From a virus, in the IMG/VR virus record IMGVR_UViG_3300032249_000861, positions 46,026-110,025 of that record: a stretch of 64,000 bases of DNA. One strand, given 5' to 3'. The notes beneath the pieces are model-generated. The model had not been told where the DNA came from. It saw only the letters and a program-made list of their open reading frames with translations, and searched no databases. The position numbers and the translations under genes are program-made. Shown piece by piece: positions 1 to 64,000 of this stretch; positions within the stretch are counted from its first letter, which is position 1; the number at the start of each line of letters is the position of its first letter.

Positions 1-320
1 GGTTTTGGAGCAAAAGGAGCTACTGTACTTCCCAAGCCAAGAGATTTTGAAGTTCCTCAAGGTTTTGATATAACTCAACAGGGTTCTGATAGAAGACAAG
101 TACTAATTCCCAGCCAAGGTAGTACAGCATTTGTTGCAGATAAAACAGAAGACCAGACAGCAAAATATAGACAAGCTGGATATGATGTTAAGAACATAGA
201 ACGAACCGGTGGTATTAGTGGCACAATGGTTAGAGATTTAATTATAGCTGGAGATATGGCTAAACTTCAATCAGTATTGTCTCCTGGCGTATATGATCTT
301 GTCTCGAATAACATAGGAAG
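1..320 (+). other. C-terminal part of a HIGH-class nucleotidyltransferase-like domain (NadM/NadD/CoaD-like) within the giant protein
   Basis: ERTGGISGTMVRDLIIAGD...LQSVLSPGVYDLV resembles the 'ISGT/ISST-x-I/VR...G...LVP..V' tail of NMNAT/PPAT enzymes. The HIGH motif would lie upstream, outside the window. Confidence 0.5.
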
Positions 321-3300
321 AATACAAAATAGAGCTAGTGTTTTACCATCTCTTATAGAACAAGCTCAAAAAGAAGCACAAGCTGAAATGGGTCAGGTGG
401 ATCAACAGATAGAAGCTCTTGGAATCAAGAGAATAGATTCTAAAAAGTTGGAGAGTGACCCAGAATATGCAGCTAAAGTAGAAGTTCTTAAAGAGTTAAG
501 AGCTAAAAAACAAAAGATCAAATCAGCTGCGGGATTCACCCCATATAAATTATTAGATGCTTTAGCCGAAAAAGATCCGCAAAATTATGCATTGGACTTC
601 TCCACATCATCTAACCTGGGTAATGTTCCAGACATGAGGGTCATGGGACAAAACTCACAAGCTTCAATACCAGCTGGTAGAGTTGCTCAATTAGCTCAAG
701 AAAAAAATAAAAGTATTCAAGACGTTATACTAGAACAGCTAGGCGGATTGGGTGGTCCTGCTGGAGTTAAAAAAATACTTGGCATAGGTAGTGGAGATAG
801 AACATTAAGCTCATTATTACAAGCAGGAAATATTAAGGGAGGTAAAGGTCTAGACGAAGCAGCAGACTATGTTAACAGAGCTTTAGCCGCTAGGGGTATA
901 AGAGATGCTGCAGAAGCCAAAAGATTAGAGGAGTATCAAGCTAAGGCTCTTCATTTTGGTATTGCTGGTTTATTGCCAATGGATTACTCAAAAGAATTCG
1001 AATGGGATATTGGCGGTACCGATGTTTACGCTACTGCCAGAGGTTTTGGTAGTACGTATTTGGAAGAAGCAAAACAAATGCAGAAGGAGTCATCAGAACT
1101 AGCTCAAAGATTTGCAGAAAATGTGCAAAATAAAAATATCTTTGGTGGTGGTGAAAAATTGGCTTTTGATTTTGACAAAACATTAGTTGAGGATGCAGAT
1201 ATTCTTGATGCTAAGGGCAAGCCAGATATTGCAAAATATTCAAATAGAGAGGCTGTACAAGAAGCTCTCAAAAGTGCAAGACCAACCAGACTAGCAACTA
1301 AATTAAAATCACTCATAGAGCAAGATCCCCCATTTATTAAGAAAACCAGAATACTAACAGCTAGGCCACAAAGCACAGCAGACCTTCTTGCACAATCATT
1401 ACAAAGCTTTGGTCTTCCCTATGCCGAAACAGATATTACTGGAGTTAGTGGTGGCGTTAGTAGCAATATTCCTGCATTAAAAGCTGCTAATTTACAGAAA
1501 GAAGAGAAACTTATTGATGATAGTTTAGATAATATTATGGCTGTTCGTAAAGCTGGTAAAAAAGGATTTCAATATACTGAACCCAAATCCACAACATCAG
1601 AACTAGACGAAAAAATGGGTCAGGGTAATATCGAGGGTGCTATAATAGAAAAAGCTTTGGCTGTTTTGGGTGCTCCAGTAAGGCCGGATGCTAAACAAAA
1701 TAGAGCCATAGACTATCCAGACGGTTTAGGTAGTGCATCTCAATTCTTTCCTGGTATTGATCCTGGTATTCCAACAGAAGTTAAAAGAACAATTGACGGT
1801 AGTAGTTTAGAGAAAGTTAGAGAAGAGATTGGAAGATACATAACAGGAGGAGCCCAAGCTGTTAAATTAGCTAGAGGTGGAGCCGTTCAAAGCTTTATGG
1901 CCGGTGGAGCAGCAACCAAAACCAGAAAAACAAAAGAGCCTTTCGGAACTGGTGAAACAGAATTTCCAACAAGAATATCAAAAAAATATGCCGAAGAACA
2001 AAAAACTGCTGATGAATTTGCTAAATCTAAATTAGCATGGGATAAGTATCCTAAAGACGAAAGAATAATGGTTGACGATACAAAAGTGCAAGAAGCTTAT
2101 CAGCAACCATTCGATAGAGAAAGATTTGCTTCATCATTCAAAGAAAAAATTAGTCGCGACTCACTATTCCAAAGAATGTCAGATTTTGCTAAGTTTGTAG
2201 GACTTCCAGAAGAAGACCTATCAGTAGCATTACCCCTACAATTAGATTTCGGCGCTAGCAAAAGAGGCGGTGGTCTAGGCATGTTCGCTGCTGCTCAATT
2301 TGAAAAAGGAGCAACCGGAATTAGGCCATATGAAGGCTATGATTTATCTAAATTTGGATATGGAGAAAAACAAAAACAAGAAGCTTATGGATTAGAGAAG
2401 CTTATAACAGCAAAAGAAAAAGAAATAGCAAAGATTAGAAAAACACCAACTGAAACTTATGATGATGGTAGTTTCTCTTTTGATAGTGAAGCATTCCAGA
2501 AAACCAGTATTGAGTTAGATAGCCTTAAAAATAGATTATTTAAACTAAAAGATTTAAAACGTGACGCAGAAAAAGCGGCACTGTCTGAGCAAAATACTAC
2601 TTCATCAGCTGCCGGTCGAGGAACTATCAGCTTTGCTTCTTCTATGGGTTACTCTAGCGATACCAAGAACAGCACCCTATACCACGAAATGACTCATCAG
2701 CTATTTCAAGGACTAAGAACAAAATCAGCAGGGAGTTTTGATAAATATCGAGATAGAGTATCGTCATTATTTTCTGGAGATAATGATGATTTAGCAGACG
2801 CTTTTGACTCCTTAACGGCTGGGGGCGGATATTCTAGTGCTGATGTTGTATATGGTAGAAGCTATAAGTCAAATAACTTAAGTCAAATACTTTCGAGCTA
2901 TTATCGTCAGAATCTTGATTTTTCTAGAAGTGCTGCTACTATTCCCCAAGATACGACAAAAAATCTTGCTAGTTTAAGTACCCAAAGCACAGCCGCCAAA
3001 AGAGCCAGAGAGTATAGACCAATAAATCCTAGAGTTAACGAAGCTTTACTTCAAGCTGGCGATAAGTTTGGAATGACTCAAGAGAAGATTGATAGAATGG
3101 AAGATAATGGTAAAGAAGAGTTCTTAACAACCTTAATGGAAAAAGCCCCTCAGCTTGATCAAAATTTACAAGGAATTTTAGACTCTACTTTAACAGAACT
3201 ATTGAGTGGAGCTGGAATTCAGAGACAAAAATATGCAGCAGGAAGAAAAGTAGATTACGAATCTGGTGTTGGAGTATCACCATTCGGAGGTTCGATATCA

Positions 3301-6300
3301 AAAAGATTAAGCGAGTCAGTTTATAATCTGCAAAAGGGTACCGGACTAAGTGATCCAGAATTCAATGAGATCAAAAAGACAGCAGATACATACGGATATA
3401 ATGAAGAAGAATTTAAAGAATATTTAGCAAAAAGAATACAAGAGAAAAAGAATAAACAGGGACTAAGAGCCAGTCCATCAGCCTTGGCACAGCAGTTGAT
3501 GCAACAAAAAACAGTATCAACACCCAAACAGCTAGCATTAGCAGAAACACTAAAGGGTGAGCCAGATGCTGGTTATAGACCCATACCAACAGCAGCCGAA
3601 AGAATAGCTTCAGATCGAATGGCTGTTCAGAATGCCACAAGAAGATTTGCTAGTGGAGGCACTGTCTCGGCTTTAGTTAGTAACGGCGAAGCTTATGTTC
3701 CGCCAAAAATAGCCAAGAGAATTGGTTATGGTAATCTTAATCGTATGAATCAAGCTGATCGTAACGGGATGAGCAAGTTCTCTAGCGGTGGTATTAGTGT
3801 GTTTAAAGGTCCTGGGACTGGCACTAGTGACAGTATTCCTGCTAATTTACCAGTTGGTAGTTTTATTATTAGAGAAAAGGCTACGAAGGCTTTAGGTCTT
3901 AATAAGGGAGGTGCTGTACCAGCACAAAGATTTGCTACTGGGGGTAGCGTAACAAGCATGATTATGGAATGGTTGTCATCAGACATGACTGCTGGGACTA
4001 AGCCTAAAATGCCTCAAAGACCTGATATTGTTAGTAGGGCTACTGTTACAGCTTCTTCTGATACAACAAAAGAGTTGGATAATCTAGTTAAATCTCTTAA
4101 TGCTGTCGGGTTTAGTGCAAAAGAATCTGCAGACATATTGAATAGGGGCGGGCAGGTTAGTTATAAAACTATAGAAAAAGCTTTGGTTAAAGATATTGAG
4201 AGATTAAAAAAATCTACAGCAGGTATAGATCAAATTACTCAAGCAGAAACAACTTTAGCAAGAATTCGTAATCAGACAAAAAAAGATGTTGGTAGTAAAC
4301 AAAAAATGGAGGAAGCTTTCAGAGGATCAGGAAGATCATCCGGCTCTGTGCAGCAAGAAATTTATTCTACAGCCATGTCTATGGGCGAACAGAATATAGA
4401 AGCAAAAGAAGCTGCGAGAAGAAAGAAAATACCACAAATAGAAAAAAGAGAAAGAAAAAAGCTTATAGAAAGTAAGCGAGAAGATTTTATTGAGAAAGAA
4501 TATAAAAATCAAGTAGCTAAAGAACAAAAAACTAAAGGTAGAAAATTAACAAGTACAGAAAAAGATAAAGTTAGATCTGATGCAGAGCTTAAGGGAAATA
4601 CAAAAACTTTTAAATTAACTACAGAAGAAAAAACCAATGTTAAAGCAACAGCACAAGCCAAAACCACATTATCTGCTGAAGAAAGAACAAAAGAATACAA
4701 TAAAGCAGCGTTAAGGGCGACAACCTCGGTTACAGGAGCAAGTAAATCAGAATTAGCAGCTAAAAACGTTAAAGGTTCTGATATCTTAAGATATGCTCAA
4801 GAGAGTATGAGAGATCGTAAAACCCTAGCCGAAATGGATAAACAGTTTGTGGCTATGGCAATGGATGAGTATAAAAATCGTGGCACTGTAAATGGTATAG
4901 TTGTTAAGAGTGCGGCTGAAGCTAAAAAAGCTGCTGAAGAGGAGATCTCAAAGAGAAGAGAAGCTATTAATGCGAGAGCTTCACAGAATGGAGAAAAAGG
5001 AGTCGGTGCTGCTGGGTTGAGAGACTATAGAAATAGTCCCATACTTAATCAGATAAAGGGATTTATAAAATCTCCTGGAAGAGTAATGGGTGGAGTGTCT
5101 GTTGCTGCTGGGCTAGCTGCTGGCTCTTCCGATATGATTGCTAAAAATATGTATGATATGAGTACAACAGAGGGCCAAGGGAAAGCTGCTAAAACTTCTG
5201 CAGCTATTCAGTCTTCTGGTACTATTCTTAGTACTGGATTAGCAGCAGCATCACAGATGGCAACCATACCAGTTATTGGTCCTTATGTTGCTGCTCTTAC
5301 TGCTGTGGGAACAGCTGCTGCAGCTGCTGCTGATTATTTTTATGATTTTACAGGAGCTCAAAAGGCTGCTACTGTAGAATTCGAAAGATCAGTAAGGGCC
5401 AAAGAAATTGGAATTGCTATGGATGGTTTAGATAGAGCATTCCAAAATTTTGAAAAAGACATGGGTAATATTGATTTACAAAACGCTTTAGAAAAATCCC
5501 TCGGCGGCGCATCCTCTTTGCAAATTAAAGATAATATGGCAGAAAGAGACAATGCTAAAGCAGAGTTCTCTTTAAAGAATAGAAGTTGGTCGGATATTTT
5601 TAGTGGAAACTTCAAAGGTTCCGCCAAGATGGACGCTCTTCAGCAAGGTGCTATGGATAGTGAAATGTCTCAAAAGATAACACCAATAGCAGATAAGGCT
5701 ATGTCGTTATATGAGAAACAAATTAGTAGCGGTAAGAGTATACAAGATATTGTTAATAATGTTCGTACAGGAAATAAAGAGGCTGGAGCTGCTGGTTTTG
5801 CTGTTGCTGCAAGTGTAAATCCCAAGTTGTGGTCAGAGTTAGAAGCCAAGATAGCAAAATCAGGAGATACTTCAGAGCAGAATAGAGAAAAAATTCAAAA
5901 AGAAATAGCTGCTAGAGAATTACTGACCAATGTTCAATTACAGTCAATTGAAAGAATGGCTAAACTAAATAAAGAGATGGATGCTGCTGATAGAGCTGGT
6001 CGCAGATTGGCTGAAACTTTTGAACACATAGGTGAAACTATTGATCAGTCAATTCAGAGAATGCAAAGAGAGTCGCAAATTCGTCAAGCTCAAGCTAACG
6101 ACAGAGTAGAAGCTAGAAGAGGAAATGCTGGTTTTGATGAGAGGGCTGTTAATAACAGAAATGTTGGAGTACTAACCAGTCCAAAAGCATATCAAAATGA
6201 TCCTGGGCGCATAGAAGAAGCTATCAGAGCAGGAACTACCGGCATGTCCCCGGAACTTGCTCAAAAAATGGCTGGTGGAGCTAGATTAGAAGCTACTTTA

Positions 6301-9300
6301 CCTAATGTGATGAGAAATGCAGTATCTTCAGAGCTTAAAACAAATGCCAATTTAGATCTTGCTGAAGCAGCAGATGCCGCCAGGAAAAAAGGAACAGAAG
6401 CTATTCAAAGGTCTGGATTATCAGAAGCTGACCAAAAAGTTGCTATAGATAAATTAAACACAAAATTAAATAGTGAACAAGAAAAAGCACAAAAAGAAGG
6501 AGGAGATAGTCCAAGACAGAAAGTTGACTTTTTTATTGATTCTGTTAGTGAGCTTGGTCCAGAAATAGCTAATATATTTGGTAATGCTGGTAAGAGACTA
6601 GATGATATTATTCAAGCCAGACAAGGAATCTATGATACTTTTGCAAAGAATCTTCAAGCCGCCTCAGAAGCTGCTAAAAAAGCACGAGAATTTTTCAGTA
6701 AAGCAAGAGACATAAGATATAATGCTGGAATGGATTTGAGAGAAGCTCAAACGGGCGTAGGAGAAAGTTATGCTGAAGCAAAAGCTAAATCTGATAGTAG
6801 TATTGCACGATTAACTGGCGGGGTTACCGATCCTCAAGCTATTGGTAGAAATATTGATGCTTTAACGGCTCGTCGTGATCAGCAAATGAAAGCTAGAGAT
6901 GCCGCAGCATCTGATCCAAATCTAACTCCAAAACAACAAGAAGATGCGGCCATAAAATTTGCTAAAGATATTCAAGCTACTAATAATGCTTTAAACGATA
7001 ATAGAGAAGCACTAGATAAGCTAGCTAATAGTGCTGAAGTAGCACAAAAAGCTTTAGACGAAGTTAAGAACATTAGAGGACTACAACAAGATAGAGAGAA
7101 CTTTGTTAATCAATTACTAACAAATACTCCAGCAGAAGCAGACAAACTTAATCAATCATTTATTAGACTTCAGCGTAACTTGTCTGGTGGGTTAAATAAT
7201 GCTTCTAATCAAAGAGATGCCCGAAATGCTTTTAATGATACGTTACGTCGTACAGGTAATCTAAGAGAAGCTACTCGCGCTGGAAATACTGTATTAGCAG
7301 ATCAAAGAAAACAAACCCTACAGCTGATGCAAGATCCTGGATTTAGGGGTATGATGACCCTTAATATGAAAAATCAGGGAATGAATGATCAACAGATAGA
7401 TAAGAAATTCAGAGATCAAGAGAGTATGCTGATGCAGCAGATGGCTGTTGAAAGTGGAATGATCAATAATCCAATGGTCAGACAAGCACTAGCCGCAAAA
7501 CAAGATCCTAATGCTGATCCTGCCATGAAACGTGCTGCTGAACAATTTTTACAGTCAACGGGCTTACAGGCAAAAGCTACTGAGGAGCAAGGTCGATTAG
7601 AATTAGCTAATGTGCAAAGCTTATTAATAACATCTACTGATGATTTAAGAACGTCTATAGATGCTTTAACAACAAGTATTAATGCTTCGTTAGGTCCAGA
7701 CGGAGAAAGAGTTCCTGGCGCTGTTGGGCCTATGGTGCCTGTTCCAGCCGGGGCCAGAGGAGCAGGTCCTATTGGACGTCCTATTAGACGAGCTACTGGT
7801 GGTAAAGTCAATACTCAATATGCTAGTACTGGTAAATTAATAGACTTTTCTCCCAAGGGTACCGACACTGTTCCCGCCATGTTAACCCCCGGTGAATTTG
7901 TTGTTAATGCCAAAGCAACGGCAGACAATTACCCACTGCTAAAAGCTATTAATAATGGAACTAATCTAGTTGGTAATACGGCTATGATGAGTAAGGGTGG
8001 AGTTGTTTATTTAGATAATGGCGGATTAATAGATGAGTTTAGAAGAATAGATTCTAATAGTTCCAACTTTTTAGAAGTTGGTGAAATAGATCTTAAAATG
8101 ATGCAATTATTAGATACAGATAAAGATAATAAAGTTTCATTTAGAGAATATTCTGCAAGAGCAAAGAGCGGTGGTAGTGGATCTTCAAGATCTGGTCAAA
8201 GATCACCAGTTAATAGTAGTTTTAAAGCCGACAATCTAAGCTTTAAAGCGTATTCTAATGCTAGAGAAGAAAAATACTCAAAAAGATACGAAGGCACCAG
8301 AGATCGATTCCCTAGAGAAACAGAGAAATTTTCTAGTGGGGGCTTAGTTACTCCATACTATTTACAGGACGGAACAGAAAAACCACTATCTAAAAGACCC
8401 TTTATGGTAAAGATGGAGAAACCAGAAGACCCTCTTGAGGCTGCTGAACGCCGTCGTGCCCGTGCTCTTAAAGCGTCCCATCCAGAGATTACTAGAGTCA
8501 GACAACCATCTTTGGTTCCTGGGGATCCTAGAGCATTAAGACACAAAGAAAGCTTCTATAGACTAGATGTTAATAGTGATGGTGTTCTAGATGCAAAAGA
8601 AGGCAGACCACATCCTGAACTTGATAGAGATTTAGATCGAAGAATAACACTAGAAGAATGGGACGGAATCGATCCTGGTGAATTTGACCCAGATGATTCA
8701 AGCCATGTTCTGCGAGACAGTAAAGGCAATCCTTTAACTCCTGGACTTATGGGAAGCCCATTTGAAAAAAGGCATCGTTCTTTAATGGCTTCTGTTGCTA
8801 TGGATGAAGAAAAACTTGCTAAGGGTGAACCTTTAGTGGACTCTAATGGAAAACCCATAGACTTAGCAAGTAAAAGGAAAGAACTAGCCATATTTAATGC
8901 TCAGTCTGGTCTATATAATACTAGTCAATCACTTATAGCAAGACAAAAAAATATTGACGATAGTCTAACCAAACGATTAACTGGTGGCGGTTCTCTTCGT
9001 AATCCTGATAGTTCTTATGCTGTTACGAGAGAATTTAATAAGATTCGTGATCGGAGATCTGCTTTTGAAGAAGAAAGAAGAGGTCAAAGAGCCAAAGATG
9101 AGAACGCAACAGATGAAGAGATATTTGATCGCACAGTAGAAGCCTATGGGCAGGGAGATTCAGATTATTGGCGTAGTATGGGCGTTACTGAAGCACCAAA
9201 CTCTTATGATGAATCTAATACTCTGAATTTTATTCGCTCAGGTGATCGTCTTGCAAGCAGAGGAGATCCTTATGGAGACAAGGCCAGAGCATATATAGAC

Positions 9301-12300
9301 GGATATATCGCATCACAAGGTGCTAGACAACAGCAGGACAGAGTAGATATTGGCATGGGAAGACCTACCATATCTCCGGACAAAGCTGTAGTAGGTACTC
9401 AAGGTCCAGTAGACGATCTTAATTATTTGATAGACCGAAATGAAGTAGGTAGAGCGGTAAAGTATAAAGCAGAACAAGCAAAGACTGAGGAAGAGAATAA
9501 GCAGAGAGATGATGCTCAGGTAAAACAAGCAGAAAAACAAGCAAGCTTAGAAAAAAGAGATAAAGAACTAGGCATAGACACTAGCGGCATTAATCGAGAT
9601 ATATATGAGAGTGGTGGGGGTTTTTCAAATCAGCCAGGAAGTGGCAGAAAAGTTACAGTAGAAGAACAAACACAAAGAAAAAGAGAAAGGGCTATAGCAG
9701 ATAGATTTTCGTTCACAGATAAAACAGGAAAATACTCTACTGCTGGTACTATTGATAAGGTTGATTTTGAAAAAGGTACAGTTAAAATAGCTAAGATGGA
9801 TCCGAAAACTGGGGAGCCTATTACCAGAACGGTTCCGGTTTTTGCTGGTGGTGAAACAGAAGAAGCGATTAAGGCTTCTGGTAGAGATCCCAGAAGATTC
9901 AAGGTTGGGGAGAAAGAAGAACAAGTATACACTACTGTACCACTAGATAAGCTTAGTGATAAATCTAGAGATAAAGTTAGATCTTATGGCTTAGAGAAAG
10001 AAGCAGACAAAGCTAAGACTGGTGAAAATTTTACAGTTGGCACTAGTTTTGAAGATTATAAAGGTAAAATATTTAGAGTAGATGAAAAATCTGAAAAAGT
10101 TATTGTTCAAAAGGAAGATGGCAAACTAGTTAGTGTTCCTATGGGAATAATAGATCCCGAAACAAAAAATATAGCACTAGATCAAGCCAAGACAGCTACT
10201 ACAGTTACTGATTTAACACAGAAACAGATGGATGCAGATATCGGTAATATTGATTTCACTTCATCATTACCAGAACCTCAGGTTCCATTAATTGAGGACT
10301 TTACTGATAGAGCAAATGAAGTTCGTCAAGAGACTATGAACAATGCTGCTTTAGAACAGACAAAGATGGATCAGTTACCGGTGATGTCTGAACCAGTACC
10401 AACTTCAGGTACTATTGATCCTCTTACTGGCAAAGTTGTTGGGAATAATGTTTCTATGGACTTGAATCCAGACGGAACTCGCACTCCAGAACAATTAAAC
10501 ATATTAAACCAACAAGCTACCAGAGATGCAGACAGACGTAATTCTAACGCAAGATACGAGGAGCTTAGAGCTCGATCAAAAGCAGAGTCTTCATATGACA
10601 GATCATGGTTTGGAGAAAACTGGCCCAAAGAATGGGGAGGAGTATCAAAGCCCGAAAAAAGATTAACAAGAAAAGAATTAGAAGAACTTGGGGCTATGGA
10701 AAGTGAAAGAGGTGTTCCTGCATTATCAAGATTAGGAGCCAACACAAGAGTAGAACAAACAAGGAGAAATGCTGGGTTAGACGAAGCACAAATTGAAAGT
10801 TTGAGTCAACAAAAAACAGAACAGTTTAAAGCTGAACTTGAGAAAAAAAATGACGCAGAAGGTGGGGTGGCTGTTGGACTAGCTGCTCAAAGAGCAGTAG
10901 TTCCATTATTAGCTGGTGCTACCGCTGTTGCTGCTGCGCCTGCTTTAGTTCCAGCAGGAGTAATTGGTGCTGGACTTACCATTGCTGGCGGTGTTGGTTT
11001 TAGTTTGGGTGCTAATAAACTACAAGATGTGGCATTAGAAGGTACAGATTTTGACAAGAGGCAAAAAGAATTGGCAGAAAAAAGGCCAGGAGCAACTGCT
11101 GTTGGGTCTTTATTACCAGGATTATTAACGGGCAATCCACTGACTGGTGCAACTACTCTGCGACAAGCACTAGCAACAAGAGCTGCTAGCGGAGCTACTG
11201 AAGCAGCACTAGGGGCGGGCATCAGAGGAGCAACTAGTGGTGGAGATTTCGGTACCGTACAAGATGTTGGAATGGACTTTATCTCTGGAGCTATTCTTCC
11301 GTCTCCTAATTTTGGAGGTAAGGGATCAAAAAACTATAATATTCCAGAAGGTCCAGCAAAACCCAAAACAGAAGCAGTCGCTTTAAAAGAACTTGCTAAA
11401 ACAGTTAAGGCTGAACAACGAGCAATCACAGAAGAAAATGTTCTTGATGGTGCTGAAATATTAGCAACAAAAAGAAAACAAGAAGAAGTTAGAAGAGCAG
11501 CACAAGAAAAACAAAGAGTCAGAGATGAAGCAGAAGCAGTGAAAGAATCAGGAAGAGAAAAGGCTGTTTTTGATGTTTTCACTATTGGAGGAAGATTAAG
11601 TGATGATAATATAGCCAGTGCCCTAAAGTCAGCCAAGGAAAAAACTGTAACAGGAACCAAGTTACTAACCGGCAAAGTTACCGGCAAGCCTAGGGGAGAT
11701 TTAATAGAGCAGAATCCTACACTAGCTAGTAGACTAGGGGTGTCAACTCCAGGATTAGATGCTGTCAAGAATGGACAAAATATAACAGCAAAAGATTTAG
11801 TTGCAAAACTAAAAGATGAAGGTTTTAGTGAAGAATATGCTAAGAAGGTCTCAAGAGAGCGTACTCTTAAGATGGTATCAGATCTTGCTACCGAACGATC
11901 AAAAAGAAAAGATGAATCAATACAACAAGTGGCTTCTGAATATAAAGACGCTGTAACTGGTGTTGAAGATCCTAATAAGCGAGCCAAAATTAAGGCTAAA
12001 TTTCAAACCAGACTGCAAAAAGAACTATCGTCTATAGTATCTGACACTAACGACAGAGCAGAAGCATTTGATTCTGGTATGACGGTTCAAGAACTTAAAA
12101 AACAAAGAGCAGCAGAAGCTCAAGCCAAAGATAAAGCAGAGTCTGATAAATTAATACAAGAGTTTGATTCTACTCTAGGATCAAGTAAGCCAATAACTAT
12201 TGATAATCCGCCCATCGGAGAACCTCTCGATCTAGGAGTAGACCCACTCGCACCAATAACGTCTGCCAGGGATAATGCCGCTACTACGGCAGCTAGTACA

Positions 12301-15300
12301 AAACCGATATCAACAGAAGAACAGTCTCCGGTTGGAGAAACCACAATTCCTCAGCCTAATAAAGATGCTGCTGATACCGTAACTGCCGGTACAAAACCAG
12401 TCGATGCTGCAACAGTAGCAGCAAAAAACCAGACAGTAGTCAAGGCAGCAGAACAAGAAAATACATCTTCGCTACAAACATCAGCGATACCGCAGCCCAA
12501 ACCCTATAATCCTACAGATTATCCTATTATGGATAGTATTATGAGAGGAGGAAAGAACGGCCATTATGGTCCGATGGGTACTACTAATATAACAGGTAAA
12601 CAAAATATTCATGGAATAAGCGGATGGAAAACTAGACTCATACCAAAAGACGACGCGTCTGCAGCAAAAATTAAAGAATTTTTAGATACTCATCCAGATA
12701 TAGGGTCATATAAGTTAGCATTAAATGAGGGACCAGTACCAGTATTTAGTGTCTATTTCAAAAAAGGCACCAAAGATGAAGCACTATCTTTTGCACAAGC
12801 TAGTGAAAAAGGACTAAAAGATAGTTTAGATCCTCGTTTATATCAGGGTGCTGATACTCTGCTAGAAGGGACAAATATTTCCGCAAGATTTGATGCTAGA
12901 GATCTAAAGAATAAATCAGCATCATCAATTATAGATAGACAACTAGAGAATTCTCCTTTTAGTAGAGGATTTTTAAAAGCTGAAGAACTGAATCTACAAA
13001 TACTTCCATCAAATACGGCACCTGGGTCAACGGCTAGCAGAGCAATGCCAAACATTACTGCTGGCACCAGAGGAGTACCAGATACCGGGTATGTTGATTG
13101 GTTAAAAACAAAAAAGTTTTTGGCGAAAGATCCTAAAAAGATAGCTAGTCTAGATGCAGAGATACAAAGAGCTACTAACGTAGCAGATGATTGGCTAAAA
13201 GAAAATATGTCCGACATCTACAGCGCATCTGCTGAACGAACAGCTAGAGAATCAACAGGCCCACAACAACAAGCAGTAGTTGAAACAGCAACAAGAGACG
13301 CTACGAGCAGGCCAACCAAATCCGGTTTTGTTCGAGATAAATCATTACCGATAAACGAAGTAGACGATCTAGCTTCTGCCGGATTTGGAGTTATAAGCCC
13401 AGACCAAGAAGTAGAAAGTGTTATAAGGGGTGCAAGAGAAAATTTTCTTGGCTCTTTAACTAAACCAGCAGCATTATTACAGCCAGAAACATACCAAAAA
13501 TATGCAGACCAACTATTAGAACTAGAAAAATCAGGAAAAATAAAAATAACCAAAGGCGCTTCATTTGGTACTAGTGGCCAACCAAGTATATTTGTAGGAA
13601 AACCAGAAAATGTAGATATTCTTGCAAAAGCTTTTGAATCTGAAACAGCAAGGACACGAGAAACGAGAGGTTCAACATCAAATGAATTTAAAGAAACGGT
13701 AGGAAAAGCATTAGGATATAGTAAAGATAGTATAGCCCTACATATATTAGAAAAAGATTGGGATAAAGCAGGATTAGATATAGACACTATTCAAGATAGA
13801 TTACAAGTTAGTCGTGGTGCTGCTGCTCGGTATATGGTATCAGAAATTAATAAAGCTAAAGAACAAGCATCAGTTGAGCAAGGAGTAAAAGAATCAATAA
13901 ACCCGCCCATCAAAGATCCTATTACTGGAGATGAATTTGAATTAGGACCTGGAGATGATTTTCAATTAGGAGGTCTTGGAGAAGATCCGTTGGCACCGGC
14001 TCCTATAATAAAACCAGAAAATGTATTACCTGAAGCAAGAGCAGAATCAGAAGCTCGTAGAGCCGAAACAGCAACCTCACGAACTAAATCTAGTATTGTT
14101 GATGAAGATGAGTTTGTTTTAGGAGACATGGAAGATGATAGTACTGTCGTAGCTGTTGAGCCTGACGATGGTTCGAACTTTTTTGGAGAAGCATTCGCTG
14201 CCGCCGCACAAGAAGCCAGAGCCATAGAAGCAACAAGGGCTCAGATTGAAACCAACGATAAGTTTGTTGTTGACCAGCCTGATATGATGACAGCTTCAGA
14301 GCTTGACCCAATAACAAGAGCTTCTAGTAGGAGGGTTTGGGGATCTGATAAGGCTTTTGAAAATATGCCCAAACCCAAAATTTCTAGAGAAAAAGTCAAA
14401 GCACTAGACACTGGCGAGCCTGACGAGATGACAGCTTCAGAGCTTACTCCTCTACAGAGGGCCGTTATTAATAAGTCATTCGGACTTGATTCTGATAAAG
14501 GTTTCGAATTGCGAGAACAACTTATAGCTCAAAAAAGAGAAGCAGATATACTTCCAGAAGACTTTTTTCCAAACGGTTCATCAAGAACAGAAACTCCATT
14601 ATCTTCAGCTAGAACAGAAGCAGAAGCTAAGAATCCTGGTACCGTATTTGAAGGACAGTTAGAAGCAGCATTAACCGATGCTTCTTCTCCAGAAGCTTTA
14701 AAAGCTTCTGCAGAAGCTCAACAAAGATTAGCAGCACAAAAATTAGCAGCAAAATCTCCAGAACAAATATCTGTAGAAAAAACATATGGTCCTTTATATA
14801 GAGAAGCTAAAAAAGCTAATGATACAGCGGAGATGGCCAGAATACGATTAGAAGCTAATGCAGAATTTAAGAAACGCTCTCAAGAAGCTTCTACAAGATC
14901 TGAAGATAAAAAGAACAATTTCCTTCCTGTTATGGGTAGGGTCTTAAAGATAGCCGCCCCAATCGGATCAGCTATTGGTTATGGACTAGGATCGTTATTA
15001 AGTGGTTCTATGGGCAGAAAAAAAGAAGAACCTCAAGATTTAGCTTCTAGGTTAGAAAATGCTTCTGATCTACAAGAAGTTTTTGATCTTTTAAAACTAG
15101 CAGAAAAAGACAAGATAGGAAACCCGACTAATCCTTTAAGAGAAATAGGCGGATCATCCCCACTTATTGCTAAATTACAAAAACTAGCTCCAGAAATATA
15201 TGGTAAAAAAGGTAGTGACTATTTTAGCTCTCAAGACTTAGCAGCTATGCCGGAAGACGCATATAATGAGAATTTTCTAGAAAGATTAAAAGATAATGCA

Positions 15301-18300
15301 ACATTCGAGAAGATGAAAAGAGAACAAAAGGTAGCTGAACCTGCTCGCTTAAAGAGTGATGAGGCTGCACGGGCTACAACAAGAGATCTTATAACGCAAT
15401 GGTCTCAAGACTTTGCTATGGCGGGTAATGATGTCCGAACTCCTCCAGGTTCTGATCCTAAAAAAGCTAGAAATCCGTTAAAAGCCATGTCACGAGAAAT
15501 GGCAGAAAGAGCACAAGAAAGAAGAAGTGGATTCCCCACAGACGATCAAGGAAACGATCTACAGATAGGCACTATGATTCCCGCCCCGATATCGGTTTTA
15601 GATCGTACAAAAAATGATGCTGCAGCGATGAGAGAAATTGACGAAAAAGATAATAATGCTGCTCCGATGCTGGAAGTTAAGAAACCAGTAAAGAAATCTC
15701 TTGGGGGTTTAATTTATGCGTCGAAAGGAACCTTAGTAAACTACCAACCTCGTGGAACTGACACAGTACCAGCAATGTTAACTCCGGGCGAGTTTGTTGT
15801 TAATGCCAGAGCAACAGCAGATAACTACCCATTACTAAAAGCTATTAATAGCGGAACTAACGTTGATACTACTGCTAATATGAGTAAGGGCGGTGTGGTT
15901 TATGCTCAAGAAGGAGCATTAGTACCTAGCTTCGGAATGCATATTCCATCTTTAGATCCAGACAAAAATACTAAATTAACCCTATTACCAGAAAGCTCTT
16001 TAGATCAAGCAAATACAAAAGAAGCTTTTCGAGAATATGGAAACGCTCGACCTTCCTATCAATCAAGACCACAACTACCAAAGCCAACTGTTCAATCAGG
16101 ATCTTTTAAAGAAGGAGTTCATGATAGAAATTCTGTTATAAAAGATAGTGAATATTCTAGAAGTTTAAAGAGAATGGGTATTCCACACGTATCACAGAGT
16201 GGTGGATCTAAAACCTATTTGGATCAAAATGGCAGAGAAATTTCAGCAAATGAATTTAAACTTTTACCAGAAACGTCTTTTAATCATCCAGAATATGCAG
16301 TCATGCGTAGCAGAGCAGCTTTTGCTGCTGGAGCTGCTAAGTCTGTTGTTCCTCAAATGGGGGCTACGTCTGGGGCTATAGCAGGAGCAGCTGCCGGAGC
16401 CGTATTAGGACCTCCCGGAGTAATTGCCGGAGGCTTGATTGGAGGTTTGACTGGTGGTATAATGGGATCGGCATTACAAGAAACAGCATTAGATATAGCA
16501 AATCCAGAGGCTAACGCTATAGCTAATCAACTAATGGATCAAAATCCCGTATCAGCAATGGCAGGATCAGCAGCAGGAGACATTGCAACAGGAGGATTAC
16601 TATCATTAGCCTTGCCTTCTATACCAACACCAACAAGGGCTGGAGATTCAATGGTTGGTCCCGGAGGACTAACACCAAAACAAATAAAACATGCTGAAAA
16701 AGGATTAAATAGACCCATATCAGAAGCGATTACTCCGTTTACAGGAATGAAAGGATTTGGAGGTCGTTATGTTGACGGTCCAATAAGTGTTGATCAGTTA
16801 GTATATAAATCCAGAGACAACTTGGCTGAGAGTATTCATTACTCTGGGGCAGATCCCAAAACATTTGATTCATTAACAACAAGATTAACAGAACCTGTTC
16901 CTGGAGCTCTTGGTGATTATTACCAGGGACTAAGCAGGATATCTCCTAAAGCTCCTCCAGAACATATTATTGGAACAATAGCTCATGAGGCTGGCCATCA
17001 TTATCAAACAATGAAGGACCCTACTGGAAGATTCGTAAAAACTTGGATGTCAGATAATAGAGATCAAGCAAGTGACTGGATTTTAAAAAGAACATCCTCT
17101 CCTCAATATCTTGAAACTGCAACTCCAAGAAACCAGGTGAATTATGGAGTTAATGATATGCTGAGTGGGGATTTTTATAAACAGAGACAAATGGAACAAT
17201 TAAGAAAAGAGTTTGGAGAGGATGGTTTTAAGACTTTATTAGAAGACTCGTTAGCACATACTCTAGGGGCTGGTAAAAAAGGCATAGCTGGAGATGTAAA
17301 TTCAGCACTAAGATTTGAGTCTCAAAACTATATTCGCGGCAGAACTGGTGGCAGATATGGCGAAGCAGGACTAGCATTTGGAGGCGAAGACCTGTCTCGC
17401 ATAGATCCCGATATAATGGCAAAGGTTGGAGTAAGAGCTCCACAAACCTTAACAGGTCACGACAGAGTTTTAGACGCTATGACAAGATATGGTCAGGATA
17501 AGGGTTTTGCATTTCCTAATTTTGTAGATAATGCAGAAGTGTCTGGTAGACAAGAATTTCTTACGTCTATGTTCCAGGATTTAGGAGGAGCAGATAAAGA
17601 AGCCAGAGGATTATCTCAAGGATTAGTCAAATTTATCGAAACTAAGGGTGGAGAAGGCGTAAAAATGACTCCACCGCCACTTCCTCCATCTCCACCACCA
17701 CTTCCTGTTAATAGATACGCAAATGGCGGAATGGTCAATATGTCTGAAGGTAACAAGATTCCATCCGAAGTATGGGCAATAGGTACAAAATATACAAATG
17801 TTATGTCTCCTGAAGATTTTGAAAAACGCAAAGTCATTAGACCAAAATTATCTGATGATAGTACCTATGATACCCCCAAGGTTTTTAAAGACTATCACGA
17901 AGCACATAAAAAACCTATTAGTATTGATCCAGCATTACTAGATAAACAATCTTCTTTCTCTAAGTATTTACAGTCTGGCGGTCGAAGAATGTCTAATAAT
18001 GTTGAAATTGCACCAAAATTAACCACAGATGAAGTATTACAATATTTTCAAAATATAAAAGCAAAAGAACGTCGTGAAGGTTCTCCTCCTGCTGGTGGTA
18101 GGGTTCAATATGCAACTGGTGGAATAGTTTATGCAAATAATGGTGCCCTCATAGCTGCACAACCAATGGGAACTGATACTGTTCCAGCGATGCTAACTCC
18201 AGGAGAATTTGTTGTCAAAAAAGAACAAGCTCAAAAACACGCTCCAATATTACATGCTATAAATAGTGGAGCTTATAGTAGGGGTGGTATTGTTAATTAT

Positions 18301-18942
18301 TTGGCTAATGGTGGTATTGTTAATCCAAACTATTTATCTTATGGTGGCTATGCCAAAATGGGAGAGCAAGATCGTCGAGATCCATTAAAAGAGATGAGTC
18401 AGAGAGTAGCAGAATATAACGCCGCTGCAGCACCTCAACCAGTACCACTTCCTGCTCCAGCCCCAGTTCAAGTTCCATCTCCAGCACCAGTTGGTGGTGT
18501 ATCTAATAATATTGGTATAGATTTAGCTGGTTTGCAATCAATAGTGGCTAATTTCCAGAAAACGGTCAATGATTTTGGAGCATCGGTGCCTTCGCTTTCA
18601 CAAGTGGCAGAGAGTATGAATACTGGTTTTAGTTCTTTCGTAACAGGAGGATCTCAAATAGGAGAGATGTTAAATAGTGCAACAGCTGGTTTACAACAAG
18701 TTAATCTTCCTGATAGGATTAGACTAGAAGGTTCAGTAAGTAATAATGTAAATATTAACGGTGCTGAAGCAGCCGCTAGGGTTATGGATACTATGGGCGG
18801 TGCTATTCAACAGGGCGCAAATGAACAAATAGGCAGATTCGCCGGAGCTATTAATAGAGGTATTGGTAATTTGGGTGAAGGAGCATTAGGTCCAGATACT
18901 GGTCAAATTATGGGTCAAATAGGTGGTTCAAATTATGCTTAA
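1..18942 (+). CDS. Giant tape-measure-like multidomain (polyvalent) virion protein, 5'-truncated, at least 6313 aa
   Basis: Frame 1 is open from base 1 (GFGAKGATVLPKPRD...) into the 226 ATG, so the gene begins upstream of the window. It has the TMP-typical motifs FSSGG...GPGTGTSDSIPA (3778-3845) and three GTDTVPAMLTPGEFVV boxes, a long Ala/Lys/Glu/Gln helical region (~3960-7700) and hydrophobic Gly/Ala segments, and lies upstream of tail genes. Confidence 0.8.
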   Translation, partial: GFGAKGATVLPKPRDFEVPQGFDITQQGSDRRQVLIPSQGSTAFVADKTEDQTAKYRQAGYDVKNIERTGGISGTMVRDLIIAGDMAKLQSVLSPGVYDLVSNNIGRIQNRASVLPSLIEQAQKEAQAEMGQVDQQIEALGIKRIDSKKLESDPEYAAKVEVLKELRAKKQKIKSAAGFTPYKLLDALAEKDPQNYALDFSTSSNLGNVPDMRVMGQNSQASIPAGRVAQLAQEKNKSIQDVILEQLGGLGGPAGVKKILGIGSGDRTLSSLLQAGNIKGGKGLDEAADYVNRALAARGIRDAAEAKRLEEYQAKALHFGIAGLLPMDYSKEFEWDIGGTDVYATARGFGSTYLEEAKQMQKESSELAQRFAENVQNKNIFGGGEKLAFDFDKTLVEDADILDAKGKPDIAKYSNREAVQEALKSARPTRLATKLKSLIEQDPPFIKKTRILTARPQSTADLLAQSLQSFGLPYAETDITGVSGGVSSNIPALKAANLQKEEKLIDDSLDNIMAVRKAGKKGFQYTEPKSTTSELDEKMGQGNIEGAIIEKALAVLGAPVRPDAKQNRAIDYPDGLGSASQFFPGIDPGIPTEVKRTIDGSSLEKVREEIGRYITGGAQAVKLARGGAVQSFMAGGAATKTRKTKEPFGTGETEFPTRISKKYAEEQKTADEFAKSKLAWDKYPKDERIMVDDTKVQEAYQQPFDRERFASSFKEKISRDSLFQRMSDFAKFVGLPEEDLSVALPLQLDFGASKRGGGLGMFAAAQFEKGATGIRPYEGYDLSKFGYGEKQKQEAYGLEKLITAKEKEIAKIRKTPTETYDDGSFSFDSEAFQKTSIELDSLKNRLFKLKDLKRDAEKAALSEQNTTSSAAGRGTISFASSMGYSSDTKNSTLYHEMTHQLFQGLRTKSAGSFDKYRDRVSSLFSGDNDDLADAFDSLTAGGGYSSADVVYGRSYKSNNLSQILSSYYRQNLDFSRSAATIPQDTTKNLASLSTQSTAAKRAREYRPINPRVNEALLQAGDKFGMTQEKIDRMEDNGKEEFLTTLMEKAPQLDQNLQGILDSTLTELLSGAGIQRQKYAAGRKVDYESGVGVSPFGGSISKRLSESVYNLQKGTGLSDPEFNEIKKTADTYGYNEEEFKEYLAKRIQEKKNKQGLRASPSALAQQLMQQKTVSTPKQLALAETLKGEPDAGYRPIPTAAERIASDRMAVQNATRRFASGGTVSALVSNGEAYVPPKIAKRIGYGNLNRMNQADRNGMSKFSSGGISVFKGPGTGTSDSIPANLPVGSFIIREKATKALGLNKGGAVPAQRFATGGSVTSMIMEWLSSDMTAGTKPKMPQRPDIVSRATVTASSDTTKELDNLVKSLNAVGFSAKESADILNRGGQVSYKTIEKALVKDIERLKKSTAGIDQITQAETTLARIRNQTKKDVGSKQKMEEAFRGSGRSSGSVQQEIYSTAMSMGEQNIEAKEAARRKKIPQIEKRERKKLIESKREDFIEKEYKNQVAKEQKTKGRKLTSTEKDKVRSDAELKGNTKTFKLTTEEKTNVKATAQAKTTLSAEERTKEYNKAALRATTSVTGASKSELAAKNVKGSDILRYAQESMRDRKTLAEMDKQFVAMAMDEYKNRGTVNGIVVKSAAEAKKAAEEEISKRREAINARASQNGEKGVGAAGLRDYRNSPILNQIKGFIKSPGRVMGGVSVAAGLAAGSSDMIAKNMYDMSTTEGQGKAAKTSAAIQSSGTILSTGLAAASQMATIPVIGPYVAALTAVGTAAAAAADYFYDFTGAQKAATVEFERSVRAKEIGIAMDGLDRAFQNFEKDMGNIDLQNALEKSLGGASSLQIKDNMAERDNAKAEFSLKNRSWSDIFSGNFKGSAKMDALQQGAMDSEMSQKITPIADKAMSLYEKQISSGKSIQDIVNNVRTGNKEAGAAGFAVAASVNPKLWSELEAKIAKSGDTSEQNREKIQKEIAARELLTNVQLQSIERMAKLNKEMDAADRAGRRLAETFEHIGETIDQSIQRMQRESQIRQAQANDRVEARRGNAGFDERAVNNRNVGVLTSPKAYQNDPGRIEEAIRAGTTGMSPELAQKMAGGARLEATLPNVMRNAVSSELKTNANLDLAEAADAARKKGTEAIQRSGLSEADQKVAIDKLNTKLNSEQEKAQKEGGDSPRQKVDFFIDSVSELGPEIANIFGNAGKRLDDIIQARQGIYDTFAKNLQAASEAAKKAREFFSKARDIRYNAGMDLREAQTGVGESYAEAKAKSDSSIARLTGGVTDPQAIGRNIDALTARRDQQMKARDAAASDPNLTPKQQEDAAIKFAKDIQATNNALNDNREALDKLANSAEVAQKALDEVKNIRGLQQDRENFVNQLLTNTPAEADKLNQSFIRLQRNLSGGLNNASNQRDARNAFNDTLRRTGNLREATRAGNTVLADQRKQTLQLMQDPGFRGMMTLNMKNQGMNDQQIDKKFRDQESMLMQQMAVESGMINNPMVRQALAAKQDPNADPAMKRAAEQFLQSTGLQAKATEEQGRLELANVQSLLITSTDDLRTSIDALTTSINASLGPDGERVPGAVGPMVPVPAGARGAGPIGRPIRRATGGKVNTQYASTGKLIDFSPKGTDTVPAMLTPGEFVVNAKATADNYPLLKAINNGTNLVGNTAMMSKGGVVYLDNGGLIDEFRRIDSNSSNFLEVGEIDLKMMQLLDTDKDNKVSFREYSARAKSGGSGSSRSGQRSPVNSSFKADNLSFKAYSNAREEKYSKRYEGTRDRFPRETEKFSSGGLVTPYYLQDGTEKPLSKRPFMVKMEKPEDPLEAAERRRARALKASHPEITRVRQPSLVPGDPRALRHKESFYRLDVNSDGVLDAKEGRPHPELDRDLDRRITLEEWDGIDPGEFDPDDSSHVLRDSKGNPLTPGLMGSPFEKRHRSLMASVAMDEEKLAKGEPLVDSNGKPIDLASKRKELAIFNAQSGLYNTSQSLIARQKNIDDSLTKRLTGGGSLRNPDSSYAVTREFNKIRDRRSAFEEERRGQRAKDENATDEEIFDRTVEAYGQGDSDYWRSMGVTEAPNSYDESNTLNFIRSGDRLASRGDPYGDKARAYIDGYIASQGARQQQDRVDIGMGRPTISPDKAVVGTQGPVDDLNYLIDRNEVGRAVKYKAEQAKTEEENKQRDDAQVKQAEKQASLEKRDKELGIDTSGINRDIYESGGGFSNQPGSGRKVTVEEQTQRKRERAIADRFSFTDKTGKYSTAGTIDKVDFEKGTVKIAKMDPKTGEPITRTVPVFAGGETEEAIKASGRDPRRFKVGEKEEQVYTTVPLDKLSDKSRDKVRSYGLEKEADKAKTGENFTVGTSFEDYKGKIFRVDEKSEKVIVQKEDGKLVSVPMGIIDPETKNIALDQAKTATTVTDLTQKQMDADIGNIDFTSSLPEPQVPLIEDFTDRANEVRQETMNNAALEQTKMDQLPVMSEPVPTSGTIDPLTGKVVGNNVSMDLNPDGTRTPEQLNILNQQATRDADRRNSNARYEELRARSKAESSYDRSWFGENWPKEWGGVSKPEKRLTRKELEELGAMESERGVPALSRLGANTRVEQTRRNAGLDEAQIESLSQQKTEQFKAELEKKNDAEGGVAVGLAAQRAVVPLLAGATAVAAAPALVPAGVIGAGLTIAGGVGFSLGANKLQDVALEGTDFDKRQKELAEKRPGATAVGSLLPGLLTGNPLTGATTLRQALATRAASGATEAALGAGIRGATSGGDFGTVQDVGMDFISGAILPSPNFGGKGSKNYNIPEGPAKPKTEAVALKELAKTVKAEQRAITEENVLDGAEILATKRKQEEVRRAAQEKQRVRDEAEAVKESGREKAVFDVFTIGGRLSDDNIASALKSAKEKTVTGTKLLTGKVTGKPRGDLIEQNPTLASRLGVSTPGLDAVKNGQNITAKDLVAKLKDEGFSEEYAKKVSRERTLKMVSDLATERSKRKDESIQQVASEYKDAVTGVEDPNKRAKIKAKFQTRLQKELSSIVSDTNDRAEAFDSGMTVQELKKQRAAEAQAKDKAESDKLIQEFDSTLGSSKPITIDNPPIGEPLDLGVDPLAPITSARDNAATTAASTKPISTEEQSPVGETTIPQPNKDAADTVTAGTKPVDAATVAAKNQTVVKAAEQENTSSLQTSAIPQPKPYNPTDYPIMDSIMRGGKNGHYGPMGTTNITGKQNIHGISGWKTRLIPKDDASAAKIKEFLDTHPDIGSYKLALNEGPVPVFSVYFKKGTKDEALSFAQASEKGLKDSLDPRLYQGADTLLEGTNISARFDARDLKNKSASSIIDRQLENSPFSRGFLKAEELNLQILPSNTAPGSTASRAMPNITAGTRGVPDTGYVDWLKTKKFLAKDPKKIASLDAEIQRATNVADDWLKENMSDIYSASAERTARESTGPQQQAVVETATRDATSRPTKSGFVRDKSLPINEVDDLASAGFGVISPDQEVESVIRGARENFLGSLTKPAALLQPETYQKYADQLLELEKSGKIKITKGASFGTSGQPSIFVGKPENVDILAKAFESETARTRETRGSTSNEFKETVGKALGYSKDSIALHILEKDWDKAGLDIDTIQDRLQVSRGAAARYMVSEINKAKEQASVEQGVKESINPPIKDPITGDEFELGPGDDFQLGGLGEDPLAPAPIIKPENVLPEARAESEARRAETATSRTKSSIVDEDEFVLGDMEDDSTVVAVEPDDGSNFFGEAFAAAAQEARAIEATRAQIETNDKFVVDQPDMMTASELDPITRASSRRVWGSDKAFENMPKPKISREKVKALDTGEPDEMTASELTPLQRAVINKSFGLDSDKGFELREQLIAQKREADILPEDFFPNGSSRTETPLSSARTEAEAKNPGTVFEGQLEAALTDASSPEALKASAEAQQRLAAQKLAAKSPEQISVEKTYGPLYREAKKANDTAEMARIRLEANAEFKKRSQEASTRSEDKKNNFLPVMGRVLKIAAPIGSAIGYGLGSLLSGSMGRKKEEPQDLASRLENASDLQEVFDLLKLAEKDKIGNPTNPLREIGGSSPLIAKLQKLAPEIYGKKGSDYFSSQDLAAMPEDAYNENFLERLKDNATFEKMKREQKVAEPARLKSDEAARATTRDLITQWSQDFAMAGNDVRTPPGSDPKKARNPLKAMSREMAERAQERRSGFPTDDQGNDLQIGTMIPAPISVLDRTKNDAAAMREIDEKDNNAAPMLEVKKPVKKSLGGLIYASKGTLVNYQPRGTDTVPAMLTPGEFVVNARATADNYPLLKAINSGTNVDTTANMSKGGVVYAQEGALVPSFGMHIPSLDPDKNTKLTLLPESSLDQANTKEAFREYGNARPSYQSRPQLPKPTVQSGSFKEGVHDRNSVIKDSEYSRSLKRMGIPHVSQSGGSKTYLDQNGREISANEFKLLPETSFNHPEYAVMRSRAAFAAGAAKSVVPQMGATSGAIAGAAAGAVLGPPGVIAGGLIGGLTGGIMGSALQETALDIANPEANAIANQLMDQNPVSAMAGSAAGDIATGGLLSLALPSIPTPTRAGDSMVGPGGLTPKQIKHAEKGLNRPISEAITPFTGMKGFGGRYVDGPISVDQLVYKSRDNLAESIHYSGADPKTFDSLTTRLTEPVPGALGDYYQGLSRISPKAPPEHIIGTIAHEAGHHYQTMKDPTGRFVKTWMSDNRDQASDWILKRTSSPQYLETATPRNQVNYGVNDMLSGDFYKQRQMEQLRKEFGEDGFKTLLEDSLAHTLGAGKKGIAGDVNSALRFESQNYIRGRTGGRYGEAGLAFGGEDLSRIDPDIMAKVGVRAPQTLTGHDRVLDAMTRYGQDKGFAFPNFVDNAEVSGRQEFLTSMFQDLGGADKEARGLSQGLVKFIETKGGEGVKMTPPPLPPSPPPLPVNRYANGGMVNMSEGNKIPSEVWAIGTKYTNVMSPEDFEKRKVIRPKLSDDSTYDTPKVFKDYHEAHKKPISIDPALLDKQSSFSKYLQSGGRRMSNNVEIAPKLTTDEVLQYFQNIKAKERREGSPPAGGRVQYATGGIVYANNGALIAAQPMGTDTVPAMLTPGEFVVKKEQAQKHAPILHAINSGAYSRGGIVNYLANGGIVNPNYLSYGGYAKMGEQDRRDPLKEMSQRVAEYNAAAAPQPVPLPAPAPVQVPSPAPVGGVSNNIGIDLAGLQSIVANFQKTVNDFGASVPSLSQVAESMNTGFSSFVTGGSQIGEMLNSATAGLQQVNLPDRIRLEGSVSNNVNINGAEAAARVMDTMGGAIQQGANEQIGRFAGAINRGIGNLGEGALGPDTGQIMGQIGGSNYA
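1153..1580 (+). other. HAD-superfamily phosphatase domain within the giant protein
   Basis: All four HAD motifs in order: I AFDFDKTL (~1162-1185), II ILTARP (1351), III K in LKAAN (~1480), IV LIDDSLDNI (1510). Confidence 0.75.
2640..3140 (+). other. Zincin-like metallopeptidase domain 1 (HExxH) within the giant protein
   Basis: TLYHEMTHQLF (HEMTH 2683-2697), with distal KEEFLTT (~3112-3132) as candidate third Zn ligand. Confidence 0.6.
7819..8010 (+). repeat. GTDTVPAMLTPGEFVV box, copy 1 (TMP-associated motif)
   Basis: PKGTDTVPAMLTPGEFVVNAKATADNYPLLKAINNGTN...MSKGGVVY. Near-identical in protein sequence to the copy at 15715-15903. Confidence 0.9.
8035..8670 (+). other. Two EF-hand pairs within the giant protein
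   Basis: FRRIDSNSSNFLEVGE / LLDTDKDNKVSFREY (~8035-8150) and FYRLDVNSDGVLDAKE / LDRDLDRRITLEEW (~8554-8665) match DxD/NxDGxxxxxE loops. Confidence 0.7.
9700..10185 (+). other. Two SHD1 (SLA1 homology domain 1)-like domains within the giant protein
   Basis: RFSFTDKTGKYSTAGTIDKVDFEKGTVKIAK...[insert]...VPLDKLSDKSRDKV and YKGKIFRVDEKSEKVIVQKEDGKLVSVPMGIIDPET resemble the bacterial SHD1 pattern RTWTDxTGKFxxEA...VxLxKxDGxxxxVPLxKLSxxDQxYV. Confidence 0.6.
15715..15903 (+). repeat. GTDTVPAMLTPGEFVV box, copy 2
   Basis: PRGTDTVPAMLTPGEFVVNARATADNYPLLKAINSGTN...MSKGGVVY. Confidence 0.9.
16900..17580 (+). other. Zincin-like metallopeptidase domain 2 (HExxH) within the giant protein
   Basis: GTIAHEAGHHYQ (HEAGH 16984-16998), with distal RQEFLTS (~17548-17568) paralleling domain 1. 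Confidence 0.6.
18109..18330 (+). repeat. GTDTVPAMLTPGEFVV box, copy 3
   Basis: YATGGIVYANNG...PMGTDTVPAMLTPGEFVVKKEQAQKHAPILHAINSG... Confidence 0.9.
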
Positions 18943-18962
18943 TCAATATATGAGAATTTATT

Positions 18963-21900
18963 ATGGCAAATAAACTGGTAAAAGTTTTTGATAATATAGG
19001 ATTTAATTTTCAAATCATTAATGGGAAGATTAGTCCTATAAAAACCCTAGTTGGATTTAATGGGTTAAATCAAAAACATGTAGGTTATTATATACCGTAT
19101 ATATGTCGTAATAAAAAACTAAACTTATTAGAGATTGGTATAGGAGATGTTCAAAACGACGATTCTGGTAACGTAATTATTAATAAGCATAAAATAGTAG
19201 TATCCTCAAATAATAATAATGCTGTTAATTTTGAAAATGATAGTAATAATGAATTTTTTGTTTTTGCCAATCAGAATATTTTTAATAGTAGCATTAGTAA
19301 TGTTGTTGTAATAGACTCTAATACCTTTATAGACAATGTCTCTGCTATTTATCTAGCAGATTGCTCGAACCAATCAGTATCGGTCACATTACCAGAAATA
19401 TCTCAAGCAGAAAACTTGGTACTAGAATTTAAGAACATTTCACCTAATCATGATTTAATTATTAGAGATAGTAAGGGTGGTTCAGTAACTATACTAGATG
19501 GTCAAAAAAGTTATTCTAAACTAGTTACCACCAATGACCAATGGATATCTTTAGATAACAATAATAGTACAGAATATCTAAATACTCAATCATCAGAACC
19601 AATACTATCTGCTCAAAGTTCTCCTGTTGGCGATGATTTCTCACTACAATATAAACAAGGCAGTAATTTTGCTGACTCTAATATGTACTGGGATTCAGTC
19701 AATAACGATTTATTATTAGGCGCAGACAATAGTACTGATGCTTACTCAGTCATTCCAACATCTGGTAATAGACCTCTATATATTAATCAGAAAAAGTTAA
19801 ATAGTGATTTAGTTGTTTATGGTAGTGGTAATAGGAATCTATTCTTTTCTTATGATGGTAGATTAGGTCTGAATATTCCATCAGGATCTAGACCATCTAC
19901 CATATTTCATATTGTAAATACTGTGTGTCAAGAAGGTTTCAGACTAGAAAATCGTAATGCTTGTCATCCAGCAGACATTACTTTATTTCATAAGCCCAAC
20001 TCAGCTATTGTTAATGGATCTATCATATCTCAAATTAATTTAGCTGGTAAGAATACTAGTGGAAATAAAACAGATTACGGAAGCATAGAGGCTTTGGCAA
20101 TTAATACGACAGCAAATCTTGAAGAAGGAGGATTGCAGTTTAAGATTGCTGCTGCGTCTACTGGAGTAAAAGTTTTTGACAGTAATTATTCAGCCACAAC
20201 GGTAGGCTATAGTGGTAATAGTCTAACTATTAATCGTACAGGATCAACAGTATTACAAAATAACAACACCTCTGTTACTTTGTCTTCTAGTAGTGTGAAT
20301 ATAAGCGGATCAGCAGTAACACTAAATACATCTAATTTAGTTCTTGGTGGTGCGGGATCTTCTGTTAGTGTTCCTGGTGCAATTGCCGCTGGACCAATAT
20401 CAGCAACCTCATTACAGTCAAATACTATAATTGCTCCAAATATTGGTAGCGGCAGTTTTATTACAACCAACGGAGATAATAGGCTTGTCGGCAGTACCAC
20501 AATGTCTGTTAATTCTTTGGGTACTCTTAATTTACCCATTACGCCAAACAAACTATTACAAACAACAACAAACGGTGCCATAACTGGTATATATTCTACA
20601 GATGATTATTTCAGAACAGATGGAGATATTGTTTGGAATAAGTACACGCAGAGACTAGCATCAGCCTGTTTAAAACAAATAACATTCGTTAACCCCGTAT
20701 CTGTGGATGAATATAGTGTTGGGGATCAGTTAGCAATTGTATCATCTTCATCTACTTTTTACAGAAGAATTGCGGATGTTTATGTTGAGAATAATGCTAT
20801 CACAGGACTACTAGTTGATCAGGATGTTTCTCCTACAGATATTGATGGAATAACAGTGTACTCTGTTACCAAAGGAGGATATCTTGATATACAAGTGTCT
20901 ACCGAAGAAGGAGTAATATCTGATTCTACAAAAAATGTTATTAGCGCTAGACCAGGAACAAGTACGCTATTTAATACTCTACAAAAAGATATAGATTTTT
21001 CAGTATACGGCATAGACTCTACCCCAGCATTAAAGATTAAAGCTAACTCTGGTAAAATCAGCATAATTTCTGGTATGTATCGCGCCTTTTCTCCAAAGCA
21101 TGAATTGCCAGCATTTCCAATTGTTGTAACTACTGGTGGTGTCGGTATATCTAATTTATATTCTTCAGCTAATTTTAATTATAGTAATACCCAAAATTTA
21201 TTTTCTGGCATAGTATCTGATGTTGGGTCTAATGGACTACCTTCTCATTACGGAACATATGATCAAAATGGTAATGCTTCGGAATGGATAGAAAAACCAG
21301 GAATGTTAGAAAGTAGAGATAAAGAAGAATTTGTTGCTGGTGGTTCTTATTCTACATCAAATGCTATTGAAGGGAAAGTCCTAAAACATGTAGAAACATT
21401 AATCAGAGCAACTGGATACTCTTACGTCGGCTTTAGAGTAGCATCTCTTTATAACACAACAGATCCCACTAACATATCAGCACCAGACAAATTATCAATG
21501 AGCTTTGTTGGCGTTGTTGATCCTCAGAATACTGAAGATGTTTCTACAACCTATATCCGAAGTACTACCGGTGGTATTGAACAATTTAATTCAATAGTTA
21601 TAAATAATCTGGGCGTTGTCGATAGTATGTACAGGATTGGAAAGTATGAAGTAACAAATAAACAATATTGTCAATTCTTAAATGTTGTTGCTAAGAATAA
21701 CGATAGAAGATTATATGATTCTAAAATGGGTAGTGATGCTGTTGGGGGTATTGATCGTATATTTGATGCTGAATACATATATATTGTTAAACCTAATATG
21801 GATAATAAGCCAGCAGTATTTGTAAGTTATTTAAGTGCTATTAGATTTATTAATTGGCTTCATAATGGAGCTGCTACAAGTATAATTGAATCAAATATTG

Positions 21901-22493
21901 ATTATACTCTAGATATTGGTGCTTATACAATTATACCCATTGGTACAGATTCTTATAATGTTGTCCAGTCTTCTTATAGAAAATATTGGCTACCCAACCT
22001 TAATGAGTGGCATAAGGCAGCTTATTTTGAACCAGTAGATGTTAATGCTTATGCTGGTACGTCAACAGTTATGGTTAAGAGAGATGATCCTTATCTTGTT
22101 GGTTCTGGTGTTGATACAGATACCAAAAAATTTAAGGAGCTATTTGCTAATCTAAGCATTAGTGGATGGTTGTATGTTGACCATTTAATAGTTGGAGATG
22201 GAACAATACGGTCATCTAAAAAATTTACCGGCTTAGTCCCTCCGACTGGTAATCCTGCTACTACCCAAGGCGAAGACACGACAACACAGTCTACTGGTGG
22301 TATCAGGTTGCCACCTACCTCATTAGATGATATTATTAATAAAGACAATAATGCTGCAGAATCAACATCTGCAACAACATCTGTTGGAACAAGTATACCT
22401 GGCATTCCGTTAAGAAGAGTTCAAGATACTGATTGTGCTGAAAATCCACCTTGGTTCTGTAATCCTAACAATACTGGTCCAAGCTTATTTTAG
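18963..22493 (+). CDS. Putative tail fibre / receptor-binding protein with circularly permuted FGE(SUMF1)-type lectin domain
   Basis: 1176 aa, Ser/Thr/Asn/Gly-rich beta-type fibre segments. FGE-sulfatase motifs YGTYDQNGNASEW, GGSY, VGFRVAS precede YRIGKYEVTN, FINWLHNG, WLPNLNEWHKAAY (~21170-22030). Confidence 0.65.
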   Translation: MANKLVKVFDNIGFNFQIINGKISPIKTLVGFNGLNQKHVGYYIPYICRNKKLNLLEIGIGDVQNDDSGNVIINKHKIVVSSNNNNAVNFENDSNNEFFVFANQNIFNSSISNVVVIDSNTFIDNVSAIYLADCSNQSVSVTLPEISQAENLVLEFKNISPNHDLIIRDSKGGSVTILDGQKSYSKLVTTNDQWISLDNNNSTEYLNTQSSEPILSAQSSPVGDDFSLQYKQGSNFADSNMYWDSVNNDLLLGADNSTDAYSVIPTSGNRPLYINQKKLNSDLVVYGSGNRNLFFSYDGRLGLNIPSGSRPSTIFHIVNTVCQEGFRLENRNACHPADITLFHKPNSAIVNGSIISQINLAGKNTSGNKTDYGSIEALAINTTANLEEGGLQFKIAAASTGVKVFDSNYSATTVGYSGNSLTINRTGSTVLQNNNTSVTLSSSSVNISGSAVTLNTSNLVLGGAGSSVSVPGAIAAGPISATSLQSNTIIAPNIGSGSFITTNGDNRLVGSTTMSVNSLGTLNLPITPNKLLQTTTNGAITGIYSTDDYFRTDGDIVWNKYTQRLASACLKQITFVNPVSVDEYSVGDQLAIVSSSSTFYRRIADVYVENNAITGLLVDQDVSPTDIDGITVYSVTKGGYLDIQVSTEEGVISDSTKNVISARPGTSTLFNTLQKDIDFSVYGIDSTPALKIKANSGKISIISGMYRAFSPKHELPAFPIVVTTGGVGISNLYSSANFNYSNTQNLFSGIVSDVGSNGLPSHYGTYDQNGNASEWIEKPGMLESRDKEEFVAGGSYSTSNAIEGKVLKHVETLIRATGYSYVGFRVASLYNTTDPTNISAPDKLSMSFVGVVDPQNTEDVSTTYIRSTTGGIEQFNSIVINNLGVVDSMYRIGKYEVTNKQYCQFLNVVAKNNDRRLYDSKMGSDAVGGIDRIFDAEYIYIVKPNMDNKPAVFVSYLSAIRFINWLHNGAATSIIESNIDYTLDIGAYTIIPIGTDSYNVVQSSYRKYWLPNLNEWHKAAYFEPVDVNAYAGTSTVMVKRDDPYLVGSGVDTDTKKFKELFANLSISGWLYVDHLIVGDGTIRSSKKFTGLVPPTGNPATTQGEDTTTQSTGGIRLPPTSLDDIINKDNNAAESTSATTSVGTSIPGIPLRRVQDTDCAENPPWFCNPNNTGPSLF

Positions 22494-22512
22494 AAAGCAT
22501 TAAGGAATAATT

Positions 22513-24996
22513 ATGAGTACTCCATGGTACACAATATTCGGTCCTAGGTCTTGGCCAGGAGTAGAAATCAATACCGGCAATAAAAAAATAGATGCTGTGT
22601 ATTATAACCTTTTGAGTGATAACAATGTTCAATTAGCTGCTAGCGGAGTAATGTGGTTAGTTGCTGGTACTGGTATCAGAATGATTACTCCTGGTTATGT
22701 TGATGTTAGCGGACTAAGAGCACATACTATGCTTTTTAAGGAAGCTAAGAGAATTGATAATAGTGGACAGATTATACCTACTTATATCGGAAGCACAGGA
22801 TCTGTAGTATATAAATATGATGATCATAATCTTGCTGGTATTCCTAGTAATGAATTAGTATATAATACTGGTATTGGTAAATTAACAATGCCATCTAAAC
22901 CGCTAGGAATGTTATATGTTAGTAAAGGGAATACTATAGAGGGAGAAGCTCCTACAAAAGAATTTGGATCATTTGAAGAGATCGTTCCGGTACCAACAAT
23001 AGTTGTCCCAGGCGAAGACGGTGCTCCTCCAACCATAGTTCCTTCATATGTTACAGTAAATACTCATGCTATATTTACCAGCGGCATATCTATATATCCT
23101 AATTTAGATAGCTATAAGGGAAGTATTCTAACCCATATGGGTTCTGGAAATAAAGTAGAATGGTCTAATGCTCCGTACTTAAAAGCAGATGGGGCCACAT
23201 GGACAAGGTTTCCTAAAAGGCCAATATTTATTGACGGAGATAGAATAATATTTTATAGAGACCAGCCAGCATGGGCACAAGACTGGGTTAATAGTCCAAC
23301 ACCAGAAATACTTAAAAAAGAATTTGGTATTGGTGAGGATACTATAGAATTGATAACGTTAAAGGACAGATCTGTTACACAAGTTAAGTTTGCTACCACA
23401 ATTCTTTACGGTGTTGGAGATGTTCAAACAGAAGATGGTCCAGACTTATTGACTCCATTAACATCTCTATTTACTACCGTATCATTTATTGATCCTGATG
23501 ACACGGCTTCTGGACTAGAAAAAATAGGCTACGCTGTTAAAATCTGTAGTCCAAAACCATGGGATGGAACAGCAAAAACTAATACTAATGGATATGCATT
23601 TTCTGTTACTAAGGGAGCTTATCTTAGTATGCAGTTGTCTCCAGATGCTACTAAGAGATTTAATTGTATTGATGGGTTTCCTAACAGCCCATTCAGATTT
23701 AAACCAAGCACATCAAATAATATTAGCATAAGACCAAATGTTAATACTGGTTTTAATTTACTAGCAGAAAATATTGACTTCATGGTTTTTGGTCAACGCC
23801 AAACAAAGTTCAATAATTATGAAGAAGAGTTATTTGATTTAGACGACTCTCTTACGCCTAGTGGTTTAATTCCAGCGTTTAAGATAGATGCCAATATACC
23901 CAATGCTGCTAGTGGTACTGTAGAGTCAGGGGTTTACTATGTTAAATACTTAGATAGAGCTAGACTTAATCCTTCGGGATGGAGTTATGACAGTAATCCA
24001 AAAATTACTATAAACTCTAAGACAGCATATCAGATATCTTCATTAGCTACTGGAATTAATGCTGGACTAGGTCTATATGCTGATTTAACAGTAAGCGGAA
24101 TAACCTACAGCACTCAGCTTATAGCAGATAAAATATTCTTGAATCCAAAGCCAACAGATGATAACTCTGGTGGGTATATTGCTAATTCATTGCTTACTCT
24201 CGACAGATCCGGAAGGGTCATCTCTCGTGTTCCTAGACAAAATCCCACAGTTCCATCAGCACCAAGTGGCATAAGACTAGATCCTGGTCATACTAATGGA
24301 ATAGGAAACACAGAAGTTTCTCTCGTATGGATATCGCCAGAGAATGATGGTAGAAGTGCTTTGTTAGGTTATTCTCTACAGTTCTCTAGTAACGACGGAG
24401 AAACATGGACAGACTTACCGAATACCTTATATAGTATTGACAGAGCGTCAGAAGTTACTCCATTAGCAACTATTGTTGGATTATCTCCTCTTATCTCATA
24501 TAGATTTAGAGTTGCTGCACAAAATGGAATTGGTGTTGGAGATTATTCAAGTGGTTCTGCTCCTATTGTTCCTGGTTCTGAAGTTCCCAAAAGACCAGAT
24601 AATTTCACTTCTAGTAGAGTATTTGATGAAACACTGTATTCTAATATACTTCTTTCTTGGGATCCTCCTCAAGCCGGAGCAGATTCTGTATTGGGATATG
24701 TTATCGAAGAGTCAACAGATGGCGGAGCAACTTGGCAATACTACAATTTACCAACAGCACTAATATCCTCAGATTCAGAGTTAATATCAGCAACAGAGTC
24801 TGTTGTAGATTATGTATATAAAATATCAGCATGGAATTCTTACGGTCAGAGTGCTTTTGCCTATACTTATGTTCAGGGTAATGCTATTGATGAAGCTGAT
24901 CCTGAGGAAGAAGCTAGACAAGAAGAAACAGCAAATGACGTTTTAAGTAATTGGGATTTCGGAAAAGTACTATTTACAGGAGTATGCCCCACATGA
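22513..24996 (+). CDS. Putative tail fibre/appendage protein with two C-terminal fibronectin type III domains
   Basis: 827 aa, SD-like AAGGA upstream. PSAPSG...VSLVWISPENDGRSALLGYSLQFS...YRFRVAAQNGIGVG and LLSWDPP...GYVIEES...YVYKISAWNSYG are FN3 signatures. Confidence 0.75.
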   Translation: MSTPWYTIFGPRSWPGVEINTGNKKIDAVYYNLLSDNNVQLAASGVMWLVAGTGIRMITPGYVDVSGLRAHTMLFKEAKRIDNSGQIIPTYIGSTGSVVYKYDDHNLAGIPSNELVYNTGIGKLTMPSKPLGMLYVSKGNTIEGEAPTKEFGSFEEIVPVPTIVVPGEDGAPPTIVPSYVTVNTHAIFTSGISIYPNLDSYKGSILTHMGSGNKVEWSNAPYLKADGATWTRFPKRPIFIDGDRIIFYRDQPAWAQDWVNSPTPEILKKEFGIGEDTIELITLKDRSVTQVKFATTILYGVGDVQTEDGPDLLTPLTSLFTTVSFIDPDDTASGLEKIGYAVKICSPKPWDGTAKTNTNGYAFSVTKGAYLSMQLSPDATKRFNCIDGFPNSPFRFKPSTSNNISIRPNVNTGFNLLAENIDFMVFGQRQTKFNNYEEELFDLDDSLTPSGLIPAFKIDANIPNAASGTVESGVYYVKYLDRARLNPSGWSYDSNPKITINSKTAYQISSLATGINAGLGLYADLTVSGITYSTQLIADKIFLNPKPTDDNSGGYIANSLLTLDRSGRVISRVPRQNPTVPSAPSGIRLDPGHTNGIGNTEVSLVWISPENDGRSALLGYSLQFSSNDGETWTDLPNTLYSIDRASEVTPLATIVGLSPLISYRFRVAAQNGIGVGDYSSGSAPIVPGSEVPKRPDNFTSSRVFDETLYSNILLSWDPPQAGADSVLGYVIEESTDGGATWQYYNLPTALISSDSELISATESVVDYVYKISAWNSYGQSAFAYTYVQGNAIDEADPEEEARQEETANDVLSNWDFGKVLFTGVCPT

Positions 24997-25562
24997 GCCT
25001 TCTACTATTTAAAAGAGACGAAACAGGATTCGGTCATCCATCACCAGAACAGTTATCTGTCGGAGAAATTGTTATCAATAGCGTCACAGGCAAACTATAT
25101 ACTAAGTTAGTAGATGGTTCTGTTATAGAGTTTATAGGACAAAAAATTTGTTTTGATCCTCTTCCAGAAATATTTACACTGTATGAAAATTCATTAATAT
25201 CCAATGATATTGTTACTAATTTTTGTTGTACTGGTGCTTTATTAGAATTTGAGGTTAAAAAACTAAAGTTAGAACCAACACCGTATTCTTTTAGATTTAT
25301 AGAACTAACGAATAATGCTGACCCGCAAGATATAACAATCCAAGCCCCTAAATTTTCTATATACGAAGAGATTACCCCTGCAACACCACCGAGTACAACA
25401 GTGACTACTCTAACATACAGAAAAGCTATTGTTCCAATTAACTTAGCTATAAATCTAAGCACTCAAGGGATTAGTTTGTTTAAGTTTGGTGTTATAGGAG
25501 ATCCTAGTAGACCACCAATATTAGAAAAAATTGTAACCATCAGATGTCAAGAATCAATATAG
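24993..25562 (+). CDS. Small fibre-associated protein with Mtd-N-like / tail-fibre N-terminal motif
   Basis: Start reassigned to ATG 24993 (ATGA overlap with the previous stop, AGGAG ~24978). LLFKRDETG...PSPEQLSVGEIVINSVTGKLYTK matches the common 'xKR...P....L..GE..IN...GKLY' fibre N-terminal motif. Confidence 0.55.
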   Translation: MSLLLFKRDETGFGHPSPEQLSVGEIVINSVTGKLYTKLVDGSVIEFIGQKICFDPLPEIFTLYENSLISNDIVTNFCCTGALLEFEVKKLKLEPTPYSFRFIELTNNADPQDITIQAPKFSIYEEITPATPPSTTVTTLTYRKAIVPINLAINLSTQGISLFKFGVIGDPSRPPILEKIVTIRCQESI

Positions 25563-25572
25563 GACAACCTTT

Positions 25573-26460
25573 ATGATAAATACTATTAATCACAGTCTAG
25601 AAGAAGGTGAAGCTGGATTACTACTTCGTTTTAATGTTGATTTAGCACAGCTCAAAAAGAGAGACCAGTATATCGTTCAGTTTGATTCTCCTGTTTCGTT
25701 GCCATATGATCCTCCTGTTACTCTGTCTTTCACACCAGACCCACCATCCTATTCGATTATAAATAGTGGCGGAATTATTCCACAAATTTTTGTTAAAATC
25801 AAATCTCTTCACAGAGCAGAAACTAAAACTTTACTAAGATTAACTATTAAAGACGTATATAATAATATTTTATATATTGACTATTTGTTAATAGTTTGTT
25901 CACCACAGTCCACACTAAAATTTGACGCATCACTATTACCGTCAAATATTGCTGGTAATATCGGAGATAATGGCGGTAGTAGAATTAAATTATCTCAACC
26001 AAATACCATTAGATTAGATAAGGGAATGTCAGTTAAAGGTCCTGGTCTATCTGATAGTATATCATATACTATTAGAACCATAGAAACTAATGACACTATT
26101 GAATTAGATAAATTAATACCAACATTTGATAATAGAACAATAACTGGAACATTTATTTTTACTAGAATTACAGGATGTGTCGATCCTGGCTTACTATCTC
26201 TAAGATCGTCTCAGCCAGTATATACGATTTTAGATTTTAGTAATAATTGGACATACGAAATTGGTAATAGAATTATTGCTCAGTTTATTGTAGAGAATAA
26301 AAACGATAATCTAGATACTCTCGTATTATTGCCAATTAAAAATGCTTCTTTGTTAAATAATTCTGACAACTCGGCTTCAATACCAAGCATCTCTGTAATT
26401 AAAGGTGCGGGTAGAGTTATAGGCGATTCTCAGTGTTTATCCGAACTAGTTTTTAGTTAA
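25573..26460 (+). CDS. Hypothetical virion/tail protein (beta-rich)
   Basis: 295 aa ORF, SD-like AGGA upstream, within the structural operon. No recognised family. Confidence 0.6.
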   Translation: MINTINHSLEEGEAGLLLRFNVDLAQLKKRDQYIVQFDSPVSLPYDPPVTLSFTPDPPSYSIINSGGIIPQIFVKIKSLHRAETKTLLRLTIKDVYNNILYIDYLLIVCSPQSTLKFDASLLPSNIAGNIGDNGGSRIKLSQPNTIRLDKGMSVKGPGLSDSISYTIRTIETNDTIELDKLIPTFDNRTITGTFIFTRITGCVDPGLLSLRSSQPVYTILDFSNNWTYEIGNRIIAQFIVENKNDNLDTLVLLPIKNASLLNNSDNSASIPSISVIKGAGRVIGDSQCLSELVFS

Positions 26461-26519
26461 TTGATAAAATAATAGCATGGTGTAATTAATTATGAGTTTC
26501 CATATTTTGAGTAAATAAT

Positions 26520-27719
26520 ATGATTATAAATAGCCAGTTTTTTATTACATACTACATAGGCACAGAGCCACTTCCGCTCAAAACCGTACCACCATCACTA
26601 CCTATCAATAGTGTTGGTCGCATAGAATACGACACTTTCATACAAGCCATAGACACAATTTACGGCAGTCAAACTCTGGATGGTTCGATTCCAAAATTCT
26701 GGACTAGAAGAACCCAGTCCGTTGATCGATTAGGAAATATCAGATATTTTTATGAACCACACCCTGATTCTACATTATCTCAATTAGATAGTAAGTCTTC
26801 TTATTATTTTATTATTAGAGATACTACAGAAATTCCACTTAGAGTTCCTTCTGTTGGTGGATTATTATTAGGGTTTACAGATGCTAATAAATTACCAAAT
26901 GTTCTACCAAGCAGCATACCAAACACAGGACTGTCTACCGATAGTAAATATGCTTTCTCTCCAAAGATCGAAAATTTACAACCTTACGAACAATACAGAT
27001 ACGAATTTAAAACAGTTAACTCTAATTGGCCAGTAAGTATTAGCTCCATATCTGGCATAATTAAACCATCAACCGACAGAGCTTCTATAGAGAGCAGTAT
27101 CGGTTTCTGTCCCAGTACTGGAAATTGTGATACTAATATCATGCCTTTTACACTACCAGAAGAATGTACCTTATCTGGTTCTGATAATAAAACAATTACT
27201 ATGCAGTTGTCAATAATGCCAGTATCTTACAATGGTATGGAAGTATTGAGTAATCAGTTTACAATTGAGTGTAAAGACTGTTTGCCAAAACCTTCCATAG
27301 TCATTTCTGGAAAATCTTCTCCTCTTGTAGTAGAACCCACAGGAGATGATGCAGAGCCTGCGTCTTATTCCTTTGAGTTGCTTACCAAAAATTTAGAATT
27401 AGATAAAAGCTATTCCTATAATATTGAAGTATTGAGATCAGAGTGGCCATTCCTATTTACTACTCCGACATCTGGTAATATAATAATTAAATCTTCAACA
27501 GACAAGCCTTCACTAGATGGTAAAATATTTTTCTGTCCAACAACTGGGCTATGTCCACCAAATATTAATGGTGTTGGTAGCTACTCTGTTCCATCATATC
27601 CAAAATTCTTAACCGGAGCAGCGTCCTATAATGTTACTCTAAGAGCCGTATTAAATTCTGCTGAGTGCGATACAGAAACCATATATAGTTTACCTATCAC
27701 CATATCATATAAAAATTAA
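26520..27719 (+). CDS. Hypothetical structural protein with 2 Cys-rich 'WP/FC/CxxC' repeats
   Basis: 399 aa. YRYEF...NWPV...SG...FCPSTGNC...CKDCLP and YSYNI...EWPF...SG...FCPTTGLCP. Confidence 0.7.
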   Translation: MIINSQFFITYYIGTEPLPLKTVPPSLPINSVGRIEYDTFIQAIDTIYGSQTLDGSIPKFWTRRTQSVDRLGNIRYFYEPHPDSTLSQLDSKSSYYFIIRDTTEIPLRVPSVGGLLLGFTDANKLPNVLPSSIPNTGLSTDSKYAFSPKIENLQPYEQYRYEFKTVNSNWPVSISSISGIIKPSTDRASIESSIGFCPSTGNCDTNIMPFTLPEECTLSGSDNKTITMQLSIMPVSYNGMEVLSNQFTIECKDCLPKPSIVISGKSSPLVVEPTGDDAEPASYSFELLTKNLELDKSYSYNIEVLRSEWPFLFTTPTSGNIIIKSSTDKPSLDGKIFFCPTTGLCPPNINGVGSYSVPSYPKFLTGAASYNVTLRAVLNSAECDTETIYSLPITISYKN

Positions 27720-27722
27720 ACC

Positions 27723-29915
27723 ATGAATACAGAACAACCATCTTCACAAACTAACTTTGTATCTTTAGCTGATACAACAGAACCAACAAAAGGCCATATC
27801 CAAGATCTATCTGCATCGGTTAAAGGATTAATAAAAAGATTAGAATATAAATATGAAATAGAGGGATTGGGAGCAAATTGGCCATTGGCCATAGTGCCTA
27901 TTTCTGGTACGTTTATTGCCGCTTCAAGAACAGCAGAGATCAAAGTTAAAGCAGTTTTCTGTCCGAGTATTGCTTTGTGTCCTTCTGGCAGTCCTGATGT
28001 TTTAGACTATAGTTCTAATTATAGCTATGGTATTGATAAAACAAAAAATCTACTATTTTCTACAGTTAGAGCTAAAGTGTCTGAAGTAAATTCTAATAGT
28101 GATTTTCTATATAGCGAACCAGTCACACTCTCTTGTTCAAATTGCTTACCTCAAGTTGGTCCGAGAGTTATATTACCGGATACTATGATATTAAATACTG
28201 GCACCAAAAATACTATTACCGTTAGTGGTGTTGCTAGTGGTATCTCTCCTGATATTAGATACTCTTACATATTTAAAGTACTAGATTCTACATGGCCTGT
28301 TGATCTGTATCCTATAAGCGGCACTGCCCAGAGCAATACCAATGAGCTTAAGCTATTTACTCAACTAGTATTTTGTAAAACTTCCGGACTATACGATTCT
28401 GGTATGTGTAGCGATTCAGATAAAAGAGCTACTGTTAGTTTAGAGCTATTGCCGTTGTCAGATGATTTTGAAACAGTGTCTATACTAGCTGTCAACGATA
28501 CTGAAAAATTAGTCAGTAATAATAGTCTAATACATTGTAATAATTGTTTACCCTCAAATCCAAAAATTACTCTACCAGAAACCCTAACATTGAATAGCAG
28601 TACTAAAAATACTATCGCTATTACTGGAACAATAAGTGGAATATCTCCCTACACAAGATACTCTTACGTGTTTAAAACACTAGATACTACTTGGCCAATT
28701 GAACTATATCCCATAAGTGGTACAGCATATACTAATGGTGAAGAGTGTAAAGTTTCCACCCAGGTGGTATTCTGTAAAAATTCTGGATCATATGATTCTG
28801 ATGCTTGCGGTACTATTAAAAGCAAAAGAGCTACTATTAATTTAGAGGTAAGCTCTTTAAATAATGCTATTAAATTAATAAGTAACGATAGTCTAATTTC
28901 ATGTGATAATTGTATATCTTATCCTAAGGTTACTTTACCAGATATTGTCTTATTAGATGATAAAACCCAAAATATCATTACTGTTAGTGGTGTTGCTAGT
29001 GGTATATCCCCAGATATTCGTTACTCATATAGATATAAGGTACTAGATGCCACATGGCCAGTTTCTCTTTATCCTTTGAGCGGAACTATTAAAAGTGCTA
29101 CCGAAGTAGTATCAATACCAAGTCAGTTAGTATTTTGTGAAACATCAGGGAATTACCAAACTGACATGTGTGGCACTCCTAAAGAGAAGAGAGCAACACT
29201 AAGTCTGGAACTAACGCCACTAGCATCAGATACTGAAACAGTATCAATTCTGTCTATTAATAATAGTAAGATTATCAGCAACGACATGATTGCAGAATGT
29301 GACGGTTGTATACTATATCCCAACGTTTCCCTAGTCGCATTATCTTCAAATACCAAAGCTGTTACCTCTGGAGTCATTCCTAATAGCGGAGTAAATCCGG
29401 CTGTGTCAGGATCAGGAGTATCAGCACTTGGAGATTTACAGCAGATGAGTTCTTCTGTACCGACTGTAGGTATAACAACCTCTTCTACCAGTGTCCTACC
29501 AATAAGTACAAATAAGGCTAATAGAATAAATATTGCTGCTTCTATTCAAAATGTAAAAATTAATCGTACCTATAATTATAGTTTAGAAAATATTGACTCT
29601 AATTGGCCGTTGTATGTAGGTTCTATATCTGGTCAAATTACCCCTGTTTCTAGTACCACCACACTAAATTTTGTTGGAGAGTTTTGTCCAGCTCCGTCGG
29701 TATGTCCATCTGGATCATCTGCTGTAATACCATATTCTACAGTTATTAGTCATACTAACTCTTATACATCATCATCATTTAGACTTAAGCTGGTTGACCC
29801 GATCATTACAGGCTCTTATTATAGTAATAACATTAGGGTCTACTGTAGTGACTGCTCTCAGAATTTTGCCCCAACTGTGGTGTCGTCTCAGGTTTCGGAA
29901 AACCCCTCTTGTTAA
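27723..29915 (+). CDS. Hypothetical structural protein with 5 Cys-rich 'WP/FC/CxxC' repeats
   Basis: 730 aa. Five units (NWPL, TWPV, TWPI, TWPV, NWPL), each ending in CxxC (CSNC, CNNC, CDNC, CDGC, CSDC). Confidence 0.75.
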   Translation: MNTEQPSSQTNFVSLADTTEPTKGHIQDLSASVKGLIKRLEYKYEIEGLGANWPLAIVPISGTFIAASRTAEIKVKAVFCPSIALCPSGSPDVLDYSSNYSYGIDKTKNLLFSTVRAKVSEVNSNSDFLYSEPVTLSCSNCLPQVGPRVILPDTMILNTGTKNTITVSGVASGISPDIRYSYIFKVLDSTWPVDLYPISGTAQSNTNELKLFTQLVFCKTSGLYDSGMCSDSDKRATVSLELLPLSDDFETVSILAVNDTEKLVSNNSLIHCNNCLPSNPKITLPETLTLNSSTKNTIAITGTISGISPYTRYSYVFKTLDTTWPIELYPISGTAYTNGEECKVSTQVVFCKNSGSYDSDACGTIKSKRATINLEVSSLNNAIKLISNDSLISCDNCISYPKVTLPDIVLLDDKTQNIITVSGVASGISPDIRYSYRYKVLDATWPVSLYPLSGTIKSATEVVSIPSQLVFCETSGNYQTDMCGTPKEKRATLSLELTPLASDTETVSILSINNSKIISNDMIAECDGCILYPNVSLVALSSNTKAVTSGVIPNSGVNPAVSGSGVSALGDLQQMSSSVPTVGITTSSTSVLPISTNKANRINIAASIQNVKINRTYNYSLENIDSNWPLYVGSISGQITPVSSTTTLNFVGEFCPAPSVCPSGSSAVIPYSTVISHTNSYTSSSFRLKLVDPIITGSYYSNNIRVYCSDCSQNFAPTVVSSQVSENPSC

Positions 29916-29933
29916 ATAAATAAGGTATATATA

Positions 29934-32249
29934 ATGTCAAATGTTAAAAGCATAGGAATTAAAGTTAGTGGCTTAAGTCCACTAGAAACATATAATTATC
30001 AATTTTCTAATAAGGGCGGAAACTGGCCTGTAAGAGTATCTCCAATTTCTGGAATATTCAAGCCTAATTCTCTAGATAATGTATATGAAATTAGATCCTA
30101 TGTAGAATTTTGTCCCACCACAGGCTTATGTCCAGCAACAGACCCAAATGTTCTGTACAATGCCCCGCCAGTGGACGTTAATTCTGGTGCGTCTGTTGAT
30201 AGAACAGCATTATATTCTGTGGTAGGGTTGTCTGTTACTTCTCACACAACATCAGAAAATGTTTTAGAAAATCAAACACTAGTACAATGCGATAACTGTT
30301 TGCCAAACATTACTCTAGCTACTGAAGAAACTATATTATTGAATGATTCTTCATTAAATACCAAACAAATAGCTACTTCTGTTAATGGCTTAATTCCAAA
30401 TCAAATATATAACTATGAATTTTCTGCTATTGATAGTAATTGGCCAATAAGAATATCTCCTAGAACAGGATCTATAAGATCAGCATCTGATTCTGCAACT
30501 ATTAGATCCTTAATAACAGTATGTAATAGTGCTGATGATTGTGTAAATTCACTGGAATATAATCCTACTCAAAATTGTGATATCGGACAAAATCCTTTTG
30601 CTGCCATTAAATTAACGATAACTCCAGAAGGGGGTTATCAGTCTCCAGTATCTTCTGATTTTACTGTTGTTTGCGAAGATTGTATTCCAAAATTATCTCT
30701 AGTATTACCATCAACAATACAATTAGATAGAATATCAAAAAATAAAACTTCTATGAATATGGTAGCATCTAATTTAAAAATTGGAAAACAATATGTATAT
30801 AAGATTAATAGTGTAGATGCTAATTGGCCAGCAATTGTTACCCCAATGAGTGGGAAATTAACAGCACACTATGATCGTATGGATATTCCAGTTAAAGTTA
30901 CTCTTTGTTCTTCCACAGGACTATGTCCATCAAATAATCAAGACGTTATAGATTATAGTATAGATGATACTTGTTTATTAAATTATTCTAATCTAGATAG
31001 ATTTGTCAGGTTTAATGCGGATATTTCCGCAGATAATTGTGTGGAGTCATTAGATAGAGTTTATAGTAATGATGTCCTTATTAGCTGCGTAGACTGCTTA
31101 CCAAAAGTCAAAGTCTACATCCCTAATACTACATTATTATCTTCAGACTCTACTACAAATGTAACTATTTTTAATGCTGACTTAACTGATCTTACGCCCA
31201 GACAACAATATGAGTACAAATTTAAATCAGTAGATGGCAATTGGCCTATCTTAATATCTCCAATAAGTGGAACAATAGTATCAGACAGTACTAGTGCAAG
31301 CATATCATCAAGACTAACATTTTGCAGATCAACTGGATTGTGTGATGGGGTAGATAATTTACTAGATTATACATATGATACTAGTAGCTTATACACAGAG
31401 GGACTAGAAAGATATGGATCTATAGTTTTAGAAGTTAATCCAACGGATTGTTTCGATATGTCTAAGAGTACTAGCAATACTATGTTGGTTAGATGCGACA
31501 ATTGTCTGCCAAACCCGACCTTGACCCATCAAACCAATTCATCAACATTATCTGTGCCAGGAGTCAGTCGCTATCAGCTCTCAACGTCTGCACAAAATTT
31601 GATTGTTGGTGAAACATATAGGTACAATATCAATTATATAGACAGCAACTGGCCAACCATAGTATCAAAACAATCTGGACAATTCGTTGCTGTTGCTGCT
31701 AATAAAAACATAACAACAGAACTACAGTTTTGTTTTCCTAGCGGAACCTGTTCGCAAAATCCAATAGACGTGATGCCATATAGAGTAAGTCCGATTACCA
31801 GCAACACAAATAAATATGCAATTATTAATTTATCTATAACAGATATTACTAGCAATAATACTCCTGTTATTAGTGATGATTTTTCTCTAACTTGTTCTAA
31901 TTGCTTACCAGACATTAATTACACTATAGCCTTCTCTGGTAGCCCAACTCTAGTATTACCAAGCAACTGCTGTTCTGGTAATCAGGTTATGAGAGTTAAT
32001 ATTGGTGGTGCTGTGCCTGGAGATATACACAATTATGTATTATCTTCATCAACACCGAACGTGTCTTTTATGCCATCAACTGGTCAGATCGTCTTTAAGC
32101 AAGGGGGGTCTGGAACAATTATTAGTATGATGAGCACAGCACTAAGTGACCAAACATCAGCTATAGCACAATGCAAGCTGACTAATATTAGTTCAAACAT
32201 AGAAGCTGTTGACTTTTTGGTTATAAAATGTGGATCCAGTGCTTGCTAA
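29934..32249 (+). CDS. Hypothetical structural protein with 5 full and 1 degenerate Cys-rich 'WP/FC/CxxC' repeats
   Basis: 771 aa. NWPV, NWPI, NWPA, NWPI, NWPT units ending CDNC, CEDC, CVDC, CDNC, CSNC. Confidence 0.75.
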   Translation: MSNVKSIGIKVSGLSPLETYNYQFSNKGGNWPVRVSPISGIFKPNSLDNVYEIRSYVEFCPTTGLCPATDPNVLYNAPPVDVNSGASVDRTALYSVVGLSVTSHTTSENVLENQTLVQCDNCLPNITLATEETILLNDSSLNTKQIATSVNGLIPNQIYNYEFSAIDSNWPIRISPRTGSIRSASDSATIRSLITVCNSADDCVNSLEYNPTQNCDIGQNPFAAIKLTITPEGGYQSPVSSDFTVVCEDCIPKLSLVLPSTIQLDRISKNKTSMNMVASNLKIGKQYVYKINSVDANWPAIVTPMSGKLTAHYDRMDIPVKVTLCSSTGLCPSNNQDVIDYSIDDTCLLNYSNLDRFVRFNADISADNCVESLDRVYSNDVLISCVDCLPKVKVYIPNTTLLSSDSTTNVTIFNADLTDLTPRQQYEYKFKSVDGNWPILISPISGTIVSDSTSASISSRLTFCRSTGLCDGVDNLLDYTYDTSSLYTEGLERYGSIVLEVNPTDCFDMSKSTSNTMLVRCDNCLPNPTLTHQTNSSTLSVPGVSRYQLSTSAQNLIVGETYRYNINYIDSNWPTIVSKQSGQFVAVAANKNITTELQFCFPSGTCSQNPIDVMPYRVSPITSNTNKYAIINLSITDITSNNTPVISDDFSLTCSNCLPDINYTIAFSGSPTLVLPSNCCSGNQVMRVNIGGAVPGDIHNYVLSSSTPNVSFMPSTGQIVFKQGGSGTIISMMSTALSDQTSAIAQCKLTNISSNIEAVDFLVIKCGSSAC

Positions 32250-32274
32250 ATCTAAGATATAAGAGGATTTGATA

Positions 32275-35200
32275 ATGCTAGATATTATAGGACTAAATAC
32301 TGCCAACTATAAAAATTGTGTAGAGTGGAGATATTTACCTGGAGACTTAACAACCGTTGGCTATAATGGTGGTCCTAGTTCATATTATACTTATGATCAG
32401 TCTGGTAATGTATGGGAATGGACAGATAGTTTAGATACTATTACATACAATAATACTGATTATTATTATCGAAAAATCCGTGGCGGGTCTTTTAAAGAGA
32501 GTGCTCAAAAATTAAGTTCATTATATAATCATAGTAGATATGTTAGTGATCAACCAGATTCTGATAATGGTCTGGTTCTGAAAGATGATGTAGGCTTTAG
32601 GGTTGTATCAAGAACTAATCCCTTGTCTCTTTCTTATTTTGTAACTGTTTCTGATCCTGGTAATCAGCCTTTAGTTTTAACCGAAGACTATGCTGGATCA
32701 TATGGTTCTGTTGATTATGAATATGCAATTAGTCAATTAGAAATTACTAATGATGATTATGTGATGTTTTTAAATGCTGTTGACCCAAATGGCTCTAGAA
32801 CCCAATTGTCTCCAACATCTAATACTTATGGTCAGCCAACAGCCAACAATCAGAATATTCTATATCATTTTTATATGTCGTCTGATCCTAGAGGTGGGAT
32901 TGACTTTAATCCTGGAGAAGCTGTAGGTAGAAAATATTTTTCCAAAAATAATACTGGAAATAAACCCGTTAATTTTATTACATGGTATATGGCAGCTAGT
33001 TATTGTAACTGGCTACACAATAAAGTCTCGGATCCAAATACTACAACCACCAATAGTGGAGCATATAATTTATCTTTGGACGACAACTTAATAGTACGTG
33101 ATCCAAATAGTTATTATAGTTTACCTTCGGATGATGAGTGGTTTAAAGCAGCTTATTATAAGGGAGGGTCCGCCGATGCAGGATACTGGACATATGCAAC
33201 AGGTTCCGATGATGCTCCATCGTGTATTGATATTGATGAAAATGGAATAGGTCCATGGCAAAAATCACAAGATTATGTTAATATATCCTTAAAAAATCTC
33301 AATATTGGACACTCCTATACTGTCTCATTCTCCGTCTCTAAGAACTCTCTATATTCAGTAGAATTAGACAAAAGCGAATATACATTCATAGCTTCTGCTA
33401 TAACAGAAAATGTTTTAATATGTGTTACTAAGTATTTGGTAGTTGATTTTTGTATAGTAACATCAACATTATTTAATAATACAACAAATACTATTGAATC
33501 TGTAGAACCAACAGTCATACAATGTTCTTCAAGAAATGTTTGCAAACTAACTAGAACTCCTACTCCAACAAAAACTGTTACTCCAACACCAGCAGCAAGT
33601 CAGAGTCCTACTCCAACAACAACTCCTACTCCTACGATAACTCCAACAATAACACCAACAATCACAGTTACCTCAACTGCTACTCCAACAGTAACCAGAA
33701 CAGCAACGCAGACCCCGTCTCTTACAGCTTCTGAAACTGCTACTCCGACAGCCACAAGAACATCCACTCCAACACCCACGCCTACAATTACTGTAACAAG
33801 AACAGTTACCCCGTCTATTACTGCCACAGCTTCATTAACTCCAACTATAACAGTAACAAGAAGCGAAACACCTACTCCAACAGTAACCAAAACAACAACA
33901 CCAACACCAGCAGCTAGTCAAACACCAACGCCAACCGTTACTCCAACAATAACAGCATCTAGAACGCCAACCGCTACAGTTACTCCAACAATCACCATTA
34001 CTCCTAGTATTACTATAACCAGAAGCTCAACTCCAACGCCAACAGTTACTCGAACAAGTACTGCTACTCCTACGGTAACACCATCGGTAACGACCTCATT
34101 AACTCCGACTATAACAGTAACTAGCACAAATACAAGAACACCAACACCAACAAGAACAACAACACCAACAGTTACTCCAACATTGACCCCTACTCCATCA
34201 AGACCTTTTGCTTTTGTCAGCACATGGAATACATTAAGTACTAGCACTGGTAGTAGTGGGTCTAATCAAATTAGACTACCATTAATATTAGGAGGAACTT
34301 ATAATTTTACTGTTAATTGGGGAGATGGAACTAGTAATAATATAACTTCTTGGAACCAAACCGAGACAACTCATACATATACTAGTACTGGTAGTAAAAC
34401 TATAACTATTACTGGAACTATCAAAGGATGGGAATTTAATAATAGTGGAGATAGATTAAAGATTACTAATATTAGTAATTGGGGTCCGGTAGATCTGCAT
34501 GTGGCTGGCAGTTCCAGAAACTTTAGTGGTTGTGCTAATTTAAATATTACTACTGGAGGATCTCCAGGTATGCCAGTTCTTTGTACTGGCATGTTTGAGG
34601 GTTGTAGTGCTCTTGTTGGAGTTGGTATTAACGATTTTAATATGGCGAATGTAATCAATACTTCATATATGTTCTCTTCTTGTCCATTCTTTAACGCTCC
34701 AATTAATAATTGGAATACTAGTAACATAACCAATATGAGTGGCATGTTCTTTGGAGCTACTAGCTTTAATCAGCAAATAGGAACTTGGAATACTAGTAAG
34801 GTTACTAATATGAGCAGCATGTTTAATGGGGCTGCAAGTTTTAATCAGCCATTAAATACTTGGAATACTTCAGCAGTTACTAATATGAGTAGTATGTTTG
34901 CCAATACGGGCCAGTATAATCAAAGCATGAGTAGTTGGGACACCAGTAAGGTTACTAATATGAGTAGCATGTTTTTAAACGCTCTTGCTATGGACCAGGA
35001 CATTAGCATGTGGAATATATCTTTGGTAACGTCTATGGATGTAATCTTAAGAGGTGCAGTTAAGTTTAGTCAAACCAATTACCATGCTTTACTTAATTCT
35101 TGGGGTAATGGTACTACACCTACTCAAAATAACATTAATTTTACTGTTGATCAAGAATATTCCTCAACAAATGCTACAATAGTAAGCAGAAGACTATATT

Positions 35201-36060
35201 TAATAAATAATAGGGGTTGGAATATTATTGATCATGGTAATGAAACTAGTATGATATTAAAATATAATAATACTAACGATAGTAGATATAATGTTAATAG
35301 TGGTTGGTATAGCACTAATGAATTCTTTACTATACTTAGGCCAACAGCAAACGATACCATAGTAGAAGTTAACTGGGGAAATGGACAAAATTTTGTATAT
35401 AATATAGGCAACAACGTATTAGCAGGAGTCTATGCTCCTGCTTATTCTACAAATACTACATATACTATTAGAATAACAAAAAGAAGTGGGTCTGGAAATA
35501 TTCGACTGTCTCCTTTTCAATTTTATAATTATGGCGCTAGTTACGGTAACCCACAGTATTATACTCCATTTCAAAATAGCGTAACTTCCATAGATAGATT
35601 TGGAAGTAACATCATCCTTAGCGATAACGGAAGTCATTTTGCTTATTATTACAATCTTGTTTCGGTGTCAAATATAGATGCGCCAATCAATCCACCAGAC
35701 AATTCCTATCGTAATATCTTTCTTGGTTGTTCAAAGTTTGTTGGAACTGGTTTGAACAATTGGAATACTAGCTCTATAACTGATATGTATGCTGCATTTC
35801 AGAATAATACTAGTTTCACTTTTGATTTGAGAAACTGGAATTTATCTAATGTTGCAAATATGGATTATATGCTAACTGGCGCTAATAATTTTGGTACGAC
35901 AAACTATAGTAATCTGTTAATATATTTAAATGATAATAATATTAAAAGTAATGTTCCTTTAAGAAGTAGTTCTAGATATTTTAACCAAGCCAGCGTAATT
36001 TCTGCTAGAGCTAGTTTAGTATCAAGAGGATGGACTATTATAGATAGCGGAGCAATATAA
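32275..36060 (+). CDS. Putative receptor-binding/adhesin protein: permuted FGE-type lectin + Thr/Pro stalk + PKD-like + DUF285/BspA-like repeats
   Basis: Start reassigned to ATG 32275 (GAGGA at 32263-32267). YDQSGNVWEW/RGGSF/VGFRVV precede FVTVSDPGN/LEITN/NWLHN/LPSDDEWFKAAYY. TPT stalk 33548-34200, YNFTVNWGDG, WNTSxVTNMSSMF repeats. Confidence 0.75.
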   Translation: MLDIIGLNTANYKNCVEWRYLPGDLTTVGYNGGPSSYYTYDQSGNVWEWTDSLDTITYNNTDYYYRKIRGGSFKESAQKLSSLYNHSRYVSDQPDSDNGLVLKDDVGFRVVSRTNPLSLSYFVTVSDPGNQPLVLTEDYAGSYGSVDYEYAISQLEITNDDYVMFLNAVDPNGSRTQLSPTSNTYGQPTANNQNILYHFYMSSDPRGGIDFNPGEAVGRKYFSKNNTGNKPVNFITWYMAASYCNWLHNKVSDPNTTTTNSGAYNLSLDDNLIVRDPNSYYSLPSDDEWFKAAYYKGGSADAGYWTYATGSDDAPSCIDIDENGIGPWQKSQDYVNISLKNLNIGHSYTVSFSVSKNSLYSVELDKSEYTFIASAITENVLICVTKYLVVDFCIVTSTLFNNTTNTIESVEPTVIQCSSRNVCKLTRTPTPTKTVTPTPAASQSPTPTTTPTPTITPTITPTITVTSTATPTVTRTATQTPSLTASETATPTATRTSTPTPTPTITVTRTVTPSITATASLTPTITVTRSETPTPTVTKTTTPTPAASQTPTPTVTPTITASRTPTATVTPTITITPSITITRSSTPTPTVTRTSTATPTVTPSVTTSLTPTITVTSTNTRTPTPTRTTTPTVTPTLTPTPSRPFAFVSTWNTLSTSTGSSGSNQIRLPLILGGTYNFTVNWGDGTSNNITSWNQTETTHTYTSTGSKTITITGTIKGWEFNNSGDRLKITNISNWGPVDLHVAGSSRNFSGCANLNITTGGSPGMPVLCTGMFEGCSALVGVGINDFNMANVINTSYMFSSCPFFNAPINNWNTSNITNMSGMFFGATSFNQQIGTWNTSKVTNMSSMFNGAASFNQPLNTWNTSAVTNMSSMFANTGQYNQSMSSWDTSKVTNMSSMFLNALAMDQDISMWNISLVTSMDVILRGAVKFSQTNYHALLNSWGNGTTPTQNNINFTVDQEYSSTNATIVSRRLYLINNRGWNIIDHGNETSMILKYNNTNDSRYNVNSGWYSTNEFFTILRPTANDTIVEVNWGNGQNFVYNIGNNVLAGVYAPAYSTNTTYTIRITKRSGSGNIRLSPFQFYNYGASYGNPQYYTPFQNSVTSIDRFGSNIILSDNGSHFAYYYNLVSVSNIDAPINPPDNSYRNIFLGCSKFVGTGLNNWNTSSITDMYAAFQNNTSFTFDLRNWNLSNVANMDYMLTGANNFGTTNYSNLLIYLNDNNIKSNVPLRSSSRYFNQASVISARASLVSRGWTIIDSGAI
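33548..34200 (+). repeat. Thr/Pro-rich low-complexity (TPTxT) coding repeat, ~215 aa mucin-like stalk
   Basis: Degenerate actccaaca-type repeats encoding TPTPTKTVTPTPAASQSPTPT... Confidence 0.95.
34630..35050 (+). repeat. 75-nt (25-aa) tandem DUF285/BspA-like repeats
   Basis: tggaatactagt...aatatgag units at 34711, 34786, 34861, 34936 encoding WNTSxVTNMSSMF..A.SFNQ. Further copies at ~35740-35880. Confidence 0.9.
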
Positions 36061-36506
36061 TGAAACTAATTAATAATACTAATAAACACATATACTATTA
36101 TATCTCACAAGACCAAAGTTATGGATTCTTGAATTTTGGACAACAACTAGAAACAAACAGAAATGTTGTTTCTTTTTTATCGGCTGAAGAATGGAAAAAT
36201 CATATTAATACTACACTAGGAACAGACACTTGGCTGAACGAAAATTTAAAAAAGGAACTAGAAGAGCAAAGTAAAGATACAGCAAAACATAGCGATGTTG
36301 GATATTTAACAGCTTACAACTTTAGACTACCAGTAAATGAAGAAACCGATTCTAAGCTTAATCAACTATTATCGTCCAACACAGATCCTGTGAGAATAAC
36401 TGCTATGTCGGGTGACGTTTATACTTTAAGCAAAGATAATCTAGTATCTTTAATTGATCAATATACAAAAGACAAACCCTTATATCTAGCTATGGTAGAG
36501 AAATAA
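36060..36506 (+). CDS. Hypothetical protein, possibly tail-fibre assembly/chaperone-like
   Basis: 148 aa, TAATG overlap with the upstream fibre gene. The C-terminal GYLT...VRITAMSGDVYTLSKDNLVSLIDQY loosely resembles DUF4376-type fibre accessory proteins. Confidence 0.45.
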   Translation: MKLINNTNKHIYYYISQDQSYGFLNFGQQLETNRNVVSFLSAEEWKNHINTTLGTDTWLNENLKKELEEQSKDTAKHSDVGYLTAYNFRLPVNEETDSKLNQLLSSNTDPVRITAMSGDVYTLSKDNLVSLIDQYTKDKPLYLAMVEK

Positions 36507-36507
36507 T

Positions 36508-38010
36508 ATGTTATTAACTTGCAATAGTGCTAATTACGGAAGCAGAGCAGACTGGAATACGTTAGATGGTAATGTATCAACAGTTGGTTCTAATGGCAAA
36601 AGTAGTTACTATGGCACTTTTGATCAAACGGGAAATGTTAATGAGCTATTAGACACTATTAGCGGTAGTTATCCTATGATTCGCGGAGGTTCTTTTAATA
36701 ATGAACAGACATATCTAACCAAAACATATTTTGGTACGCAAGCAGTAGACGGTAAGACTAGTAATATCGGATTTAGGGTGGCTAAAGCATCTTCAAGCAT
36801 AGATGCTACTAATTATGTTTTAGTTGAAAATAAAGATAACGGTGGAGATGGTGGTGGTGTTTTTAGTCCTGGTAGAGTCAATTATGACTATCAAATAAAA
36901 AAATATTTAGTAACTAATAATGAGTATGTAGAATTTTTAAATGCAGTCTCTACTAAGCCTAATACTCTTGGATTATGGGATATTAATATGACCGACCCTG
37001 TAAATCCTCCAGCCGGATGGATAAGAACAAGAGGTGGTATAAATCGTGCTCTGATTAGCGGATCATATGTCTACACTGTTTCTCCAAACATGGGTAACAA
37101 ACCCGTAAATTATATCAACTGGTTTTCTGCTGTTAGATATATTAATTGGTTGCATAATGGTAAACCAACTGGCGCTCCAGCAGCTAGTACTACAGAGGAT
37201 GGAGTCTATACGTTACCCGGTTCTGTTATTCAAGGGACCAGCAAACCATCACCGAATAATAAAAATTCATACTGGCTTCCTTCGGAGGACGAATGGTATA
37301 AAGCCGCATACTACGATCCTAATAAAAACGGACTTGGTTTACCAGGATACTGGACTTATGCAACAATGTCTGATTCTATTCCTGATGCTGTTGTTGTTGA
37401 TGCGACAGGAACAGCAAATAATACACATAGTAATCCTAATATTTGTATTAGTCCCACACCAACTCCAACAGTTACTCCATCTATTACGGTGTCTCCAACA
37501 GTGACTCCTAGTATAACAGTGTCAGTATCTGCAACACTTACAGCCACTCCTACAACAACACCAACAATTACTATTACATCTAGTGCTACTCCTACTAAAA
37601 CACCGACTAAAACTCCAACCATGACTCGTAGCTTAACTCCGACTCCAAGCTTAACCGCTAGTGTTAGTCCTAGTGTTACTGTCTCAATATCTCCAACAAA
37701 AACCCCAACAATGACCAAAACACTAACTCCAACAGTTACTCCTACTGCTAGCGTAACTGTCACTCCTTCAAAGAGTTTGTGTGCGCAGAAGAAATTAGGA
37801 GAATTATTGTATCAGAGTTCTGTTTATGTAAATGACGATATTAAGATACTGCATAAAGGATTTTTATTACAGGGTAAATTATTGCCTAATATAAGTGTTT
37901 TATACGAAGTTCCAGAACCACCCTCAACAACCAGCACAACACCAAATCCAACAAGAACGCCCACACAGACTCCAAGTTTGTCGCCGTCGCCTACGCCTAC
38001 TGGTACTTAG
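36508..38010 (+). CDS. Putative receptor-binding protein: permuted FGE-type lectin domain + Thr/Pro stalk
   Basis: 500 aa. SANY...TVGSNGKSSYYGTFDQTGNVNE, RGGSF, IGFRVAK, then YQIKKYLVTNNEYVEFLNAV, PVNYINWFSAVRYINWLHNG, WLPSEDEWYKAAYY. PT tracts 37450-37770 and 37920-38007. Confidence 0.75.
   Translation: MLLTCNSANYGSRADWNTLDGNVSTVGSNGKSSYYGTFDQTGNVNELLDTISGSYPMIRGGSFNNEQTYLTKTYFGTQAVDGKTSNIGFRVAKASSSIDATNYVLVENKDNGGDGGGVFSPGRVNYDYQIKKYLVTNNEYVEFLNAVSTKPNTLGLWDINMTDPVNPPAGWIRTRGGINRALISGSYVYTVSPNMGNKPVNYINWFSAVRYINWLHNGKPTGAPAASTTEDGVYTLPGSVIQGTSKPSPNNKNSYWLPSEDEWYKAAYYDPNKNGLGLPGYWTYATMSDSIPDAVVVDATGTANNTHSNPNICISPTPTPTVTPSITVSPTVTPSITVSVSATLTATPTTTPTITITSSATPTKTPTKTPTMTRSLTPTPSLTASVSPSVTVSISPTKTPTMTKTLTPTVTPTASVTVTPSKSLCAQKKLGELLYQSSVYVNDDIKILHKGFLLQGKLLPNISVLYEVPEPPSTTSTTPNPTRTPTQTPSLSPSPTPTGT
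37450..37770 (+). repeat. Thr/Pro/Ser-rich low-complexity coding repeat
   Basis: SPTPTPTVTPSITVSPTVTPS... Confidence 0.9.
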
Positions 38011-38034
38011 TTAAATAAAAGGACTTAGGACTTT

Positions 38035-40041
38035 ATGGTATATTCCCAAGATTTTTTAGATTCAACATTAGATAATATTAATAATATAACAGCTATGACA
38101 GCAGGATCAAGTAGTCCTGTTGTACAAGTTCTATTTAAAGGGAGTGGTGTTCATAGTGTTGGTGGACCAACTCCATTTGTTGAATTATCAACGTCTGTTG
38201 AAAGTAATTCTGTTGGTATTCCAGAATCTACTACTACTAAAATTACATTAACTGGTAAAATTGTTAGACCCCAAGCTGCTAATGCTACTGGTAGCGGTAT
38301 TAGCCATGTATTGAGTGGCATAAAACAATTAAATGATTTATTTAAGCCAGAGGAGTTTGGCGAGTTTAAAATACAGTGTAGCTCTAATGATATTTATAGT
38401 GTTACTGGAGTTAAAGTTGTTAGTGTAGATATTAGTAAAACTAGTGATAATTGGGTACAAACGGCCGATTATATAGTAGTGTTGGAAGGATATAAAAGTG
38501 CAATATCAGGATATTCTGTTAAAGGACTAGTTGATTCATGGAGCATAGAGTCTTTGGAAGATTATACATATAGTAGTTTTACAATTAATAATATTACTCA
38601 AAAACAAGAACATCATAATCCTAATTTAAAACCTACAGCACCATCAGTCGGTAATCCACAACCAGGAGGAACACAGTCCGGAGGTGGTGGAGGTATGAGT
38701 CCAAATGTTAATACTGCTACTCTAAATGTAGTGTCTATTCCACAATTTAAAGTTAGTCATACTGTTAGTGCTATCGGAGTGCCTAGTGGTACTGGAGGTA
38801 CTCTCTCTAATACTGGCTTAATGAATTCTATTTACCTAAATGCTAAAGCTTGGGTAGATTATAGATTAAATTATAGCATAACAGCATCTTCAACATCTAC
38901 TCCATCTGGCCTAATTTTTCTTAATAACCCAGGACAGACTCCTCCTTATCATTTAGCCACAGGATATTTGTATAATCATATTCGTAATACAAATTTTAGT
39001 ATGACAGAAGGTAAATACGAGGTAGTAGATAATTGGATAGCTATGCCAACAGGTATTGGTTTTATAGAAGACTATAATATAGATATGTCTACTGATGAAA
39101 AGTATATTCATACCGTAAGCGTTAAAGGAGAAATTAGAGGATTATCTTTGGGAGGTGAGTTCGGCTCTGCTCACACTCATGTTACAGGAACTAATATGAG
39201 TAGTTTAAATGCCCCTCCTTCATTAACAGGATATGGAGGAACCACAGGAGGAACACTCAACCATGATGTTCCAGATGTAACTTCGTCAGTGAGTGCGGCA
39301 ACAACTATAACAACAAATAAATATCAAAACGCACTAAGTGGATGGATATATGATATTAAACCATATTTATATCGTAGAGCTTGTGTATCTATGAGTACAG
39401 CAGATAGAACGGTCGGATATGTTGCTCCATACGCTGATAATGGCCCACAATCTCCTCCAAATAATCCCGTATATGCTATGCATAGTTTATTAAATATTAT
39501 TCCAGTATCCACTTCAGAATCTCATAATACTCGTAAGGGCGTTATTTCTTATTCTTATGATTTTAATAATAAGTTTACAATGATTACAGGAGTAATTGCA
39601 GAAAACGTAAGCATAGAAGATACCGGTCCAGTTGATGTTATAGGAGAAGCATTCGTATTGGGTCGCGCTCTTGGTCCAGTTTTACAAAATCTTGGAACAA
39701 AAACCACAGCTAAAAAGAGTGTATCTATAGAAGTTACTGTTGTTCCACCATCTAGTTTAGCCGGATTCTTCATGCAGAATAGTGTTTGTCCATTATGGAC
39801 AGGAGGAACAATATTTACTACTATTACAGGTATACTTGAGGCTTTAAAACCATTCGGAGATAGAGCATCATCATTTATTGGGGCCTCTCCTGTGACTCGT
39901 GGAAATGCAACTAATGATACTGGACAAGTGTTTGTTGCTCAAGACAACCAAAGTTGGGATCCTACTAATGGAAAATATGTTCGCTCTGTTGCTTGGAATT
40001 ATCAACAATGTACAAATTCTAGGAACTGGTTAAATCACTAA
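38035..40041 (+). CDS. Putative tail-tip / distal-tail structural protein
   Basis: 668 aa, beta-rich, SD AGGA upstream. It precedes two very large tail genes and shows an internal echo of 'EDY...HTVS'. Function is inferred from position only. Confidence 0.45.
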   Translation: MVYSQDFLDSTLDNINNITAMTAGSSSPVVQVLFKGSGVHSVGGPTPFVELSTSVESNSVGIPESTTTKITLTGKIVRPQAANATGSGISHVLSGIKQLNDLFKPEEFGEFKIQCSSNDIYSVTGVKVVSVDISKTSDNWVQTADYIVVLEGYKSAISGYSVKGLVDSWSIESLEDYTYSSFTINNITQKQEHHNPNLKPTAPSVGNPQPGGTQSGGGGGMSPNVNTATLNVVSIPQFKVSHTVSAIGVPSGTGGTLSNTGLMNSIYLNAKAWVDYRLNYSITASSTSTPSGLIFLNNPGQTPPYHLATGYLYNHIRNTNFSMTEGKYEVVDNWIAMPTGIGFIEDYNIDMSTDEKYIHTVSVKGEIRGLSLGGEFGSAHTHVTGTNMSSLNAPPSLTGYGGTTGGTLNHDVPDVTSSVSAATTITTNKYQNALSGWIYDIKPYLYRRACVSMSTADRTVGYVAPYADNGPQSPPNNPVYAMHSLLNIIPVSTSESHNTRKGVISYSYDFNNKFTMITGVIAENVSIEDTGPVDVIGEAFVLGRALGPVLQNLGTKTTAKKSVSIEVTVVPPSSLAGFFMQNSVCPLWTGGTIFTTITGILEALKPFGDRASSFIGASPVTRGNATNDTGQVFVAQDNQSWDPTNGKYVRSVAWNYQQCTNSRNWLNH

Positions 40042-40043
40042 TT

Positions 40044-43000
40044 ATGCCAACAAGACCGTGTAGTTCTGAACCTAAACAGATTGCTCAAACACTATTTTTA
40101 GGAGCTAGCGTAGCTAGTTATAGCACTAATGCTGGTTGGGGTAGTCAACCATCTCAAATTACTGTTAATCTTATAGAAGATGAAGTTGCACCAAAATGTT
40201 TGCCAAGCACCAATGGTACTCCTACTGGACAAACATACAATCAGTTTGCTGCTTCTAGTCATGGTAGTGAAGATGATCATTATACTACTTGTGAAGGAAT
40301 TGGTTGCTATGTTGATAAATATAGTGGAGAAGCTGCCAGCAATACCACTCCTGTTGAAAATCGTATTCTCCCAGGAAAAGTTTATTATTTTTTAGATACC
40401 GATGGAGGCTTAAAGTCTCGTTATTGGAAAAAACCAGATCCTGGATTTTTTGGAAATAGCACAAAAATAGATGATAATGGAGCTGATCAAACCGCAGGCA
40501 CTACAACATATAAATATGATATTATTGATACTCCTGTTTATTTTAAAATGGGTAAATTTACTTTTGGAGGTTTTGTACAATCTTGGTCAAGAAATTTAAA
40601 TAGTGGAGGAAAACAATATAGTGTTATAATTAATGGTCCATCAGCTATCTTAAAATCTTGTTATGTTATATTAGATAAATTTGCTGGAGCAATTTTTAGT
40701 AAAGCCACTTTAGGCAATCCGTATTATGGTACTCCTAAAAATTATACCCAAGCTAATGGCAATGTTACTTATGATAATACTGATTTAAACAGGGGAATTT
40801 TGCCTAATGTTTTTAATGTTTATGGTTTTTTAGAATCTTTTGGCACAAATAATTTTGGCGGTTCTGGTAAAAACGAAAATGGAGTTAGTCTTAACTATGT
40901 TTTAGACGCTCTGTCAATATTAACATCAATAGCTCCAGGGACTACTCAAGGATTGTGGGCTACTGGAACAACACTCCCTAGATCAGCATTTTCTCCATTT
41001 GGACGAATAATATCCAAATGTATGGCAAAAGATAAAGCAAATAGTGAGATATATAACACTATAGGAACTGGTTTTTCTTCGTTTGGAATTATTCCACCAC
41101 AAGTAGCAAACATGGGCGCCCCAAACACCGAAGGAGGAAACAGATGTCAATTTGCTTTAGATTTGAACGAACTTATCTACTCAGATCTTGCCAGAACAGT
41201 TAAACGAATGCCCGATGACATTAGAACAACTGGACCAGTAATGAGTATTATGGATCTTATTGATTTGGTTGCTGAAAAAACAGGACAAGACATTTTTATA
41301 GAGATGATTCCTACACTTATTAATGGTGTTGTTACGCACGTTATTAAGGTCAGGACTATTTCTCGTTTAAAGCAACCTATTCCTAATGTTATTGAGAGCA
41401 CTATAAAAAATATGCAATGTAATGGATATCACATATCCTCAAACACTTTTGGAAAAGAAAAAAACGAAACTCCATCAAGAGCAATGATAATTGGTGGACA
41501 ACAGCAAAGGCTATACCAGGTTAAAAGTTATAGATTAGCATATTCTCAGTCTAATTTTATTTATAATCCTAAAACAGGTACTTTTGTTAACTACAGAGTA
41601 TATAATCAACCCAATAGTAGTCCCTCTTCTCTGACCTTATTTAATTCAACCAACCAGTATGGTCACGGAAAGATAAAAACTGCTAATTTTTGTACCACTC
41701 GTAATAAACCATTAACAGACTACATAAATGCCAACAATGGATTTTCTTATCATGATATAGTGAGCGACGAAGATAAAATTGTTGGAACAGCAGCTAGTTT
41801 TACCTCCGGAGATGCCACATGGGCAGACACAAATGAAACAGGTAGCGGACTAGATTGTATTACTGGTAATTATAGTGGCACTATAAAACTAAGACCCAAT
41901 GCTAGTCCAACCCCAGATCAAGACAGATGGATACCATTATATATGGATACTATTTGTCCATTTTTTGGATTTGTTAACGACGACACTGCTACGATTTCTG
42001 TTAACACAGCTAATTCTGACACCAATACTGACAGTAGACGAATTCGTCCCGTTTGGCTAGACTCATGGACTGGACAAATAAACGTTGTAATAAACGTTAA
42101 TGAATTACCAGAATTAAACGTTAATTTAACTAGAGCCAACCTTGTTGGAGGATCTTTTAATCTTCCATATACTGTTGCTCGACCTATTATTGGTCCACAA
42201 CGCGTCTTTAATAATACCGGATCATTAGCGTCTCTACCAAACTCAGAATATTTCTATATTACAGAATCAGAGATACGGGCAGCATTGGCTGGTTTTGATA
42301 ATTTCTTAGTTTATTGTTTATCGAAAACATATAAACCAGATTTAATAGAAATGGTTAGAAGAGCATATTTTCTACAAACAAGAAAGAAATTAACAGACTT
42401 AGGAGTTTCTACTACTGAAGCTGAAGCAATTGCTTTTAAAGAAACAGACTGGTATTGGAAATTAATGGGAGGTAATATAGGCGGAGACTCGTTATATCCA
42501 GTACCAATTAGTCCAGACAAAACTGACGGAAGTCAGTATATCCAGGAAAAAGCATTACAAGACTTGAAACTATTACATAAGTTTGTAAGCGGAGTTGGTA
42601 AACACTATGGTAAAAAATATATGGTTACAGCATGGAATTTACAGGCTTATAAAGACGAAAGTTTATTCGGTGCTGCTTTTAGTACAACACAGGGATATGG
42701 ATATGTTTTTTCTGGAGATGGTAAGTTAACATATAACTATACTCCAACAAATGATGGAGCTTGGGAAGAATATGGTAATATTATTGATGATAGTATTGTT
42801 GTTGGAAGTCCTGAGTGGTATTCTATAACAGATGAACAAGGTAAGATCAAGCCTATACTAGGATATAATAATAACTACAATTTTGACCATGTCAGATATG
42901 CAAAATGCATGGTTGCTAATAATACTAATTTTTCCAACACTAGTAACGAGTGGAATCAATCAAAAGCTAATCCATATTTTAGTTTTAATACTTGGTTAAC

Positions 43001-46000
43001 TTTGCAAGAGGCTAAAAGAACTACTTGTTCAGATACTTATGTTTTTCCATCATTAGACACTTCGTCATTATCTACTTCTGAATATATCGTAATTAATCAA
43101 AAGGGCCAACAAACAGCGACTCATGGTTTTGTTACTAGTGCTGGAGGAACGTTCGGTGCAATATCATTAAGTAATGCGTTAAATTCTTATAATGCTTGGG
43201 GTGAACAGCTTAAAACAATAAATTCCGAGGGAACAACGGTAGCACTAACAAAATCCAAGGTATATATACCTACTACAGTAGAAGAAGACTATATTTTCTT
43301 AGATCCTATCAACAGAGAGTATGCTAAAATACTTATTGATTCTCCAGGATTGAGTTTGTATTTATCTAGCGAAGAAAATGCTAAAGATCCTAATAGAACA
43401 GTTATCTCTAATGTTGCCTCAGAGGATCTGATTGTTTATTTAAAAACTCATAATGTTTATGATTATGATTGGATAAGATACATGTTGAGCTATATCGTCC
43501 CCATGAGTCCTACTAATGCTATTTTGGGCGGAGACATGTTATATGGTACTCTTGCTGCTAGTAGCAATACTACAGCCAACAATGTTGAACTGGCACCCAA
43601 AGCTGCTCATCCATTCTTTGCAGCAATACCTATAAAGTCTAATGTCTGTGTTTATGGTCCATGGACTAATTATCCAAATATACGAGGAGTAGATATTTTC
43701 CCCAATAGTACTACTGTTGAGCAAAATACTACAGTCTCTCCAATAACATGCACACCATCGTCTTTTGTTACAACTGCAGAAGCAGCAAAAAAAGCAATCA
43801 ATAATATGATTACTTCTGTAGAAATTGATGTTCAAGAAGATTTTGTTCCATGGAATTATGGTGGAATGTATAGTCTAGATATTGCTGCATTTAAAGAAAT
43901 TGAGACAAAAATAAACTATCAGTCCATAATAGAGACCGCACAAATAGAAATGCCAGGACTTCCATTGTTTAGTCTTGGTGGATCTTTTGTTTATGCTAAT
44001 CTTAATTTAAATTATCAAGCATTAACAACTAGGAATATCTCATATACTGCAAGAAATTATACTCCTTCTGTTTTGGTTGATTTAACATATGCCGGTGGTG
44101 GTTTGGTTTATAATCCTAATTCTATTAACGATAATGCATTCACATATTCTGTTGTAGACCTTAAACCAAATGCTAATACTGTTCAAGGTCCAATTATTAC
44201 TAGTATTCAAACATCAATTGGACAACAGGGCATTAGTACAACTTATACTTTTAGAACATATACTAGAAAAATTGGACTATTTAATAAAGAAGAAAATGAT
44301 CGAATGAAAAAATTAGCTAAAATAAATATACAACGAAATAAGCAAATAGCTAATCTTCATACGCAAATGCAAAATGTTAAGCAACAACAGCTTAAATTCA
44401 TGACCGACGAAAGACTTAACAAGGCAGAATTTGGTAGTAGTGACTTATCTTCTAAGCTATATGGTTGGAGTCCTAGTATGGTAATTATTGGACAAGCAAG
44501 ACCTTATATTGAAGAACCATTAAGAACTCCTAAGTATATTGAAGATTTTACCTTAAATAGTAATCCTGGTGGTCTGGGTACTCAACCAGGAACGCCTACA
44601 AACTGGAGCGTTCCATACGGAAGTGATCAGGGAGATTCATCGTCAGAAAAGAATGGATTTTTGACAGGCACGAACAATGCCAGAACTTTTCTAAAGAGCA
44701 CAGGAAGAATAACATCAACAGTTCAACTATATGAAAGAAAAGAAGTTAATGGACAATTAGACAAAGACTACGGTATGCAATCTGCAATGAGTTTGGACGG
44801 TTTGTTATCTCCAATATCTTTTTATCCAACAGATAGAAATTCTACGTTCAGCTATTCTTTGCATGATACTGGTAGATGTCCATTTTGTAAAGGTACAAAG
44901 GTTAGAAGTGTTGAGACTGTAGAATATTTGTCTAATGGAGCAAAAAATAAAGGAACTATCAACATAACTTGTGATAAGTGTACATATCTTAATAAAAAAT
45001 TAAATGCTGTTTTAAATATTGAAAATGCTGAAGTTCCAATCAATCTTATTACTTTAAATCCTATTATTGTTCCAAAAGGAGAATTTAAAAATAGTAATAG
45101 TCAAAACTATAGTGGTAATCATCCTGATAAATTACATACCGACCTATCTAATGTAGGAGGGTATTTAGGTCAAACACGATATTTTAGAGACAGATTAAGA
45201 CATTGTATAGAAATTGTAGCACGAGGGTCTGTTCCTCAATCAAAAGCAGGATACGCTCTAGAAACTAGTCGGAACGTTAATGAAGCTAGCAGTAATATTA
45301 CTGCTGATAAATATAATTTAGATTATCATAATGAAGATATTATGCTTAGTCATATGAGAAGTAAGTATGGAGACAATAATAATAATACTATAGTTCATGA
45401 AAATAATCAAAGATTTATTGGGTTGCGAGGCCCTCTAGTACTACACTCTTGGGGATATGATCAAGATGGATATCCAGCCCCTAATGCTGCTGATGAACCA
45501 TATCAATTTGACTCTTATGGTCGCCCTATGAGATTTAAGATAAAGATTGTTCGTAATCCAACAACTAAAAAATACAAATCATTAAGTGTTGGAGATGCTT
45601 TTTCGTTATCAACAGAAGCAAACGCAGCTGTTTATGCTAAAACTTTTAATAGTCAATATATTCCAAGTACAGTAACAGATACCACAGATGTCTATCCTGT
45701 AGAACTAACAAATAATCTAAGGCTAGACGGAGGATTTGATCCTGCTCAGGGGTATACTGGAGACATTATTGGTAAAACACAAAAGTGGAATGGTAGTCGC
45801 TGGAGTGAAAAGGTTCTTACCAATGACTTTTATTTAAACTGGGCAGAAAGACCTGATTTATGGAAGGTTGGCCCAGTTGATTTGGTGTGGGACGAAGAAA
45901 GAAGAGTTTGGACAGGGGGTAGTGGAGGGGAGGAGTTGATGCCGCCATATGTTATGACCAATAGTAATGATATTAGTTCATTAGATGACTTTTTAAAGAA

Positions 46001-46457
46001 AAGAAAAAAGAAGAAGGCTTCATACCAGCATATTTATGCAACATTGGAAGAAGATTTAATTAAACAAACAGATTTTGATGAAACATATGCTACAAGAGCT
46101 TTTATCGATGATATAGAATATTCGAAAGACCCATTGCTAAGTGGATATAGGCGCTTAATATATATTAAAGATAAATGTGGATATACTGCTCCAAGAGGAA
46201 CCAAGCTTCTGTGCAGATACAATAGAGTCACGGGATTCTATGAACCAATTAGCAAACCAGTTATTATGGCCAAAGGATCAATTGTTAGTAGCAATAAAGC
46301 AACAATAGAGTTACATTATGTTCAAGGCAGAAGATCAAGTACGGTACCAACAGTTTTAATGGATTATACAAACCCAATGGCGTTTACAACAACTACAAAA
46401 TCAATAGGAATGTTTACGTTTATTAATGGGATGTGGACTTTAATTTCTATCAAATAA
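40044..46457 (+). CDS. Large putative baseplate hub / tail-tip protein with inserted CxxC-CxxC motif
   Basis: 2137 aa, position in the tail module. CPFCKG...CDKC at ~44877-44981. No catalytic motif recognised. Confidence 0.5.
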   Translation: MPTRPCSSEPKQIAQTLFLGASVASYSTNAGWGSQPSQITVNLIEDEVAPKCLPSTNGTPTGQTYNQFAASSHGSEDDHYTTCEGIGCYVDKYSGEAASNTTPVENRILPGKVYYFLDTDGGLKSRYWKKPDPGFFGNSTKIDDNGADQTAGTTTYKYDIIDTPVYFKMGKFTFGGFVQSWSRNLNSGGKQYSVIINGPSAILKSCYVILDKFAGAIFSKATLGNPYYGTPKNYTQANGNVTYDNTDLNRGILPNVFNVYGFLESFGTNNFGGSGKNENGVSLNYVLDALSILTSIAPGTTQGLWATGTTLPRSAFSPFGRIISKCMAKDKANSEIYNTIGTGFSSFGIIPPQVANMGAPNTEGGNRCQFALDLNELIYSDLARTVKRMPDDIRTTGPVMSIMDLIDLVAEKTGQDIFIEMIPTLINGVVTHVIKVRTISRLKQPIPNVIESTIKNMQCNGYHISSNTFGKEKNETPSRAMIIGGQQQRLYQVKSYRLAYSQSNFIYNPKTGTFVNYRVYNQPNSSPSSLTLFNSTNQYGHGKIKTANFCTTRNKPLTDYINANNGFSYHDIVSDEDKIVGTAASFTSGDATWADTNETGSGLDCITGNYSGTIKLRPNASPTPDQDRWIPLYMDTICPFFGFVNDDTATISVNTANSDTNTDSRRIRPVWLDSWTGQINVVINVNELPELNVNLTRANLVGGSFNLPYTVARPIIGPQRVFNNTGSLASLPNSEYFYITESEIRAALAGFDNFLVYCLSKTYKPDLIEMVRRAYFLQTRKKLTDLGVSTTEAEAIAFKETDWYWKLMGGNIGGDSLYPVPISPDKTDGSQYIQEKALQDLKLLHKFVSGVGKHYGKKYMVTAWNLQAYKDESLFGAAFSTTQGYGYVFSGDGKLTYNYTPTNDGAWEEYGNIIDDSIVVGSPEWYSITDEQGKIKPILGYNNNYNFDHVRYAKCMVANNTNFSNTSNEWNQSKANPYFSFNTWLTLQEAKRTTCSDTYVFPSLDTSSLSTSEYIVINQKGQQTATHGFVTSAGGTFGAISLSNALNSYNAWGEQLKTINSEGTTVALTKSKVYIPTTVEEDYIFLDPINREYAKILIDSPGLSLYLSSEENAKDPNRTVISNVASEDLIVYLKTHNVYDYDWIRYMLSYIVPMSPTNAILGGDMLYGTLAASSNTTANNVELAPKAAHPFFAAIPIKSNVCVYGPWTNYPNIRGVDIFPNSTTVEQNTTVSPITCTPSSFVTTAEAAKKAINNMITSVEIDVQEDFVPWNYGGMYSLDIAAFKEIETKINYQSIIETAQIEMPGLPLFSLGGSFVYANLNLNYQALTTRNISYTARNYTPSVLVDLTYAGGGLVYNPNSINDNAFTYSVVDLKPNANTVQGPIITSIQTSIGQQGISTTYTFRTYTRKIGLFNKEENDRMKKLAKINIQRNKQIANLHTQMQNVKQQQLKFMTDERLNKAEFGSSDLSSKLYGWSPSMVIIGQARPYIEEPLRTPKYIEDFTLNSNPGGLGTQPGTPTNWSVPYGSDQGDSSSEKNGFLTGTNNARTFLKSTGRITSTVQLYERKEVNGQLDKDYGMQSAMSLDGLLSPISFYPTDRNSTFSYSLHDTGRCPFCKGTKVRSVETVEYLSNGAKNKGTINITCDKCTYLNKKLNAVLNIENAEVPINLITLNPIIVPKGEFKNSNSQNYSGNHPDKLHTDLSNVGGYLGQTRYFRDRLRHCIEIVARGSVPQSKAGYALETSRNVNEASSNITADKYNLDYHNEDIMLSHMRSKYGDNNNNTIVHENNQRFIGLRGPLVLHSWGYDQDGYPAPNAADEPYQFDSYGRPMRFKIKIVRNPTTKKYKSLSVGDAFSLSTEANAAVYAKTFNSQYIPSTVTDTTDVYPVELTNNLRLDGGFDPAQGYTGDIIGKTQKWNGSRWSEKVLTNDFYLNWAERPDLWKVGPVDLVWDEERRVWTGGSGGEELMPPYVMTNSNDISSLDDFLKKRKKKKASYQHIYATLEEDLIKQTDFDETYATRAFIDDIEYSKDPLLSGYRRLIYIKDKCGYTAPRGTKLLCRYNRVTGFYEPISKPVIMAKGSIVSSNKATIELHYVQGRRSSTVPTVLMDYTNPMAFTTTTKSIGMFTFINGMWTLISIK

Positions 46458-46460
46458 TCA

Positions 46461-49400
46461 ATGCTATCATCTAGACTCGTAGATACAACCGACAAGTGCG
46501 ATATTATTAAAACATCACTAAAAGATGATTTGTATCCATACACAATATCTTCTGACGGCTCTATAATAAATTATAGCAATGGCTCTTCTCTAGTAATAAA
46601 TTATAACCAACTTTCAGCAATAGGAACTTTAGCAAGTCAGTCTTATTCTTCTATTAATACTGACGCCATGGCCGACTGTTGGTTGCCAGTTATCGTAGAT
46701 AGTGACACGTATGTTAGTAATAAGATGCTTTCTGATGATGGTAGTTATGCAAACGCTAATCCCGCTTTATCAAGTGGTAGATTAGGAATAGAGAACTTTT
46801 TATCTTTTACTCCAAGCTTTCGTAATTTCTCTAATGTTGGACAAATGTCTATTGACTGGTTATTAAGTCGTCATAATGTTCCATATGCAGTATATTACGG
46901 AATAATGTGTTGGGTAAGAAGAAATAGCACTTCTAATGTTATGACTATAGGAGGGTCTTCAGCAAAGCTAGAAACTTTTCCAAAAGGCACAAGACTAAAA
47001 CACTCATCAAGACCAAATGATATTTTAATTAAAATTGATAATAATACATTATTTGTTGTTAATAGTCAAAGATATGTTGTGGGTACTTCTATAACGTATA
47101 ACGATGAAAACACTTTTATACTTCAAGCGGGCACAATAACTCCAGATAACTATTCATTAGCAGATAAATCTATTAAAGAAACATGGACAACATTATCTAC
47201 CACAACATCAACAGAGACATTGGACGGCTTTCCAATACAGGGCTTAACAAACAATGTTAGATTGTGGATTCCTGATGGAGATTGTTTTTTTTACTACGAA
47301 TCAGAGCCAGAAAAAATAGTAGCAGAGGCAGCTGGTGTACCAACCAACGGCTTTATTTCGCCTTGCCTAACAAGATATTACACCTCTATATATAGAGTAC
47401 TAACACTTGATCAACCAAGAAGTTTTGCTAAAAAGAATCTGAAAATTTCTAGATGCTATAGAAAAATAGCCCATGCATTGAGTACTAGTCCTTTTATTGG
47501 AGAATTTGCAATAAGAGCATTAGACTGCAAAGACATAAAAGGTATTGTTGATACGTATGTAAGCTCTAGTGCACTATCCCGAGACATTAATCAAGAAAAA
47601 ACTCTTTTAAAAACCGCACTTAAAGATATTAGCTTATACTTACAAAAAACTATTACTACAGGTAATGGAACTTCTAATACCGGTATATATATTGACACAA
47701 AGCCTTCTCCGTATAGTTTAAATAACAATTTAATAGCAAATAAAAGTCAACTGTTTAATAAACTAATTACAAAATATGGCGCTGGGCTATTGATCTCCTC
47801 TTCTTCGACGCTTATAGTTAATAATTCTCTATTTAAAGATAATACTGGCGTTGTTATTACTCAGGCAATGGACTATTATTGTCCCAAAAACACAACCAAT
47901 TCTTTGTTGTTTAATAATCAAAGAATATCCTATGACGGGACAACAATACAAACAGTAATGAGTAGTACAGAGTCTAAGCTTTCTATACAGAATACTATAG
48001 ACAGAGAAGAGACTGTATCAATACCTCTTTATGATATTGCTAAACCAGATATCGATGGTAATAATTCATTAATCTGTCCCACACTACTGTATTTAGGATA
48101 TATCGAGAAACGATATATGTCTAATGATGTATTATATCATCCTCCAAATACATTAATTAATGCCAGTTTGGTATATAAGTATGCTATGAAAACCTCCTCA
48201 TACATTGCTATCGACGGTACTATTAAAGATAATCCGGTATTGATAAAAGGAGAAGAGGCCGGGCCGGAATTAGATGCTATGGATTTACTACTAAATGTAA
48301 GAGATGATGATAGTTTATTATTGCATGAGACATATATAGAAAATCAAATGTCCTTTTACTGGGAAAAGTTATCAGGTCCAGAGGACTGTGAATTTATAGA
48401 AAACAATGGGGGTTTCATAAATAGTGCCAAACCATCTAACACAACAGCCAATAGTAGGTTTATACAGCTAAAAATTAAAAATTCTGGTAAATATGTTGTA
48501 CAATGTACTGTAAACTCTCCTTATGGAACATTTAAAAAACAAAAAACTATATATGTTTATGATGGGGCTGATCTTATAGAAAGGTATAACGACAATGGAG
48601 CACCTGCTACATATGTTCCCAATCCCATGATAAATAAGTGGTATGATGAAAATAATCAAATATGGACTACTGTTCCGGTAATACCAGAAAACGATCCAGA
48701 ATTTCAACCTATTCCTCTTAATAGAGACAAATTAAGAGTTAGATGCAGTAAATTTAGTAGAGTTGCTATTAGTCAAGTGGGCGGAGTATTCGCTCCAATA
48801 AAAACGGGATTTACCGTTAAAGAATTTATTGGAATGGCAGGATCAGCACCTGCTAAAGAGGTTACTAAATTAGATGAGTTATATAAGTTTTCAACAAAAA
48901 AAGCATTTACTCCGACAACATCTGCTAGTTTAAGTATAACATATACTCTAGAATCTAATACTATAGCTAAAATTTTATCAATATATATTGAAAAAGTAAG
49001 GAGTAATGCTACAGGATGCGAACAATGTTATAGTTTATATGAACCCAAATTACGGGCAGAAAAAACTACAGTATTTACAGGATCTAGCAGAGTGAATGCT
49101 GTACGGTACAATCGTATTAATAAATCTCCAGAAGGTTTTTTGTTTTATAAGTACAAGAGCAACATAGATGGAACATCAGCTAATTCGATTGAAACAGTGT
49201 CCTTTGGATATCCGGAAATAACAACAAAAAACTCACCGCCGGTAAAAACATATGGAGGATATAATTTAAGTACTATTAACAGTTTTAATATTCAAAACAA
49301 TATTAATAATACTGTTTATAACTCTATTATTCCTGGTTTACCAACTCCTACTGTTAATGTGGGAGATACCAACTCTATAGCTGCTGCACAACCTTCAACG

Positions 49401-52400
49401 CTACCTCCTGTAACAGGTTTTCCATTAGACGTAGCTAATGACGAAATTCCAGGTAAGCACAAATTATGTTACCAGAGACAATTACCATATGTAGGTGGCG
49501 GACCTATAACATTTAATAAGGGAGTTTTACATCCAAACAGCGGATGGATACCACACACATCTGATGACTACGCCATTCATGCTAATCGTAGTAGTGTTTT
49601 AAAGTTTAACCCAGGCGCTAGAAGTACCTTTAGTTTTATAGGCCCAAAACTATCTAATATTAGTTCAACGTCTGCAAATATTTCTAATAATGTTGTTGAG
49701 CCAAATATCTTATCTAGTTCTATCGATTTGAAAATATCTCCAGGTGTTCAGTGGGATCCAGATTGTGAATGTGCATCTAGCCCGGGTGGCTCGGTACAAA
49801 TGTATAATGATAATCAAAAACATAAAGAATATATTGATACAACAACAAATAGGTCATCTCATGGATATAGATATTTAAATGGTGGACAGCCTAAACCATT
49901 AGAAAGAACAGCACTAACTAATGAAGCAACATATAATGACGAATTTGGAACAGATCAAGATGAGGATACATTCTCATACTCTTTTGCTGTAACTGGTCCA
50001 GCATCGGTACCAGATGAAATTGATGGTGATGACGGTAGAAAACATTTAAGAATTCCAACAGTAAAAGATTTTGGTATTAAAGATATTGAGGTTAAACTAA
50101 ACTTTTTAAACTATGTCAATACTAAAAATCTTGTTATATGGCTTGAAGTTCAGCCCGATGCTTCAGAGTCCAGCTCGCGCAATAGACCAGATAGAAATGG
50201 TATCTACCCTTCACCAATAAGAGCACCCCAAAAGTTTTTAGATCAAACTATTCCACCTACTATGGTATCTGGAACTTCATATCAATCATCTATCAATTCA
50301 TCCCAGTTATATGCAAACATACCTAATAATAAAATAGCAAACTATTTAGATTGCTTACTTAATGCACAGTCAGGTGTGGCTGGTGGACCGCTAAGACTTT
50401 TATTATTGAATCAAGAACACATAGAAAATAACGGATATAATCTTAGTGTTAAATTTACTGATAGTGCTTCTAAATATAATGTTCTATATGATCAAAATCT
50501 TGTAAATGGAACACCAGCAACAAGTGGAACATTCTTTCCTCCTAATCAACTTGCTAATATAGATAAACACCAAAAGATAGTCAGAAATAATGGAATAGTT
50601 AGGCCATCATTAGCTGCCAACTCATACTCAGATAGAGAGTCTTGTGAATTCAGCAAAATATTACGTAATAATAGATTAAATGTTACAGCAGCTAGTTTTA
50701 GCAAATTTAATACCAATACTTTATTCAGAAATATTCTTCCATTACAAGGCCCTTGTCCAGAAAGAGCTCCAAAACAAAAACAAGGAGATTTAGGAGGTGT
50801 TACAAAATTTACTTTAAAAATAATGGTATTAGATGAAACAGACGATATGTCTCCTAACGATACGCTAATCAACAACCAATATCTAACAGGATTAGAGTCT
50901 GCAGAAAAAACACAAAGCTCTACTGATATATTTAACTCTTTATGTAATTGGGAACTAATATTACATGTTGGAGATGTTCCTAAATTCGTTCCTCATACCA
51001 ACCCTAATTTAGCATCTTATGGTAACTGTGACTCTTTATCTTTGTTAGACTATAGTAAGAATTTAAAATATCCAGGGTATAGTTTTATTGCTGATTTAAC
51101 CAATTACCAACATCTATTACCGTTGGCCAATATTGATGCGCCAAATACTGCGATATCAGACACATCTCTTTGCTTAACTACCAAGAATGATCCAATAAGT
51201 AGGGGTTTTGTTGTTAAACCATATGAAAAATTTCCTGACTGGGCGATTGTACAAATTGTAGCGGCGTTATTGCCTGGAACTACTGGTACTCTCATAGGAA
51301 CTGCGATGGTTCCAGGACTTGGCTATGGACAAGGATTTAATGCTATTGTGAGTTGGTTTGGAGAAAGTAGATTTTTAAGCAATTTAGAAGATTCTGGCAG
51401 GCAGATTTTTACGCAGTCTTATACTAAATATCCATTTGGTTCTCCAGAAAAAATTCTACTCAATGTTAAGAAATCAGACTCGTTGTGGTATTCGTTAGAA
51501 GCTACTATAATGAAATATCATAATACTCCACTTCTTCAATTAAAAAAACACAACTATGTTAAGGTTCAAAGAGGAATAAGTAAATATGCTACAGAATTTA
51601 ATTTTGATACCATTAGTGATTACCAAGATCTATTGGATTTAAAAAACATTCCAGAAGTCTCCCTATCCTGTGCTGGGACTTTGCCCTTTCCCCGAGCAAC
51701 TATTACATATCCGACAGCCTCTTATGGTAATTACATTATTAACTATGGTGATTTGGTTAACGTGACTGTAACAGGTTGCCCAGCCCCAAATAATAATGAT
51801 GGTTTGTATGTTGCTCTAGATACTGGATGGAGTAAAATTACTAATCAGTCCATAGGAGACCTAACAAAATCTATATCTTTTCTAAAATATAACTCTGTAT
51901 TAAGTTATAATAATAGCTTATTTTATAATGGGTTAAAAGATGATATAACAGCTTTAAAAGTTATAATTTGCTCAACACGCATACCATATGATATATTTTT
52001 TGTAGGAGATACTGTAGAATGCTATGCAAAGGATGATAGACTATTGTCTTCCGGAGGAAGTATAATAAATCCTAGTATAGTTAAAAAGGGATTAATAAAT
52101 AAAAATAATAAGCTATACTCTGTTTTTGTACTAGACACAGCAATAACCAGCCAAAACACTATCTCTCCAACACCACAGACAAATACATTATTATTATATT
52201 CTAATAATACTACAAGAGAAAATAATATCAATAAAGACTATAATGCTTGGGGGCTTGATTCCAACGGCTATATTAAAGAAACTCCTCCGTATGCAGGGTT
52301 TTCTGCACATAGTGTTGGCTCTTATGGAAACGTTTCTCCTTTCGTGAATAAAAACTTATTAGATAAAAATTTTAGATATAATTCATTACAACCAACACAT

Positions 52401-54464
52401 AAAATATTAAATAATCATGAGAACGATAAAATTCAAAAGAATAAGGTAAAAGTATATGGATATAGCAACGACTCACTTTCTGAAGTAACTTCTTTTACTA
52501 ATGATATGGCTTGCGGTTTTTCGTATAATGAGAATGATCTTTATGACAGTTCTGTCTTTCAGACTAAAACCAGTAACGTTGTTGTTGCTCCCGAAAATAC
52601 AAGACAAGTAGATGGAGATTTTTCTGTTTTGTCAGATAGTTTATTTGAACAAATTAAAAAAACCACTGGATATAATGAGAACAACTACTCTTTTATGTAT
52701 CTAAGAACATCTTCGTCTTCCTCAAATACTGCGACCCCTCTGCCGGACGACACCACAACTTCTCCACCAGATGATACTACACCCGCGCCTCCACCAAGCA
52801 CTCCTATCCCCGCCATTCCATTTTCTGGATATGTTTCAATAGAGAACGATTATGAGGAGTATATTCCTGTTAAATTTATTGACTTAACTGATATTTCAGC
52901 AAGGCTTAACACAATAGATACCTTAAAAATACAACCATTATTAGAAAATGTTGTTGGAGACCCAAATCAAACAGCAACAATTCTTGCATCTTCAAATATT
53001 AAATATATAGAAACACACTTAAAGAAACTAATTAAAGATGATCCGAGTAGCTGTCACAGAGTCGGAGCTGTCATAGCAGACTGTCCTAAATTAAGAACCC
53101 AAACCAAACTCAATAAATTATACAGTGAACGCACCGATCTGATTAAGCTACTAGAAGAACAAGCAGTACAGTCCGCCTCTGTAGCATATGTAGATGACTC
53201 TGGTAATACACAAAATGTTTCTGGCACAATAGTTGCAGAAAGCGCTACGTCGATTTCTTTAAACATAGCAGGCACTACTAGAAAGATTATTAAATCTAAT
53301 ATCATTAATACAGACACACAATATGGTTTGGTAAGATCTTTCATAAGAAAAGACAGATTGGAAGCAAACCATGTACATAAGCTTCCACCAGATATTTTGC
53401 CAAAAATAGAACCAATTATAACCACTAATACCGATAATAGTATAAATATACAATATTCTGGAGTTAATCTTAACCATTATTGGATTAATATTGATCCTAA
53501 ACAATCTTGTGTTTTAGATTTTACTAGTAATCCTAAAGTATTAGACTCTACAGAATATTTTTGCATAAGAGCTAACGTATCTGCCTCAAACCTGGCTGGT
53601 AGCGAGTTAGCAGCAGACAATAATGTGTGTCCAGAATTTGCTGTTAGACAAAGAGTTCCACAATTTCCAGATGATGCTATTGGAGATGAAGGATTTTCTA
53701 TTAAAGGAAGACAGTATAAATACATGATCCCTTTTAATACTATTGAAACAAACAAAGAAACATTAGCGAGCCAATATCCGGCAATTACTGGTTGGACTAA
53801 ATTTACTAAAGAAAGATATTTTAATATTAATGCAGACAATAGTTTAGGATTTGATGGCGTAGGAGTAGAGACTACTGTCCGGTCTCAAGAAACATATTGG
53901 ATACCATTAGTCGATAATACTCCAATAAATAACGATAATTCAGCAGACGCTCAATCTGTTACGGGAATTGAGCAATGTCAAACAAATCTCGGTAGTCCTG
54001 GAGGGTTTGGTTTAATTAGTTCAAATTATAGAGAAAGAGTTGGAACCAGCACCAGAGTGCAAAATGTTTTTAATCTAGATGATGTGAATTCTATTGATGT
54101 TCAAATTAAGAGAATACCGAGATTATTGAGAGGCTGTGATGTACTAGGCACAGTATACAGATATGGTAATCGTAATATCTTTAGACAGCAATCGTTAGCT
54201 AATCCTAGAGTGCCTTTTGAGGTAGACGGAATAGGAGTTAGTGGACCACTAAATAATGGACTATATTGCTGGATTTGTTTGCAGCAAAGATTAAGTGATA
54301 ATAGTCTCAGATACGCGCCCTTGCCTCCATTTTTACAGCATCAAAATGAAATGATGTTTAGAAGCTTTTTTGGCAGCATAGACAGAATAGAAAACAGAAC
54401 AGATTTGATGGTATCTTATTATCCCTGGGAGCTTATTCCTTATGAGTACGCAGCAGCAAGGTGA
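46461..54464 (+). CDS. Very large putative tail spike / central fibre protein with PKD-like and P-domain-like modules
   Basis: 2667 aa. FYWEKLSGP...GKYVVQCTVNSPYG (PKD/Ig-like, ~48354-48530). IKDIEVKLNF...NLVIWL...FTLKIMVLD...LCNWELIL (proprotein-convertase P-domain-like, ~50076-50965). Confidence 0.55.
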   Translation: MLSSRLVDTTDKCDIIKTSLKDDLYPYTISSDGSIINYSNGSSLVINYNQLSAIGTLASQSYSSINTDAMADCWLPVIVDSDTYVSNKMLSDDGSYANANPALSSGRLGIENFLSFTPSFRNFSNVGQMSIDWLLSRHNVPYAVYYGIMCWVRRNSTSNVMTIGGSSAKLETFPKGTRLKHSSRPNDILIKIDNNTLFVVNSQRYVVGTSITYNDENTFILQAGTITPDNYSLADKSIKETWTTLSTTTSTETLDGFPIQGLTNNVRLWIPDGDCFFYYESEPEKIVAEAAGVPTNGFISPCLTRYYTSIYRVLTLDQPRSFAKKNLKISRCYRKIAHALSTSPFIGEFAIRALDCKDIKGIVDTYVSSSALSRDINQEKTLLKTALKDISLYLQKTITTGNGTSNTGIYIDTKPSPYSLNNNLIANKSQLFNKLITKYGAGLLISSSSTLIVNNSLFKDNTGVVITQAMDYYCPKNTTNSLLFNNQRISYDGTTIQTVMSSTESKLSIQNTIDREETVSIPLYDIAKPDIDGNNSLICPTLLYLGYIEKRYMSNDVLYHPPNTLINASLVYKYAMKTSSYIAIDGTIKDNPVLIKGEEAGPELDAMDLLLNVRDDDSLLLHETYIENQMSFYWEKLSGPEDCEFIENNGGFINSAKPSNTTANSRFIQLKIKNSGKYVVQCTVNSPYGTFKKQKTIYVYDGADLIERYNDNGAPATYVPNPMINKWYDENNQIWTTVPVIPENDPEFQPIPLNRDKLRVRCSKFSRVAISQVGGVFAPIKTGFTVKEFIGMAGSAPAKEVTKLDELYKFSTKKAFTPTTSASLSITYTLESNTIAKILSIYIEKVRSNATGCEQCYSLYEPKLRAEKTTVFTGSSRVNAVRYNRINKSPEGFLFYKYKSNIDGTSANSIETVSFGYPEITTKNSPPVKTYGGYNLSTINSFNIQNNINNTVYNSIIPGLPTPTVNVGDTNSIAAAQPSTLPPVTGFPLDVANDEIPGKHKLCYQRQLPYVGGGPITFNKGVLHPNSGWIPHTSDDYAIHANRSSVLKFNPGARSTFSFIGPKLSNISSTSANISNNVVEPNILSSSIDLKISPGVQWDPDCECASSPGGSVQMYNDNQKHKEYIDTTTNRSSHGYRYLNGGQPKPLERTALTNEATYNDEFGTDQDEDTFSYSFAVTGPASVPDEIDGDDGRKHLRIPTVKDFGIKDIEVKLNFLNYVNTKNLVIWLEVQPDASESSSRNRPDRNGIYPSPIRAPQKFLDQTIPPTMVSGTSYQSSINSSQLYANIPNNKIANYLDCLLNAQSGVAGGPLRLLLLNQEHIENNGYNLSVKFTDSASKYNVLYDQNLVNGTPATSGTFFPPNQLANIDKHQKIVRNNGIVRPSLAANSYSDRESCEFSKILRNNRLNVTAASFSKFNTNTLFRNILPLQGPCPERAPKQKQGDLGGVTKFTLKIMVLDETDDMSPNDTLINNQYLTGLESAEKTQSSTDIFNSLCNWELILHVGDVPKFVPHTNPNLASYGNCDSLSLLDYSKNLKYPGYSFIADLTNYQHLLPLANIDAPNTAISDTSLCLTTKNDPISRGFVVKPYEKFPDWAIVQIVAALLPGTTGTLIGTAMVPGLGYGQGFNAIVSWFGESRFLSNLEDSGRQIFTQSYTKYPFGSPEKILLNVKKSDSLWYSLEATIMKYHNTPLLQLKKHNYVKVQRGISKYATEFNFDTISDYQDLLDLKNIPEVSLSCAGTLPFPRATITYPTASYGNYIINYGDLVNVTVTGCPAPNNNDGLYVALDTGWSKITNQSIGDLTKSISFLKYNSVLSYNNSLFYNGLKDDITALKVIICSTRIPYDIFFVGDTVECYAKDDRLLSSGGSIINPSIVKKGLINKNNKLYSVFVLDTAITSQNTISPTPQTNTLLLYSNNTTRENNINKDYNAWGLDSNGYIKETPPYAGFSAHSVGSYGNVSPFVNKNLLDKNFRYNSLQPTHKILNNHENDKIQKNKVKVYGYSNDSLSEVTSFTNDMACGFSYNENDLYDSSVFQTKTSNVVVAPENTRQVDGDFSVLSDSLFEQIKKTTGYNENNYSFMYLRTSSSSSNTATPLPDDTTTSPPDDTTPAPPPSTPIPAIPFSGYVSIENDYEEYIPVKFIDLTDISARLNTIDTLKIQPLLENVVGDPNQTATILASSNIKYIETHLKKLIKDDPSSCHRVGAVIADCPKLRTQTKLNKLYSERTDLIKLLEEQAVQSASVAYVDDSGNTQNVSGTIVAESATSISLNIAGTTRKIIKSNIINTDTQYGLVRSFIRKDRLEANHVHKLPPDILPKIEPIITTNTDNSINIQYSGVNLNHYWINIDPKQSCVLDFTSNPKVLDSTEYFCIRANVSASNLAGSELAADNNVCPEFAVRQRVPQFPDDAIGDEGFSIKGRQYKYMIPFNTIETNKETLASQYPAITGWTKFTKERYFNINADNSLGFDGVGVETTVRSQETYWIPLVDNTPINNDNSADAQSVTGIEQCQTNLGSPGGFGLISSNYRERVGTSTRVQNVFNLDDVNSIDVQIKRIPRLLRGCDVLGTVYRYGNRNIFRQQSLANPRVPFEVDGIGVSGPLNNGLYCWICLQQRLSDNSLRYAPLPPFLQHQNEMMFRSFFGSIDRIENRTDLMVSYYPWELIPYEYAAAR

Positions 54465-54852
54465 CAGTTCTTGGTTTTGTAATTTTATAGAGGCAGGTTT
54501 AGATACTTATATATGTTCTAAATGTGGAACTAGAATAATGTCTGAAGACGGACCGCCACCCTTAATGTGTAGCATACCATTTGCTAAAACAGACCAAGAA
54601 AATACAGTGCCATTTTCCACGAAAGTTAAAAACTTTATCAGTGCAACATCTGATCATCTAAACAATGGAGCAAAACTTTGTTCAGATGAACAAATAGAAC
54701 AAAGATATTCTATATGTAATAGCTGTGAGCATTTTGTTAATTCTTCTTGCAATAAGTGCGGTTGTCCAATAGTTCGTAATAAAAGATTTATTAGCAAACT
54801 ATCGTGGGCTTCTTCAGAATGTCCAGTAGGGAAATGGGGGAAAGAGGACTAA
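54442..54852 (+). CDS. Cys-rich small protein, DUF6171-like
   Basis: QRYSICNSCEHF...CNKCGCPI...KLSWASSECPVGKW is the DUF6171-type pattern, with an extra N-terminal CSKCG. Confidence 0.65.
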   Translation: MSTQQQGDSSWFCNFIEAGLDTYICSKCGTRIMSEDGPPPLMCSIPFAKTDQENTVPFSTKVKNFISATSDHLNNGAKLCSDEQIEQRYSICNSCEHFVNSSCNKCGCPIVRNKRFISKLSWASSECPVGKWGKED

Positions 54853-55196
54853 CTCTTCTTCCCCGCTTTGCCCTCTGCTTGATCTTTTGACCATTTATGC
54901 CAACCTTTGTTGGGCAATATCGTTCCATTATCATCTTTCCTCTTTGGAAATAATGTTCCGCCCTTTTTATGTTGACCAAAAGCAAGAATTGCTCCACAGT
55001 CTGCACAGCGCAGTTCGTAATAGTCATTACCTTCAACATTTCTAACGATAAATCTTAAATTAGTTGAAGAACACAAACCACACTTGTCTTCTGCAAAAAT
55101 TTCTTGAATTACTGCTAGTTCCTTAAAAACTTCTTTTTGACCAGAACCTTCTAATTCAAAAGTTAGTTTATCGCTAGCCGTATATATTACTTTCAT
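54849..55196 (-). CDS. Hypothetical Zn-ribbon protein
   Basis: Start reassigned to ATG 55196 (MKVIYTASDK), just after the upstream TAG. Contains CGLC...CADC. Confidence 0.65.
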   Translation of the reverse strand: MKVIYTASDKLTFELEGSGQKEVFKELAVIQEIFAEDKCGLCSSTNLRFIVRNVEGNDYYELRCADCGAILAFGQHKKGGTLFPKRKDDNGTILPNKGWHKWSKDQAEGKAGKKS

Positions 55197-55198
55197 AA

Positions 55199-55945
55199 CT
55201 ATTTCCAATCTTTAGAATATCCAACAATACTATCTGATATCTCATTGGTGTTCTGTTGATACTTAGACAATAGCCTAATTATAGTCACAGCATCCTCATG
55301 AGAGATTCCATAAATATTGTCGGTTGGTAGTTGATTATCTGAGAAAAGCCTCATTACATTAATATTAAGTCTTTGAGCCATAACGTCAATGAAATTAATC
55401 TGATTATTACTAATCTTAGAGACAGTATTTAAATCAGGATTATCTTCAATTTCCTTAGATATTTCTTCTGCCGCTACTACCTTCCTGAGTTTTAATGCTC
55501 TGCGAAGAGCCCTGCCTTCCGCCCTTGTTTCTGCAACAGCTACCGGATGATTGCGGTATATCTTGTCACAATTACCCCAGTAAACGTCCGCAGCGCCATC
55601 CACGGTCACAGTATTTAAATCCTGTGTGTCACTTGACTGGTTTTTTAAAAGATAGCTTATAGAATGAATCACGGTTGCTCTTTTTTCATTTTCTGGACTA
55701 GGTGCTTGGGCAACTGAGCTAGTTGATGATATTACATGACAATTTAAGGCCAATTCAAAAATGCGACGTAATCCATCAGTTGTTGGATTTCCAGAAATTT
55801 TCTCATCATCGGACAAAAGACCTAATACATAATCTGTCCATTCTAGATCAGTAATTTTAGGCACAATTACAACTTCAGCTTCAGGAGTTGGTGTTGGTGC
55901 TACTTTGGTTTCTGTTTCTTTGTTCTTGTCAGCTTTGGCCATCAT
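55199..55945 (-). CDS. Putative ssDNA-annealing / recombination protein (Rad52/Sak-like)
   Basis: Start ATG 55945 with GAGGA SD. PTTDGLRR...ATV...VDGAAD...VAVAETRAEGRALRRALKL...AAEE resembles the 'AETxAxGRAL' helix of phage Rad52-like annealases. Confidence 0.5.
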   Translation of the reverse strand: MMAKADKNKETETKVAPTPTPEAEVVIVPKITDLEWTDYVLGLLSDDEKISGNPTTDGLRRIFELALNCHVISSTSSVAQAPSPENEKRATVIHSISYLLKNQSSDTQDLNTVTVDGAADVYWGNCDKIYRNHPVAVAETRAEGRALRRALKLRKVVAAEEISKEIEDNPDLNTVSKISNNQINFIDVMAQRLNINVMRLFSDNQLPTDNIYGISHEDAVTIIRLLSKYQQNTNEISDSIVGYSKDWK

Positions 55946-55949
55946 ATAA

Positions 55950-56747
55950 TTAGTCCTCAATGTTTAAAATTAATGGTGTTTTAGATTGTTCACAAGATTT
56001 AATTGCTTGTAATAATCTTTCTAAGATAATTGTTCCTCTAGCATTTGAAAAATCCTTCGTTTGCTTAATCCTGATCAAATGCCAACCTTTGCCTGTTATT
56101 AACCCTTCCTTCTTTTTATCATACTTGATATTCCTACTTAGAGATTGTTCGCCCCATACTGGTTCGAAATGAGAAGGGCCATCAACCTCAATAGCTGTAC
56201 CAATACTAGGAAGGAACAGGTCAATCTGCAACTTGGTAGTAACAAGAGACTGCTCCTTATGAAACTCCACATGCAAACCAGAAGATAGTAGTTTCTCTAG
56301 TAAGAATTTTTCTAATTTAGATCCAACTTTACTAGATTGTCTTATTGCAACAATGGCTGCTTGCTGCATATTTTCTTTTTGATCATGATCTAATTTTTCC
56401 CAATTAGCCTTTGCTTTAGCCTTGCGAGAGTCCAGTTCAGAAGGATCTAAGGATTCCCATGAGTTTAGAACTCCCATACCAATTTTATTTTTAATCTCGG
56501 ATGATCGTTCTTGACCTTTCGTCGGATGTTTGTGCTTTCCTGTATTCAAAGCGTTCTTCTGAGCGTCTGACTTGTTGCGTATTTGTATTTGAAATTTTTT
56601 AGCATCTCTTCTAATTTTGTTTGCATAAGTTGACCATGCTGTTGCAATATCGGCAAAACTTTTATTTAGTTCTTCATACCATGTTCTGATAATTTTTTCT
56701 TTCTCACTATCAGACAATTGGTCATATGTACTTTGAGAGTTCTTCAT
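55950..56747 (-). CDS. NUMOD3 + DUF559/Vsr-like endonuclease (probable homing endonuclease)
   Basis: HPTKGQERSSEIKNKIG (NUMOD3-like). SKLEKFL...QIDLFLP...AIEVDGPSHF...DKKK...KGWHLIRI (Vsr/DUF559 EVDG..H motif). Confidence 0.75.
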   Translation of the reverse strand: MKNSQSTYDQLSDSEKEKIIRTWYEELNKSFADIATAWSTYANKIRRDAKKFQIQIRNKSDAQKNALNTGKHKHPTKGQERSSEIKNKIGMGVLNSWESLDPSELDSRKAKAKANWEKLDHDQKENMQQAAIVAIRQSSKVGSKLEKFLLEKLLSSGLHVEFHKEQSLVTTKLQIDLFLPSIGTAIEVDGPSHFEPVWGEQSLSRNIKYDKKKEGLITGKGWHLIRIKQTKDFSNARGTIILERLLQAIKSCEQSKTPLILNIED

Positions 56748-57180
56748 AATTAAATTGCTCCACTGTGGCTATCGGGGGCTTCCAACACATAGAATATAAA
56801 TCATTTAAGACTGGACTGGTTACTATAATATCAAGATTATCTTGTTCATATACGGATCTCCATTGTTCGTACATTCCAGCATTAGTTTGTGTCCAATGAG
56901 TATCCGATGTGAATAATATCCGCCTGCTAATATTTGGAAATTGATTGCTAAGAACAACACTAGGCATGTCAAACAATATTAACTTGCCATTAAAGAATTG
57001 TGACTGCTGAAGATGAAAAATTGGAACATTAAATGTGTTGATTTTTTCTGAATAACTATTGAATACCACATGCTGTTGGTATGGACGGCGCTTAATAAAT
57101 TCTGATACAGTATTTAGGATACTATCATAGGTCTTATTGTTTAAAAGTTTTATTAGAACAAATCCTATATCTTTATTCAT
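56722..57180 (-). CDS. Hypothetical protein, glycosyltransferase-like fragment
   Basis: 152 aa, Rossmann-like beta/alpha pattern (LILFD...ILFTSD...IIVTS), ATGA-coupled within the GT cluster. Confidence 0.4.
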   Translation of the reverse strand: MNKDIGFVLIKLLNNKTYDSILNTVSEFIKRRPYQQHVVFNSYSEKINTFNVPIFHLQQSQFFNGKLILFDMPSVVLSNQFPNISRRILFTSDTHWTQTNAGMYEQWRSVYEQDNLDIIVTSPVLNDLYSMCWKPPIATVEQFNYEELSKYI

Positions 57181-57914
57181 AGTTGAAATAGCTCTCTTAA
57201 AAATTGGTTATATGTGGTTTTTGAAGTGTCTGAGCTCTCTGATAAAATAGAAAGATAGCTGTTGTCTTTGATTTGACTTAAAGATACTACTTTAGATCCG
57301 CAAGCTATAGCTTCATTAATATAGTTAAATCCAGAATCCTGATTTAGACTTAGATAATATTTGTGTGTTTGTAATAGCTTTGCCCTATCTTTTTCTGTTA
57401 CTATACCTAGATTTTGATAGTGTTTAATATTAGGACAGTTGAATAGTTTGATTGGTATTGAACTATTTGGATATAGCAAGTCAATTAGCTCATTAGAGAT
57501 AGTGGTCAGTCCATCCATAAAGCAAACTATACCATCTTTAGTATTAGAGTTTGTGTTATAAAAGACTTGATCATTAACCAATCCTGTAGGAATAGCTGAA
57601 TCATAAGTGTCATCATATCCAATATGAGCTACTTTAGAATTTTTAGGTAACAAAGACTTTACTTTATCATACGAGTTATGGTCAATATGAAAAAAATAAA
57701 TATGAGTACTATCACCATAGTCTTCACAGAACTGTAAAATTTCTTTATCTATTAAGCTACCAGAAAATATGCAGTATTCTGGTTTGTGTCTGAAAAATGT
57801 TTGATATAAATTATTCCCTATTGATATATCTATTATAAGAATGTCGTCAAATGATAAAGCAGAACAGTTTTGCATAAACTTTTCTGGACTTTGTTGTATA
57901 AGCAGAGATTTCAT
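57177..57914 (-). CDS. Degenerate GT-B glycosyltransferase-like protein
   Basis: 245 aa. C-terminal KYYLSL...YINEAIACGSKVV retains the 'EA..CG..V' end of the GT-B signature. Confidence 0.5.
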   Translation of the reverse strand: MKSLLIQQSPEKFMQNCSALSFDDILIIDISIGNNLYQTFFRHKPEYCIFSGSLIDKEILQFCEDYGDSTHIYFFHIDHNSYDKVKSLLPKNSKVAHIGYDDTYDSAIPTGLVNDQVFYNTNSNTKDGIVCFMDGLTTISNELIDLLYPNSSIPIKLFNCPNIKHYQNLGIVTEKDRAKLLQTHKYYLSLNQDSGFNYINEAIACGSKVVSLSQIKDNSYLSILSESSDTSKTTYNQFLRELFQL

Positions 57915-58582
57915 ATAAATACTTTAGCCTTTGGTAAATCCTTGATAGTATTGATTTTCATAATTTTGGTTTTGTTAAGATAGTATTTATCTAATATTGT
58001 ATTAGACGACAGCATCTCGTTTAGTAGCTCAAATAAATACATTTGACTGGTTTTCTGTTGCTGAACTATAGAAGACAAATTGTTTATAGCAATCTTATCC
58101 AAGTAAACACATTCCGCCCAAGGCTCTGGCAAGTCATAGAAAATGTATTCCGTAACAGACTTGGTTAGTGCACAACCTAAGTTAAAATTTTCTTTAGCTT
58201 TGTCAAGCATAAAGAGTTTTGATTGTCCAGACAGGAGGAGTTTATTCAAAGTATTATTCTTCATCAATATTCCATTATTAATAATCAAAAGATGTTTCGG
58301 AGAATATTTCTCTAAATATAGTCTTATGGACTCTCCCTGATTAGTATCTTTATAAGTTGGATTAAAAGTATATTCTATACTCAGTTTATCTAGAACGGAA
58401 TGTACTTTCTCTGCCTCAAATCCAGTAGCAACAGTGATTTGTGTTTTAACGTCAAAGCTTTTAATATTATGTATTTGATATTCTAGTACCTTGGTGTGTT
58501 TTTTAATGTCCAAAAGAGCTTTGGAGCCTAACGACTTCATTCCTTTTGTTATTTCTGGAACCAGAATCAAAACATGTAACAT
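57911..58582 (-). CDS. Sugar/choline-phosphate nucleotidyltransferase-like protein (GT-A/NTP_transf fold, LicC/GlmU-like), degenerate motif
   Basis: ILVPEITKGMKSLGSKALLDI...VLEYQI...ITVATGFEAEKV...NPTYKDTNQGESIRL...LIINNGIL...EL...KINTIKDL follows the NTP-transferase scaffold but lacks AAGxGxR. Confidence 0.6.
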   Translation of the reverse strand: MLHVLILVPEITKGMKSLGSKALLDIKKHTKVLEYQIHNIKSFDVKTQITVATGFEAEKVHSVLDKLSIEYTFNPTYKDTNQGESIRLYLEKYSPKHLLIINNGILMKNNTLNKLLLSGQSKLFMLDKAKENFNLGCALTKSVTEYIFYDLPEPWAECVYLDKIAINNLSSIVQQQKTSQMYLFELLNEMLSSNTILDKYYLNKTKIMKINTIKDLPKAKVFI

Positions 58583-58585
58583 CGT

Positions 58586-59002
58586 TTATATATTTACTCT
58601 TTCGATACTTATACTAATATCATATTCAACATAATTAATATTAATAAGTTTAAATGTATTTGTGTCTAATAAAGTTAAAATATCTTCAATAATTACTATA
58701 TTGCTTTTGCCTCTCAATGAGTCAAATATTTGTGATGATGGTATTTTGGAATTTAAAAAGTCCTCAAACAACTTCTTAAAATTTGTTAGACTAATAGTAA
58801 TTCTTCCTTGTGGTTTGATTTTTGACAAGGTTTGATTCAAAGTCGTTTGCAGGGTAGGCTTGTCTTGATATTCTAAACATGAACATAGAATATTATCAGC
58901 AGAATGATTAACTATTTGTTCTATGTTGTTTATTAGTGTCTTTTGATATCCAGAAATATTAGATGCTGGTTCTGAAATGCTAACTATGTGATAATTTCTC
59001 AT
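58586..59002 (-). CDS. Truncated/degenerate class I SAM-methyltransferase-like protein
   Basis: SADNILCSCLEY...TLSKIKPQGRITISLTNF resembles 'D.I...LEH...R.LKPGG.L.I..PD'. No GxGxG motif I. Confidence 0.45.
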   Translation of the reverse strand: MRNYHIVSISEPASNISGYQKTLINNIEQIVNHSADNILCSCLEYQDKPTLQTTLNQTLSKIKPQGRITISLTNFKKLFEDFLNSKIPSSQIFDSLRGKSNIVIIEDILTLLDTNTFKLININYVEYDISISIERVNI

Positions 59003-59877
59003 GAAACAAAAAACTCCTCGATTTTAATTTTTTGTAATAATTTGTTAGTTTTGTTGTAAAATTCTTCAAAGTTATGATTAGACTGTATCCACGACTGATT
59101 ATGTAAAACATCTTCTTTACTAAGTTCATCATTAATAATTGAACGTAACACAGTATTAATCTTACTATAATCAAAAAGCTGTGTTATTCCTTTAATTTCT
59201 GTAGAATGCGAAGTAGCAGTTATTGATTTGCATCCTAGATATTGAGAAATTAAAATATTCATTGGATTGTATATGTCTATACATACTTTATATTTAGACA
59301 TAATACTATATAGCGCATTCATTGAGTCAATATGTTGAAGTCCGTTAATTATTTGTGCTGTTGGGAATTCCGTCTTGATATGTTGATATAAATTATATAT
59401 CTCTTGGCTATTGTTGGGATTCATTACCAATACAGATTCTGTTTTATTTATAGCATCAAGATTTTCAAAGACGGGTAAACCATATGGTATAACGATATTA
59501 TTATCATCAACATTATACCCCCAAGCTCTTAGTACTGACATATCAGAAAATATTTTTTTTGTATCATGTAGTTGATTTTTAACCAAAGCAATATCCTCTT
59601 TTTTGAATTTTGTTGGAGGACTATTGTGGAACCAAACTATATCTGTCAAATGTTCTTGATTAGCTATGGCTTTTGTTTGCTGAGTATGTTCTAGAAAATT
59701 ATTGCTCCACAGTAAGTCATAGTAATAATTTTTAAGAGAACCATTCAACTGGTATAAATTAGCATCCAATAAATTTACTAGTAAGTCAAAAGAATTTTTT
59801 GTTGGAGAATACAGTATATTGATATGTTTATCCGTATACTTATATGCTATATTATATACGGGATTAGAATAACTCAT
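58999..59877 (-). CDS. Degenerate GT-B glycosyltransferase-like protein
   Basis: 292 aa. YDLLWSNN, IVWFHNSP, VIPYGLP, MSKYKVCID...LGCKSITAT follow a GT4-like scaffold without the E-x7-E motif. Confidence 0.5.
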   Translation of the reverse strand: MSYSNPVYNIAYKYTDKHINILYSPTKNSFDLLVNLLDANLYQLNGSLKNYYYDLLWSNNFLEHTQQTKAIANQEHLTDIVWFHNSPPTKFKKEDIALVKNQLHDTKKIFSDMSVLRAWGYNVDDNNIVIPYGLPVFENLDAINKTESVLVMNPNNSQEIYNLYQHIKTEFPTAQIINGLQHIDSMNALYSIMSKYKVCIDIYNPMNILISQYLGCKSITATSHSTEIKGITQLFDYSKINTVLRSIINDELSKEDVLHNQSWIQSNHNFEEFYNKTNKLLQKIKIEEFFVS

Positions 59878-59878
59878 T

Positions 59879-60880
59879 TTATAGATATTTATTAATGTGG
59901 TGTGTTTTGAATAAAGAACTTGTATTATATATTTGTTTTGAATCTAAATATTTTTTAATGCTTGTATTAATGGTTTGAGAAGAAATTTTTAAAGACCCAA
60001 TTTGATTAATTTTGTTATGTCCATCAGTTAAACTAAAAATATAATCTGGATCAATTTTAATAACGCTTTTCTTTAAACTATTGGCTATTTTAAGATTAAT
60101 GCTATTCGATCCATAATCAACTGCATCAATAAATATATCACCAGATTTATGGGCAGCATAGATATTATTTAGATCTGATGTTATTGGAGCAATTATAACT
60201 CTATTTATAGAATGACCAAGATCCATGCTGGTATAAGCTTCCTTAATAAATCTTTCCAACTCAGCTTTTTCAGATGGAGATATATCAAGAGTAAACAAAA
60301 CCAATACTGTGTCTTTCGATTTTACGTTTCCGATAAAAGAGATGATAATATCATATATGACTCTGGTGTTATTTTTACAGCTGCATATCATGTATAGTTT
60401 TTCACTATTATTAAGTAGACCTATACTGAAGCCTAATTTATGAGACGGATCAATATCAAAAACATAATCAATATGCTTAACTAATTTTTGTAAGGAGGGA
60501 TATGCTTGAGAAATTCTAATAGAATCTGATTTATTATCTACTAATATTCCATCAAATCTTGATATCTTATCTATATTATTTTTTGGTATTAAATTAGTAT
60601 TCACAATGGGAATAAGTATATTTCTGCCTATTGAATCTATAATATTTGCTTGATCTAGAGGAACATGCTGAATAACAGTATCGATTTTTGATAATCTTGC
60701 ATTTTCTCTTTCGCATAGTGATTTGTCTATATCTTTTATAGCACATTTACTATCTAGGAATATGGGTCTAAGTGCCAAATTATTTGCTTGATTACTAAGG
60801 ATGTTTTGTGCTAGGGCTGTTGACCATAAGCCATCAATATCTCTTTGTCGGTATGGTCCAATATATAGAATATTATTCAT
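59879..60880 (-). CDS. Degenerate GT-B glycosyltransferase-like protein
   Basis: 333 aa. NILYIGPY, DTVIQHVP, AHKSGDIFID...GSNSINLKIA follow a GT4 scaffold with the acidic motif replaced. Confidence 0.55.
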   Translation of the reverse strand: MNNILYIGPYRQRDIDGLWSTALAQNILSNQANNLALRPIFLDSKCAIKDIDKSLCERENARLSKIDTVIQHVPLDQANIIDSIGRNILIPIVNTNLIPKNNIDKISRFDGILVDNKSDSIRISQAYPSLQKLVKHIDYVFDIDPSHKLGFSIGLLNNSEKLYMICSCKNNTRVIYDIIISFIGNVKSKDTVLVLFTLDISPSEKAELERFIKEAYTSMDLGHSINRVIIAPITSDLNNIYAAHKSGDIFIDAVDYGSNSINLKIANSLKKSVIKIDPDYIFSLTDGHNKINQIGSLKISSQTINTSIKKYLDSKQIYNTSSLFKTHHINKYL

Positions 60881-60884
60881 TTTA

Positions 60885-62552
60885 TTAAGTTGTGCTTTTC
60901 AAGTGGGCATATGTAATAAAGTCTTCATCGAATTTAGTATTATTGTTCTTAACATTTTCTGCTTGATTATTATTATTAATCATCGTATTGATATAATCAA
61001 GAGTGTTAGTAAAATCAAAAGGAGCCATTGAGGTAGCACTAGATTGTACAAATCCGTAATCTGCATTCTTTAATAGTTCCAGCATCCTGTGAGATCCTAT
61101 TAGTTCTGTGTCTTGGAAATTATTGTTACATATTCCAATCAGTCTATCAAAATGTGTCTGTGGATCAATGTCTGAGTCTTTTGCTACTGGTGTTTCATAA
61201 TTGCCGGTATTCCATTTTGATCGATATCCTTTTGAGTCTAATTCATCAAAATATTTTTCCCATTTCTTGGCAATAATATCCCAATTATACTGTTGGTGTG
61301 CTAGATCTTGAATTTCGTATCTTAGTTTTTCTCTGGTGGGTGTTGGTCTATTTATAAAATCTATAATATAGTTAGCTAAATCCTCATTATCTGGATAAAC
61401 TCGTAAAGCTTTGGTTTCTAGTTCTTTAAAGAGCGTTTGAATCTTGATAGGATAGGCTTTTAGTTTTTTAACAATATCACACATAGCACTATAGTCTACT
61501 GTTGCTATTGGAACCCCACAAGCACCAGCTTCTACTTGAGGCATACCAAATCCTTCACAGATAGAATATTGAACATAAAGATCAAATATATTATATATGC
61601 TACTTAAAGTATCAGAAGACACGCCTTCTGTTACGGATGGAAATGTCATGGTTTTGCTCATACATTTTTCACAGACCTTTTGTGGTCCAGTAAATACAGA
61701 GCACTGGGTCGTCTTACAATTTTTACAGATATAGGTGAATAGAACCTTGTTGCTGACTCTTGACTGTCTTAGCAGTTCGGGAATATCCCATCCCATATCT
61801 GGATAACTAGTATGAAGATATAGATATAAATTTCCCCCTAAAGAACTGTTAGAAGCTTCTAGTCTGTCTAGAACTTTTCTGAAAGTGGTAAACAGTTCTG
61901 GTATTAGTTTGCGTTTTTGGTTACGCATAACTGATCCTACTACGATAGAGTCTGGAGGTAGTCCAAGTTGTTTTTTAATGTCTGTTCTGTTTTTTATCTT
62001 GAAGACATCAATATCCACGCCAGGAGAAACAGTATCTATATAATTAATCTTATTAGACGATTGTGTTTTTAGTACTTCTGCACCCCAATCAGAATATGTG
62101 AATATCGCATCTGCGTCTAAAAACGTATCTATCCATTCTTCTTGTTGTGGTGAAGAATCCACTGTTGGCATTAGTATCCAATGGAAAAATTTCCTTAGAG
62201 GAGAAGATCCTTGATAGGCACTCATCCAATAATCTCGAACATCGATAACAATATCTGGTTTAAAATCTAGTAAGACTTTTTCAAAACGCCAACGACCAAA
62301 CTGATTATCTGTTCTTGATGTATATTCTTTATGCCTATGATCTGTGTCTTTAACAGCATTAGCGTAATATTTCCAGCCTATTGATATGTCTCTTGGATCG
62401 TTAACAAAACCATACGAGGCAAACTCTGCTATTTCATATTTGTTTGTTTTATGTAAACGACTTAGCAGTTCTTTTGCATATATACCGAAACCAGAATGAA
62501 CAAAGCTGGCTTCAGAGCACATCAGTATTTTTAGTTTATTGTTTTTTGTCAT
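60885..62552 (-). CDS. GT4-family (GT-B) glycosyltransferase with Zn-ribbon insertion
   Basis: Likely start ATG 62552 (MTKNNKLKILMCSEAS..SGFG). VSPGVD, RNQKRKLIP, FDLYVQYSICEGFGMPQVEAGACGVP give an intact E-x7-E. CKNC...CEKC insertion. Confidence 0.85.
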   Translation of the reverse strand: MTKNNKLKILMCSEASFVHSGFGIYAKELLSRLHKTNKYEIAEFASYGFVNDPRDISIGWKYYANAVKDTDHRHKEYTSRTDNQFGRWRFEKVLLDFKPDIVIDVRDYWMSAYQGSSPLRKFFHWILMPTVDSSPQQEEWIDTFLDADAIFTYSDWGAEVLKTQSSNKINYIDTVSPGVDIDVFKIKNRTDIKKQLGLPPDSIVVGSVMRNQKRKLIPELFTTFRKVLDRLEASNSSLGGNLYLYLHTSYPDMGWDIPELLRQSRVSNKVLFTYICKNCKTTQCSVFTGPQKVCEKCMSKTMTFPSVTEGVSSDTLSSIYNIFDLYVQYSICEGFGMPQVEAGACGVPIATVDYSAMCDIVKKLKAYPIKIQTLFKELETKALRVYPDNEDLANYIIDFINRPTPTREKLRYEIQDLAHQQYNWDIIAKKWEKYFDELDSKGYRSKWNTGNYETPVAKDSDIDPQTHFDRLIGICNNNFQDTELIGSHRMLELLKNADYGFVQSSATSMAPFDFTNTLDYINTMINNNNQAENVKNNNTKFDEDFITYAHLKSTT

Positions 62553-62589
62553 AAAAATAGACAGGGGCCTGCTCATCACAGACCCCCGC
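62553..62589 (-). terminator. GC-rich hairpin with short U-tract after ssb (intrinsic terminator-like or attenuator)
   Basis: Minus strand GCGGGGGTCTG-TGATGAG-CAGGCCCCTGT-CTATTTTT-ATG: an 11-bp stem with G:U pairs and a 7-nt loop, abutting the GT4 start. Confidence 0.6.
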
Positions 62590-62616
62590 TTATTGTGTCC
62601 TTACATTATAATATGA

Positions 62617-62988
62617 TTAAAATGCTACAGGTTCAGATGAGTCCTGCTTAGTGTTCTTTGTTAAGCGAGTAATCTTAGAAAAGTTATTTACCCTAACCTT
62701 CAGACTGCTATGCTTAACTCCGTCCTTTTCCCAGCTATCATTCCTTAGAGATCCTTCAACCATCACCAAATCACCCTTTTTGAATGATTCAGCAATCATA
62801 TCGGCACCACTATCCCAGGCTTCGCAATTGATGAAAGAAGTGATCTTATCCTTGTCTCCACTAGCCTTCGTATATTCACGAGATACTGCTACTGTGAAAT
62901 TAACGACAGATGTTTGCTTACCGCCAGTATTAACAACCCTTAGTTCTGGATCACGAGCAAGATTACCTCTGAGCAATGTAATATTCAT
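62617..62988 (-). CDS. ssb: Single-stranded DNA-binding protein
   Basis: MNITLLRGNLARDPELR...FTVAVSR...FINCEAW...KKGDLVMVEGSLRNDSWEKDG with a short C-terminal EPVAF tail. SD AAGGAG at 62997-63002. Confidence 0.95.
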   Translation of the reverse strand: MNITLLRGNLARDPELRVVNTGGKQTSVVNFTVAVSREYTKASGDKDKITSFINCEAWDSGADMIAESFKKGDLVMVEGSLRNDSWEKDGVKHSSLKVRVNNFSKITRLTKNTKQDSSEPVAF

Positions 62989-63029
62989 TTATCAAACTCC
63001 TTGTAAAAAAGAAAACACGCAACTACTAC

Positions 63030-63057
63030 ATTATAGCAATGAGCCGTGGGCTGTCAA
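63030..63057 (-). promoter_or_regulatory. Consensus sigma70-type promoter for ssb (TTGACA-N16-TATAAT with extended -10 TG)
   Basis: Minus strand TTGACA GCCCACGGCTCATTGC TATAAT. The -35 box overlaps the dnaE TGA stop. Confidence 0.8.
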
Positions 63058-64000
63058 GTTATAGGCTCAAAACACTTTTCTACGATCAAACCGTCCTTAC
63101 TTTTACTTTTATTTCCTGAAAAAACTAAAATATTTCCAACAAATAAATAGGATCTATATTTTGAAAACTGTTCAGGGAAAAATACTACAGAATCTAATGT
63201 TCCGTATTGATCCTCCATAGTTACAAAAGCCATCTCCAGTCCTGGATTTTTACCGCTCTTAGTTTTTGTGACATTAACATTTCCTATTTCTCCAACCAAA
63301 ACTATATTTTCTTTTAGTAGTGACGTTTTAAAGGTTTTACAATTGCAATTTGTCATGGTAACATCATAAACGTCAAGCTTAGAACATGTGATTCCAACAC
63401 CTAGTAAATCATTTTCTTGATCTGATAACCATTCTATTTTATCGACTAAAGAATACGGAGGATGTTTTAGTGATTTTATATAGTTTGCTATTGTCTCTTT
63501 TCTTCCTCTAATTAGCTTAGTCTCAGCATATAGACTACTTAAAATACCTGTTGTACTACTCTCTAATTGAGTTTTTGAATAAATATTGAATATGGTTTGT
63601 TCTTTTTTGGTCAAGCCAGAACATATCTCGTATTCAAATAGCATCTCTGATCTATTTTTCTTATAGTGGTCAAAAGCCCCACAGCTTATCAAAGCTTTTG
63701 CTGCAACAGAATTAATATTCATAAGAATATTGCCAATCATCTGAGGCCATGTTATATCATTAACCTCTGTGTTTTTAGTTAGCTCTAAGATTTTCTTATA
63801 TACGGACTGTCCAACCCCTTTAATGTCTGTTAATCCAAAGTATATCTTTTGATTCTTTAATATAAAAAGCTCATTTAAATTTCTAAAATCAGGAATATGA
63901 ACTTCTATATCCATTTCCATTGCGTTTCTAGCTAGCTCTTTTATCTCTTGTTGAGGATCTATTTTGTCTTTGGCAAACCGAAGATATGAAGCAAAAAATA
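63054..64000 (-). CDS. dnaE: DNA polymerase III alpha subunit, C-terminal part (continues beyond the window)
   Basis: Frame open to the window end (FFASYLRFAKDK...). IEVHIPD, IYFGLTDIKGVG (HhH), ALISCGAFD, ENDLLG and OB-fold MAFVTMEDQYGTLDSVVFF. Confidence 0.9.
   Translation of the reverse strand, partial: FFASYLRFAKDKIDPQQEIKELARNAMEMDIEVHIPDFRNLNELFILKNQKIYFGLTDIKGVGQSVYKKILELTKNTEVNDITWPQMIGNILMNINSVAAKALISCGAFDHYKKNRSEMLFEYEICSGLTKKEQTIFNIYSKTQLESSTTGILSSLYAETKLIRGRKETIANYIKSLKHPPYSLVDKIEWLSDQENDLLGVGITCSKLDVYDVTMTNCNCKTFKTSLLKENIVLVGEIGNVNVTKTKSGKNPGLEMAFVTMEDQYGTLDSVVFFPEQFSKYRSYLFVGNILVFSGNKSKSKDGLIVEKCFEPIT

Follow-up and report, generated by a model that had tools for sequence, protein, structure and literature searches.

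A giant, cysteine-free phage tape measure protein with shuffled enzyme-like cassettes and two bays of variable length in a conserved scaffold

The 64,000-nucleotide stretch of viral DNA analysed here (the window) opens inside a gene whose 7,574-residue product is, as judged from sequence comparison, a true tail tape measure protein (TMP). TMPs are generally regarded as proteins that measure the tail and form a channel. This one appears to combine a conserved scaffold with two cargo bays, and we consider it fairly probable that the enzymes it carries are injected and act before phage expression. The analysis established the TMP identity, the folds of several modules, the conservation of their motifs, purifying selection, the shuffling and bay specificity of the cassettes and a family-wide loss of cysteine.

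The reading frame runs without interruption from 1 to 18942 of the window and is open at its 5' end. These 6,313 codons plus the stop are the 3' five-sixths of the gene; the ATG lies at 42243 of the 110,025-bp contig, 3,783 nt 5' of the window. The ORF is genuine and longer than the original prediction, which had given at least 6,313 residues. A chance origin is excluded by more than 650 uninterrupted homologues and by the absence of cysteine from all 7,574 residues (P ~1e-38 at the genome's cysteine frequency). An assembly chimera or a pseudogene was also rejected, since an identical protein sits on a second, 200,684-bp contig and the frames are intact in more than 650 relatives. Below, residues are numbered in the full protein (window residue + 1261), nucleotide positions are those of the window, and all mapped features lie on the + strand.

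The assignment as a TMP, proposed earlier from the letters alone, is borne out by several matches. PhageMin_Tail (PF10145) scored 81.2 bits at residues 188-382, above the cut-off of 33.2 (E 1.2e-22), and AF2 modelled residues 19-512 as helices. With the first 3,000 residues as the query, tblastn found only this N-domain, at 26-31% identity to TMPs of Rhodococcus, Bacillus SPbeta and others, and a box that recurs along the chain. A profile of the box (A2) matched the TMP gp16 of mycobacteriophage Douge (8zdo_S) at two sites (E 1.1e-7), PHROG 25241 (tape measure) matched within box 4, and relatives carry the JGI name 'TP901 family TMP'. TMP-type traits, namely a long helix-rich stretch and hydrophobic or membrane segments, were evident from composition and hydropathy. 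No match to the gene turned up when 50,697 phage records were searched by megablast, NCBIfam gave none for the protein, and phmmer with the whole protein against PDB sequences returned nothing useful.

The scaffold that we propose consists of the N-terminal PhageMin_Tail domain, five boxes of ~90 residues, a helix-rich core of ~1,400 residues that includes a hydrophobic segment, and a plug at the C-terminus. The boxes, compared by self-BLAST with masked chunks, lie at residues 547 (upstream of the window), ~2537, 3882, 6514 and 7319 and share the consensus GxxD[ST]hPAxLxxGEFV...AhNxG...GG. Box 2 (3655..3972; residues 2480-2585), identified by motif search and self-BLAST, is a divergent copy that holds GPGTGTSDSIPA. 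GTDTVPAMLTPGEFVV is present in the boxes at residues 3882, 6514 and 7319, which are box 3 (7759..8040; self-BLAST and the Douge TMP profile), with GG motifs on its flanks, box 4 (15676..15933; motif, self-BLAST and PHROG 25241) and box 5 (18070..18324; motif and self-BLAST). Thus the GPGTGTSDSIPA motif and the three GTDTVPAMLTPGEFVV boxes reported previously were all recovered. The helical core placed earlier at about nt 3960-7700 coincides with a family-conserved core rich in helix formers (3973..7767; composition and hydropathy). The hydrophobic segments reported with it number three, some of them glycine-zipper-like: one within the core (nt 5266-5328; residues 3017-3037) and two beyond it (residues 4893-4931 and 6719-6753). 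The C-terminal tail with the stop (18325..18942) is rich in Gly, Ala and Asn and conserved in relatives. It is presumed to plug the tail tip, by analogy with Douge gp16, which is trimeric and whose C-terminus plugs the baseplate hub (PMC13033339). Douge gp16 also has two internal copies of a ~70-90-residue box, but it is only 1,699 residues long and the box region is unresolved in its structure (PDB 8zdo; PMC13033339).

At least 652 clusters of giant TMPs from uncultured phages form the family, with total lengths of ~1,960 to 7,872 residues. They share the N-domain, the helix-rich core and a C-terminal box. Core sequence was found in 67-100% of relatives and its length is near-constant (median 1,390 residues, IQR 1,367-1,421), while the bays range from 0 to 3,782 residues and correlate with total length (r 0.74 and 0.80); it is these two variable bays that account for the differences in size within the family. 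The suggestion that cargo between conserved boxes is swapped was confirmed: cassettes are exchanged, permuted in order, and present or absent among relatives, on a constant scaffold. Homology breakpoints fell within 10 residues of a GGx[VI] motif in 45% of cases, as against 6% at random, and in 225 of 230 cases bay-1 modules preceded the core. Almost all homologues of the searched cassette among 1.84 billion representatives were themselves giant TMPs.

The fixed core bears on how much of the chain measures the tail. Few phage proteins are larger than this TMP of 7,574 residues, and it may point to tails of record length. If all of it were extended, cargo included, it would set a tail above 1 µm (~1.1 µm at 0.15 nm per residue) and the enzymes would still be delivered, a reading to which we give somewhat less than an even chance and which conflicts solely with the original statement that only part of the protein is a ruler. 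Tail tubes polymerise around the TMP, so that whatever the tube contains takes up length. The 5,002-residue TMP of Thermus phage P23-45, gp96, contains an RNA polymerase of ~1,500 residues that is active and N-terminal (PMC10770324), and the relative P74-26, whose TMP is homologous, is reported to have a tail almost 1 µm long (PMC10034513). A ruler that spans the full length is therefore compatible with cargo. By this analogy, a tail as long as the whole protein, which had been named as evidence against cargo, is not a valid argument against it. On the other side, with a fixed core and totals of ~1,960 to 7,872 residues, the tails of close relatives would have to differ four-fold. In addition, our own volume estimate suggests that unfolded or molten cargo could pack more densely than coiled coil. 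It may be that only part of the protein serves as the ruler.

Bay 1 (residues 590-2480) is made up of globular cassettes that meet at GGx[VI] junctions. They comprise a module with a PD-(D/E)xK-like motif, an SNase-like module, a P-loop domain, an NMNAT/PPAT-like nucleotidyltransferase, a HAD phosphatase and an HExxH module; under the injection model, held to be fairly probable as a whole, they would fold independently. The AF2 model of residues 975-1885 had a pLDDT of 85, and the single chain combines at least two unrelated enzymatic folds or motifs (nucleotidyltransferase, HAD and SNase-like, plus Walker A and HExxH). Searches of Pfam, NCBIfam and PDB sequences placed no cargo module above threshold in any curated family. 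In silico, the idea of a multi-enzyme cargo is supported by globular enzyme folds with conserved catalytic motifs; several domains named originally did not find support. Among these, an OspF/HopA1-like domain had no match in Pfam or PDB sequence searches, and SHD1 (PF03983) had none in the protein at E <= 0.1, being recorded only for the relatives P0205 and P0220.

Two of the predicted enzymes, the nucleotidyltransferase and the HAD module, do fold as named according to AF2, Foldseek and structure comparison. The HIGH-motif nucleotidyltransferase covers residues 1196-1377, its C-terminal half lying at 1..348, and was modelled with a pLDDT of ~90. It superimposed on NMNAT (1f9a; Z 13.6, rmsd 2.6, 153 of 164 residues) and PPAT (4nah; Z 12.6), Foldseek matched it with probability 1.0 (TMt 0.6), and its motifs T1210-x-G1212-H1213 and I1333-S-x-T1336-x-x-R1339 are kept in at least 90% of 17 sequences. 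PF16581 (HIGH_NTase1_ass) scored 16.2-16.4 bits, under the gathering cut-off of 26.7, so the module is assigned to the HIGH-motif superfamily only; Pfam scans of small free-standing homologues gave just one marginal Citrate_ly_lig/HIGH_NTase match, in P0134. A linker of helices and a small β-sheet in the kinase-nucleotidyltransferase-HAD cassette (355..1137; residues 1380-1640; AF2 secondary structure; dN/dS 0.14) leads to the HAD-superfamily phosphatase module (1144..1587; residues 1643-1790). The latter retains DxDxT (1651-1655), A-R-P (1715-1717) in context, K1755 and D1767-D1768 in at least 90% of 24 sequences. Its best fold matches were the T4 Pnkp phosphatase (5uj0, Z 11.8; 1ltq, Z 11.0) and Pnkp1 (4xrp, Z 10.7), followed by further HAD entries at Z 8.6-9.8 and, by Foldseek, AphA.

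A conserved element of ~90 residues (1588..1872; residues 1791-1885) follows, with a GGx[VI] junction at its end. Found in ~69% of relatives, including those without the HAD module, it has a dN/dS of 0.04 and conserves D1832, P1834, G1836-L1837, K1856-R1857-T1858 and Y1874. The PD-(D/E)xK fold suggested at residues ~1832-1856 was not supported by AF2, which gave a strand plus a helix only. A separate PD-like module upstream of the window (residues 596-790) keeps a D..ExK motif in 10 homologues and folded poorly (pLDDT 27-77). The P-loop domain (residues 991-1174) has a conserved Walker A motif, G1052-x-A-G-x-G-K1058, modelled by AF2 as a strand and then a helix (72-78 and 84-89 in the numbering of the model). 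Its kinase family is indicated just by language-model leads from the ESM Atlas (AAA_33 and PRK, scores 0.81-0.83), the fold lists being filled by nucleotidyltransferase and HAD entries. The SNase-like module (residues 818-964; pLDDT 62-92) gave the top match of the whole model, 1sta_A (Z 9.8, rmsd 4.7, 121 of 137 residues), and its top Foldseek matches were all SNase (probability 1.0, E 8e-3). An SNase-type D-G-D..R-L-x-x-x-D-A-x-E pattern is kept in 27 homologues; as judged by the pattern rather than by a residue-level superposition, it may correspond to SNase D21/R35/D40/E43.

The arrangement recalls T4 Pnkp and bacterial Pnkp1, since the HAD module is nearest to Pnkp 3'-phosphatase domains (Z 10.7-11.8) and has a P-loop domain in the same cassette, like the kinase-phosphatase pair of Pnkp. 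It differs from them in the NMNAT/PPAT-like nucleotidyltransferase between the P-loop and HAD domains, and has no sequence-level match to Pnkp. A reading as NadR-like NAD salvage fits equally well.

Bay 2 (residues 3940-7290) contains EF-hand-like loops that would bind Ca, hydrophobic segments that would insert into membranes, and a second HExxH module. Most of it is a lineage-specific stretch of ~2,540 residues (8041..15675) that is common to only 4-8% of relatives and has a dN/dS of 0.16-0.51; a search with bay 2 found only three fragments of giant TMPs. Four EF-hand-like loops found by pattern search cluster at nt 8050-8658 (residues 3945, 3966, 4117 and 4136). They are canonical 12-residue loops, and the pattern matched five times in the protein as against 0.9 times in shuffles. 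The clustered loops behind the prediction of four EF-hands are thus present, but the Pfam EF-hand_5 score of 21.6 bits is under the gathering score of 25.9; precomputed EF-hand matches were seen in six listed relatives and in homologous fragments. A hydrophobic Gly/Ala segment lies at nt 10894-11010, and the remainder of the lineage-specific stretch is charged. Hydropathy also marked a glycine-zipper-like segment (16372..16476; residues 6719-6753) ahead of the second HExxH module, Zn2 (16495..17697), recognised by its HEAGH motif at nt 16984-16998 (residue 6923). Zn2 is common to just three close homologues, and we found no shorter ones. Given its weaker constraint, bay 2 may be largely spacer.

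Could the enzyme-like modules as a whole be catalytically inactive filler, decayed or exapted, that serves only to lengthen the ruler? The curated family models, under threshold on every module, and the poor conservation of bay 2 would fit this. It is made very improbable by selection on the cargo: at least 90-95% of homologues, which are 30-90% identical, keep the catalytic signatures, and dN/dS of the cargo modules is 0.04-0.19, below that of the helical core (0.25). The confident globular models also argue against it.

The first HExxH module, Zn1, is a candidate metallopeptidase in bay 1 (1915..3267; residues 1900-2350). Its motif, HEMTH at nt 2683-2697 (HExxH at residue 2156), is at least 95% conserved in 48 homologues and invariant in the set A4, and the module has a dN/dS of 0.15. 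Neither a Zn1 profile run against the PDB nor Pfam scans of the individual Zn1 homologues found a zincin family, SprT and M78 matches being at noise level, and the ESM Atlas gave a weak language-model lead to LPD23 (score 0.77). Of the two HExxH zincins predicted originally, the motifs at residues 2156 and 6923 are therefore real, whereas the zincin fold found no match for Zn1 in Pfam or PDB.

The chain might be cut at its GG junctions, perhaps by such modules, releasing enzymes that work late in the producer cell and are never packaged. Trimming of a TMP by proteolysis is known from lambda gpH, cassette junctions are marked by GGx[VI], and HExxH modules are frequent in the family. We nevertheless regard this polyprotein arrangement as unlikely. 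Many family members have no HExxH at all, and the cargo sits between scaffold parts that need to stay connected for a ruler. The P23-45 RNA polymerase remains within the full-length virion TMP, where a role at the TMP pore while the DNA enters has been proposed (PMC10770324). Cysteine is avoided across cargo and scaffold alike, at 44 of 519,506 and 19 of 634,104 residues in two overlapping family samples, compared with 0.4-3.8% in neighbouring tail proteins; this fits passage through a tube rather than a cytoplasmic life.

In the injection model, the TMP would be stored unfolded or extended inside the tail tube, which has to be assumed since folded domains of 20-50 kDa cannot fit a lumen of ~4 nm. 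Upon adsorption it would be expelled C-terminus first, and the hydrophobic segments would form a channel in the envelope. Once on the cytoplasmic side, the head-proximal bay-1 enzymes would regain their folds shortly before the DNA arrives and could work on nucleic acids or nucleotides of the host while no phage gene has yet been expressed. They might cleave DNA or RNA and either heal RNA ends or salvage nucleotides of the NAD/CoA type. Injection of the cargo ahead of the DNA is probable, and we infer both that step and cytoplasmic delivery. A more specific version is offered tentatively, as possible rather than probable: in an abundant phage lineage the TMP would be a programmable, cysteine-free delivery string whose GG-bounded cassettes are recombined, with the head-proximal bay destined for the cytoplasm and the tip-proximal bay for the envelope. 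It would be the phage equivalent of an effector chain in a secretion system. Injected before the genome, it would cleave nucleic acids of the host and mend or restock the RNA ends or NAD/CoA-type nucleotides that host defences attack. If cargo counts as ruler, such strings would imply the longest tails known (above 1 µm).

Precedents exist in the P23-45 TMP-RNA polymerase and in polyvalent proteins, and several shuffled cassettes set the present TMP apart. To our knowledge, the P23-45 RNA polymerase is the only documented cytoplasmic enzyme fused to a TMP. The two giant TMPs are alike in placing an enzyme that acts in the cytoplasm (here by prediction) in the head-proximal, N-terminal part, and P23-45 gp96 also has transmembrane and metallopeptidase regions. 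P23-45 carries one enzyme, whereas several unrelated cassettes follow the N-terminal PhageMin_Tail here and are shuffled across hundreds of relatives, known from sequence alone. We know of no enzyme cassettes in Douge gp16. Cell-wall hydrolase motifs occur in the TMPs T5 pb2, mycobacteriophage TM4 and SPbeta YomI, which are expelled at infection; the tblastn match record of YomI is annotated as a transglycosylase. Enzyme domains are likewise embedded in a ruler protein there, but they act on peptidoglycan, outside the cytoplasm, whereas bay 1 has predicted P-loop ATP-binding, adenylyltransferase-like and nuclease-like domains. The HExxH and transmembrane segment near the C-terminus here resemble the layout of T5 pb2 and P23-45.

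Polyvalent proteins similarly string numerous diverse enzyme domains together in a single polypeptide associated with the virion (Iyer et al., 2017; PMC5512222). Metallopeptidase modules of the HExxH type are common among them, enzymes that target nucleotides or nucleic acids are typical, and they have been proposed to enter together with the DNA at the very start of infection (PMC5512222). The domains are carried by head or ejection proteins (MuF, DarB-like and similar), and that paper mentions tape measure proteins nowhere. Apart from the LPD23 lead, no polyvalent-protein Pfam domain was detected in the 7,574-residue TMP. Sle1-type TMP-related effectors of actinobacterial contractile injection systems are likewise a reconfigurable, TMP-derived platform for diverse ejected domains (PMC13277306), but they are bacterial cargo with a single functional domain, neither a phage ruler nor a multi-enzyme chain.

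Hundreds of metagenomic phages encode TMPs of 2,000-7,900 residues in which exchangeable enzyme cassettes can account for more than half of the chain. If the cassettes are delivered, the tail lumen would be a general route of protein injection for host takeover or counter-defence before expression, and engineers of phage protein delivery could draw on the family as a natural collection of cassettes and of rules for joining them. The storage and threading of folded enzymes in a 4-nm tube would then be directly testable.

The TMP gene is a virion gene that adjoins tail-fibre-like genes: the downstream genes have fn3 and 'minor tail protein' PHROG matches and lectin-like domains and resemble tail fibre or minor tail genes. 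PHROG searches of 20 neighbouring ORFs identified no capsid, portal, tube or chaperone protein, and the upstream ORFs matched nothing informative. The tail sheath family PF04984 was not found in five related records, two of them complete, which is compatible with, but no proof of, a non-contractile tail. The phage is large and uncultured, and probably siphovirus-like. The sole clue to its host is the label of one MAG, 'Sphingobacteriia bacterium', which hints at a host among the Bacteroidota.

The open frame at window positions 1-18942 (+ strand) spans 6,313 codons with its 5' end off the window, which represents bases 46026-110025 of one 110,025-bp virus contig. An ATG start codon at contig position 42243 gives a product of 7,574 aa, so the long frame claimed from the window proved longer still; residue numbers below refer to the full protein (window residue + 1261). 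An assembly artefact as the source of the giant gene was ruled out because the identical 7,574-aa protein recurs on a 200,684-bp contig. Motif scanning of the full protein revealed five copies of [ST]D[ST][IV]PAxLxPGEFV (aa 547, 2537, 3882, 6514 and 7319), two of HExxH (aa 2156 and 6923) and, according to how strictly the pattern is set, about 17-25 short GGx[VI] motifs, along with three hydrophobic or glycine-rich segments; the boxes, HExxH, GG and hydrophobic elements of the original prediction were all recovered. The protein contains no cysteine. All five boxes repeat a single ~90-aa unit, with no other internal repeat in the protein, and a profile of this unit found two internal sites (E 1.1e-7) in one solved protein, the 1,699-aa tape measure protein (TMP) gp16 of mycobacteriophage Douge. 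In the gp16 structure just the C-terminal 42 residues are resolved, forming a trimer that plugs the baseplate hub (PMC13033339). Residues 188-382 matched Pfam PF10145 (PhageMin_Tail; 81 bits, E 1.2e-22). Both matches back the proposed TMP identity, and by sequence criteria the 7,574-aa protein is a tape measure protein.

The N-terminal 600 aa retrieved 221 IMG/VR loci, with 51-87% identity among the 80 kept. The frames of these relatives range from 1,962 aa to past the end of the DNA examined; three full-length ones measure 6,457, 5,886 and 4,357 aa. At E <= 1e-10 the TMP matched at least 652 clusters (3,255-10,359 aa) in a collection of 5.8 billion proteins, the longest among the matches listed being 7,872 aa. 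Many relatives carry the automatic name 'TP901 family phage tail tape measure protein'. Relatives' records that count as complete span 223-244 kb, and one of them has direct terminal repeats; the genome size of the clade is put, with uncertainty, at 150-240 kb. CheckV rates the 110-kb contig as 73% complete, yet the identical TMP sits on a 200.7-kb contig.

Module sharing was surveyed in 119 relatives chosen by N-domain and length alone. Roughly 70-100% of them share aa 1-590, aa ~2500-3940 (which takes in the helix-rich core) and the box regions around aa 6500 and 7300. The P-loop and nucleotidyltransferase (NTase) module is common to 50%, HAD to 29-51%, the first HExxH module (Zn1) to 24%, the SNase-like module to 15-26%, the PD-like module to 6-15%, aa 3950-6450 to 4-8% and the region of the second HExxH module (Zn2) to 2%. 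Zn1 lies either before or after the P-loop and NTase module, and HAD occurs both with and without that module. The cargo swapping considered in the original prediction was therefore evident, in that cassette order and content differ while ~70-100% of relatives keep the scaffold. In 225 of 230 cases the cassettes of bay 1, the interval between N-domain and core, lie on the core's head-proximal side. A GGx[VI] motif is found no more than 10 aa away from 45% of homology breakpoints, versus 6% at random; GGx[VI] motifs therefore mark cassette junctions.

Measured in 113 relatives, the counterpart of the core is 1,390 aa long at the median (IQR 1,367-1,421). Bay 1 varies from 0 to 2,735 aa and bay 2, the part C-terminal to the core, from 146 to 3,782 aa. 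The two bays, with r of 0.74 and 0.80, track total TMP length, whereas the core shows no such correlation (r -0.11). The constancy of the core across the 113 argues for the original proposal that only part of the protein is a ruler, and against the rival reading that cargo too counts toward tail length. Evidence for this second reading, and against a part-length ruler, comes from the Thermus phages P23-45 and P74-26: in their group an enzyme is carried on a homologous TMP, and the P74-26 tail reaches nearly 1 μm (PMC10034513).

An AlphaFold2 model of aa 975-1885, built on an alignment with 39 segments from related loci, had a mean pLDDT of 85. In this model the fold of aa 1196-1377 corresponds to that of NMN adenylyltransferase (1f9a; Z 13.6, rmsd 2.6, 153 aa; Foldseek probability 1.0) as well as NadM, NadD and PPAT (Z 12.6). 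Residues 1643-1790 match HAD phosphatases, best the T4 Pnkp 3'-phosphatase (5uj0, Z 11.8; 1ltq, Z 11.0), and Pnkp1 (Z 10.7). The nucleotidyltransferase and HAD called originally thus fold as named in the model, and many 'cytidyltransferase-like' and PNKP-phosphatase proteins are among the viral structure models that share these folds. At least 90% of homologues retain each of the following: Walker A (1052-1058), P-x-T-x-G-H (1208-1213), I-S-x-T-x-x-R (1333-1339), D-x-D-x-T (1651-1655), K1755 and DD (1767-1768). The model of aa 1-975 (overall pLDDT 65) showed an all-helical N-domain at aa 150-470 (pLDDT above 90) and, at aa 818-964, a beta-barrel with helices, for which the best PDB match by two methods was staphylococcal nuclease (Z 9.8; Foldseek probability 1.0, E 8e-3); the SNase-type D-G-D..R..D-A-x-E pattern is kept in 27 homologues. 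A PD-(D/E)xK-like module at aa 596-790 keeps its D..ExK motif but was modelled poorly, and the PD-(D/E)xK domain proposed within the window was not confirmed by Pfam scan or AlphaFold2 model; nor did the Pfam scan confirm SHD1 or an OspF/HopA1-like domain in the TMP. As to the two zincins claimed, both HExxH motifs are present and that of Zn1 is kept in at least 95% of 48 homologues, while sequence searches detected no zincin family for Zn1. On these models, bay-1 cargo contains real enzyme folds. For the kinase-NTase-HAD trio two roles are conceivable: healing of RNA/DNA ends in the manner of Pnkp, or nucleotide salvage of a NadR/NMNAT-like kind.

Comparison with two related loci (L006 and L004) gave dN/dS values of 0.19 for the P-loop, 0.10 for NTase, 0.19 for HAD, 0.04 for a 90-aa element and 0.15 for Zn1, compared with 0.06 for the N-domain and 0.25 for the core; bay 2 is under weaker constraint (0.16-0.51). 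The ~90-aa element (window 1588-1872, aa 1791-1885), with the pattern D-x-P-x-G-L ... K-R-T ... Y and a GG junction at its end, has the lowest dN/dS of the whole TMP and is present in ~69% of relatives irrespective of HAD. Between L006 and the present contig, compared from the TMP start (L003:2243) onward and over window 1-3300, synonymous divergence (dS) reaches 1.34 in the N-domain but falls to 0.18 in the NTase module, with 0.3-0.55 in adjoining cassettes. This mosaic within one gene pair points to recent movement of cargo cassettes by recombination between otherwise diverged TMP genes. Among 1.84 billion representatives the kinase-NTase-HAD region has just 141 homologues, almost all giant proteins; these lineages therefore live essentially inside TMPs. 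Two overlapping family samples contained cysteine at 44 of 519,506 and 19 of 634,104 residues; in tail proteins adjoining the TMP it makes up 0.4-3.8%.

TMPs are expelled at infection and form a channel through the envelope. TMP C-termini sit in the tail tip, as in Douge (PMC13033339), and leave first. Beyond fold and conservation we infer every functional step, and order and sites of delivery are drawn by analogy with the P23-45 TMP: bay 2, with its Ca-binding loops, glycine-zipper segments and Zn2, would leave first and act in the envelope, and bay 1 would follow along with the DNA and refold in the cytoplasm. Unfolded storage and threading of the TMP would fit the absence of cysteine.

The 5,002-aa TMP of P23-45 has an active N-terminal RNA polymerase, present in virions within the full-length TMP and proposed to work at the TMP pore while DNA enters, as well as transmembrane and metallopeptidase regions (PMC10770324). 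Besides this protein (gp96), the idea has precedents in polyvalent proteins (the paper that introduced them, PMC5512222, makes no mention of tape measures), in TMPs with cell-wall hydrolase motifs and in TMP-derived CIS effectors (PMC13277306). Single-enzyme TMPs and polyvalent proteins are already known; the literature searched yielded no description of multi-enzyme, cassette-shuffled TMPs or of the present giant-TMP family.

No close cultured phage was found by sequence search of phage records, and no tail sheath family in five related records. None of the ORFs upstream of the TMP was recognisable by PHROGs. Two of them directly 5' of its start (95 and 302 aa, ATGA overlap; L003:939-2131 in the stretch around the start) occupy the expected position of tail assembly chaperones, with no PHROG match and Pfam matches at noise level only. 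Among genes downstream, domains of the fn3, FGE-sulfatase (lectin-like) and DUF285 types occur, along with PHROG matches to 'minor tail protein'. Eleven large genes lie in a row after the TMP (window 18963-54464, +), several with FGE-sulfatase (lectin-like), fn3, DUF285 or PhoD_N/Pur_ac_phosph_N Ig-like domains; two giant ones (2,137 and 2,667 aa) had no PHROG match. This block appears to be a very large set of receptor-binding and tail-fibre genes. After the structural module come nine minus-strand genes (window 55199-63998) with lower GC (0.29-0.34) and opposite AT skew.

Follow-up and report, generated by a model that had tools for sequence, protein, structure and literature searches.

The 64-kb window, the whole stretch of DNA analyzed here, belongs to a 110-kb viral record (window position equals genome coordinate minus 46025) and carries three plus-strand genes, P0001, P0002, and P0003, whose products contain FGE/C-type lectin (CLec) domains. 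All three genes follow the tape-measure gene in a phage tail module, and their features are listed below, with the halves delimited by half-HMMs and the linkers by a composition scan.

1-18942, plus strand: 3' part of a tape-measure-like giant ORF of 7574 aa (whole ORF at genome 42243-64967), given as context only
18963-22493, plus strand: P0001, 1176 aa, with a single internal permuted FGE/CLec unit; PF03781 at 41.3 bits in two stretches
21165-21443, plus strand: half B of P0001 (aa 735-827), corresponding to the canonical C-terminal half; motifs ANF..VGSNG..YGTYDQNGN..EW..GGS..GFRV
21501-22028, plus strand: half A of P0001 (aa 847-1022), corresponding to the canonical N-terminal half; motifs FVGV..YEVTN..NWLHN..LPNLNEWHKAAY
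32269-36060, plus strand: P0002, 1263 aa, with an N-terminal permuted unit, a Pro/Thr-rich linker, and a PARCEL/DUF285 C-terminal region
32299-32607, plus strand: half B of P0002 (aa 11-113)
32635-33159, plus strand: half A of P0002 (aa 123-297)
33526-34266, plus strand: Pro/Thr/Ser-rich linker of P0002 (aa 420-666)
34369-36057, plus strand: C-terminal region of P0002 with PARCEL/DUF285 surface-protein repeats (top Pfam stretch aa 773-879)
36508-38010, plus strand: P0003, 500 aa, with an N-terminal permuted unit, a PT linker, a small conserved module, and a PT-rich tail
36526-36783, plus strand: half B of P0003 (aa 7-92)
36811-37314, plus strand: half A of P0003 (aa 102-269); the domain extends to about aa 297 (GYWTYAT.SD)
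37411-37785, plus strand: Pro/Thr/Ser-rich linker of P0003 (aa 302-426)
37768-37938, plus strand: conserved module of P0003, about 45-55 aa, KSLCAQKKLGELLYQ...KGFLLQGKL

The giant ORF matches tail length tape measure PHROGs over residues 47-500 (phrog_28, E 1.6e-26) and stops 20 nt upstream of P0001, the first gene after it. Neighboring genes have fn3 and minor-tail PHROG matches, and PHROGs and Pfam returned nothing for most of them, including those for proteins of 2137 and 2667 aa. Placement directly after the tape-measure gene makes a role in host-surface binding likely for these putative tail proteins. A glycosyltransferase gene is also present in the window, and no tRNA genes were found there.

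The P0001 unit is internal, spanning residues 735-1022 of 1176, and a search of the ESM Atlas with residues 1-730 of that protein returned only low-score hypothetical viral clusters. P0002 matches DUF285 (PF03382) at 215 bits, besides the PARCEL repeat and PF03781 (62.7 bits). P0003, with PF03781 at 55.6 bits, has orthologues at 82%, 74%, and 53% identity; its small C-terminal module, kept in four of four orthologues and found in no second copy in the same genome, is possibly a candidate virion-docking part. A fourth permuted copy (PF03781 at 64.2 bits) lies upstream of the window, in a separate, head-proximal fiber cluster, between two Mtd_N fiber proteins. A colinear alignment of the four domains spans about 290 aa, with identities of 35-37% and invariant or near-invariant motifs (ANY, VGxNG.S.YGTYDQ.GN..E, GGS, GFRV, FVxV, VTN, NWLHN, and LP..(D/N)EW.KAAY).

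The sequence-only reading of this DNA had placed the three domains in the window with an error of at most a few tens of bases and had predicted that each would match the FGE-sulfatase profile in two partial pieces of reversed order. Our genome-wide HMM search returned exactly this result. All four proteins score above the PF03781 cut-off of 23.3 bits, and each matches the profile first at about positions 156-254 and then at about positions 23-140: P0001 at 21186-21443 (profile 156-254) and 21624-22034 (35-126), P0002 at 32374-32607 (173-254) and 32716-33213 (35-140), P0003 at 36565-36786 (162-255) and 36874-37323 (33-127), and the fourth copy at genome positions 24897-25139 (156-254) and 25209-25667 (23-131). 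The match to PHROG 18508 is likewise reversed. A profile built from the four domains aligns with the solved chain of CarF (5aoh) in the same inverted manner, profile positions 184-294 falling on chain residues 64-173 and positions 40-109 on residues 198-263, and it matches pFGE (1y4j) and TvpA (2y3c) in reversed order too. Solved chains were reached with this four-sequence profile only; phmmer with the P0003 domain alone found no match among PDB sequences.

Because the order is reversed in four of four proteins and against 5aoh, 1y4j, and 2y3c, the four units are, as judged from their sequences, circular permutants of the FGE-sulfatase family and not canonical members. The permutation claimed from motif order is thus borne out by the Pfam halves, by the profile matches to solved chains, and by the order of the half-HMMs in homologues. 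Half B, the canonical C-terminal half (ANY...VG.NG..YGTYDQ.GN..EW...RGGS...GFRV), opens the unit; about 10 linker residues bridge the old C- and N-termini and lead into half A, the canonical N-terminal half (FV.V...YEVTN...NWLHN...LP.EDEWYKAAY). The new termini would correspond to the loop that in canonical domains joins EW.KAA(R/Y)...(Y)PWG to ...ANY.

A reversed order could also arise as an artefact if B and A belonged to two different, incomplete domains of a canonical A-B-A-B array, the outer halves being encoded elsewhere, degenerate beyond recognition, or cut off by gene calling. Canonical arrays with the same motifs are indeed abundant, some with equally short B-to-A linkers, a B-A query matches them across their junctions, and a long unexplained sequence precedes the unit in P0001. 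We nonetheless consider this explanation highly improbable, since the B half of P0002 and P0003 starts no more than about 10 residues after the initiation codon, the PT linker comes after the A half, and the 110-kb record contains exactly eight half-matches, forming four pairs, with no orphan half adjoining the units.

Structure prediction also argues against remnants of two domains. AF2 folded residues 1-301 of P0003 into one compact domain (pTM 0.84, pLDDT 78) and did the same for the P0001 copy (pTM 0.75, pLDDT 66), as the sequence-only reading had expected in preference to two separate incomplete domains; confidence in both models is lowest in the B half and over the initial 26 residues or so. 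The structural neighbors of the modeled unit are FGE-fold proteins only, with half A superposing on the N-terminal portion of solved FGE-fold structures. Sequential aligners matched mostly half A only, at modest Z values of 5.5-6.0; that half B is the structural counterpart of the canonical C-terminal half is therefore suggested by the sequence profiles and the high pTM. Foldseek found nothing at E≤0.001 in the PDB or among the BFVD viral models, a blank that says little because canonical FGE structures were not ranked highly for this model either.

Homologues speak to the same question. Half order was scored in the top 150 of 6,444 homologues; 59 of these have a strict (BA)n order, and 65 are tandem arrays of the canonical type (56 ABAB and 9 ABABAB). 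Within a BA unit, the B-to-A linker has a median length of 12 aa, and successive units are separated by spacers of about 50-500 aa, a pattern that runs against remnants of A-B-A-B arrays. In a tree of 225 re-registered units, only 6 changes between BA and AB are needed, compared with a mean of 75 (minimum 64) when labels are shuffled, and a branch with support 97 separates 103 AB and 4 BA units from 109 BA and 9 AB units; BA units thus form a largely separate clade, again at odds with an artefact. The separation is imperfect, so either the permutation happened more than once or some partial proteins were misclassified, and tight tandem arrays such as P0013 nest among the BA units.

Viral contigs of 88-244 kb carry BA units, whereas the best 80 of more than 560 cellular loci are all AB, ABAB, ABABAB, or fragments. 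The permuted form is thus common in uncultured phages and absent from the best-matching bacterial loci sampled (80 of more than 560). The permuted units belong to a large, phage-enriched lineage, which we infer arose most likely from tightly packed canonical tandem arrays (ABAB), abundant in Planctomycetota and Verrucomicrobiota, by a route in which duplication would be followed by truncation, with loss of the outer halves. The suggestion that these domains form an undescribed phage family stands in part. We found no description of a permuted FGE/CLec domain in the searchable literature, a jumbo-phage review mentioning the fold and permutations in unrelated contexts only (PMC7824862), and NCBIfam holds no model for the permuted unit, giving only a weak partial EgtB match; the family is, however, large and not special to this phage. 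A tblastn search with P0003 against 50,697 GenBank phage records gave no match.

FGE is a copper oxidase whose Cys pair lies just after GGS (C336/C341 in the human enzyme). As had been noted from the sequence, this pair is missing here: no Cys follows GGS in any of the four copies, and no CxxxxC occurs after GGS among 162 BA and AB units. The absence of the pair points to a binding module rather than an enzyme.

In FGE-type CLec proteins targeted by diversity-generating retroelements (DGRs), such as TvpA (PDB 2y3c), the variable region is the stretch homologous to RGGS-to-GFR. The permuted domains could accordingly be DGR targets themselves, like TvpA or Mtd, with RGGS-to-GFR as their variable region, and this segment is indeed the most variable of the family, with the highest entropy. 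A search of the 110-kb record for PF00078 (RVT_1) found no match, in a record rated only 73% complete, which leaves some room for a missed reverse transcriptase; none was found either in three relatives rated 100% complete (244, 197, and 152 kb) or in one 62%-complete record. Nor did a blastn comparison of the genome with the four domain regions reveal a template-like near-repeat, returning only weak paralogue matches (at most 77 nt at 74%), and RGGS-GFR is no more diverged than the remaining domain sequence between close P0003 orthologues (82% and 74% identity). Diversification by a DGR is therefore very hard to credit, and the link to one proposed from the sequence finds no support here; variation would instead come from ordinary paralogy and divergence. 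The further proposal that the three RGGS-GFR segments confer three specificities finds no echo in the comparison of close orthologues. Specificity would be set mainly by the RGGS-to-GFR stretch together with neighboring loops.

Regarding their placement, the units would sit on tail-tip or fiber proteins encoded after the tape measure and on a protein of the second fiber cluster, usually with the unit at the very start of the protein and a Pro/Thr-rich stalk after it. The rationale put forward earlier, that permutation frees the C-terminus for a stalk and lets the lectin occupy an N-terminal tip, suits P0002, P0003, and 38 of the 59 (BA)n proteins, in which the first unit is at the extreme N-terminus, and fails for P0001 and for the other 21, in which it starts after residue 70. 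Other units are beads within the chain or at its C-terminal end, and a single protein can carry as many as five.

The permuted units most likely serve in reversible binding of a glycan or protein on the host surface; we infer this binding function and the class of ligand, as well as which end of the proteins faces the host. A ligand other than a host receptor would be compatible with the same architecture. The module might dock onto the virion, for instance on a second structural protein or on a Pro/Thr-rich stalk bearing glycans, or adhere loosely to environmental polysaccharides or particles in the manner of Ig-like decoration domains, with the PARCEL/DUF285 repeats of P0002 as the true host-recognition part. 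In most tailed-phage fibers the N-terminus is the virion-proximal end, which is where 38 of the 59 proteins carry a unit; the C-terminal end of P0002 consists of surface-adhesin-type PARCEL repeats, the fourth copy belongs to the head-proximal cluster, and the glycosyltransferase encoded in the window could be read the same way. We judge such a ligand unlikely, since internal, C-terminal, and arrayed units fit avidity-type ligand binding better than docking, and the small C-terminal module of P0003 could itself be the anchor. Relatives of the fold in phages and bacteria, TvpA and Mtd, are ligand-binding heads, which by analogy also tells against this alternative.

Taken together, we assign a probability of roughly 0.7 to the reading that these domains are genuine, non-enzymatic FGE/CLec circular permutants, derived from tandem arrays and carried on tail proteins for host-surface binding without a DGR. 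A bolder extension, which we hold only tentatively and would not yet favor, is that the permuted (BA) unit defines an adhesin superfamily confined to phages and numbering thousands of proteins, in which the rewiring is adaptive and serves DGR-independent recognition of host glycans. With the chain ends moved to another face of the domain, the head could be placed in-line, either at the very N-terminus or bead-like along Pro/Thr stalks, leaving its variable binding loops exposed, and in one subgroup a conserved Cys pair (C5/C313 in P0003) may staple the new termini. If this extension is true, such recognition would be general in large freshwater or environmental phages, and the permuted unit would offer a natural scaffold for binder engineering.

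FGE-type CLec folds are a classic scaffold of hypervariable ligand binding in phages and bacteria, and a widespread natural circular permutant implies that the fold tolerates rewiring and suggests that tandem arrays were the evolutionary path to it, a path that sequences already available could trace. The permutation accounts for the two partial, out-of-order FGE matches that annotation pipelines report and for the assignment of such misleading labels as “formylglycine-generating enzyme” or “kinase”. Phage annotation would benefit from an HMM specific to the permuted unit, and a large set of candidate receptor-binding modules is flagged in uncultured large phages. The biology extends a known theme rather than introducing a new principle.

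Among the closest known systems are TvpA (Treponema denticola variable protein 1, PDB 2y3c) and other FGE-type CLec DGR proteins (TaqVP, 5vf4). TvpA has the canonical order, a C-terminal variable region, and DGR-driven diversification, whereas the permuted units have swapped halves, a variable stretch in the first third, and no reverse transcriptase or template repeat that we could find. Mtd, the major tropism determinant of Bordetella phage BPP-1, is a receptor-binding protein whose head has the CLec fold; that CLec domain is C-terminal and of another (non-FGE) subtype, has the canonical order, and is diversified by a DGR. The Mtd_N domain occurs on the two fiber proteins beside the fourth copy and not on the permuted-domain proteins themselves. 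FGE proper (human SUMF1 1y1e; bacterial 2q17, 6s07, and 6muj) has the Cys pair that the permuted copies lack, and both FGE and pFGE/SUMF2 (1y4j) keep the half order that is swapped in the permuted copies. CarF (5aoh) and PorK/GldK (9mzu, 9myj) are non-catalytic FGE-fold proteins, like the permuted units, but are canonical in order and cellular. The canonical (AB)n proteins of Planctomycetota, Verrucomicrobiota, and Myxococcota share motifs with the permuted units (SANY, YGT(Y/F)DQ.GNV.EW, NWLHNG, and EWYKAAYY), likewise lack the catalytic Cys, and are often multi-copy with short inter-domain linkers, while differing in their canonical half order and in being chromosomal rather than viral. In 25 of 66 canonical proteins, the first unit starts at residues 31-70, leaving room for a signal peptide. 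These (AB)n proteins are likely the evolutionary source of the permuted unit rather than an instance of the same architecture.

The record, a linear IMG/VR virus of 110,025 bp rated 73% complete by CheckV, with the window as its final 64 kb, encodes four proteins with an FGE-sulfatase/C-type-lectin-like (FGE/CLec) domain, three of them in the window and a fourth upstream of it.

Proteins with an FGE/CLec domain and features discussed with them
Genome 24714-27215 (sequence stretch L062:14714-17212): fourth protein, 833 aa, with its permuted unit at genome 24897-25667 (PF03781, 64.2 bits)
Genome 42243-64967, + strand, 3' part at window 1-18942: giant ORF, 7,574 aa, residues 47-500 matching tail length tape measure PHROGs (phrog_28, E 1.6e-26)
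Window 18963-22493, + strand: P0001, 1176 aa, gene directly 3' of the tape-measure gene
Window 32269-36060, + strand: P0002, 1263 aa
Window 34369-36057, + strand: PARCEL/DUF285 repeats, C-terminal half of P0002 (215 bits)
Window 36508-38010, + strand: P0003, 500 aa
Window 37768-37938, + strand: small C-terminal module of P0003, ~45-55 aa (KSLCAQKKLGELLYQ...KGFLLQGKL), between PT-rich stretches

Canonically, an N-terminal half (half A, FVxV..EVTN..NWLHN..LP.E.EW.KAAY) precedes a C-terminal half (half B, ANY..GN..EW..RGGS..GFRV). P0001, P0002 and P0003 all exceed the gathering score of PF03781 (FGE-sulfatase) with two matched stretches apiece, and when all six frames of the entire record were searched with the HMM, the part aligned to profile positions ~156-255 preceded the part aligned to ~23-140 in each protein, the reversed order that the sequence-only reading had expected of circular permutants in all three. 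The eight PF03781 matches found by this search form four pairs, with no orphan halves anywhere in the record, and the FGE-like profile PHROG 18508 is likewise reversed. The four domains are mutually colinear over ~290 residues at 35-37% identity, the motifs named in that reading being invariant or nearly so across the alignment. Their profile matches the canonical solved chain 5aoh in reversed order (profile 184-294 to chain 64-173, profile 40-109 to chain 198-263), as it does pFGE (1y4j) and TvpA (2y3c).

With the P0003 domain as query, an exhaustive phmmer search returned 6,444 representative proteins at E<=1e-3 (1,103 at E<=1e-30), many with several matched stretches. Because a canonical tandem array also matches a B-A query across its junctions, we built separate half-A and half-B HMMs and mapped half order in the top 150 of the 6,444 matches. 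Strictly permuted proteins, (BA)n, made up 59 of these 150 (25 BA, 28 BABA, 6 BABABA), and canonical tandem arrays 65 (56 ABAB, 9 ABABAB). In the BA class the B-to-A linker has a median of 12 residues (range 7-42) and the spacer between units ~50-500 residues; short linkers combined with long spacers thus point to B-A as the folding unit, rather than to a broken tandem array. In P0002 and P0003, half B starts no more than ~10 residues from the initiator, and half A is succeeded by a linker rich in Pro and Thr; the missing halves of such an array have no room there. We put a genuine permutation that folds as a single domain at a probability of roughly 0.9.

AlphaFold2, supplied with an alignment of 21 BA-type sequences, modeled residues 1-301 of P0003 as one compact domain (mean pLDDT 78.4, pTM 0.84); the internal copy of P0001, the most divergent paralogue, reached a pLDDT of 66 and a pTM of 0.75. 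Half B is predicted to occupy the place of the canonical C-terminal half, on the basis of sequence profiles and the high pTM. The termini of the canonical CLec fold are adjacent, so that a linker of ~10 residues could bridge them. Separately, P0003 has a Cys pair, C5 (window 36520-36522) and C313 (37444-37446), that recurs in another 22 homologous BA units. The Cys just before NSANY is always paired with one ~40 residues past KAAYY, right where the PT linker begins (NICISPTPTP); the second Cys occurs in 23 of 23 units with the N-terminal Cys versus 52 of 81 without it (Fisher p 3e-4, uncorrected for kinship). This pair may form a disulfide stapling the new termini.

On an unrooted FastTree phylogeny of 225 non-identical units (113 BA, 112 AB), re-registered as A+B, half order switches only 6 times, whereas shuffling the labels gives 75 switches on average and never fewer than 64. 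One branch (support 97) parts 103 AB and 4 BA units from 109 BA and 9 AB units, and the few AB units that group among the BA units belong to arrays with tight packing, P0013 being one example. An origin of the BA form by duplication and truncation would fit this unrooted topology. In IMG/VR, BA units lie on large phage contigs (88-244 kb), three of which carry close P0003 orthologues, each preceded by a P0002-like protein; canonical AB genes are present on other viral contigs. The most units per protein, five strung as beads with long spacers, occur in a protein of 3,754 aa from a relative whose 152-kb genome is complete (L012:2888-14149), and the two adjoining genes have one further BA unit each. 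Among cellular genomes, sampled as one per GTDB species, the best 80 of >560 matching loci, mostly from Planctomycetota and Verrucomicrobiota with some Myxococcota, are all AB, ABAB, ABABAB or fragments. Since genuine BA homologues should come out on top in a search with a BA query, the permuted form appears at least strongly enriched in phages, as judged on these best 80 loci.

The setting is that of a tail module. A large terminase, a portal and a head-proximal group of fibre-like genes are encoded in the record. Beyond its tape-measure match, the ~7,000 remaining residues of the giant ORF are nearly devoid of family matches, the one exception being a weak TMP match near the C-terminus, and downstream follow ~35 kb of large + strand genes without interruption. 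Three neighbouring paralogues (399, 730 and 771 aa; window 26520-32249), with internal repeats of ~110-130 aa and weak fn3-like matches (Pur_ac_phosph_N, PhoD_N), are probably a component of a beaded fibre or baseplate. The module ends in two giant proteins of 2137 and 2667 aa (window 40044-54464), neither with a Pfam match; a PHROG scan of the 2137-aa protein found none either. Next to the tape-measure region, on its upstream side, is a tandem of three paralogous genes (417, 409 and 363 aa, sharing 40-51% identity; genome 36085-39675, L063:6085-9672). They gave no PHROG match and may encode triplicated tail tube or sheath-like proteins. The fourth FGE/CLec protein, with PT-rich linkers after its unit, belongs to the head-proximal structural block. 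Fibre-like proteins with N-terminal Pfam Mtd_N matches (E 1.7e-13 and 2.9e-9) flank this protein on both sides, and one of the two also carries two fn3 domains and a Gly_rich_2 domain. In the block after the tail module, a - strand gene (window 60885-62579) encodes a glycosyltransferase (phrog_2170, E 1.9e-30), which could matter should the PT-rich stalks carry glycans.

The earlier proposal of a lectin at the N-terminal tip of a fibre would fit part of the family. The first unit starts within 30 residues of the initiator Met in 38 of the 59 (BA)n proteins, at residues 31-70 in none and further in for 21, while 25 of 66 (AB)n proteins start at residues 31-70, leaving room for a signal peptide; leaderless N-terminal display is thus typical. 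P0002, P0003 and, roughly, the fourth protein have this layout, but P0001 has its unit at residues 735-1022, and it is common for units to be internal, C-terminal or repeated. In P0002, a PT linker of 247 residues leads to the PARCEL/DUF285 repeats, which are typical of Mollicutes and Listeria surface lipoproteins and could themselves be adhesive. The C-terminal module of P0003, a single copy in this genome without a family match, is kept in all orthologues down to 53% identity and may be an anchor or virion-docking element.

The permuted units are most likely binding heads without catalytic activity, borne by tail-tip and fibre proteins and predicted to recognise a host-surface glycan or protein; that their ligand lies on the host surface is reasonably probable. 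The main rival, in which the domain docks its protein on the virion or gives non-specific adherence, seems rather unlikely. In catalytic FGE, two paired Cys closely follow the GGS motif (C336/C341 in human). As had been noted, this pair is missing: no copy here has a Cys just after GGS, and C-x4-C after GGS occurs in 0 of 162 BA or AB units of the subfamily. The units are accordingly predicted to be non-catalytic.

The suggested link to a diversity-generating retroelement (DGR) found no counterpart. Neither this 73%-complete record nor four others yielded a reverse transcriptase; the four are three relatives with a completeness rating of 100%, of 244 kb (with terminal repeats), 197 kb and 152 kb, and one record that is 62% complete. 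The genome contains no template-like repeat of any of the four domain regions, and the units appear not to be DGR targets. Family-wide, column entropy is highest in the RGGS-to-GFR stretch, the counterpart of the variable region in DGR targets, and in the stretch before RGGS, in BA and AB units alike. RGGS-to-GFR does differ completely among the three window copies, but between close P0003 orthologues (82% and 74% identity) changes are spread across the domain, with indels in A-half loops, and this segment is no more variable than the rest. Three specificities for the three copies, as had been put forward, are thus a plausible proposal.

Public annotations of the relatives read "formylglycine-generating enzyme", NCBIfam has no dedicated model for the permuted unit, and no description of a permuted FGE/CLec domain was found in the searchable literature. 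The permuted form itself is apparently undescribed there, and the unit is a variant of an already known fold.
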